Of a DNA stretch of 24,000 nucleotides, positions 1-24,000 are shown in pieces. The notes under the pieces were generated by a model. That model saw only the letters and a list, made by a program, of their open reading frames with translations. It had not been told where the DNA came from and did no database searches. Numbering within the stretch: the first letter of the stretch is position 1; each line of letters begins with the position of its first letter. The stretch lies in contig JARIHM010000085.1 of assembly GCA_029288275.1 (NCBI GenBank), positions 15,379 through 39,378 on the forward strand, given 5' to 3'. The position numbers and the translations under genes are program-made. Source of the DNA: Candidatus Saccharimonadota bacterium. Lineage in GTDB: Bacteria; Patescibacteriota; Saccharimonadia; UBA4664.

Positions 1-1
1 G

Positions 2-544
2 CAGGGTCGTCTCTGATGCCGCGGGTTCGGCCTCGCCCGTCTCGGCCATCGGATCGTAGGCGGCCAGCGCCTGGTCGATCACGGTCTCCTCGATCTCGTG
101 GTAGGGAGGCAATGTCTCGCCCCACCGCGCGATCGGGAAGATGTGCCAGTCCTCGAGGTCGTCCTCGCTGTGGCCGATTACGCCGACACACAGCAGGTCG
201 GTCTCGTCCTCGGCCGGGACCCAGATCTGCAAGAAGTCGAATAGCTCGGTCTGCTCGGCCCAGGCGATGGCCTCGCGGGCCTCGTCCGGCACGCCGGTGG
301 ACAGGTATTCAGTCAGCTCGTCGCAGTCTTCGCAGCCACACTTGGCGTAGGGCAGGAAGCCGTCCCACACCTGCGTTTGGCGGGGCGTGAACTGACGGAA
401 CAGCTGGTTGGCGTGGTTGACGCGCCACTCCGGCAGCCACCCGGCCGCCTCGGCCAGAGCTCTGCTCTCGGTCACCTCGGAGAGATCGGCCTCGGCCGCA
501 TTCGAGATGCCAGCTTCGGGTTGACGGTACAGCTCGACTGCCAT
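2..544 (-). CDS. hypothetical acidic protein, partial (C-terminus lies beyond the window start)
   Basis: Hand translation from the ATG at 544-542 to the window edge gives 181 codons with no stop. It is missing from the supplied track because it has no stop codon. GAGGAG lies 5 nt upstream. Codons are overwhelmingly G/C-ending. The product begins MAVELYRQPEAGISNAAEADL and is very rich in D/E. The Arg-rich + strand ORF 16..390 is its antisense shadow. Confidence 0.6.
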   Translation of the reverse strand, partial: MAVELYRQPEAGISNAAEADLSEVTESRALAEAAGWLPEWRVNHANQLFRQFTPRQTQVWDGFLPYAKCGCEDCDELTEYLSTGVPDEAREAIAWAEQTELFDFLQIWVPAEDETDLLCVGVIGHSEDDLEDWHIFPIARWGETLPPYHEIEETVIDQALAAYDPMAETGEAEPAASETTL

Positions 545-581
545 GGTCACTCCTCATCACTTGTTGAAGTGCTAAGGAGAT

Positions 582-609
582 ATTATAGAATACTTCTATT
601 TTTAGTCAA
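582..609 (-). promoter_or_regulatory. sigma70-like promoter for the 544<- gene
   Basis: On the minus strand: TTGACT (609-604), 16-nt spacer, TATAAT (587-582). It sits in a short AT-rich gap and overlaps the TGA stop of the NUDIX gene. Confidence 0.5.
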
Positions 610-1070
610 GAGCAGAATAACTCGGGATGAACCCTCCGGAGCGCTGCTAGGTCGTCTTGTGTGACCAGGCTCAGGCGTAGCCCCAGGCTCTCCAGCTCAC
701 TCGGCCAGAACCAATTGATGGCCGAGCACTTGTCCGGCTCCAAGATCGTTGGTTCACCTTCAATAATTCGACCCAGGAAGGTGGGTGAGAGCCAATGCTG
801 TCCCTCATCGGGAATGATGTGGTCGCAAACATAAAAGGGCTGATCGTCTACCTCAATGGTAATGCCGTATTCTTCCTTCATCTCGCGCTTGATTGCCTGA
901 GCCAGGCGTTCGCCTCGCTCTACTCTGCCACCTGGGAACTCCCAGGTACCAGCTTCATTGCTGGCCTTGGGGCCGCGCTTGGCCAGAAACACCCGGCCAA
1001 GAGTATCGAGCAGTACAACGCCGACGCCTACACCGATATAATCCACTCCTGCTTTCATGGTGCTCCTCAT
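606..1070 (-). CDS. NUDIX hydrolase
   Basis: Nudix box GGRVERGERLAQAIKREMKEEYGI fits GX5EX7REUXEEXGU. The real start may be the ATG at 1058 (MKAGVDY...), which follows GAGGAG. Confidence 0.85.
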   Translation of the reverse strand: MRSTMKAGVDYIGVGVGVVLLDTLGRVFLAKRGPKASNEAGTWEFPGGRVERGERLAQAIKREMKEEYGITIEVDDQPFYVCDHIIPDEGQHWLSPTFLGRIIEGEPTILEPDKCSAINWFWPSELESLGLRLSLVTQDDLAALRRVHPELFCS

Positions 1071-1206
1071 GCTTGCGCTGATTTGGGCTTGCTCGCTATA
1101 GCAGAAAGCCCAGATCCAAGCGACGAAGCTCTCGGATCTGGGCGAAAACTAGCAAAGTTCCCGGGGCGACAGGAAGCTTTCGGTGACGCTACGAGCTCCT
1201 TACTCA

Positions 1207-1389
1207 TCAGCAGCGCTCGCTTAGGGCGCTTTCTGGAACGTTCTTGAGTACCTTCCAGGACCCATCCTTTGACCTGTAGGAAATAGTGTAAGTGTGTTTC
1301 CTATCGTTGTAACCTTTGACGAGGGCGTCGCGCATACCATCCGTCGCAGTGGTATTGACCCAGAGATCCTTGCCGACATGCCAGACCAT
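1207..1389 (-). CDS. small hypothetical protein (60 aa)
   Basis: Internal ATG of the 1207..1470 ORF, preceded by GAGAGGA. An extended -10-like TGTTACACT lies further upstream. A 9-bp-stem hairpin (1109-1142) lies downstream. Product: MVWHVGKDLWVNTTATDGMRDALVKGYNDRK... Confidence 0.4.
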   Translation of the reverse strand: MVWHVGKDLWVNTTATDGMRDALVKGYNDRKHTYTISYRSKDGSWKVLKNVPESALSERC

Positions 1390-1481
1390 GACAATCCTCT
1401 CAGCGGCCCGACGAGCCTGTCTCGCCGGGCCGGGCTTAGTGTAACATAGGTCGTACGAGGAACTAAGCAAAAGGATTTATT

Positions 1482-2783
1482 GTGCTACGAACCATTGTGA
1501 AAGCCCTGATTCCGCGCGGATTATTCCGGGCCATTGAGCCCTATGGCCATCTAGCGGAGGCGGTAATGTGGCAGGTGCTGATGGGCTTTCCGGCGCGCGG
1601 CCTCAAGGTAATTGGCGTGACCGGTACCGATGGCAAGACCACCACTAGCACGCTCATTTATACGATGCTCAATGATGCAGGCCTTAAAACCGGCCTCATG
1701 ACCACCATTGGCTATGGTACGCCTGGCCACTGGCATGATAATCAGGTGCACATGACTACCATGCCGACACGGGCTATGTTGCAACGGATTAGGGCTCTGC
1801 GCCGGCAGGGGATCGAGTGGCTGGTGTTGGAGACGACCAGTCATGCACTGGCCCAGTATCGGGTATGGGGCATTCCTTATAGCCTGGCCGTGATGACCAA
1901 CTTGACGGAGGAGCACCTGGATTACCACGGGACGTTTGAGCGTTACCGCGAGGCCAAGGTGCGCTTGTTCAAGTTGGTGGCGGCCAATACGCGCGGCTTA
2001 CAGACCGGCATTGTGAATGCTGACGATCCGAATGCTTCATACTTTGTGGCGGCCGCGCCGCGCGTATTGCGTTACGGCACGACTATTCAGGCCGATCTGA
2101 AACCAGCTCACGTGGTGAGCACCGCCACCGGTAGTACCTATGACGTAACCTATGATGGCCACACTCTTCACATGACCGTAAATGTGCCAGGAGACTTTAA
2201 TGTGATGAACTCACTGGCTGCCGTGGGCGTGGGCTTGACACTAGGCCTCAAGCCGGCAGCGATTGAGCAAGGAGTAGCGGCGCTCAAAACGGTGGCTGGC
2301 CGCATGAATACCATCGAAGAGGGGCAGAACTTTACGGCCATTGTGGACTTTGCTCACACCCCAGAGTCATTTGAGAAGATATTGAGTAGCATGCGCCGGC
2401 TGGCTAAGGGGCGGCTAATCGTGTTATTTGGCTCGGCTGGGGAGCGCTACGCCGGCAAGCGTGGCACACAGGGGGCCTCGGCCGGTCGCTGGGCCGATCT
2501 GGTAATTGTGACCGAGGAGGACGACCGTGGCGAAGACGGCCGGGCTATCATGAAGCAGATTGCCCAAGGTGCGGAGGCTGAAGGCAAGATTATGGACGAG
2601 AATCTATTTTTGATTGGAGATCGTACCCAAGCTATCACCTTCGCCGTGAAGCAGGCCCGGCCCGGCGATACAGTGCTGTTTCTAGGCAAGGGCCATGAAA
2701 AGACCATTGAACGCGCCGATGGCGTTCATCACTGGGACGAGACGGAGGTGGTGCGCAAGGCGCTGCGTGAGTTACGCTCGTAG
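1482..2783 (+). CDS. murE: Mur ligase, MurE-type (UDP-MurNAc-L-Ala-D-Glu:diamino acid ligase)
   Basis: P-loop GVTGTDGKTTT. MurE-like motifs TSHALAQYRV, TNLTEEHLDYHG, DFNVMNSLAA and VDFAHTPESFEKIL. GTG start 6 nt after AAGGA. The N-terminal domain is shorter than in E. coli MurE. Confidence 0.78.
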   Translation: MLRTIVKALIPRGLFRAIEPYGHLAEAVMWQVLMGFPARGLKVIGVTGTDGKTTTSTLIYTMLNDAGLKTGLMTTIGYGTPGHWHDNQVHMTTMPTRAMLQRIRALRRQGIEWLVLETTSHALAQYRVWGIPYSLAVMTNLTEEHLDYHGTFERYREAKVRLFKLVAANTRGLQTGIVNADDPNASYFVAAAPRVLRYGTTIQADLKPAHVVSTATGSTYDVTYDGHTLHMTVNVPGDFNVMNSLAAVGVGLTLGLKPAAIEQGVAALKTVAGRMNTIEEGQNFTAIVDFAHTPESFEKILSSMRRLAKGRLIVLFGSAGERYAGKRGTQGASAGRWADLVIVTEEDDRGEDGRAIMKQIAQGAEAEGKIMDENLFLIGDRTQAITFAVKQARPGDTVLFLGKGHEKTIERADGVHHWDETEVVRKALRELRS

Positions 2784-3725
2784 CTTATTCTGGGCCAGAT
2801 AGTTGGCGTACCAGCTGTAGTCGCCGCCCAGGAATTTAGCCACCAGCTCGGTCCCAAGCTCGGCGGTTTGGCGCTGCACATCCTGGAGAGGATTGTATTC
2901 CACCACATCGCAGCCCACCACATGCGCATGCGTACCGATGTAGTGGGCGATGGCGGCGATCTCGCGATAGGTGAGGCCCCCGGGATTGGGCATGCCAGCA
3001 CCGGGTGCGTATACCCGGTCGATTACATCCAGATCCAGGCTCACCCACACGTGATCGACCTGTGCAGCCAGCTTATCAATCATGGCAAAGAGCGGCGCGA
3101 GGTTGCTGGTGAGTAGATCATGCAGTGTAAATGCCGGTAATTTTTCGCGGACGATTAGCTCCAGCTCGGCTTGGTCAAAGTCATTCCCGCCAATATGCAG
3201 GAGGTGCTGGCGGGCAATCTTGGTACCGGGCCGGTGGAGCTGAGTCATGGCTGGATCCCCAAAACCTAGCAGCGCTGCCAGATGCATGCCATGAATATTG
3301 CCGGTGAGGGTAGTGTCCGGAGTGTTCATATCGCCGTGGGCATCAAAGTAAATGAGGCCGAGGTTACCCTCCACGGCTGCCGCCGCGCCAGACACCAGCC
3401 CCAGCGTCACCGAATGATCTCCACCCAGACCGACTACTCGGCGCCCTTGCCGCACTAGCCGCTCAGTAAGGCGGGCAGTCTCACTGGACACTCGCACAAT
3501 CTCATCCAGGTGCCGTAGCTTAGGATCGCCCACGGCTACCTTGGCGCGATCAGCACAGGCGATATTACCCTCATCGGTCATATCAAAACCAGCGCTCGCC
3601 AGCTTGCTCATTATGCCCTGATACCGAAATGCATCTGGCCCCACGTCCACACCCAGGTTCTCGGCGCCCAGATCAAGCGGAATACCGATTAATGACACGG
3701 CCTTGGAAGGGGATTGCATCTTCAT
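2772..3725 (-). CDS. rocF: arginase (ureohydrolase family)
   Basis: Mn-binding motifs GGDHSVTLG, DAHGDMNTP and SLDLDVIDRVYAPGAGMPNPGG. TGNIHGMHLA and the overall layout resemble Bacillus RocF. Its 3' end overlaps murE convergently by 12 nt. Confidence 0.82.
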   Translation of the reverse strand: MKMQSPSKAVSLIGIPLDLGAENLGVDVGPDAFRYQGIMSKLASAGFDMTDEGNIACADRAKVAVGDPKLRHLDEIVRVSSETARLTERLVRQGRRVVGLGGDHSVTLGLVSGAAAAVEGNLGLIYFDAHGDMNTPDTTLTGNIHGMHLAALLGFGDPAMTQLHRPGTKIARQHLLHIGGNDFDQAELELIVREKLPAFTLHDLLTSNLAPLFAMIDKLAAQVDHVWVSLDLDVIDRVYAPGAGMPNPGGLTYREIAAIAHYIGTHAHVVGCDVVEYNPLQDVQRQTAELGTELVAKFLGGDYSWYANYLAQNKLRA

Positions 3726-3731
3726 ATGGCG

Positions 3732-3737
3732 ATTATA
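3732..3737 (-). promoter_or_regulatory. -10 box placed for a leaderless arginase mRNA
   Basis: Minus strand reads TATAAT-cgccat-ATG, so the -10 box ends 6 nt before the start codon. There is no SD and no convincing -35. Confidence 0.4.
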
Positions 3738-3825
3738 ACTTGTTTTGTGTCTGGACTTTTCTATGGAAGATGTTAATATGTTTCACGATCCATTTCTCCG
3801 AACAGCGAGAGGCGGTGAATTGACA

Positions 3826-3999
3826 ATGTGCGAGAGAGAAGAGAAGGCTCACAAGGACCGTCGTAGAGAGGTCACAAGAGCCATCAGACGTGGTTCCCGT
3901 GCTGAGATGACGGCTGCTGAACGACGCTACGCCGTCAGGCACCGTCGTAACGTGGTCCATGGCAGAGACATGGACCGGGGCAGCAGCAACCTCTGCTAA
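3826..3999 (+). CDS. small basic ORF (57 aa), coding status uncertain
   Basis: ATG preceded by GAGAGGCGG about 11 nt upstream. Product MCEREEKAHKDRRREVTRAIRRG... A possible promoter TGGACT-16-TAATAT lies at about 3752-3779. Confidence 0.25.
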   Translation: MCEREEKAHKDRRREVTRAIRRGSRAEMTAAERRYAVRHRRNVVHGRDMDRGSSNLC

Positions 4000-4067
4000 C
4001 GGCCATCACGAGGATATCCTCGAGACTTTTGGCGGAACGGCCGCCAAATGAGAAGAAGGAGTACTTC

Positions 4068-4199
4068 ATGCTGCGCTGTGACCCGAATCCGAATCCTGAT
4101 ACCCGCCAGGAGCGGCTGGACGCTGCCGCCGAGCAGATGGGCAAGCGGTTCGGCGAAAAGGGCCGGTACCGCGGTCGACGCCCGGGCGACAAGAGCTAG
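4068..4199 (+). CDS. small ORF (43 aa), coding status uncertain
   Basis: Best SD in this unit: GAAGGAG, 7-nt spacer, ATG. Product MLRCDPNPNPDTRQERLDAAAEQMGKRFGEKGRYRGRRPGDKS. Too short for the supplied track. Confidence 0.35.
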   Translation: MLRCDPNPNPDTRQERLDAAAEQMGKRFGEKGRYRGRRPGDKS

Positions 4200-4204
4200 A
4201 GCTA

Positions 4205-4339
4205 ATGTGCGAGAGCAGACCGGAGCCGAATAACGGCTTCAACCCAGCCGGCACCAAGGTGCGCGCTACTACTACGCGTGATCGCAACATCGCTCAGGCG
4301 ACAAGGCATCTGCCGAAGCGCAAGCAGATCGAGAAGTAG
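4205..4339 (+). CDS. small ORF (44 aa), coding status uncertain
   Basis: ATG 5 nt after the preceding stop; weak SD. Product MCESRPEPNNGFNPAGTKVRATTTRDRNIAQATRHLPKRKQIEK. It shares the first 12 nt (aATGTGCGAGAG) with the ORF at 3826. Confidence 0.2.
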   Translation: MCESRPEPNNGFNPAGTKVRATTTRDRNIAQATRHLPKRKQIEK

Positions 4340-4361
4340 CTCTCTTGCGTTGATGTAGTAA

Positions 4362-4399
4362 GGCCCGTTCCTCCGATTGGAGGAACGGGCCGTTTTTTT
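4362..4399 (+). terminator. rho-independent terminator
   Basis: Perfect 13-bp stem ggcccgttcctcc / ggaggaacgggcc with loop gatt, followed by a run of 7 T. Confidence 0.85.
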
Positions 4400-4613
4400 G
4401 TTAGCAGCCGTTTTCCTTTTGCTCTGGCTTGCGCCGGCGCGTTTTAGGTTGACGTGCGGGCCTCAAATCGCCGCAATCGATCACTTTGGTGCTATCTACA
4501 ATCTGAACGATGCAGGCCTCGGTAAGTGCACAATCTGCTCTGGTAACCGGATCTTTGCATTCACCGCAGTGCTTGAAGCGCAATGTAGGTTGCCTCTCTG
4601 ATGGTGTGTACGC

Positions 4614-4769
4614 CTAGCTCTGTGGCTTGAGCTCTCGCGGTGGCTCTGGGCTTTTTGTAGCACGTGGTGTACTGCCAAACACCAGACTATTTTCCTGTGC
4701 GGACTTGATCGTGCATATCCTTTGTGTCCGGCAGATACTTTGCCTTGGGCACCGATCGCATAGCTTCAT
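4614..4769 (-). CDS. small Cys-rich protein (51 aa); the frame continues past an in-frame TAG
   Basis: GGAAGGAGGG lies immediately upstream of the ATG at 4769. Product MKLCDRCPRQSICRTQRICTIKS... (CX2CX5CX5C). TAG at 4616-4614. The same frame stays open for 70 more codons, ending at a TAA stop at 4403-4401. Confidence 0.4.
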   Translation of the reverse strand: MKLCDRCPRQSICRTQRICTIKSAQENSLVFGSTPRATKSPEPPRELKPQS

Positions 4770-4796
4770 AGCCCTCCTTCCCAAACCTGCTTGTTA

Positions 4797-4825
4797 CTTG
4801 TACGCATTTCTCCGGCATAGGTCAA
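4797..4825 (-). promoter_or_regulatory. sigma70-like promoter for the 4769<- ORF
   Basis: Minus strand: TTGACC (4825-4820), 17-nt spacer, TACAAG (4802-4797). Confidence 0.4.
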
Positions 4826-4843
4826 CTTTGCTACACTACGGGT

Positions 4844-6193
4844 ATGAACTTTCCAACCTCACTCTTCAAGGCTTATGACATTCGCGGGCTCGTTGGTACT
4901 GAATTAACGCCAGCATTGGCCGAGGGAGTGGGTCGAGCACTGGCCGACTTTCTGCCTGATGAGGGTCCGATATGCGTGGGTTACGATATGCGGCCAGACT
5001 CGCGCGAGCTGGCGGCCGCCATCCGTACCGGCTTGATGCATCAGGGGCGCGAAGTGTATGACATTGGCGAGGTGGCTAGCGATATGATTTACTTTGCCGT
5101 CGGCCACCTGCAGGCTGCTGGCGGGGCCATGGTAACGGCCAGCCACAATCCCGGCGCCTACAACGGCATTAAGCTGTGCGGCCGTGAGGCCCGGCCGATC
5201 GGCATCGAGACTGGGTTGGCCGACCTGCGTGATGCCGTGGCGGCCGATCGCTACAAGGCTGCTGACGCGCCTGGTCGCCATGAACGTCGTAGCATTATGG
5301 AGGCTTGGGTTAAGCATGCGCTCAGTTTTGTGGATGCGGGCGGCCTCAAGCCCTACCACATTGCTGTGGATGCTGGGAATGGTATGGGCGGCCTCGTTAT
5401 GCCGCACCTGGCCGGCAAGTGGCCGCTCACCGTCGAACCGATGTACTTTGAGCTTGATGGTACCTTCCCAAACCATCCGGCCAATCCACTGGTGGCGGAG
5501 AACGATCGCGACCTGATCGCCAAGATTAAGGCGGAGCGGCTGGACTTTGGCCTGGCCTTTGACGGCGATGGCGACCGGGCGGTCATGGTGGACGAGCTGG
5601 GCCGCATCGTTCCGGGCCACATTATGACGGCTATGCTGGCCAAGCATTTCTTAAAGCGTAATCCCGGTGCCAATATCATCTATGATGCCCGCAACAGCCA
5701 CCTGGTACGCGACGTAGTAGAAGAGAACGGCGGGCATGCTATCCGGAGCCGGGTGGGCCATTCGTTTATCAAGGCCGATATGCGCCGGTATGATGCGCCT
5801 TTTGGCGGGGAATTCTCGGGCCATTATTACTTCCGCGATAACTTCTACGCTGATTCGGGCCTCATTGGCGCCCTAGTGGGTATTCAGGTATTGAGTGATA
5901 GTGGCCAAAAGCTTTCTGAACTGGTTGATGAGTATGCAGCTCGGTATGCCCGCTCGCCGGAAATTAACTTCTCGGTGACCGATAAGGATGCCAAAATAGC
6001 TGAGCTGGCCAAGCTGTATGCTGATGGCGCTATTGATCATCTGGACGGACTGACGGTGACCTACCCGGATTGGTGGTTCAACGTCCGGCCGTCCAACACT
6101 GAGCCGTTGTTGCGTCTGAATGTAGAGGCTACCACATCGCAGGTGCTAGCGGAGCAGGAGGCCAAGCTTAAGGCCGTGCTGGGAACTGCATAA
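4844..6193 (+). CDS. phosphomannomutase/phosphoglucomutase (alpha-D-phosphohexomutase)
   Basis: N-terminal FKAYDIRG, phosphoserine loop TASHNPGAYNGIKL, Mg loop FDGDGDR and sugar loop GGEFSGH. Confidence 0.9.
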   Translation: MNFPTSLFKAYDIRGLVGTELTPALAEGVGRALADFLPDEGPICVGYDMRPDSRELAAAIRTGLMHQGREVYDIGEVASDMIYFAVGHLQAAGGAMVTASHNPGAYNGIKLCGREARPIGIETGLADLRDAVAADRYKAADAPGRHERRSIMEAWVKHALSFVDAGGLKPYHIAVDAGNGMGGLVMPHLAGKWPLTVEPMYFELDGTFPNHPANPLVAENDRDLIAKIKAERLDFGLAFDGDGDRAVMVDELGRIVPGHIMTAMLAKHFLKRNPGANIIYDARNSHLVRDVVEENGGHAIRSRVGHSFIKADMRRYDAPFGGEFSGHYYFRDNFYADSGLIGALVGIQVLSDSGQKLSELVDEYAARYARSPEINFSVTDKDAKIAELAKLYADGAIDHLDGLTVTYPDWWFNVRPSNTEPLLRLNVEATTSQVLAEQEAKLKAVLGTA

Positions 6194-6257
6194 TCAGGGC
6201 ATAGCCGAGAGCGCGGGCAGCGGCTTCGAACTGATCAAGCTGATGGGGCGGTTGATA

Positions 6258-6288
6258 GGATAAACCCCTCTGGGGAATCCCAGAGGGG
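6258..6288 (-). terminator. hairpin terminator for the minus-strand unit starting at 6792
   Basis: Perfect 10-bp stem cccctctggg / cccagagggg with loop gaat. On the minus strand it is followed by TTTATCC. There is no T-run on the plus strand. Confidence 0.55.
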
Positions 6289-6361
6289 CCATGATGCTTC
6301 CTACTTCCTTTGCTCCCAGTGAGCCTCTGGGACGCAATGCCGGCAGCTCGGCTACTTGAGC

Positions 6362-6499
6362 TTAGCCACGTGTTCTTTTCTTTCCCGCTCCTTTGATCAG
6401 GCTTTTAAGACAGCCTAATCGACTGCACTGCTTCCGGATTGTTGCTGCGCAATCGCTGCAGGGGCTGGCCGAACTGGTTGGTCCGGTTGATTTGGCCAC
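6362..6499 (-). CDS. small Cys-containing ORF (45 aa), coding status uncertain
   Basis: TGGAGG, 6-nt spacer, GTG, beginning 20 nt after the stop of the upstream gene. Product MAKSTGPTSSASPCSDCAATIRKQCSRLGCLKSLIKGAGKKRTRG. Confidence 0.25.
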   Translation of the reverse strand: MAKSTGPTSSASPCSDCAATIRKQCSRLGCLKSLIKGAGKKRTRG

Positions 6500-6519
6500 G
6501 GCCGGCCTCCAATCTTATG

Positions 6520-6792
6520 CTAAACTTCTTTGCTCTGGCCGGTCCGCATCTGCTCCAGGCTCTCGCGCAGACCGGGATCGTTGAGGATGCGCGCTGTCTG
6601 AATGGCTTCCAGGGTTCGTTTACCGATTGCCGCCGCAGCGTGGAAATCCCCTGCAAAGGTGGGATCGTCCTTGATCTTGGTGCGTAGTTCCGCGGCAAGG
6701 GCTGGATCATCGTTCAGCTGCTTGATACGCTCGGCGGTACGATCAGGGTCCCTCAAGTCGTTGACGAATGCGGTCCAGTCACGCTCGGTCAT
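6520..6792 (-). CDS. hypothetical protein (90 aa)
   Basis: ATG at 6792 preceded by AGGAGG with a 6-nt spacer. Product MTERDWTAFVNDLRDPDRTAERIKQLNDDPALAAELRTKIKDDPTF...; I recognise no family. Confidence 0.6.
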   Translation of the reverse strand: MTERDWTAFVNDLRDPDRTAERIKQLNDDPALAAELRTKIKDDPTFAGDFHAAAAIGKRTLEAIQTARILNDPGLRESLEQMRTGQSKEV

Positions 6793-6858
6793 TACTACCT
6801 CCTGCACAGAGTCGGTTAGCCTATTATTACACTATCTTTTGGCACTTTTAAATAGATC

Positions 6859-6885
6859 TTGGCACTCACCGCTGTTGAGTGCTAA
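6859..6885 (+). promoter_or_regulatory. CIRCE operator (HrcA site) overlapping the groES promoter
   Basis: TTGGCACTC-N9-GAGTGCTAA has one mismatch to the consensus TTAGCACTC-N9-GAGTGCTAA. A possible promoter TTGGCA (6859-6864), 18-nt spacer, TAAAGT (6883-6888) overlaps it. Confidence 0.85.
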
Positions 6886-6917
6886 AGTATGAGCTGGAAT
6901 AAGCAAGAGGAGACCCT

Positions 6918-7181
6918 ATGCAGTTACACCCATTAGCTGATCGCATTGTGGCCCGCCAAATGGAGGCCGAGAGCAAAACCGCTGCCGGCATTTTGTTGCC
7001 GGATAGCGCCAAGGAGAAGCCGCTCATGGCCGAGGTCGTGGCGGTTGGCAAGGACGTCAAAGAGGTGAAGGTTGGCGACCGCGTGCTCTATAAGCAGTTT
7101 AAGGCCGACGAGATTAAGGCGGGTACCGAAGAGTTCCTGCTTTTGAAAGAAGAAGACGTAATGGCAGTAGTAAAGGAATAA
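6918..7181 (+). CDS. groES: co-chaperonin GroES
   Basis: An 87-aa Hsp10 sequence (LHPLADRIVAR...TAAGILLPDSAKEKP...VVAVG) with SD AGAGGAG, directly upstream of groEL. Confidence 0.95.
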   Translation: MQLHPLADRIVARQMEAESKTAAGILLPDSAKEKPLMAEVVAVGKDVKEVKVGDRVLYKQFKADEIKAGTEEFLLLKEEDVMAVVKE

Positions 7182-7187
7182 TTGCGC

Positions 7188-8855
7188 ATGGCAAAGAAGA
7201 TTTTTTACGATGACGATGCCCGCGCCCGCGTACTGGCTGGCGCCGAGGAGCTGTATAAAGCCGTTCGTGTAACCATGGGTCCCAAGGGCCGTAATGTGGT
7301 TATTAGCAAGAGCTACGGCGGCCCAAGCGTAACGCACGACGGCGTGACCGTGGCCAAAGCGGTGGAAATTGAGAATCGCAATGACGAGACGCTGGGCCGC
7401 AGCGTGGGTGCTGAACTCATTAAGCAGGCTGCCAGCAAGACAGCCGACAACGTAGGTGATGGTACCACTACCAGCACCGTGCTGACTTACCACATTTTGA
7501 ATGAGGCTAACAAGCTGATCGCGGCCGGCCACAATCCGATGGACCTGAAGAAGGGCCTGGACCAGGCCGCCGAGGCAGTGCTCGGTAACGTGGCGGGCAT
7601 GACCGAGCAGATTGCTGGCAACAAGGCTAAGACCGCCGAGGTAGCTACTGTGTCGGCTGGTGATGCCGAGATTGGTGCGCTGATTGCCGACGTGATCGAG
7701 GCCGTAGGTAATGACGGTACGGTGACGGTCGAGCAATCGCAGACGCTAGGCCTGGAGAAGGAGATCGTAGAAGGTTTCAAGATCGACCGGGGTTACGTCA
7801 GCGCCTATATGGCAACCGACATGGCGCGTATGGAGGCAGTCTACGAAAAGCCGCTCATTTTGGTGACCGATAAGAAGATCTCCAGCATCCAGGAGATCCT
7901 GCCGTTGCTCGAAAAGATGGCCCAGACCGGTAAGAAAGAGCTGGTGATTGTGGCCGAGGATGTGGATGGCGAGGCGCTAGCTACGCTCATTCTGAACCGG
8001 CTTAAGGGCGTGTTTAACACGCTGGCTATCAAGGCGCCGGCCTTTGGTGACCGTCGTAAGGCTGTGTTGGAAGACATTGCTACCCTTACCGGCGCAGTAG
8101 TGATTAGCGAGGAGCAGGGCTATACCTTCGAGAACGCCACGCTCGATATGCTCGGTTCGGCGCGCAAGGTGATCGCTACCAAGGACGATACCACCATCAT
8201 TGAAGGTACGGGCGATGCCAAAGCCGTGACTGCACGCATGGAGCAGATCCGTGGCCAAGTAGAGCACGCTTCGAGTGAGTACGACAAAGAGAATCTAGAG
8301 AAGCGCCTCAGCGCCCTGGCTGGCAAAGTGGCGGTCATTAAGGTAGGCGGCGCCACCGAGGTCCAGATTAACGAGACCAAAGATCGCGTCGATGACGCCG
8401 TGGCAGCCACCAAAGCAGCCGTGGCCGAAGGCATCGTGCCTGGCGGCGGTGTAACGCTGGTGGACCTGAGCAAGAAGCTTGAAGTTGAAGCTACCAAGGT
8501 GAGCTCCAGCGTGGAAGCCGGCCATCTGATTCTGAAGCAGGCGCTGATACAGCCGTTCCGCGAGCTCATGCGTAACGCCGGCCTTAACCCAGACGCGCAG
8601 CTGCCGCAGGTGATGAATCAGAACAAGCCGGGTATGGGCTTTGACGTCAACGACGGCAGCAAGCTGGTAGACCTGAAAGCAGCCGGAATTGTTGATCCCG
8701 CCAAGGTAACCCGTGAGGCCATCCAGAACGCCGTCAGTATTGCCGGTACGGCCATGACCATGGGTAGCCTGATCGTGGATCTGCCCGAGGAGAAGGGTGC
8801 TCCGGCTGGTGGTGGTATGCCCGGTGGTATGGGCATGGGCGGCATGGACTACTAG
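7188..8855 (+). CDS. groEL: chaperonin GroEL
   Basis: MAKKIFYDDDAR..., VGDGTTTSTVL, and a GGM-repeat C-terminus GGMPGGMGMGGMDY. The ATG at 7188 is preferred over the TTG at 7182 used in the track. Confidence 0.97.
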   Translation: MAKKIFYDDDARARVLAGAEELYKAVRVTMGPKGRNVVISKSYGGPSVTHDGVTVAKAVEIENRNDETLGRSVGAELIKQAASKTADNVGDGTTTSTVLTYHILNEANKLIAAGHNPMDLKKGLDQAAEAVLGNVAGMTEQIAGNKAKTAEVATVSAGDAEIGALIADVIEAVGNDGTVTVEQSQTLGLEKEIVEGFKIDRGYVSAYMATDMARMEAVYEKPLILVTDKKISSIQEILPLLEKMAQTGKKELVIVAEDVDGEALATLILNRLKGVFNTLAIKAPAFGDRRKAVLEDIATLTGAVVISEEQGYTFENATLDMLGSARKVIATKDDTTIIEGTGDAKAVTARMEQIRGQVEHASSEYDKENLEKRLSALAGKVAVIKVGGATEVQINETKDRVDDAVAATKAAVAEGIVPGGGVTLVDLSKKLEVEATKVSSSVEAGHLILKQALIQPFRELMRNAGLNPDAQLPQVMNQNKPGMGFDVNDGSKLVDLKAAGIVDPAKVTREAIQNAVSIAGTAMTMGSLIVDLPEEKGAPAGGGMPGGMGMGGMDY

Positions 8856-8885
8856 TCTACGCACCAAAAGAGATGTTCTAGAAAA

Positions 8886-8906
8886 GCGGCCTACGGGCCG
8901 TTTTTC
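8886..8906 (+). terminator. rho-independent terminator after groEL
   Basis: aaaaGCGGCCtacGGGCCGttttt: a short GC stem followed by a T-run. Confidence 0.7.
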
Positions 8907-8996
8907 TATTTGGGGCGGGGTTTAAGTTTTGATGAAAATACGCAATTATAAATGAGGCTCAAAGCCAATTCCTGGACATACCAAGAAGAGGTAGGC

Positions 8997-9191
8997 ATGG
9001 CTTACTCGTATGAGCAAGTGAAGAAGGCAGCGGAAGACAAGGGTCTTTTACCCGGCTGCAAAGCCAGGTTTATCGGTGCAATGCTGGGACGCCACCCCGA
9101 CCAGCCAAACCTCATAATTTCTGACGCGAAAGAGCATGTAAAAAAGTGCCCTCAGTGCCGGGCGGCTAAGCGGGTGCTTTCTCCCTGCTAG
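8997..9191 (+). CDS. small hypothetical protein (64 aa) with a CPQC motif
   Basis: Internal ATG of the 8952..9191 ORF, preceded by GAAGAGG. Product MAYSYEQVKKAAEDKGLLPGCKARF...KKCPQCRAAKRVLSPC. Confidence 0.5.
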   Translation: MAYSYEQVKKAAEDKGLLPGCKARFIGAMLGRHPDQPNLIISDAKEHVKKCPQCRAAKRVLSPC

Positions 9192-9264
9192 TGACCTCGA
9201 TGCCTAGGCATAGCGGACCGGCCAGAATCAGATCAAGCGGTTTGCCAAGGACAGGTGAATGTGA

Positions 9265-9303
9265 GGCGCGCAGCTTTATGAGCTGCGCGCCTTCTTCTTT
9301 TCT
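9265..9303 (+). terminator. rho-independent terminator
   Basis: 10-bp stem ggcgcgcagc / gctgcgcgcc with loop tttatga, followed by ttcttcttttct. Confidence 0.8.
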
Positions 9304-9321
9304 GTTAAGCTAAAAACAGCT

Positions 9322-10125
9322 ATGCTTACCGAAGAACGCCTTATTCGGGCTGATTTTGCCCGGCGCGCCAATGAGATTATCCGTTCGATTGATGAGGGTC
9401 GAGCTCAGTTTGGTCTGAGCGAGGCCTTAACGCAGACGTGGGAACAGTTTGTACTAGCCGAGCCGGATGTAGAGCTACGACGGTTTAGTGAGGTGATTGC
9501 TGATGCCCGGCGCCAAGCTACTACCCAGCGGCAGCTGGATGACGACCGGGAGCAGCTGCATCATGGTCATTTAAATCATGAGCAGTTAGTTGAGCGGGGC
9601 CATCATTACGAATTGTTGCGCTATCAAGCCTGTGTGTACAATCATCTGCTGCGGGGTACGATTGAGCTACATGCCGAACAGTTTAGCCGGGCGCAATTAT
9701 TGGCTTGGCTGACGAGCGCGAGCCAGGGCGTGCATGCCTGGGCGCTCGGCGAGATTACTGGTGCTACGTCGGAGATTGCTCTGCACGCGGCGCTTACGGG
9801 CATGCCGGAGCTGGAGGGTTTGCGCTACGGCACGGTCGAAGAGGACCTGCAGGGGTATGATTTTGTGGCCTACTGGCAGGGAGCACTTGTCACCATCGAT
9901 GCCAAGACCGGCTTGTATCATCCGCTGACGGAGCGCAAGCATGGCCATCGTCACTTGGAGATCTCTGTGCCGCGGGAGTCTATTGCAGAATTTCATTTAA
10001 CGCGCCGGGGCCTGGACATCCTGCGCCATGAGGTCCGGCAGGCGCTTCATGCTGCGCCGGGAACTGGCGTGCATGCATCGCATAGTCATTATCGTTTTCA
10101 CCCTGGACGCACTGTTAAGTATTGA
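9322..10125 (+). CDS. hypothetical protein; the C-terminal half has a PD-(D/E)xK nuclease-like motif pattern
   Basis: 267-aa ORF with backbone-like codon usage. Helix GATSEIALHAAL (E151), then GYDFVAY (D180) and VTIDAKTG (D193-x-K195). No obvious SD. It starts 19 nt after a terminator. Confidence 0.6.
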   Translation: MLTEERLIRADFARRANEIIRSIDEGRAQFGLSEALTQTWEQFVLAEPDVELRRFSEVIADARRQATTQRQLDDDREQLHHGHLNHEQLVERGHHYELLRYQACVYNHLLRGTIELHAEQFSRAQLLAWLTSASQGVHAWALGEITGATSEIALHAALTGMPELEGLRYGTVEEDLQGYDFVAYWQGALVTIDAKTGLYHPLTERKHGHRHLEISVPRESIAEFHLTRRGLDILRHEVRQALHAAPGTGVHASHSHYRFHPGRTVKY

Positions 10126-10150
10126 CAATTTAATATAGTTATGCTATTAT
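10122..10150 (+). promoter_or_regulatory. near-consensus sigma70-like promoter
   Basis: TTGACA (10122-10127), 17-nt spacer, TATTAT (10145-10150), in an AT-rich gap. The -35 box contains the TGA stop of the upstream gene. Confidence 0.65.
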
Positions 10151-10243
10151 GATTAACACTCAGACCAAGCACATGGCTTAGGTCTCGAGATGCACCGATC
10201 AGATTCTGGCTCTGGCCCAACGCACGCCTGAGGAGGCTGCATC

Positions 10244-10942
10244 ATGAGCACCAACGTCTCGACCACCCCCGTCAACCCGACCACCCCCGTTCCGACGGCG
10301 CCGGCGTCGAGGTCGGTGCCGCAGCCGCCGAAGCCGGCGAAGACCTCCGCGCCGAGCGTGCCCTTCGCGGTCCGCCCGGCCATCCCGGTCAACCAGGCCG
10401 CGATGCGCGTCTACATCGCCGTCGTGCGCAACCTCACCGACGAGGTCGTGGACGGGCTGGCCCGGAACTACGTGTCCCGCCGGCTCAACCACGGCTCGGA
10501 GGCCCTGTCCGAGCAGGAGTTCAACCTGCTCCGCAGCCAGGCCATCCAGGACCGGCGCAAGGGCCTGGTGCTGTTCCTCTACTGGAGGAACACCTACGCC
10601 AACGACCGCGAGCGCGCGGCGCTGGCCCTGGCCGCCAAGCAGCGCCTGGAGGTGCCGAAGCAGAAGGACGAGGTCATTCGCCACGGCAGCCGCCTGGTGG
10701 GCAACTCGGCGTCCTCGCCGAAGCCCGCGGTGCGGCCGACCGAGGCCGGCCGGCCCAAGGCCAAGACCGTGAACAACGGCTGGACCAACCCCAAGGGTGG
10801 GGAGGTCACCAGCGGTTTCGTGACCTTGGCCGAGGTGTTGCCCAAGCGGGCCCCCAAGACCTCGGCCAAGACCGAGAACAACGGTGGCAACAGCCGCGGC
10901 AACAACCGTCGCAACCGCGGCGGCAACACCCAGGCCGCCTGA
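10244..10942 (+). CDS. orphan protein (232 aa): Pro/Thr-rich N-terminus, structured core, basic RGG/RNN-type tail
   Basis: GAGGAGG, 7-nt spacer, ATG. By my reading only about six codons end in A or T. The C-terminus reads ...KTENNGGNSRGNNRRNRGGNTQAA. The 262-aa minus-strand ORF is an antisense shadow. Confidence 0.8.
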   Translation: MSTNVSTTPVNPTTPVPTAPASRSVPQPPKPAKTSAPSVPFAVRPAIPVNQAAMRVYIAVVRNLTDEVVDGLARNYVSRRLNHGSEALSEQEFNLLRSQAIQDRRKGLVLFLYWRNTYANDRERAALALAAKQRLEVPKQKDEVIRHGSRLVGNSASSPKPAVRPTEAGRPKAKTVNNGWTNPKGGEVTSGFVTLAEVLPKRAPKTSAKTENNGGNSRGNNRRNRGGNTQAA

Positions 10943-10951
10943 TCGGCCCGT

Positions 10952-11008
10952 GGGGGCGGAAAACTTTTCCGCCCCCACAACCCACAATCTTAGCGATTGT
11001 GGGTTTTT
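10952..11008 (+). terminator. tandem hairpins; the second is a classic rho-independent terminator
   Basis: First hairpin: gggggcgg / ccgccccc. Second hairpin: cccacaatc / gattgtggg with loop ttagc, followed by TTTTT. Confidence 0.8.
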
Positions 11009-11023
11009 CGTTTGTTTTTACAA

Positions 11024-11052
11024 TTGACAGACCATAACTATTGCATTAATTT
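11024..11052 (+). promoter_or_regulatory. candidate sigma70-like promoter
   Basis: TTGACA (11024-11029), 17-nt spacer, TAATTT (11047-11052). If used, it implies a 5' leader of about 150 nt before the ATG at 11209. Confidence 0.4.
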
Positions 11053-11208
11053 TGGCATAAGTACTAAATGTACCGGTACCTCATAGTTACAGCGCAAAGT
11101 TCGTGGAAAGAAAAGGGCAAGCCAGACTGGGCGTCGACTCTATTCCTAGCGTAATGCCAGGGACGAGTGCGCTCATTTTTTGTCTCTTCGGGGTCAAGGA
11201 GGCAGATC

Positions 11209-11526
11209 ATGTCGACCATTCAGGCACCAAGTGCTCTGCTGGAGCTACACCACAAGTATCGCGAGAACGCTACCTCGGCCGAGGTAGCTGCTGGCACACT
11301 TCCCGACGCTAGCTACTGCCTGATCTACGAAGTGGCGGCCGACCTGCGATGGCTGCAGGCGCACACTCACGGTGCCGTCAACACGGACGACTTCCGGTTG
11401 CGGTGCGAGGCGGCCCACGCCGAGAGCGGTAGCCCGCTGCTCAAGCGGAGCGTGGTGGCGCATGAACTGGCCGAGCTGGCCATGGACTACTGCGAAGAGC
11501 GTTACATCTTGGCTGCTTCGGCTTAG
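11209..11526 (+). CDS. orphan protein (105 aa), paralogous to the C-terminal half of the next gene
   Basis: AAGGAGG, 6-nt spacer, ATG. Mostly G/C-ending codons. My hand alignment to the 11590 product is described in the findings. Confidence 0.65.
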   Translation: MSTIQAPSALLELHHKYRENATSAEVAAGTLPDASYCLIYEVAADLRWLQAHTHGAVNTDDFRLRCEAAHAESGSPLLKRSVVAHELAELAMDYCEERYILAASA

Positions 11527-11539
11527 GTGTTCGGACGAT

Positions 11540-11567
11540 GCCGGCAGGTTCTCTGCCGGCCTTTTCC
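11540..11567 (+). terminator. intergenic hairpin, a possible partial terminator or attenuator
   Basis: gccggcag / ctgccggc with loop gttct, followed by CTTTTCC. A second small palindrome ccttttcctcgaggaaaagg follows. Confidence 0.45.
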
Positions 11568-11589
11568 TCGAGGAAAAGGCGGGTGCATC

Positions 11590-12183
11590 ATGTCGATGGG
11601 CTTTTACGATGAGCTGCGCAAGCTCATCCGCTGGGTGGAGCAGCAGGAGGTGGTCACGAATCGGGCGTTGCTCCAGCAGCTTGAGGAGATGAAGCGCACG
11701 CTCAAGGTGACTAACTTCGACACGGAGCTGGCGCACGAATACCTGGACGTGCTGGTGCGCGAGATCGACGTTCCGGAGCTGCGACCGGTGGTGGTGTCTG
11801 AACTTCTGGAGCTCCTCCGGATTGTCCTCAATGAGCAAGCGCGGCTATTTGCTCAAACCGGGCCAGTCTCGGAGCGACTATCGCCGCCAGCTTGCTTGGT
11901 GGTATTGTTGCAGAAATATCGCCATCCGGCCAACCTGATTGAGCGGCGTCGTGACCTATTGCCAACGCCCAATCACTGCTTGCTCGAGAACGTGATCGAT
12001 GAGCTAGAACGGGTTGAGCAGCGGGGCGGAATCGATACCCGGTTACTGCGCCATGAGTACGCGGAGCTATTCGATTCAGTCGAATACCTCGAACGCGCAG
12101 TTGTCTGTGACGCGCTGATGGACCTCATTGCCGCGTGGATGGAGGAGCAGCAGTATGGCCTGGGCGATACCTCTGCTGCCTAA
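11590..12183 (+). CDS. orphan acidic helical protein (197 aa) with an internally repeated domain
   Basis: The ATG at 11590 is preferred over the GTG at 11527, which lies inside the hairpin region. G/C-rich codons. Product MSMGFYDELRKLIRWVEQQ... Confidence 0.7.
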   Translation: MSMGFYDELRKLIRWVEQQEVVTNRALLQQLEEMKRTLKVTNFDTELAHEYLDVLVREIDVPELRPVVVSELLELLRIVLNEQARLFAQTGPVSERLSPPACLVVLLQKYRHPANLIERRRDLLPTPNHCLLENVIDELERVEQRGGIDTRLLRHEYAELFDSVEYLERAVVCDALMDLIAAWMEEQQYGLGDTSAA

Positions 12184-12186
12184 GAT

Positions 12187-12213
12187 AAGACCCCCGGTCG
12201 TTTCGGGGGTCTT
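12187..12213 (+). terminator. hairpin terminator with a weak U-tract
   Basis: 10-bp stem aagacccccg / cgggggtctt with loop gtcgttt, followed by ctcatg. Confidence 0.5.
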
Positions 12214-12217
12214 CTCA

Positions 12218-12226
12218 TGTCATAAT
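12218..12226 (+). promoter_or_regulatory. extended -10 element upstream of pgi
   Basis: TGTCATAAT (TGn plus CATAAT) lies about 20 nt before the ATG, followed by SD GAAGGAGAG. Confidence 0.35.
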
Positions 12227-12246
12227 GGAGAAGAAGGAGAGCGCTT

Positions 12247-13308
12247 ATGCTGGATCAAGCTGATTACATTGCCCGTTATGATAAACATGATGCTCTGGGA
12301 GTGATTGCGGGACAGCCGCAGCAGCTGATGCAAGCCTATGAGTTCTCGCTCGATGGCCTGGGCGAGCTGAGTGAGGTGCGGCAGATCGTGCTGGCGGGCA
12401 TGGGGGGCTCGGCGCTGGCCGGCGAGTTTGTAAAGAGCTGGCTAGCCGACCGGTTGCCGGTGCCGCTGGTGATCGTGCGCGACTACACGCTGCCGGCCTT
12501 TGTGGGGCCGCAAACGTTGGTTGTCGCTTCGAGCTACTCCGGCAATACCGAAGAGACGCTGTCGGCGCTGGCTGAGGCGGAGGGGCTGGGCGCGCGCATC
12601 GTGGTAATGAGCTCGGGCGGCAAATTGCTCGACGCTGCGCGCGCCAAGGGCCACGCCCATGTGGCCACCGTGCCGAGCGGCCACATGCATCTCGACTTGC
12701 CTGGTGGCTTGCAGCCGCGCCTGGCCGTGCTGTACGGCGTGAAGGCCCTGGCTACGCTGCTGGAGCAGGCTGGCCTGGTGGGGGGCCTGCGCGATGAGCT
12801 CATGGGCGCGGCCGACTGGGTTGCCCAGGAGCTGTCCGCCTGGCAGGCCAACGTACCCACCGAGCGCAATCAGGCCAAGCAGATTGCCACGCAGCTGGTG
12901 GGTCATCCGGCCGTGGTGTACGGCGGCCCTACCCTGGCACTGGCGGCCATGAAGTGGAAGATCGACGCCAACGAGAATGCCAAGAATTTGGCTTTTTATA
13001 ACTATTTTCCGGAATTTAATCACAATGAATTCTTGGGCTGGGATCATCCCGCGCAGAGCGGTCTAGCTGTCATTGAGCTGCGCTCCGAGCTTGATCATCC
13101 GCAAATTCAAAAGCGGTTTGACATCACTAATAAGCTTCGGGCCAGCCATTTTGTGCCTATTCAAGTTCAGGCTAAGGGTGCTACCCGCTTACACCAGATG
13201 CTTTGGACGATTATTCTGGGTGACTTCACTATGGCCTATCTGGCTTTCTTGAACGGCATTGATCCTACGCCGGTAGATTTAATTGAAGAGCTGAAGCGGG
13301 AGCTGTAA
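12247..13308 (+). CDS. pgi: SIS-domain glucose-6-phosphate isomerase, bifunctional PGI/PMI type
   Basis: SIS motifs GMGGSALAG and SSYSGNTEETL. The 353-aa length and the C-terminal FPEFNHNEFLGW region fit the archaeal/bacterial bifunctional PGI/PMI family as I recall it. Confidence 0.8.
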   Translation: MLDQADYIARYDKHDALGVIAGQPQQLMQAYEFSLDGLGELSEVRQIVLAGMGGSALAGEFVKSWLADRLPVPLVIVRDYTLPAFVGPQTLVVASSYSGNTEETLSALAEAEGLGARIVVMSSGGKLLDAARAKGHAHVATVPSGHMHLDLPGGLQPRLAVLYGVKALATLLEQAGLVGGLRDELMGAADWVAQELSAWQANVPTERNQAKQIATQLVGHPAVVYGGPTLALAAMKWKIDANENAKNLAFYNYFPEFNHNEFLGWDHPAQSGLAVIELRSELDHPQIQKRFDITNKLRASHFVPIQVQAKGATRLHQMLWTIILGDFTMAYLAFLNGIDPTPVDLIEELKREL

Positions 13309-13318
13309 GCAAAAAAGA

Positions 13319-13372
13319 ACCGTCAGGGACGGAATCTCAGCTAAAATGCCGAGATTCCGCCGCACTGACGGT
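13319..13372 (-). terminator. extended hairpin terminator for the minus-strand SPFH operon
   Basis: Outer stem accgtcag / ctgacggt and inner stem cggaatctc / gagattccg. On the minus strand it is followed by TTCTTTTTT. Confidence 0.75.
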
Positions 13373-13390
13373 ATCTGATCAGGTGATCGG

Positions 13391-13717
13391 TTAGGAGGTG
13401 ATGGTGCCGCCGCCGTTCAGGTGGAAGGCTCGCTCTTCGGCTACTTGCTTAGCCGTAAGCAGGCGATTCTCCCAGTCTGGGTCGTTATCCGGAAAACAAT
13501 CAACTTTGTGCTCCTCGAGCACTTCGTTGCTCCCGGGTGCCACCAGACTCACGGTGACCAAGGTCTGGCCATTGCGCGAGCTGTGACGGAATTGCCAGCT
13601 GGCCTTCCGCCGTTGCTGCTCGCGCTCTCGCCGCGGCCACTTCACCAGGGTGTAGTAGAAGCCCCAGATGACCAGGGCGCCGAAGCCACCGGCCCCAAGG
13701 ACGACCAGATCTTTCAC
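13391..13717 (-). CDS. small membrane protein (108 aa), translationally coupled to the SPFH gene
   Basis: The GTG start overlaps the upstream TAG by 1 nt (TAGTG). N-terminal TM helix VVLGAGGFGALVIWGFYYTLV followed by a basic stretch. High G+C. Confidence 0.65.
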   Translation of the reverse strand: MKDLVVLGAGGFGALVIWGFYYTLVKWPRREREQQRRKASWQFRHSSRNGQTLVTVSLVAPGSNEVLEEHKVDCFPDNDPDWENRLLTAKQVAEERAFHLNGGGTITS

Positions 13718-14694
13718 TACTTGGCCCCGGTCAACGGCACCGCAGTGTTGGCGCCAGGCGCGTACACCGTGACACCCTTCGGCAGGGCGGCGATGATGTC
13801 GATCTGCCCGCAGACCGGACAGGCGTTGTAGCCTTCCTGCTTCGTCTCATTGGCCTTGGCTTCAGCCTGAGCCTGCGCCACCTTGGCCTGGCTCTCGCTG
13901 ACCTTGGCATAGGCAGCCTGGGCGTCCTCCACGGCCTTCTGGACCGAGTCGGGCAAGCTGACCTTGCTCAGATTGAAGTGGATGTTGGAGAGGAACTCCC
14001 CGCCCAACGTACCCTTCAGATCCTGAGCGAACGAGGTGTTGACCGCGTCCTGGACCTTGGCGATGTTGCCGTTGTTGGCCTGGCCGTTGGTGCCGGCCTG
14101 GGGCTGAGTACTCTGACCTTGGTTCTGCACCAAGGCGCAGCTCGACACCAACTCCGCACAGCGGAAGTTGTTGACCTGCTCACGCAGATCGTTGTCGATG
14201 ACGGGGCGAATGATCTGGTCGAGGAAGCTCGACCAGCCCTCGTCGCCGTCCCAGGCGTAGCGCAGCTGGCCATCGGCACCGCGGAACTGCCGGGTGCCGA
14301 ACTTGTCGTCGAAAGTGTGCAGGGTGTTCTCGTCGGTGTTGAGGGTGAAGTAGAAAGTCCCCTCGATCCCCATTGACACACCGTCGCTCGATGGCACGGT
14401 GACAACGTCGATCCCGGTCTTGTCACCTTCGTTGGCCTTGGCCGTGATGGTGTAGAAGCGCTGCTGTGCCGGGTAGCGGTGAATGCTGGACCAGAAGCCA
14501 GTCCAGGTTACGCCGCTACCGGCCGGAATCTTCTGGCGGTAGCTGTTGTCATCGAACCACCCACCGTTTCGAACCACCGCAACCTCGCCGGCGCTCGTCT
14601 TGGTGAGGCTGTCGAACGCTCCGTAGAGAGTCGGCAGGCCGAAGATGACCAGCACAACCAGTACCAAGAGGGCCCAGGGCCGTCGATTTCGCAT
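13717..14694 (-). CDS. SPFH/band-7 (stomatin/prohibitin-like) membrane protein
   Basis: N-terminal TM WALLVLVVLVIFGLP. SPFH-like core (GEVAVVRNGG..., VVTVPSSDGVSMGIEGTFYFTL, IIRPVIDNDLREQV). Ala/Gln/Glu-rich coiled C-terminus AQAAYAKVSESQAKVAQAQAEAKA. ATG at 14694 follows GGAAGGA. Confidence 0.7.
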   Translation of the reverse strand: MRNRRPWALLVLVVLVIFGLPTLYGAFDSLTKTSAGEVAVVRNGGWFDDNSYRQKIPAGSGVTWTGFWSSIHRYPAQQRFYTITAKANEGDKTGIDVVTVPSSDGVSMGIEGTFYFTLNTDENTLHTFDDKFGTRQFRGADGQLRYAWDGDEGWSSFLDQIIRPVIDNDLREQVNNFRCAELVSSCALVQNQGQSTQPQAGTNGQANNGNIAKVQDAVNTSFAQDLKGTLGGEFLSNIHFNLSKVSLPDSVQKAVEDAQAAYAKVSESQAKVAQAQAEAKANETKQEGYNACPVCGQIDIIAALPKGVTVYAPGANTAVPLTGAK

Positions 14695-14738
14695 GAGTAT
14701 TCCTTCCAAGAGGAGGTGCTGCGGTAAAGCCGTTTTGT

Positions 14739-14766
14739 ACTATACTGATTTTTTCCACTATGTCAA
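14739..14766 (-). promoter_or_regulatory. sigma70-like promoter of the SPFH operon
   Basis: Minus strand: TTGACA (14766-14761), 16-nt spacer, TATAGT (14744-14739), in an AT-rich gap. Confidence 0.6.
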
Positions 14767-14794
14767 TAAATTTATACCGTTCTTAGCCCAGATA

Positions 14795-14803
14795 TGCTAA
14801 AAT
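14795..14803 (+). promoter_or_regulatory. extended -10 element upstream of tRNA-Ser
   Basis: TGCTAAAAT ends 10 nt before the tRNA 5' end. Confidence 0.45.
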
Positions 14804-14813
14804 AGCCCGGTCC

Positions 14814-14901
14814 GGAGGGGTCGCCTAGTGGCCTATGGCGCTCGCTTGGAAAGCGAGTTGGGTGCAAGCCCTCGAGGGTTCGAATCCCTCTCCCTCCGCC
14901 A
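14814..14901 (+). tRNA. tRNA-Ser (anticodon GGA), CCA encoded
   Basis: Manual fold: acceptor GGAGGGG/TCCCTCC, anticodon stem CTCGC/GCGAG, loop TTGGAAA (anticodon GGA), a long variable arm (class II), T-arm GAGGG-TTCGAAT-CCCTC, discriminator G, then CCA. Confidence 0.9.
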
Positions 14902-14915
14902 GGAATTATTTTGTG

Positions 14916-15383
14916 ATGGCTATGATATCAACTGGGATTGCACAAGCATCTGATCTAAGGGCAATCTATGAACTTGGCCAGACAGTGGCTGAGTTTGAGG
15001 TAAACGATCAGACCGTGGGATTCTGGCCTCAGGCCGTGGTAGCCGATGCCATTACAAGCACTGATGTACTCGTAATTGTGGCCCGGAATGATCGGGAAGA
15101 ATTAATTGGGTTCATCATTGCAAATTTGAATAAAACGCTACGCAAAGTTCTTATTGAGAACTTGGTTGTGGCTCCGCATGCCCGGGGGCGTAAAGTAGGT
15201 GGGGTAATGCTGGCTCATCTAGTGGCAATTGTTTCGGGCTCGGGGTATGAGTACCTGGCGGCTCTTGTGCCGCTGCAGGCCGAGAGTGCACTGCGAGCCT
15301 ATGGTGAGGCGGGGTTCTCCCGTGGACACAGCTTTGTGTGGCTTGATCGTACACTATCGCGGCATTTTCGGCGGTCAGGATAG
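14916..15383 (+). CDS. GNAT family N-acetyltransferase
   Basis: Acetyl-CoA motif A LVVAPHARGRKVGGVML. The start was trimmed from the track ORF (14835), which overlaps the tRNA. GTG 14913 and ATG 14922 are alternative starts. Confidence 0.75.
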   Translation: MAMISTGIAQASDLRAIYELGQTVAEFEVNDQTVGFWPQAVVADAITSTDVLVIVARNDREELIGFIIANLNKTLRKVLIENLVVAPHARGRKVGGVMLAHLVAIVSGSGYEYLAALVPLQAESALRAYGEAGFSRGHSFVWLDRTLSRHFRRSG

Positions 15384-15385
15384 AT

Positions 15386-15916
15386 ATGCAAGGGCTGGCA
15401 ATGATACTCATAATGCTGGCCGCGATAATCTTGGCGGGGTATGGGCTGCATGGCTACTACTTGGTGCGCAACCAGGTGCCGCTGGTGCGGCTGCCCTGGC
15501 CTGCGGTACAGCCGGTGCTGCAGGCACTTGAGCCGGCGGATAATGCTGTGCTGTACGATTTAGGCTGCGGCGATGGTCGGGTTTTGCGAGCGGCCTTGGC
15601 AGCTGGAGTGTATGCGCAGGTCGTGGGTATTGAGAACAACGTAATGGCCTGGGCTTGGGCGTACCTCCGGCTAGGCCGGCGGGGACGGGTTATTTGCGGC
15701 AACCTGCTGCATCAGGATGTATCCTCAGCCACTCGGCTGGTAGCGTATTTGAGCCCAGAGCTCATGCAGCTGCTAGAGCCGAAGCTGGTCCGCGAGCTGC
15801 CAGCTGGTGCGCGGCTGGTATCGGTGCAGTTTCCCCTGGCACGGCCGGCCAGCCGCATAATTGAGCTGCCGGATGCTCCAGCACATGCTCAAAGGCTCTA
15901 TGTGTATGATTTTTAA
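15386..15916 (+). CDS. class I SAM-dependent methyltransferase with an N-terminal TM helix
   Basis: Motif [15 protein letters not shown]-terminal hydrophobic segment [15 protein letters not shown]. Starts 2 nt after the GNAT stop. Confidence 0.7.
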
Positions 15917-15942
15917 TCTACAATAGAGTCAGGAAAACGCTT

Positions 15943-17100
15943 ATGCCTAAAACAATTACCACAGCTCAAGATATCGCTACACTGGGAACGATCCTGGGCG
16001 TGTGGGCGCATCCGGACGATGAATCGTTCGTGGCGGCCGGTATCCTGGCTACCGCTGCTCGCAACGGCCAGACGGTAGTGTGCGCCACTGCGACGGAAGG
16101 CGAGGCGGGCATTCAAGATATCACCAAATGGCCAGCCGAGACTCTTGGCGCCACCCGGGTGGCCGAACTGCGGGCGGCACTGGCGGTTTTGGGCGTAGAG
16201 CAACACGTGTGGCTGGGGTACCCAGACGGGGGCTGTGCTGAAATTAGTCAAGCCAAGGCCGTTGCGGGTATCCGTTCCCTGTTGCGGCGGTTCCAGCCTG
16301 ATACGGTTATCACCTTTGGTCCTGACGGTCTTACGGGCCACCCGGATCACTGTGCGGTATCACGTTGGGCCACGTTGGCGGCTGGCTCGGTACGGCCGCG
16401 GCCGCGCTTGTTTTACGCCGTTCACACCCCCGAGCAGCACGAGCACTTTAAACCGGCCGATGCGCGCCTCAATATCTTTTTCAACATTGATCAGCCACCG
16501 CTGCGGGCGGCCGAAAACTGCGTCATCGCCTATGAACTGCCGCGCGACATTATGGCACTCAAGCATCAAGCGTTTAAGGTAATGCCCTCGCAAACGCAGA
16601 AATTGTTGCGTGTGCTAACTCCACGGGCCTTTTATCGCGCCTTTGGGGCCGAATATTTTGTAGAATATAATCCTCAGGAGGACGAGCCCATGACTGATAG
16701 CGATACTATGAAGCACCAACCCGAATCCTACTGGAAAGGCAAGCTGACACCCGAGCAATATCATATTATGCGCGAAAAAGGCACGGAGGTGCCGTGGACG
16801 GGTATTTACGTGGACAACCACGCGTCGGGTATGTATCGGTGCGCGGCTTGCGGCCAGGAGCTATTCTCGAGTGAGACAAAATTCGACAGCGGTTCTGGCT
16901 GGCCGAGCTTTTATGATGTAGCGGCCACCGGGCGAGTAGAACTGCACGAGGATAGTTCGGCCGGCCTGCAGCGCACCGAAGTAACTTGTGCGAACTGTGG
17001 CGCGCACTTGGGCCATGTATTCCCTGACGGCCCGGCTGATAAGACCGGTCAGCGCTATTGTATTAACTCGGCGGCGCTCGATTTTAAGGCTGCCAAGTGA
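15943..17100 (+). CDS. msrB: fusion ORF: LmbE/PIG-L family deacetylase (N-terminal) and methionine-R-sulfoxide reductase MsrB (C-terminal)
   Basis: N-terminal [10 protein letters not shown] and GHPDH motifs (LmbE/PIG-L). C-terminal MsrB motifs [28 protein letters not shown] and RYCINS. A single frame with no stop. An internal AGGAGGA-7 nt-ATG lies at 16690. Confidence 0.8.
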
Positions 17101-17933
17101 CGCTACCCGAGCAACAAGGACCTTCTGAGCGTCAAGCCGACCGGCCCGGCGCTGTCTTTGATCGTGATCTAGAATTGGTCGAATCATTACCTGAGCCGGA
17201 GCGTGGCCGGTATGCGCTGGATATTTTCGAAGAAGTGAGAGGTGACCAGATTTCTTCACTCTATCGAGGCGAACGTGATTTACCAATAACGAACGGTCGA
17301 GAGACCTGGATGCAGCAGTACTATCTGTATGACATCGGCAGCTCAACGCCCGGCGAAGATATTCATACCATTCGTCCTGGCTACAGCGATAACTATCCGC
17401 TTACGGTAACGCCGGAGCATGCCTTTGGTAAGGTGGCCCAGGGCATGATGGTGGTGATTGACCGCGACCGAGGCCCTTACCTGCATATAGGCGCCAGTGA
17501 ATGCAGCGCTCTGATTGCCGTCCAGCCAGACAAGCTCTGGGTGGCGCATGTGTCATACTCAATGACAATTGCAGCCGAGCAAGTAGTAGAACAGATGCGC
17601 CAGGCTGGTGTAACAGCAGACCAGCTCTATGCCGTGGCCTCGGTTGGGGCCTACCAGGAGCAAATGGCTGCGGCTCGCTCGGGTGAGTTTGCTAGACGCT
17701 TGACTCTGGATGATTATGCTCGCTTAGGCGTGGCGCCTGATCATCTGGCTAGCTTCGAGTGGTCAGTTGATCCTGATAACCCAAACATTAATCACAACCT
17801 GGCACGGATCCTCGTGAGTAATCAATCGGCCTATGTGAAGCTGGCCGACTATCGAAGCGAGTTGCAGGCCGGTTTCATGCGTGATGAACAGATCGGCCCC
17901 GATCGTGAGCTCGTGCTAGAATGGCCTCGATGA
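17097..17933 (+). CDS. hypothetical protein (278 aa)
   Basis: The GTG start overlaps the msrB stop (GTGA). The 3' end overlaps the next gene. Backbone-like codon usage. Contains [23 protein letters not shown]. Confidence 0.7.
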
Positions 17934-18727
17934 CCAATCCGCGGCTGCAAGAATTTCGCGACACTATCTGGAATTTCTATCACGATCACGGCCGTGATCT
18001 GCCTTGGCGCCATGATCCCACGCCATATCAGGTGCTTATTAGTGAGGTGATGCTGCAGCAGACGCAGGTAAGCCGGGTGCTGGTGAAGTACGCCGAGTGG
18101 ATGCGGACGTTTTCGGACTTTGAAACTCTGGCCCGTGCGAGCGTGGCCGAGGTGTTGACGGCTTGGCAGGGCCTCGGATACAACCGGCGGGCGCTCTGGC
18201 TGCAGCGGGCTACCCAGATGGTAGTGAATGACTACAGCGGAGTGCTACCGCGCGATCCATCGGTGCTCGTGATGCTGCCGGGCATTGGGCCTAATACCGC
18301 CGGGAGCATCGCGGCCTTTGCCTACCAGGAGCCCACGGTTTTTATTGAGACCAATATTCGGCGAGTGTTTTTGCATGAGTTCTTTGCTGATCAAGAGAGT
18401 GTGGCCGATGCCGAGCTGCGACCACTAATTGAGGCGACCGTCGACCCGGAACACCCCCGCGAATGGTACTACGCGCTTATGGACTATGGCGCGGATCTAG
18501 CCAAGCGCGTGCCCAATCCGAACCGCCGTAGTAAACATTACAATGTTCAGGGTAAGTTTGAGGGTAGCGTACGTCAGATCCGGGGCGAGGTACTGCGCCA
18601 GCTGCTGGAACGGCCCCGAAGACTGGGCGAGTTTGAGGTCGCCGATGAACGGTTGGCGGCCGTTTTGGCGGCGCTCGTGAAAGAAGGTTTTGCTGTGCAG
18701 GAGGGCGATATTTATCGCCTTCACTAG
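17921..18727 (+). CDS. HhH-GPD DNA glycosylase, MutY-like, with no cysteines
   Basis: LPWR...PYQVLISEVMLQQTQV, GLGYNRRA and the HhH motif LPGIGPNTAGSIAAFAY. There is no Cys anywhere, so no 4Fe-4S loop. The C-terminus looks like a winged helix, not NUDIX-like. An alternative ATG at 17930 gives an ATGA overlap. Confidence 0.8.
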   Translation: MASMTNPRLQEFRDTIWNFYHDHGRDLPWRHDPTPYQVLISEVMLQQTQVSRVLVKYAEWMRTFSDFETLARASVAEVLTAWQGLGYNRRALWLQRATQMVVNDYSGVLPRDPSVLVMLPGIGPNTAGSIAAFAYQEPTVFIETNIRRVFLHEFFADQESVADAELRPLIEATVDPEHPREWYYALMDYGADLAKRVPNPNRRSKHYNVQGKFEGSVRQIRGEVLRQLLERPRRLGEFEVADERLAAVLAALVKEGFAVQEGDIYRLH

Positions 18728-18743
18728 TTCTGGTCCATAAAGG

Positions 18744-18772
18744 ATGACACCTCTGGCAAACTCCGGTAATAT
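18744..18772 (+). promoter_or_regulatory. sigma70-like promoter
   Basis: ATGACA (18744-18749), 17-nt spacer, TAATAT (18767-18772). Confidence 0.5.
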
Positions 18773-18813
18773 CAGGCAGGCTACGTGTTGTCGACCTGTG
18801 CGAAGGAGCCGCA

Positions 18814-18996
18814 GTGGGCAATGTACCGAAGAAGGACGAGATCTGGGTCCACAACCTATCTGGTCAAGAGTTTAAAATCGTGAGCGTGAGCGAGGAAGAA
18901 GTGAGATTCCGCGGGCTCTACCGTAGTTCTGCTCGTCCGCTCCGCAAGCCGCTGCAAGAGTTTCTCGTTCATTACAGCAAGAAATTAAAAAAGTAG
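18814..18996 (+). CDS. small hypothetical protein (60 aa)
   Basis: GAAGGAG, 5-nt spacer, GTG. It has its own promoter and a downstream hairpin. Product MGNVPKKDEIWVHNLSGQEFKIVSVSEEEVRFRG... Confidence 0.5.
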   Translation: MGNVPKKDEIWVHNLSGQEFKIVSVSEEEVRFRGLYRSSARPLRKPLQEFLVHYSKKLKK

Positions 18997-19017
18997 AGCT
19001 GAGCCAGCGATTACAAT

Positions 19018-19048
19018 GTGGACCTACGGCCGATTGCCGTGGGTCCAC
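19018..19048 (+). terminator. extended hairpin, a possible terminator lacking a U-tract
   Basis: Stem gtggacc / ggtccac enclosing acggc / gccgt. Confidence 0.45.
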
Positions 19049-19074
19049 CCTAAGGAATGATAAGCTAGAACCGT

Positions 19075-19470
19075 ATGGCCGGATATTCTGAACGACCGTT
19101 AATTGAAAAACTAGGCGTGCGGGCTGAAGCCCGGACGATCATTTTGCGTGCGCCCAAAGGCTACCTTGAGCTTATGCCCGAGCTGCCTGAGCGCGCTCAG
19201 ATGGTGACACGGCTGGCTGGTCTATTCGATTTTATGCAATACTTTGCTACCAGCACCGAGCAGCTGGAGGCCGTGTTGCCAAATTTGGTGCGGCATCTAC
19301 AATCGGACGGCATGCTGTGGATTAGCTGGGCCAAGCGCACCTCGCCACTGCATACAGGGCTGGCCGAACCAGCGGTACGGCGACTGGGCCTAGCGACTGG
19401 TCTGGTAGACGTTAAAGTGGCCGCCCTGACCGATGATTGGTCGGGGCTCAAATTCGTGTATCGATCCTAG
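19075..19470 (+). CDS. DUF3052-like protein
   Basis: MAGYSERPLIEKLGV..., WISWAKR and VDVKVAALTDDWSGLKFVYR match my recollection of the DUF3052 family, which is common in Actinobacteria. Confidence 0.65.
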   Translation: MAGYSERPLIEKLGVRAEARTIILRAPKGYLELMPELPERAQMVTRLAGLFDFMQYFATSTEQLEAVLPNLVRHLQSDGMLWISWAKRTSPLHTGLAEPAVRRLGLATGLVDVKVAALTDDWSGLKFVYRS

Positions 19471-19496
19471 ACTTTATTTTTTATATATTGTATAGT
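19468..19496 (+). promoter_or_regulatory. sigma70-like promoter of the J-domain cassette
   Basis: TAGACT (19468-19473, containing the upstream stop codon), 17-nt spacer, TATAGT (19491-19496), in a very AT-rich gap. Confidence 0.5.
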
Positions 19497-19550
19497 ATTT
19501 TTCGACTACGATTGTGTGGTCGCTCATTCCAACCCAGAGAAGGGATTCTC

Positions 19551-20069
19551 ATGAGCGCAACGACTCACTTGCCGGCGGTTGTGACCGAAGCAGGCGGGGC
19601 ACTGGTAAGCGTTCTCAGCTGGACTCAGTACACCGAATTGTCGCCCCAGGTGACCTATGCCCTGGGCCGGCTGGTGGGCGAGCACCCTGACCTCAACACC
19701 GAGCAGCGTGTGGATCTGCTGGCCGATATGGCCCACCACCACGGGTCTTCGTTCGATGCGGAGTTCCTGGAGCTGCTCGAAGAGTACACGCCGGAGCTGG
19801 TTCACCTGGCCATCGACACTCTGTACGAATGCGCTTACCGTGATCGTCAGGGTGGCAAGATGGCCGACCTGGAGGGTCTGGCCAAGTTCATTCAGGCTGC
19901 TGGTGAGTACGGCCGCGAGCTGACGACCGTTCATGGCGTCAGCGTGTTGCTGGAACGCCTGGGTGGTCTGGAAGTGGTGGTTGAGTACTCACTCACCGAG
20001 ATCGAGCAAGCGCTCGATGGTTTGGACGAAGCCGACAGCAGGGGAGGGTATGTTGAGGAGCTCATTTGA
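19551..20069 (+). CDS. orphan acidic protein (172 aa), first gene of the J-domain cassette
   Basis: GAGAAGGGA, 5-nt spacer, ATG. G/C-rich codons. Product MSATTHLPAVVTEAGGALVSVLSWTQYTEL...; D/E-rich C-terminus. Confidence 0.7.
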   Translation: MSATTHLPAVVTEAGGALVSVLSWTQYTELSPQVTYALGRLVGEHPDLNTEQRVDLLADMAHHHGSSFDAEFLELLEEYTPELVHLAIDTLYECAYRDRQGGKMADLEGLAKFIQAAGEYGRELTTVHGVSVLLERLGGLEVVVEYSLTEIEQALDGLDEADSRGGYVEELI

Positions 20070-20970
20070 GATCCTAGGAGTACCTCGAGGACTGGTGCGC
20101 CGGGCCCTTGAGGCCGATGCGCTGGACACGCTTGCATCGGTTATCAAGCGTTATCACCGTGTCCTCTTGCACGAATACCATCCCGACCAGCCTACGGGTG
20201 ATGCTCAACTGCTGGATGAGGTGGTCAAAGTCTACAAGCAGCTCCAGGACCCAATCGCGCTAAAGTTTGAGGCTGAGCTCTACGTGAAGGATGGCCTGGC
20301 GCCCAAGACCGCTGCGGCCAGCTCGAAGCGTCAAGCTCAGCGCGATGACCGTGTTCGCGAAGCCCTGGAGACAATGCTTCTGGTTGTGGACCAGCAGTGC
20401 ATCCTGGGCGCTTCCGGGCCGGTGCGGTTCTTTGTCGGACTGGACGTCTCGGGCTCGGACTTTAGCGGGAGCTACGAGGAAGGCCTGGCCGGAGAGCTGA
20501 GCGCCCATGCGCTCACTCTGGCGCGGACTCTGCCCATAGCCGACCCGACTGGGCTTGACGGGGCTGATAAGCTGGTCTTCGATGGCCGTCCTGAGTTCGA
20601 TATCCAGGAGAACCTCTGGCGCGACGTTGCTTTCGTTAACCCAGAGGTTAATTCCGAGAGCCGCAGCTGGCTTCACCGCCAGACGGTGCCGCTTCCTAGC
20701 GATATCAGGCTGGCTGGGGCAGTGGCCAAGGGGCTGGCGGCGGATCTGTGGGTATCGCTGTACGGAGCGCGTGGTTCCGGTCCGTCGGCTAGAGGCGCGC
20801 TCCCTGGCGGCCGGCTCCAAGGCTTAGCCTGGGCGCCGTTTGGCCAGTGTTGGTGGGCGCCGTTGTTGCAACCGCGGGCTGCCCTGGGCGATCATCTGGT
20901 CCTCGTGAGGGATGGCGAATCCCCGCTCTACACATTGACGGGCCGGCTCTTAGCCTGCGAGCCAATGTAG
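20050..20970 (+). CDS. J-domain protein with an unrecognised roughly 230-aa C-terminal region
   Basis: SFEILGVPRGL...IKRYHRVLLHEYHPDQPTGDAQLLDEVVKVYKQLQDP has the HPD tripeptide at 20179-20187. It overlaps the upstream gene by 20 nt. An alternative start is ATG 20017. Confidence 0.72.
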   Translation: MLRSSFEILGVPRGLVRRALEADALDTLASVIKRYHRVLLHEYHPDQPTGDAQLLDEVVKVYKQLQDPIALKFEAELYVKDGLAPKTAAASSKRQAQRDDRVREALETMLLVVDQQCILGASGPVRFFVGLDVSGSDFSGSYEEGLAGELSAHALTLARTLPIADPTGLDGADKLVFDGRPEFDIQENLWRDVAFVNPEVNSESRSWLHRQTVPLPSDIRLAGAVAKGLAADLWVSLYGARGSGPSARGALPGGRLQGLAWAPFGQCWWAPLLQPRAALGDHLVLVRDGESPLYTLTGRLLACEPM

Positions 20971-20976
20971 CACGTG

Positions 20977-21012
20977 GCCCCCTGTCGTAATGCGACAGGG
21001 GGCTTTCCTTTT
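20977..21012 (+). terminator. rho-independent terminator
   Basis: 11-bp stem gccccctgtcg / cgacagggggc with loop taatg, followed by tttcctttt. Confidence 0.85.
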
Positions 21013-21054
21013 GGTCCTGTGCTCGGTACAGTGCTTAGGTAACGGCAAATCTTC

Positions 21055-22053
21055 ATGTACGAATCGCTCCACAATCATACAACTGCCTCGGACGGCGCTC
21101 AGACGTATGCCGAAGTACTAGCTACGGCCGCGACCGCCGGTTTCGGCGTGATGGCTTTTACTGATCATGACATGCTACCAAGCCACGCTGAGCTGACGGC
21201 GCTCAAGGCTTACACGGGGCCGGTTAAGTGGTTGATCGGCTGCGAAATTTCGAGCGGTTTGCCGCGGGAACTAGGCGGTGGTGTGGCCAGCATGTTTCAT
21301 ATTTTGGGCCTCTTTACCGATCCGACCAATCAAGCATTACGGGAGCATTGCCGTCAGGCGTTGGCCGCCCGTACCGAGCGTATGGAGCGCATTGTGGCTA
21401 ATCTGCGCGGTCTCGGTTTTACCATTAGTGTGGATGACTGCCTGCGTGCTTCGGGTGGCGAGAGCGTGGGCCGGCCACATATTGTGAAAGCGCTGGGTGC
21501 CTACCCGGCGAATGCCGTCATTATGGCCGACATCAAGGCTCAAATGGAGGCAGCGGCTGTCACCAACGCCAGCGTGGCCATGGACTATATGCGCATGCTA
21601 GAGCGTGATCCCAGCGATTATCCTTACCGGCTCTTCCTGAGCGACGACGCCTTTATCCCCGGTGTGTACGTTGATTATTTGTACTCAATCGACATGGACG
21701 CTAGCGTAACATTGATCCGCGAGGCCGGTGGCATGGCCATTTTGGCGCATTGGCCAACCATTAAGCGTAAGGTTAATGCCCAGATGGTGGAGCAATTCTT
21801 GCGCGATGGCCGCCTCGACGGCGTGGAGCTACGCAGCGGCTTCTTTGATAGCGAAGTGGAAAGTGCGGCTCGCCAGCTGACCGCCATGGCCGAACGTACC
21901 AACGCCATCACCACCTTTGGCATCGACGGCCACCGCGAGGAAGACATCCTGCGCTTTGGCCGCGATGCGCTACTGGCCAACCAAACGATTGGCCAAACGG
22001 CTCAACTAATTGAGCGCTTGCAGCCCGATTTGAGCTGGAGTAATCTGAGTTAG
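21055..22053 (+). CDS. PHP-domain metal-dependent phosphoesterase (TrpH/YciV-like)
   Basis: N-terminal LHNHTTASDG and AFTDHD motifs, with later His/Asp motifs (ILAHW, GIDGH). Confidence 0.85.
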   Translation: MYESLHNHTTASDGAQTYAEVLATAATAGFGVMAFTDHDMLPSHAELTALKAYTGPVKWLIGCEISSGLPRELGGGVASMFHILGLFTDPTNQALREHCRQALAARTERMERIVANLRGLGFTISVDDCLRASGGESVGRPHIVKALGAYPANAVIMADIKAQMEAAAVTNASVAMDYMRMLERDPSDYPYRLFLSDDAFIPGVYVDYLYSIDMDASVTLIREAGGMAILAHWPTIKRKVNAQMVEQFLRDGRLDGVELRSGFFDSEVESAARQLTAMAERTNAITTFGIDGHREEDILRFGRDALLANQTIGQTAQLIERLQPDLSWSNLS

Positions 22054-22082
22054 CCCGAGTTCTCTCACGAGAGGTGCCTTCG

Positions 22083-22244
22083 GTGGCTCGCAAGAAAAAA
22101 GGAAAAAAGACGGGCTTTAAGTGTAGTAGCTGCACGCACGACGTTTATGCGTGCGGCGTAAGCGGCAATAATCATACCGACTGTAGTAACTGTAATGGCA
22201 AGCTGGTTGTCTGCGCCAACCGAAAGTGTAGTACTAACAGGTGA
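22083..22244 (+). CDS. small Cys-rich basic protein (53 aa), coding status uncertain
   Basis: GAGAGG about 6 nt upstream of a GTG, 30 nt after the PHP stop. Product MARKKKGKKTGFKCSSCTHDVYACGVSGNNHTDCSNCNGKLVVCANRKCSTNR (7 Cys). Confidence 0.4.
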   Translation: MARKKKGKKTGFKCSSCTHDVYACGVSGNNHTDCSNCNGKLVVCANRKCSTNR

Positions 22245-22253
22245 TTTCTACCG

Positions 22254-22282
22254 TTGCGCACGATCGTTTCGCCTGATATAAC
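22254..22282 (+). promoter_or_regulatory. sigma70-like promoter with an extended -10
   Basis: TTGCGC (22254-22259), 17-nt spacer ending in TGA, TATAAC (22277-22282). Confidence 0.5.
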
Positions 22283-22327
22283 ATCCTAGCAAGGGGAGAC
22301 CCTAGTCCTTCTTGAGAGGAAAGAAAG

Positions 22328-22471
22328 ATGAGTGAGGCGGATCGACGCCAGCTTCTTCCAGCGGACCTTGGGCGGGTCTTGACTCAGCCGGCCCGTCGAC
22401 GGGTTCCGCGCTCACGAGCCGCTGGCCGGCCGGAACACAAGCTTACTCCTCACAATGAGGTCAAGCGCTGA
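22328..22471 (+). CDS. small basic ORF (47 aa), coding status uncertain
   Basis: GAGAGGAAAG upstream of the ATG. Product MSEADRRQLLPADLGRVLTQPARRRVPRSRAAGRPEHKLTPHNEVKR. Confidence 0.35.
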   Translation: MSEADRRQLLPADLGRVLTQPARRRVPRSRAAGRPEHKLTPHNEVKR

Positions 22472-22476
22472 ATGGG

Positions 22477-22692
22477 GTGAACCAGATGGCTGGTAACCAC
22501 AGCCGGGCATGGCACGACGCTAACACGGCGGTCGACGAAGCGCAGCGGGCGTATGATGACGCCAAGCGGTTCTATGGCGACGATTCGAACAACGCCTGGA
22601 GGATCAACGATGCGGCCACGGCGCTGACGGCCGCCAGGAACAATTTCAACACAATCAACCGTGATCCCAATCAGGCCTGGGATCAGTCGTGA
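22477..22692 (+). CDS. small Asn/Asp/Ala-rich protein (71 aa from GTG, 68 aa from ATG 22486)
   Basis: Starts 5-14 nt after the previous stop. G/C-rich codons. Followed by a terminator. Product ...MAGNHSRAWHDANTAVDEAQRAYDDAKRFYGDDSNNAWRINDAATALTAARNNFNTINRDPNQAWDQS. Confidence 0.5.
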   Translation: MNQMAGNHSRAWHDANTAVDEAQRAYDDAKRFYGDDSNNAWRINDAATALTAARNNFNTINRDPNQAWDQS

Positions 22693-22696
22693 AATT

Positions 22697-22740
22697 GGCC
22701 CGAACTCTCCTAGAGGGTTCGGGCCTCCTTTCGCCTTTTG
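22697..22740 (+). terminator. rho-independent terminator
   Basis: 9-bp stem ggcccgaac / gttcgggcc, followed by the T-rich tract tcctttcgccttttg. Confidence 0.75.
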
Positions 22741-22764
22741 TTCGCGCGGTATCTGGCAAAGAGG

Positions 22765-22770
22765 TATAAT
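22765..22770 (+). promoter_or_regulatory. -10 box placed for a leaderless dnaG mRNA
   Basis: TATAAT-agagcc-ATG: 6 nt separate the -10 box from the start codon, and no SD sits at usable spacing. Confidence 0.45.
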
Positions 22771-22776
22771 AGAGCC

Positions 22777-24000
22777 ATGGATGAAGTGGCGGAGGTTAAA
22801 AACCGGCTCGAAATTGCCGAGGTGGTAGGTGCGTACGTGCCGCTCAAGCAGGCAGGGCGCAATCTTAAGGCGCCGTGCCCGTTTCATGCTGAGCGCTCAG
22901 CTAGCTTTATGGTGAGCCCAGACAAGGGCATTTATCACTGCTTTGGCTGTGGCGAGGGCGGCGATATTTTTAGCTTCGTCATGAAAATGGAGGGGATTGA
23001 TTTTCGCGAGGCGCTAGAGAAGCTAGCGCGGCAAGCCGGGGTGGAGCTACGCGCCCGCCGCGGCGAAGACCAGGCTGTTAAACGGCTGCGGGCGCGGATG
23101 CTGGAGGCACACGAGCTGGCGGCCAAGTATTATCAAGCCTCTCTGGTACGCAATCCCAAAGCGCTCGACTACGTGGTGAAGAAACGGCATCTGGGTAAGC
23201 AAACGATCAGGGATTTTCAGATTGGCTACGCACCGGATTCTTGGAATGCACTCACGGACTTTCTGACCAAGCGTGGCTTTACCACTCAGGAATTATTGCA
23301 GGCCGGCCTCGCGGCTCAGAAGCCGGGCCGCAGCACCATTTATGATTTCTTCCGCGGGCGCATTATGTTTGCCATTTGTGATCGCGATGGCCGGCCGATC
23401 GCCTTTACGGCGCGTGTGCTAGACGATTCAGTGCCCAAATATCTGAACACGCCGCAAACGCCTTTATATGATAAGAGCCAGACGATTTTTGGCTTGCACT
23501 TGGCTAAAGAAGCGATACGTCAGGCCGATGAAGTGGTACTGGTAGAGGGTCAGATGGACGTGATTGCCAGTCACCAGGCGGGTGTCGGGCAGGTGGTGGC
23601 AACGAGCGGTACGGCGCTAACCTTAGAGCATTTGCGAGCGCTCGCGAAGCTCACTAAAAACATTAAACTAGCTTTTGACGCCGACCGGGCCGGCCTGGCT
23701 GCCACCGAGCGTGCCATTGAGCTGGGCCAAAAACTAGGGTTAACGCTGCGAATGGTCCAGATCGACCATGCCAAGGATGCGGACGAGCTCATCCAGAAGG
23801 ATGTGGCAGCTTGGAGCCGGGCGATTGCCGAGGCCAAGTATATTGTGGACTATCTATTTGACCGCTTTGCACATGATTACGATTTGGAGACGGCCGTGGG
23901 CAAGCGCCAGTACACGGATCGTTTGGCAGCCAATTTACGCCGTTTGGGCGACCCGGTCGAACAAGATCACTATGTGAAGCTGCTGGCCGAGCGCGTGGGC
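22777..24000 (+). CDS. dnaG: DNA primase DnaG, partial (continues past the window end)
   Basis: Hand translation gives 408 codons open to the window edge. It is missing from the track because it has no stop. Zinc ribbon CPFHAERSASFMVSPDKGIYHCFGCGEGGD and TOPRIM motifs VLVEGQMDV and FDADRAG. Confidence 0.95.
   Translation, partial: MDEVAEVKNRLEIAEVVGAYVPLKQAGRNLKAPCPFHAERSASFMVSPDKGIYHCFGCGEGGDIFSFVMKMEGIDFREALEKLARQAGVELRARRGEDQAVKRLRARMLEAHELAAKYYQASLVRNPKALDYVVKKRHLGKQTIRDFQIGYAPDSWNALTDFLTKRGFTTQELLQAGLAAQKPGRSTIYDFFRGRIMFAICDRDGRPIAFTARVLDDSVPKYLNTPQTPLYDKSQTIFGLHLAKEAIRQADEVVLVEGQMDVIASHQAGVGQVVATSGTALTLEHLRALAKLTKNIKLAFDADRAGLAATERAIELGQKLGLTLRMVQIDHAKDADELIQKDVAAWSRAIAEAKYIVDYLFDRFAHDYDLETAVGKRQYTDRLAANLRRLGDPVEQDHYVKLLAERVG

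Follow-up and report, generated by a model that had tools for sequence, protein, structure and literature searches.

Saccharibacteria are epibionts of Actinobacteria. Transfer of genes between CPR bacteria or Saccharibacteria and their hosts is known, acquisition of the arginine deiminase system being a case in point (PMC8764695). The transfer events recorded in activated-sludge CPR metagenome-assembled genomes (MAGs) involve pieces of 0.5-6 kb with chiefly hypothetical genes (PMC10031880); a gene-tree reconciliation study notes that, for the Saccharibacteria-host pairs profiled by experiment, evidence of such transfer is lacking (PMC8406219). The 24,000 nucleotides analysed here (the window; mean GC 57.7%, from an uncultured soil Saccharimonadia MAG, Patescibacteria/CPR) resemble the published transfers in that a reduced-genome epibiont holds genes nearest to those of another phylum, one that includes known hosts, and in that the apparently transferred pieces are short and largely hypothetical. 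Unlike the published cases, each piece consists of one ORF or an operon of two genes and occupies an intergenic slot of its own in a syntenic core; the donor signal is seen as a GC3 of 0.83-0.97; and the ORFs would be transcribed from those promoters of the region that come closest to the consensus.

Two other systems invite comparison. Genomic islets, or flexible-genome hotspots, share with the window their conserved flanking core genes and a content that is different in each lineage examined, and one hotspot of the window is bordered by a tRNA gene. Unlike islets, the units of the window are one to two genes long, no integrase, att-like repeats or mobility genes were seen in it, and the variation is found 5' of tRNA-Ser, not at its 3' end. 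As in integrons, foreign ORFs without promoters of their own would be expressed off a resident promoter, with serial replacement of the cargo; unlike integrons, the window has no intI integrase, attI/attC sites or array, and its slots, scattered among core genes, each have their own promoter. Most probably, foreign ORFs have been captured between core genes, in slots with strong promoters and a high turnover, rather than self-contained cassettes having been imported.

The core backbone and its slots

Judged by its protein matches, the source organism is a Saccharibacterium, a tiny cell whose life is probably spent attached to other bacteria: the best matches of its PGI are to Candidatus Saccharimonadia (75% and 73% identity), and the window's proteins are matched on contig JARIHK010000019.1 of assembly GCA_029288295.1. 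The backbone runs Mur ligase, glmM, groES, groEL, a 267-aa clade-specific gene, pgi and tRNA-Ser, followed by PIG-L/msrB, a HhH-GPD glycosylase, a 131-aa gene, PHP and dnaG; its proteins are collinear and 65-91% identical in L007/L008 (the closest relative) and L009. In most of the gaps between backbone genes there are small genes, which are not the same from one lineage to the next. By gene order, then, the window is a syntenic stretch of the soil Saccharimonadia core genome whose gaps hold variable small genes.

The preliminary description of this DNA had placed each unit in an intergenic slot of its own; in relatives (L007/L008, L009, L093, L094) the slots vary or stand empty. Between the 267-aa gene and pgi, a 232-aa gene is found in the window, an unrelated 193-aa gene in L007 and a 275-aa gene in L009; the same slot is nearly empty in L094 (58 nt only) and in L093 (227 nt without an ORF). 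Between pgi and tRNA-Ser are an SPFH gene and a 108-aa gene in the window, Lsr2 in L007 and five other genes in L009. Recombination scars were not found, a point against the capture of foreign ORFs; nor was any sign of a mobile element found.

Units of foreign composition

The units that stand out, together with their signals, are as follows.

2..553, minus strand: 225-aa orphan gene, represented by its 3' 184 codons (complete at L011:10515-11192)
582..609, minus strand: promoter of the 225-aa gene, TTGACT-16-TATAAT (11/12), its -35 box overlapping the NUDIX stop codon (606-608)
10122..10150, plus strand: promoter TTGACA-17-TATTAT with extended TG (11/12), its -35 box taking in the stop codon (TGA, 10123-10125) of the conserved 267-aa gene
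10244..10942, plus strand: 232-aa orphan gene, codon usage of actinobacterial type
10950..11005, plus strand: tandem hairpins 3' of the 232-aa gene, a GC-rich 14-bp stem (10950-10978) and an 11-bp stem with T-run (10979-11005)
13320..13359, no strand: hairpins between the convergent pgi and SPFH operon, conserved in L009
13391..13717, minus strand: 108-aa membrane protein (GC3 0.75), conserved SPFH operon partner in Actinomycetota
13717..14694, minus strand: SPFH/Band-7 protein of 325 aa, by identity a xenologue from high-GC Actinomycetota
14739..14766, minus strand: promoter TTGACA-16-TATAGT (11/12) of the SPFH operon, in the AT-rich gap adjoining tRNA-Ser
14814..14901, plus strand: tRNA-Ser(GGA), conserved right border of the variable slot that follows pgi (window, L007, L009)

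Six segments had been described as deviating sharply in composition; only three units do. Against the 42 genes of one 45-kb contig (GC3 median 0.659, or 0.66, robust sd 0.068), the GC3 outliers are the 232-aa gene (0.97, z 4.6), SPFH (0.84, z 2.7) and the 225-aa gene (0.83 at full length, 0.86 for its in-window part; z 2.6), for which a codon-model log-likelihood test gives z of 7.1, 4.7 and 4.9, respectively. For the 232-aa gene the original count holds: the A/T-ending codons of 10244-10942 number 6 of 232, not counting the TGA stop. GC is 70-71% over 10201-10950. The GC3 of the 105/197-aa genes (0.75/0.72), the 172/306-aa genes (0.72/0.70) and the 68-aa gene (0.75) overlaps that of PGI (0.71), GroEL (0.70) and a tRNA synthetase (0.71); in the codon-model test these genes are marginal (z 1.6-2.5), below the backbone maximum.

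The SPFH operon has recognizable relatives. Among the best 120 matches of SPFH, those with names are all Actinomycetota (60-71% identity); the closest (75-79%) lie on contigs of 67-69% GC with the same SPFH + 108-aa pair, and the sole long contig among them, L004, has neighbouring genes that are typically actinobacterial. Pair, order and lengths (325-335 aa + 108 aa) are the same in the window, where the partner is 48% identical to L004:11010-11336. The backbone PGI is only 39-42% identical to its Actinomycetota counterparts, and the operon is missing from its slot in three relatives. Unlike the actinobacterial operon, the window pair is found in a Saccharimonadia genome, under an AT-rich consensus promoter, and with an SPFH GC3 of 0.84 in place of about 0.96: at conserved residues the window SPFH has 34-39 A/T-ending codons, compared with 6-7 in actinobacterial orthologues, an excess that is consistent with amelioration. 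On identity comparison rather than a tree, the SPFH + 108-aa operon has demonstrably been acquired from high-GC Actinomycetota.

The other two genes are orphans. The 232-aa gene, with a strong SD (GAGGAGG), specifies a core of five helices between an N-terminus rich in Pro/Thr and a basic tail rich in Asn/Gly/Arg (its AF2 model is poor), and has no homologue among 1.84 billion representatives or 5.8 billion clusters, nor did its other searches yield one. The 225-aa protein combines an acidic N-terminal domain with a hydrophobic C-terminal anchor; no homologue was found in family libraries, phage/plasmid records, or viral and metagenome contig scans. It is codon signature and composition that suggest a foreign origin of both genes, from a high-GC donor. 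Acquisition from such a donor, originally proposed as a repeated event, is upheld for at least one unit, the actinobacterial SPFH operon, with two more units sharing the foreign codon signature; it does not extend to the rest, since of the six or seven units just three are compositionally foreign.

Slot promoters and units of near-native composition

The only 11/12 sigma-70 matches in the window are at 609(-), 10122(+) and 14766(-). In the window, L007 and L009 together, promoters of this quality lie ahead of slot genes in 7/7 cases and ahead of backbone genes in none. The 10122 promoter matches L009 at 31/38 positions, the homology ending at the -10 region with an unrelated gene behind it; in L007 a TTGACA lies over the same stop codon of the 267-aa gene, ahead of a third unrelated gene. 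Promoter homology to relatives is shown for this slot alone: in that adjoining tRNA-Ser only the hexamers match. Judged by sequence, the near-consensus sites are genuine promoters, rich in AT and of native type; their strength and expression are predictions. Such a promoter had been assigned to each unit, and is present at 609, 10122 and 14766; those at 11024 and 19468 are weak (<=9/12). The -35 box does overlap an upstream stop codon at 609, 10122 and 19468, and every unit does end in a hairpin (4362-4391, 10950-10978, 10979-11005, 12188-12212, 13320-13359, 20976-21004, 22697-22725), including the 225-aa gene cut by the window edge (L011:11198-11227). The supposedly stronger SD sites amount to a weak trend (means of -7.4 to -8.1 vs -5.6 kcal/mol, with overlapping ranges).

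The units of native or near-native composition are these.

3826..4391, plus strand: lineage-specific small-ORF unit, 57-aa + 43-aa ORFs, with a strong terminator (4362-4391)
11024..11178, plus strand: TTGACA promoter (11024) and non-coding leader or sRNA-like element (11083-11178)
11209..12212, plus strand: 105-aa + 197-aa genes, native and fast-evolving, with a terminator hairpin (12188-12212)
19468..21004, plus strand: 172-aa gene (19551-20069), 306-aa J-domain-like gene (20050-20970) and terminator (20976-21004)
22486..22725, plus strand: 68-aa lineage-specific ORF with a hairpin (22697-22725)

The unit at 11024-12213 is rejected as a high-GC import: its promoter, leader and gene start are kept in L007, L093 and L094, indicating vertical inheritance, and its GC3 is inside the backbone range. 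The leader, about 90% identical in L093 and L094 and without a match in Rfam, ends in a long hairpin and T-run that immediately precede the SD and ATG belonging to the 105-aa gene. Compared with its positional counterpart in L007, the 197-aa protein shows 27-31% identity, and its C-terminal half is paralogous to the 105-aa protein. The 172/306-aa pair, near-native in composition, is lacking in L007/L008, whose two flanking genes overlap; its promoter (TAGACT-17-TATAGT, 9/12) lies over the TAG stop of the 131-aa gene. Two labels were not confirmed: the J domain of the 306-aa protein scores 16.8 bits against a Pfam threshold of 27.8, although an HPD motif is present, and the 131-aa gene (19075-19470), called DUF3052, has no Pfam match. 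The dnaG promoter just 3' of the 68-aa unit is conserved with L007, the remaining intergenic region is not; the 57-aa and 43-aa ORFs are too short for a verdict on composition.

The variable genes can be sorted into three classes. Alien ORFs of high-GC origin are the first: the SPFH + 108-aa operon and, putatively, the two orphans (232 aa; 225 aa and tail-anchored). The second is the 105/197-aa pair behind its conserved leader element, inherited vertically and evolving fast. In the third are lineage-specific genes of near-native composition: the 172-aa gene with its 306-aa J-like partner, the small ORFs at ~3826-4199, the 68-aa ORF, and the arginase-family, GNAT and 207-aa genes.

Might all six or seven units nevertheless be self-contained high-GC modules with effector or defence/anti-defence content, as the preliminary description had it? 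A promoter-like site and a hairpin bound each of them, the majority are missing in relatives, and even the marginal units lie towards the high end in the codon test. Yet four units are within the backbone range of composition, and for 11024-12213 this proposal is already largely refuted. The promoters are AT-rich and of native type, that at 10122 being kept in relatives before different cargo, which speaks against imported cassettes; no effector or defence family was detected (PADLOC, PHROGs, Pfam, NCBIfam), and no link to host phages, which had been offered as a possible source, was found for the window's own genes. Taken in full, the proposal is unlikely.

Native origin or artefact?

Codon selection in native, very highly expressed genes might raise GC3 without any transfer: the window's three best promoters do lie ahead of its three highest-GC3 genes, the top-GC3 gene of L007 likewise follows a strong promoter, and the GC3 of groEL is slightly raised in the clade. 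However, groESL, the benchmark for high expression, reaches a GC3 of only 0.67-0.70; its enriched codons are GGT, CGT, AGC and ATT, a bias (to GGT, CGT and ATT) that the outliers avoid. The outlier genes enrich GTC, ATC and TCC and avoid GTA, ATT and CGT, as do the genes of the actinobacterial locus L004: by this measure their codon choice is of actinobacterial type and not an intensified native groESL bias. Equally strong promoters in L009 drive genes of ordinary GC3, and the ancestry of SPFH is clearly actinobacterial. High expression is thus an improbable explanation.

Alternatively, the slot genes could be old and native, their homology lost by fast evolution, with the 232-, 193- and 275-aa proteins as positional orthologues. 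A promoter is kept ahead of all three genes, and the adjoining 197/214-aa genes do evolve that fast. The 275-aa gene of L009 resembles the 232-aa orphan in its Pro-rich N-terminus and its basic, RGG-like tail (both have a disordered-helical-basic architecture), and because of this an extremely diverged native 232-aa gene is conceivable. But drift cannot explain a GC3 of 0.97 vs 0.58 and 0.70 between flanks of 0.58-0.72; relaxed settings yield no significant similarity (best E 0.05, in a low-complexity region); and neither L094 nor L093 has a gene in the slot. We give this explanation very little credence.

That high-GC actinobacterial reads were joined to a Saccharibacterial contig in assembly or binning is scarcely believable: the MAG does derive from a community with Actinomycetota, and Logan contigs do stop at one junction (13370-13396), but each high-GC ORF is set exactly between a native-type promoter + SD and a terminator in a collinear contig, independently assembled Logan contigs are 100% identical over the 225-aa gene and both its junctions (L012) and across SPFH, through its promoter, into tRNA-Ser, and SPFH is partly ameliorated and only 75-79% identical to any actinobacterial sequence.

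Proposed capture of host genes

How might the capture of foreign ORFs into promoted slots come about? Natural competence has been described in Saccharibacteria (PMC10633639). A competent Saccharibacterium could take up DNA of its host, short pieces of which would enter intergenic slots by illegitimate recombination. An ORF would be retained if it landed behind a strong, AT-rich, native-type sigma-70 promoter and ahead of a terminator; on this view the import would be the ORF, its promoter and terminator being part of the recipient slot. After entry, genes would drift towards the composition of the recipient: SPFH may already be partly ameliorated, while the 232-aa gene is apparently a very recent arrival. 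For the organism itself, the actinobacterial gene signature points to Actinobacteria as its likely host group.

Saccharimonadia core and variable slots

The PGI encoded in the window has its best homologues in Candidatus Saccharimonadia MAGs (75% and 73% identity), followed by many Saccharibacteria, so that the preliminary description was correct in guessing at a Saccharibacteria-type epibiont. The GC content, 57.7%, is unusually high for Saccharibacteria. The proteins of the window are also encoded, residue for residue, on contig JARIHK010000019.1 (45.7 kb) of assembly GCA_029288295.1. The principal features, assigned by Pfam except for the tRNA gene (tRNA is the sole Rfam match in the whole window), are:

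606-1058, minus strand: NUDIX gene
1482-2783: Mur ligase
2772-3725, minus strand: arginase-family gene
4844-6193: glmM
6918-8855: groES/groEL
12247-13308: bacterial-type PGI
13717-14694, minus strand: SPFH gene
14814-14901: tRNA-Ser(GGA), the only tRNA in the window
14916-15383, plus strand: GNAT acetyltransferase
15943-17100, plus strand: PIG-L+SelR fusion

Pfam also identifies a methyltransferase-like gene, an HhH-GPD glycosylase, a PHP protein and dnaG. The SPFH/Band 7 domain (PF01145) is above its gathering threshold (75.3 bits vs a cutoff of 23.6, E 8e-21); a possible J-domain (PF00226) at 20050-20970 scores 16.8 bits vs a cutoff of 27.8 (E 0.007), with an HPD motif in ...LLHEYHPDQP....

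Loci of relatives were retrieved by two routes. PGI proteins led to the closest relatives, L007 and L008 (GCA_964451975.1 and GCA_035479295.1) and L009 (GCA_041743505.1), and a scan with a clade-specific 267-aa protein led to two more distant ones, L093 and L094; scanning genome contigs with PGI by itself turned up no close relative, and the matches listed for the PGI alignment are distant Saccharibacteria at no more than 56% identity, which served as negative controls for the cassette proteins. The backbone proteins of the window are collinear with those of L007/L008 and L009 and 65-91% identical; the gaps between core genes ("slots") are another matter. Slot A, which follows the 267-aa gene, holds a 232-aa gene in the window, an unrelated 193-aa gene in L007 (GC at third codon positions, GC3, 0.58) and a 275-aa gene in L009 (GC3 0.70); it is empty (58 nt) in L094 and consists of 227 nt with no ORF in L093. 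SPFH and a 108-aa partner occupy slot B (pgi to tRNA-Ser) in the window; Lsr2 occupies it in L007 and L008, and five other genes do so in L009. Slot C, between a 131-aa gene and the PHP gene, holds 172-aa and 306-aa genes in the window; in L007 and L008 its two flanking genes overlap. Some 45 further Saccharibacteria loci around pgi lack every slot protein of the window. The slots thus contain other cargo or nothing in relatives (slot A in L007, L009, L093 and L094, slot B in L007/L008 and L009, slot C in L007/L008), and the region is a Saccharimonadia core with high-turnover slots.

The Lsr2 gene of L007 (11119-11493, minus strand; Pfam Lsr2 and Lsr2_DNA-bd), with its counterpart in L008, deserves separate mention. 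Lsr2 is a nucleoid protein of actinobacteria and actinophages; all 472 matching records in the phage library are from actinobacteriophages (39% identity), and a literature search yielded no paper linking Lsr2 with Saccharibacteria. Other slots of L007 hold high-GC3 orphans (2023-2538, minus strand, GC3 0.91; 4074-4550, plus strand, GC3 0.83) where the local GC3 is about 0.72; both stand behind the best promoters of that locus.

Several differences of gene content lie outside these slots. PIG-L deacetylase and SelR (MsrB) form a single 385-aa ORF in the window and are separate in L007/L008 (253 and 135 aa, with about 350 nt between them). The arginase-family gene, which converges on the Mur ligase gene with a 12-nt overlap of their 3' ends, is native in composition (GC3 0.64); L007 and L094 have no such gene between the Mur ligase gene and glmM. 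The GNAT gene, directly 3' of tRNA-Ser and absent from L007, L008 and L009, is a low-GC3 outlier (0.48, z -2.6); its position beside a tRNA gene is a classic one for insertions, and a donor of low GC may have supplied it. The 267-aa protein (9322-10125, plus strand), conserved in the clade and assigned to no Pfam family, has a His-rich C-terminal tail; L093 encodes a second copy directly upstream (28-582), 29-31% identical.

Codon usage and the origin of the alien units

How many of the slot genes are compositionally alien? Six segments, with a weaker seventh, had been said to deviate from the backbone. Against a background of codon-position GC for 42 genes of one contig (the window and 10 kb to its left, from L011; median GC3 0.659, robust sd 0.068), three units stand out: the 232-aa gene at 10244-10942 (GC3 0.97, z 4.6), whose six A/T-ending sense codons are just as previously counted, the SPFH gene (0.84, z 2.7), and a 225-aa gene with its 3' part at 2-553 (minus strand; 0.83, z 2.6). 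The remaining segments, at 0.70-0.75, are at the level of PGI (0.71), GroEL (0.70) and a large tRNA synthetase (0.71). A synonymous-codon likelihood test, setting an actinobacterial model (from L004, a 103-kb actinobacterial locus) against a leave-one-out backbone model, places the backbone genes at -0.62 ± 0.15 with a maximum of -0.23; positive scores go to the 232-aa gene (+0.41, z 7.1), the 225-aa gene (+0.10, z 4.9) and SPFH (+0.07, z 4.7), and the 108-aa partner of SPFH reaches -0.12 (z 3.5), while the 105-, 197-, 172- and 306-aa genes, at -0.25 to -0.39 (z 1.6-2.5), remain within the backbone maximum. The compositionally alien units in the window are therefore three rather than six or seven. 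A fourth lies on the same contig to the left of the window: an 82-aa membrane gene (GC3 0.90, z 3.6; codon-model z 6.7) at 16173-16421 (plus strand) of L011, with strong terminators on both sides (16063-16094 and 16440-16468) and a TG-extended promoter.

Since the three best promoters of the window sit before its three highest-GC3 genes, codon bias driven by expression had to be considered. It is rejected by the native benchmark of high expression: relative to the backbone, groESL is enriched in GGT (0.43), CGT (0.36), AGC (0.68) and ATT (0.59). The outliers go the opposite way, with GTC at 0.41-0.47 (vs 0.15-0.18 in native genes), ATC at 0.75-0.95 (vs about 0.4), TCC increased, and GTA, CGT and ATT almost missing. 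Genes of the actinobacterial locus L004 show the same pattern, and the bias is accordingly of a foreign type.

For one unit the source can be specified. SPFH proteins are membrane scaffolds; 1022 homologues of this one were found, and a PDB sequence search gave no match. Among the best 120 of the 1022 (60-79% identity), all named matches are from Actinomycetota, at 60-71% identity (Actinoallomurus, Microbispora, Actinomadura, Micromonospora, Planotetraspora, Thermobispora and others). The closest matches are metagenomic (75-79% identity), on contigs of 67-69% GC that carry the same pair: behind SPFH lies the gene for a membrane protein of 108/109 aa, 48% identical to the product of 13391-13717; the neighbours on L004 are typically actinobacterial (DUF3107, DUF3152, a DEAD helicase, TetR regulators and an ECF sigma factor). 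The PGI of the window, by comparison, is 39-42% identical to Actinomycetota PGI among the matches listed. The SPFH/108-aa pair is lacking between pgi and tRNA-Ser in L007/L008 and in L009, where the product of one slot gene is homologous to the 108-aa partner (38% identity). The match list and the gene neighbourhoods thus give good support to a probable transfer of the operon (13391-14694, minus strand) from Actinomycetota to the Saccharimonadia lineage, and the high-GC donor suspected in the preliminary description is, for SPFH, an actinobacterial one. Donor-type SPFH orthologues have a GC3 of 0.96, vs 0.84 for the SPFH of the window and a contig median of 0.66, and conserved SPFH residues are specified by 34-39 A/T-ending codons in the window vs 6-7 in actinobacterial orthologues, an excess that fits partial amelioration.

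The two other alien units are orphans. The 232-aa protein has no homologue among 5.8 billion clusters; scanning 1.84 billion representatives exhaustively with HMMER gave none either, and there is no match in Pfam, NCBIfam, PHROGs, PADLOC, phage and plasmid records (tblastn) or viral contigs. The 225-aa protein has no match in Pfam, PHROGs, PADLOC, phage and plasmid records (tblastn), viral contigs or metagenome contigs. A high-GC donor for these genes is consequently suggested by codon signature only. The 232-aa product is predicted to be basic and largely disordered: a five-helix core (residues 51-133) between a Pro/Thr-rich and a basic Asn/Gly/Arg-rich disordered tail is suggested, the AlphaFold2 model itself being unreliable (pLDDT 44). 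The 225-aa product is predicted to be tail-anchored: it combines an acidic domain and, at the C-terminus, a hydrophobic anchor.

Promoters and a conserved leader

Every cassette had been described as starting with a near-consensus promoter. Promoters matching the σ70 -35/-10 consensus at 11 of 12 positions are found only at 609 (minus strand), 10122 (plus) and 14766 (minus), that is, before the three alien units and not before the others. The single 11/12 promoter of L007 (2606-2578) precedes the highest-GC3 gene of that locus (171 aa, GC3 0.91), and a 10/12 promoter (4004-4032) overlapping the glmM stop codon precedes a gene with a GC3 of 0.83. L009 has three 11/12 promoters, all in slots A and B, and the genes behind them have ordinary GC3. 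All seven of the best (11/12) promoters in these three loci precede slot genes, those of ordinary GC3 in L009 included; the association is therefore with slot genes generally and not with GC3.

These promoters are native in type and partly conserved. The one at 10122 matches L009 at 31 of 38 positions, spacer included, with homology stopping right after the -10 box, and L007 has a TTGACA over the same stop codon; judging from these alignments, the promoter was not imported. The promoter regions are AT-rich, unlike donor DNA of 67-69% GC. The overlaps of promoter and upstream stop codon originally reported are real at 609, 10122 and 19468, and a hairpin is present 3' of every unit; the stronger SD sequences ascribed to slot genes differ in the expected direction and only slightly. 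A 7-bp direct repeat, ATTGACA (10121-10127 and 11023-11029, each copy a -35 box), flanks an approximately 900-bp segment that is missing in L094; it could be due to chance, or a trace of promoter recombination or duplication.

The unit at 11024-12213 does not qualify as a foreign cassette: its promoter, its leader of about 150 nt and the start of its gene are conserved in relatives. Downstream of the TTGACA promoter and directly before the SD/ATG of the 105-aa gene lies a non-coding element of about 90 nt (11083-11178, plus strand; TCGTGGAAAGAAAAGGGCAAGCC...GACTCTATTCCTAGCGTAATGCCAGG...) that ends in a long hairpin and T-run. Its counterparts in L093 (2003-2093) and L094 (8080-8170) are about 90% identical, though PGI is only 52-64% identical in these relatives; the last 50 nt and the ATG also align with L007. 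The element matches nothing in Rfam and could be a leader, an attenuator or a small RNA. Between the 197-aa protein and the one encoded at the corresponding position in L007, identity is 27-31%; the C-terminal half of the 197-aa protein is paralogous to the 105-aa protein (E 1e-7). The conserved leader element and the link between promoters and slot genes are the less expected parts of these findings.

Proposed acquisition of slot genes and its significance

A tRNA-targeted or other mobile island is rejected: Pfam finds no recombinase or integrase domain in the window; neither att sites nor target duplications were found, the only flanking repeat being the 7-bp ATTGACA (around the three alien units there are only internal low-complexity repeats and terminator hairpins); and the variable slot is 5' of the tRNA gene, not at its 3' end. 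The units do not look like an integron cassette array either, for which IntI, an attI site and attC sites around each cassette would be expected; the window has no integrase, and the hairpins after its units share no common sequence. A chimeric contig is rejected because Logan contigs, an independent assembly of run SRR22279394, agree with the window at 100% identity: L012 spans 1-2499, with the 225-aa gene and its two junctions, L003 spans 11671-13396, and L096 spans 13370-14901, with the SPFH operon, its promoter and tRNA-Ser. L003 and L096 end with an overlap of only 27 nt (13370-13396), precisely at the junction of the SPFH unit that faces pgi, a break that may reflect strain heterogeneity or low coverage. 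Nothing supports the defence or anti-defence content once envisaged: PADLOC gives 0 hits for 10 proteins, and PHROGs only a generic SPFH 'lipoprotein' family.

How might such genes arrive? Host DNA would be taken up through natural competence and inserted illegitimately into slots, an ORF would be kept when it came to lie behind a strong resident promoter, and acquired genes would ameliorate afterwards. Natural competence has been demonstrated in cultured Saccharibacteria, which are now genetically tractable (PMC10633639). One can go further and imagine that the core genes of the clade are interspersed with conserved "expression sockets", in which a strong consensus promoter, in some cases built on the upstream stop codon, is paired with a terminator. 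The ORFs in these sockets would be swapped again and again, and some would come from the actinobacterial host. We regard this generalization as rather unlikely. If it were true, it would amount to gene capture without an integrase, in which a minimal genome samples host genes at high expression, and the alien ORFs would mark the host lineage as Streptosporangiales/Micromonosporales-like.

Transfer of genes from hosts to CPR bacteria is already on record (PMC8764695, PMC10031880, PMC8406219), and the SPFH case therefore adds one more example, an unusually clean one, and no new kind of system; cultured Saccharibacteria/host pairs have shown little evidence of gene flow (PMC8406219). The predicted promoters suggest that the small proteins of slot genes are among the most strongly transcribed. 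Because the best promoters precede slot genes and not housekeeping genes, the slot proteins may well be factors of host interaction and merit testing as such. To our knowledge, hardly any host of an environmental Saccharibacterium has been identified. A clean, partly ameliorated transfer from Actinomycetota to Saccharimonadia provides a sequence-based clue to host identity, to which the two unameliorated ORFs of actinobacterial type, and Lsr2 in slot B of a sister genome, may be added. Taken together, SPFH, the two orphans and Lsr2 point to transfer that is ongoing.

Follow-up and report, generated by a model that had tools for sequence, protein, structure and literature searches.

J-domain proteins (JDPs) decide where Hsp70 acts, and least is understood about those of class C. 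When about 280,000 JDPs were surveyed, 2,712 architectures were counted in class C (PMC10410713).

Several described systems can be compared with the locus reported here. In the HscB-IscU-HscA system, the J domain of HscB is N-terminal and a dedicated domain for client binding comes after it, and one specific partner is handed to the Hsp70. The motif by which this partner, IscU, is recognised is LPPVK. AtcJ of Shewanella oneidensis, a JDP of only 94 aa whose tail has 21 residues, is encoded by the first gene of four; AtcABC are operon-encoded proteins of unknown function that bind the non-J part of AtcJ, and AtcJ acts beside the housekeeping DnaJ (PMC6715715). CbpA of E. coli is a class B JDP with DnaJ-type CTDs, and the cbpM gene, which lies 3' of cbpA, encodes a MerR-like protein (PMC4063869). 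AtcJ-AtcC and CbpA-CbpM are precedents for operon-encoded partners of JDPs (PMC6715715, PMC4063869). In addition, phage RB43 encodes Rki, an orphan among the JDPs, whose tail is non-canonical and which redirects DnaK to one target (PMC3486835).

In the window, that is, the whole stretch of 24,000 nucleotides that was analysed, gene 1 encodes an acidic protein and gene 2 encodes a JDP. The features of this cassette are listed in Table 1. We lean, by somewhat more than an even chance, toward the view that the gene 2 product is a lineage-restricted class C (type III) JDP with an obligate acidic partner, and that it recruits DnaK to a target defined by this partner.

Table 1. Features of the two-gene cassette, in positions of the window
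Feature	Position	Strand	Basis
Sigma-70-type promoter, TAGACT (-35), 17-nt spacer, TATAGT (-10)	19468..19496	+	Consensus scan, 9/12 matches
Leader 5'-end hairpin, 7-bp stem CGACUAC/GUGGUCG, 6-nt loop	19503..19522	+	RNAfold
Gene 1, acidic partner protein, 172 aa	19551..20069	+	ORF, ATG start
Most conserved partner stretch, N-terminal motif (N/H)-L-P-x-x-V-T-x-x-G-G-A-L-V-x-V	19566..19613	+	Partner alignment
Shine-Dalgarno-like GGGGAGGG for gene 2, within the end of gene 1	20041..20048	+	Direct reading
Gene 2, class C J-domain protein, 306 aa	20050..20970	+	ORF, ATG start
J domain, residues 1-80	20050..20289	+	Family profile, AF2, Foldseek
HPD motif, H44-P45-D46 (cat ccc gac)	20179..20187	+	Sequence
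Long connecting helix, residues 84-110, replacing the Gly/Phe-rich linker	20299..20379	+	AF2 secondary structure
C-terminal beta-rich domain, residues ~121-306, unrecognised fold	20410..20967	+	AF2
Intrinsic terminator, 13-bp stem (9 GC), 3-nt loop, T-rich tail	20976..21014	+	Hairpin scan

The cassette resembles HscB-IscU-HscA in the order of its domains and in its single partner, which also carries a short proline-containing motif (L-P-x-x-V). However, the tail of the cassette JDP is beta-rich and unmatched, whereas HscB has the three-helix bundle HSCB_C; moreover, the partner is not IscU-like, and there is no isc/suf context at the cassette. As in AtcJ-AtcABC, one operon holds the genes of a specialised bacterial JDP and of its partner, but the cassette JDP has a folded domain of ~190 aa, is the product of the second gene of two, and has no detected sequence relation to AtcJ. 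As in CbpA-CbpM, the J gene shares a transcript with the gene of a small protein; CbpM acts on its JDP, and the cassette partner may do the same. In contrast to cbpM, the partner gene lies 5' of the J gene, and its product is unrelated to CbpM in sequence. Like Rki, the cassette JDP is an orphan with an unusual tail and would direct DnaK to a single target; the cassette differs in being chromosomal and in its obligatory partner gene, and no phage or viral relative was found. With class A DnaJ and class B CbpA it shares the J domain with HPD, but it is without the Gly/Phe region, the CXXCXGXG zinc finger and the DnaJ_C beta-sandwich. DjlA has an N-terminal transmembrane segment, a TerB-like domain and a C-terminal J domain, whereas the J domain of the cassette is N-terminal. 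The cassette thus extends the specialised co-chaperones by a new type, without bringing in a new principle.

Gene 1 and gene 2, with their own promoter and terminator, form a self-contained bicistronic operon. The scan gave 2 promoter matches against 0.9 expected, so that a lone match is without excess over chance; however, most of the other loci that were read have the layout of a -35-like element, 17 nt and TATAGT 5' of their homologous pair. Leader hairpins were at a comparable position in three loci (L006, L008 and L074), with modest z-scores of -0.3 to -2.5. Gene 1 and gene 2 share 20 nt, which are read in different frames, and directly 5' of the second ATG stands GGGGAGGG. Among the eight loci read as DNA, the stop/start relation was an overlap of 20, 11, 1, 4, 47, 26 or 1 nt, and in one case a gap of 19 nt. 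The hairpin scan placed the terminator stem and its T-run at 20976-21004. The 70 nt 3' of the gene 2 stop have a folding energy of -36.8 kcal/mol, and 7 of the 8 loci have a strong hairpin and a T-run on the 3' side of the pair. The closed unit of promoter, two overlapping genes and strong terminator that was originally predicted is therefore borne out by the ORFs, the scans and the recurrence at other loci. The high GC content ascribed to both genes was found in eight moderate-GC loci, where the pair is 3-11 points above the rest of the locus, but not in L075, a locus in a 68%-GC genome, where there is no excess.

The start codon of gene 2 is consistent with the N-termini of the homologs, and the AF2 model of its product reached a pLDDT of 87.5 overall and of 92-98 over residues 1-80. 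Helices are predicted at residues 5-9, 13-21 (an extra helix), 25-43 (helix II, which is basic), 52-65 (helix III) and 68-80, and the model shows the helical bundle of the J-domain fold, in which helices II and III run antiparallel. The query matched Pfam DnaJ only below threshold (E=0.0057; 17.2 bits versus a gathering score of 27.8), and E<0.01 was obtained for only 8 of 29 relatives. The profile of the 29-member family, in contrast, matched almost exclusively J domains at the top of its PDB list (E=3.7e-7; Sis1, DnaJ2 and CbpA), and Foldseek matched the AF2 model to the J domains of Sis1 and dnj-12 with a probability of 0.99-1.0 (1.0 for Sis1) and a target-normalised TM-score (TMt) of 0.55-0.68. 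Viral J domains were also among the Foldseek matches of this region, and tblastn against GTDB retrieved ordinary DnaJ genes through it alone. Judged by the profile and the model, the first 80 residues are a real but cryptic J domain, in which the HPD loop between helices II and III is intact. This agrees with the original prediction, which had also placed HPD at exactly the positions given in Table 1.

The weak Pfam score, the additional helix that separates helix I from helix II, and the HSD or HTD variants in the nearest relatives might instead mean a degenerate J-like fold of the Pam16 type, which no longer acts on Hsp70 and belongs to a two-protein complex with an unrelated function. We regard this as quite unlikely. 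The full HPD is kept in 25 of 29 family members (H in 28, P in 25, D in 28), and the variants among the 29 relatives are four HSD or HTD and one RPD. Y/F and K/R are likewise conserved at the helix II positions equivalent to Y25 and K26 of DnaJ. Such conservation is hard to account for without selection for contact with Hsp70. Some family members may nevertheless carry weakened J domains, as their HSD, HTD or RPD variants suggest.

The connecting helix is predicted to be charged and contains few G or F. The C-terminal domain was modelled in blocks mostly of pLDDT >90, residues 245-256 form a disordered loop, and W190, G223, W261, W268 and G280-D281 are conserved in it. Foldseek against PDB and BFVD gave no credible match for this domain, every match other than to J domains having a probability <0.1, and Pfam and NCBIfam searches with the 29 members gave none. 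The Pfam domains DnaJ_C, DnaJ_CXXCXGXG, HSCB_C and TerB were absent from the query and from the 29 family members. The gene 2 product has only 3 Cys, no CXXC and no long hydrophobic segment. PDB chains of DnaJ and CbpA, and those of HscB and Jac1, align to the family profile on the J domain only. It had been predicted that the tail lacks a Gly/Phe region, zinc finger, CTD and DjlA- or HscB-like features; the profile and fold searches were all in accordance with this, and in neither kind of search did the C-terminal ~190 residues match a known co-chaperone class.

The gene 1 product has a pI of 4.35, with 31 D+E against 9 K+R. It is predicted to be all-helical, and its single-sequence AF2 model is of low confidence (pLDDT 47). 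Searches of Pfam, NCBIfam, PHROG, PADLOC and PDB with the partner gave no match, and no family was assigned to it. In the N-terminal motif, L7, P8, G15, G16 and V21 are invariant in the 8 partners of alignment A7. The motif also occurs in the partner of L075, which matched the A7 profile with E=1.5e-50.

An acidic partner (pI 4.2-4.75 among the verified homologs) beside a basic helix II raises the idea of a CbpM-like regulator, which would sit on the helix II/HPD face and block DnaK, so that the operon would consist of a co-chaperone and its own inhibitor. The overlapping genes, which imply stoichiometric co-expression, and the precedent of CbpA-CbpM (PMC4063869) fit this idea. However, the A7 profile, searched against all PDB sequences at E<=10, showed no similarity to CbpM or to any other PDB chain, although the copy searched lists CbpM, namely in entry 3ucs, where it is the chain paired with the CbpA J domain. 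Furthermore, in one strain-level comparison the J-domain-coding part was invariant, and the C-terminus of the partner and the tail of the JDP varied; this hints, weakly, that the partner co-varies with the tail and not with the J domain. A confinement of within-cluster variation to the tail was not consistent from cluster to cluster, and the L005/L006 pattern was therefore not generalised. Taken together, we consider a CbpM-like regulator rather unlikely, and we continue to favour the recruitment of DnaK to a partner-defined target.

An exhaustive phmmer search of 1.84 billion cluster representatives found 31 relatives of 270-357 aa. Word-indexed homolog searches with either protein returned only the proteins themselves, and the profile version returned one more. 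The single-protein GTDB scan gave no relatives, the GTDB scan with the A4 pattern gave one true relative among hits that were mostly to ordinary DnaJ genes, and the metagenome scan with the partner gave only locus L008, which was already known. The full-length homologs, together with a dN/dS of about 0.16 between two strains, which means purifying selection, show that both genes are real. At each of the 12 loci examined, a same-strand ORF of 162-207 aa lies 5' of the J gene, and in 9 of the 12 this ORF was verified to be homologous and acidic. The two genes thus co-occur elsewhere, and the sequences indicate that the partner is obligate, immediately 5' on the same strand and usually overlapping.

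The pair is found mainly on chromosomes of Saccharibacteria-like small genomes, where it sits amid housekeeping genes in several conserved slots. One full-length relative is in a Candidatus Saccharibacteria MAG, and a canonical dnaK-dnaJ is carried by a Saccharibacteria MAG; that is, the DnaK system exists in the phylum. In three lineages the pair adjoins groES-groEL. Membership in the HrcA/CIRCE heat-shock regulon was rejected, because CIRCE is always between the pair and groES and never 5' of the pair. The family member of L075 adjoins defence-like genes, namely an AbiEi antitoxin, a DolB/PDC-M37B-like Clp AAA+ protein and a STAND-like NTPase. Neither the two proteins nor their L075 orthologs had any PADLOC hit, PHROGs gave nothing significant for either protein, tblastn of the JDP against 50,697 phage records gave no match, and the partner had no relative in IMG/VR. 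A phage origin was rejected, since it had no phage-genome, PHROG, IMG/VR or BFVD support. A phage or defence-island setting, which had been raised as a question, did not hold: in the Saccharibacteria-like genomes the context is ordinary and chromosomal, with no phage signal.

Compared with the closest syntenic relative, the flanking proteins are 76-99% identical, but identity within the pair falls to 34%/30%, and this drop is sharp at both boundaries of the cassette. The differences between two strains are mosaic, with 53 inside the cassette and 0 in the 362 nt downstream, and the pair is GC3-enriched. The pairwise identities of partner and JDP correlate weakly (r=0.38), and at identities of 20-40% this value does not separate vertical descent from exchange. 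A joint divergence so much faster than that of the neighbours suggests changing selection on the partner/beta-domain interface or on the target, or repeated exchange by recombination.

These sharp edges, the mosaic and the GC3 enrichment could also be read as arms-race divergence of a conflict module (toxin-immunity or defence-like), in which an effector domain would be linked to Hsp70 through the J domain and neutralised by the acidic protein. The defence-like neighbours in the 68%-GC genome and the order of a small acidic 5' gene overlapping a larger 3' gene, like that of type II modules, point the same way. We think such a module unlikely, because selection is purifying, no toxin or enzyme domain was found, PADLOC and the viral contigs (partner) and phage genomes (JDP) gave nothing, the neighbours in the conserved slots are housekeeping genes, and typical toxin-antitoxin (TA) pairs are much smaller than these two proteins.

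Saccharibacteria are epibionts of Actinobacteria, and secreted effectors typically have a small acidic chaperone encoded next to them. The gene 2 product might then be a host-directed effector that commandeers the DnaK of the host, with the acidic partner as its dedicated secretion chaperone; the relative in the Saccharibacteria MAG, the very fast evolution and GC3 excess of the pair, and the family member in the 68%-GC genome would suit this. However, there is no signal peptide and no secretion-system gene nearby, and we hold this explanation to be highly improbable. It is very unlikely, too, that the pair serves epibiotic Saccharibacteria as a hypervariable module for host interaction or conflict, exchanged by recombination, whose JDP targets an Hsp70, possibly the host DnaK, with specificity set by the fast-evolving beta domain and partner and with alleles swapped between strains and perhaps between the epibiont and high-GC hosts.

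We therefore return to the class C JDP with a partner-defined target. The J domain would dock on the DnaK of the cell itself and trigger ATP hydrolysis, and the beta domain and the acidic partner would determine what DnaK is loaded onto. By the logic of HscB-IscU-HscA, which we favour, the partner would bind the beta domain and would itself be the dedicated client or an adaptor. We speculate that the invariant L-P-x-x-V...G-G motif at the N-terminus of the partner is a candidate docking peptide, either for Hsp70 or for the JDP.

The family falls below the Pfam DnaJ threshold and was thus probably missed by surveys relying on Pfam or InterPro J-domain annotation. The cassette is a compact, genetically defined unit of a JDP and one obligatory partner, and the fact that very small genomes keep an extra co-chaperone implies a needed function. 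With its divergence gap, strain mosaic and GC3 excess, it offers a natural case for a co-chaperone specificity co-evolving with its partner.

When the gene 2 product was searched alone, it scored 17.2 bits against the Pfam DnaJ model (E=0.0057; gathering score, 27.8), and phmmer against the PDB returned the J domain of Sis1 at E=0.001. Taken by itself, this query weakly suggested a J domain. A word-indexed search of 5.8 billion proteins retrieved only the protein itself. When 1.84 billion cluster representatives were searched exhaustively with phmmer, 31 proteins of 270-357 aa were retrieved, mostly aligned over their full length. The profile of the 29-member family alignment (A1) matched PDB J domains at E=3.7e-7, and its top matches were almost all J domains (Sis1, T. 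thermophilus DnaJ2, CbpA, DnaJ, HscB/Jac1 and T antigens). The AlphaFold2 model built with A1 had a pLDDT of 87.5 overall and of 92-98 for residues 1-80. With this model, Foldseek retrieved the J domains of Sis1 and dnj-12 (probability 0.99-1.0, TMt 0.55-0.68), and also viral J domains.

The HPD motif is well retained in the family (H in 28/29, P in 25/29 and D in 28/29 members). In helix II, the residue equivalent to Y25 of DnaJ is Tyr or Phe in 24 of the 29 members, and that equivalent to K26 is Lys or Arg in 21. Two features are unusual, namely, an additional short helix (residues 13-21) inserted between helices I and II, and HSD or HTD in place of HPD among the nearest relatives. A rival reading of such an N-terminus is a degenerate J-like domain. 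The profile, the model and the retained residues show that the N-terminus of the gene 2 product is a J domain with its signature residues intact, which escapes Pfam at curated thresholds.

In the same model, residues 84-110 form a long helix following the J domain, and residues ~121-306 form a beta-rich domain, mostly with pLDDT >90, with a single disordered loop at 245-256. W190, G223, W261, W268 and G280-D281 are conserved in this domain (A1). No Pfam or NCBIfam model matched it in any of the 29 members, the A1 profile retrieved no PDB sequence for it, and Foldseek against the PDB and BFVD gave only noise (PCNA, serpins; probability <0.1, rmsd >15 Å). The protein is also devoid of a Gly/Phe linker, a zinc finger (it has 3 Cys in total), DnaJ_C, HSCB_C and a DjlA-type N-terminus. 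These results show that the beta-rich region is a separate folded domain that matches no known family or fold in these collections. The original prediction of a J domain followed by a region without DnaJ/CbpA, HscB or DjlA features was thus borne out in both parts.

The features of the window are listed in the table.

Features of the cassette and of other genes in the window
Feature	Position	Strand	Basis or remark
Arginase-family gene	2772-3725	-	E=3e-59
CIRCE (HrcA operator) inverted repeat, TTGGCACTC-N9-GAGTGCTAA	6859-6885		one mismatch to consensus; directly upstream of groES
groES	ATG at ~6919		
groEL	7182-8855		
tRNA-Ser(GGA)	14814-14901	+	
PIG-L deacetylase fused to SelR/MsrB	15943-17100	+	
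Promoter-like TAGACT-17-TATAGT	19468-19496	+	consensus scan
Gene 1, acidic partner	ATG 19551 - stop 20069	+	ORF, 172 aa
Gene 2, J-domain protein	ATG 20050 - stop 20970	+	ORF, 306 aa
HPD codons	20179-20187	+	direct reading of gene 2
13-bp hairpin and T-run	20976-21004	+	scan

The overlap between the two genes is 20 nt long, and GGGGAGGG immediately precedes the gene 2 ATG. A single promoter-like match, taken alone, is not above chance, but a -35-like box, 17 nt and TATAGT are arranged in the same way ahead of the homologous genes at most of the other loci read, and 7/8 loci have a strong hairpin and T-run downstream of the pair. Since this layout recurs across loci, the cassette is a conserved, self-contained bicistronic operon. 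A leader hairpin at 19503-19522 starts a few bases past the -10 box, where the transcript is predicted to begin; hairpins are likewise placed in L006 (the closest syntenic relative), L008 and L074, their sequences not being conserved and their z-scores modest.

The gene 1 product contains 31 D+E versus 9 K+R (pI 4.35). It was an orphan in the word-indexed search and, singly or as a family profile, matched nothing in Pfam, NCBIfam, PHROG, PADLOC or the PDB. CbpM and GrpE are among the proteins that it did not match. We read the neighbourhoods of 12 family members. In all 12, a same-strand ORF of 162-207 aa lies upstream, its end overlapping the start of the J gene or falling within a few bases of it. 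The partner could be read as sequence at 9 of these loci, and all 9 proved to be acidic (pI 4.15-4.75) homologues of the gene 1 product, at 24-44% identity; the partner at L075 matched the partner alignment profile (A7) at E=1.5e-50. Conservation is highest in an N-terminal motif, (N/H)-L-P-x-x-V-T-x-x-G-G-A-L-V-x-V. The partner is therefore obligate and tightly coupled to the J gene. The closed two-gene unit originally described was found with all its elements, and the idea that the genes never co-occur elsewhere, named beforehand as a refutation, clearly fails.

The window matched contig JARIHK010000019.1 of assembly GCA_029288295.1, and its homologues and gene content suggest that it comes from the Saccharibacteria. 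The pair occurs in four kinds of surroundings. At L008, L009 and L011, it lies between a Mur ligase gene and CIRCE-groES-groEL. In the window, L006/7 and the P0011 contig, the order is SelR, HhH-GPD glycosylase, DUF3052-like, pair, PHP, dnaG and rpoD. At L074 and L003 it follows a NUDIX gene (at L074, Vut_1/TGT comes next). At L075 (GCA_025491015.1, 67.6% GC), defence-like genes at 1185-5878 and 14579-17074 differ from the housekeeping context of the other loci. The defence-like genes comprise one for an AbiEi antitoxin (E=5e-32), one for a STAND-like NTPase, and a unit of two genes, the second of which encodes a Clp-D2-type AAA+ protein similar to DolB/PDC-M37B. The DUF3052-like gene (window 19075-19470, 131 aa, weak match, ~84-85% identical to its L006 ortholog) is the conserved left neighbour in the second kind; the P0011 contig has a 135-aa gene there. 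Just past the right end of the window (L001, 14580-15686), the primary sigma factor gene was called as two ORFs of 114 aa (regions 1.1/1.2) and 249 aa (regions 2-4). L006 has one gene of 368 aa instead, and the split may reflect a frameshift or an assembly error, or may be genuine.

The pair adjoins groES-groEL in 3 lineages, and in the window these genes lie ~11 kb upstream of it. Membership of the pair in the heat-shock regulon was considered and rejected: at L008, L009 and L011 CIRCE is immediately upstream of groES and downstream of the pair, and in none of the loci checked is it upstream of the pair. The adjacency is therefore positional, not regulatory.

A rival explanation regards the pair as a conflict or toxin-immunity module. 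A search of the viral contig collection retrieved nothing related to the partner, and the J protein had no tblastn match in the phage genome collection. Pair-bearing contigs reach 862 kb, and the pair stands in a chromosomal context. In the 8/8 moderate-GC loci (window, L003, L006, L008, L009, L011, L013, L074), its GC is 3-11 points above the rest of the locus, and it is also richer in GC3 than the surrounding genes. The GC3 of the partner is 0.62-0.85, the highest of all called genes in 3 of the 5 loci ranked (L011, L009, L074). This value is higher than that of GroEL, and expression-linked codon bias therefore does not by itself account for the excess. Candidate causes are a foreign origin and GC-biased gene conversion at a recombination hot spot.

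Comparing the window with L006, identities of the flanking proteins range from 76 to 99% (SelR domain 82%, glycosylase 76%, PHP 80%, DnaG 76%, RpoD 88-99%), versus 34% for the partner and 30% for the J protein. At the DNA level, identity is 75-85% outside the cassette and ~45% inside it, with the change exactly at its edges (near 19463 and 21057). In further genome pairs, too, few shared genes are less conserved than these two. Two stretches of the window, 18727-19070 and a variable one that separates the PHP gene from dnaG, lack an equivalent in L006; the latter holds a 56-aa Cys-rich ORF (22074-22244; 8 Cys, weak zinc-ribbon match). Two strains, L005 and L006, show 0 differences over 362 nt (last 48 nt of the J gene, terminator, start of the PHP gene) and 0 in the J-domain-coding part; the linker and tail of the J gene carry 38 differences, and the partner gene carries 15 in its final 87 nt. 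This mosaic points to recombination rather than relaxed constraint, and dN/dS of ~0.16 (dS ~0.12) shows purifying selection. The GroEL of the window shares just 63-65% identity with its counterparts at L008, L009 and L011, yet the J protein has ~21-31% identity to any relative, whether close or distant; divergence saturates quickly. Partner and J-protein identities correlate weakly (r=0.38, with little power at such distances). Either very fast vertical evolution or repeated allele import may be the cause.

We think that the J domain would engage DnaK and trigger ATP hydrolysis, and that the beta domain and the partner would specify the target; HscB handing IscU to HscA is the closest working analogy. 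The sole full-length relative among GTDB species representatives (L013) belongs to a MAG whose title reads uncultured Candidatus Saccharibacteria. That scan also retrieved another Saccharibacteria MAG, in which a canonical dnaK-dnaJ pair is present; the Hsp70 that the J protein would need thus exists in the phylum. A rival proposal makes the J protein a host-directed effector. JDP partners encoded in the operon have precedents in AtcJ-AtcC (PMC6715715) and CbpA-CbpM (PMC4063869), and a CbpM-like inhibitor is the rival role for the partner. As a hypothesis only, its invariant proline-containing N-terminal peptide is a candidate docking site for Hsp70 or the JDP.

Class C JDPs are extremely diverse (2,712 architectures in one survey, PMC10410713), and the novel tail domain therefore adds a variant, not a new principle. 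What lifts the cassette above the routine is a J domain invisible to Pfam at curated thresholds, a strictly obligatory partner, and a sharply bounded, GC3-rich, mosaic island of divergence inside very small genomes.
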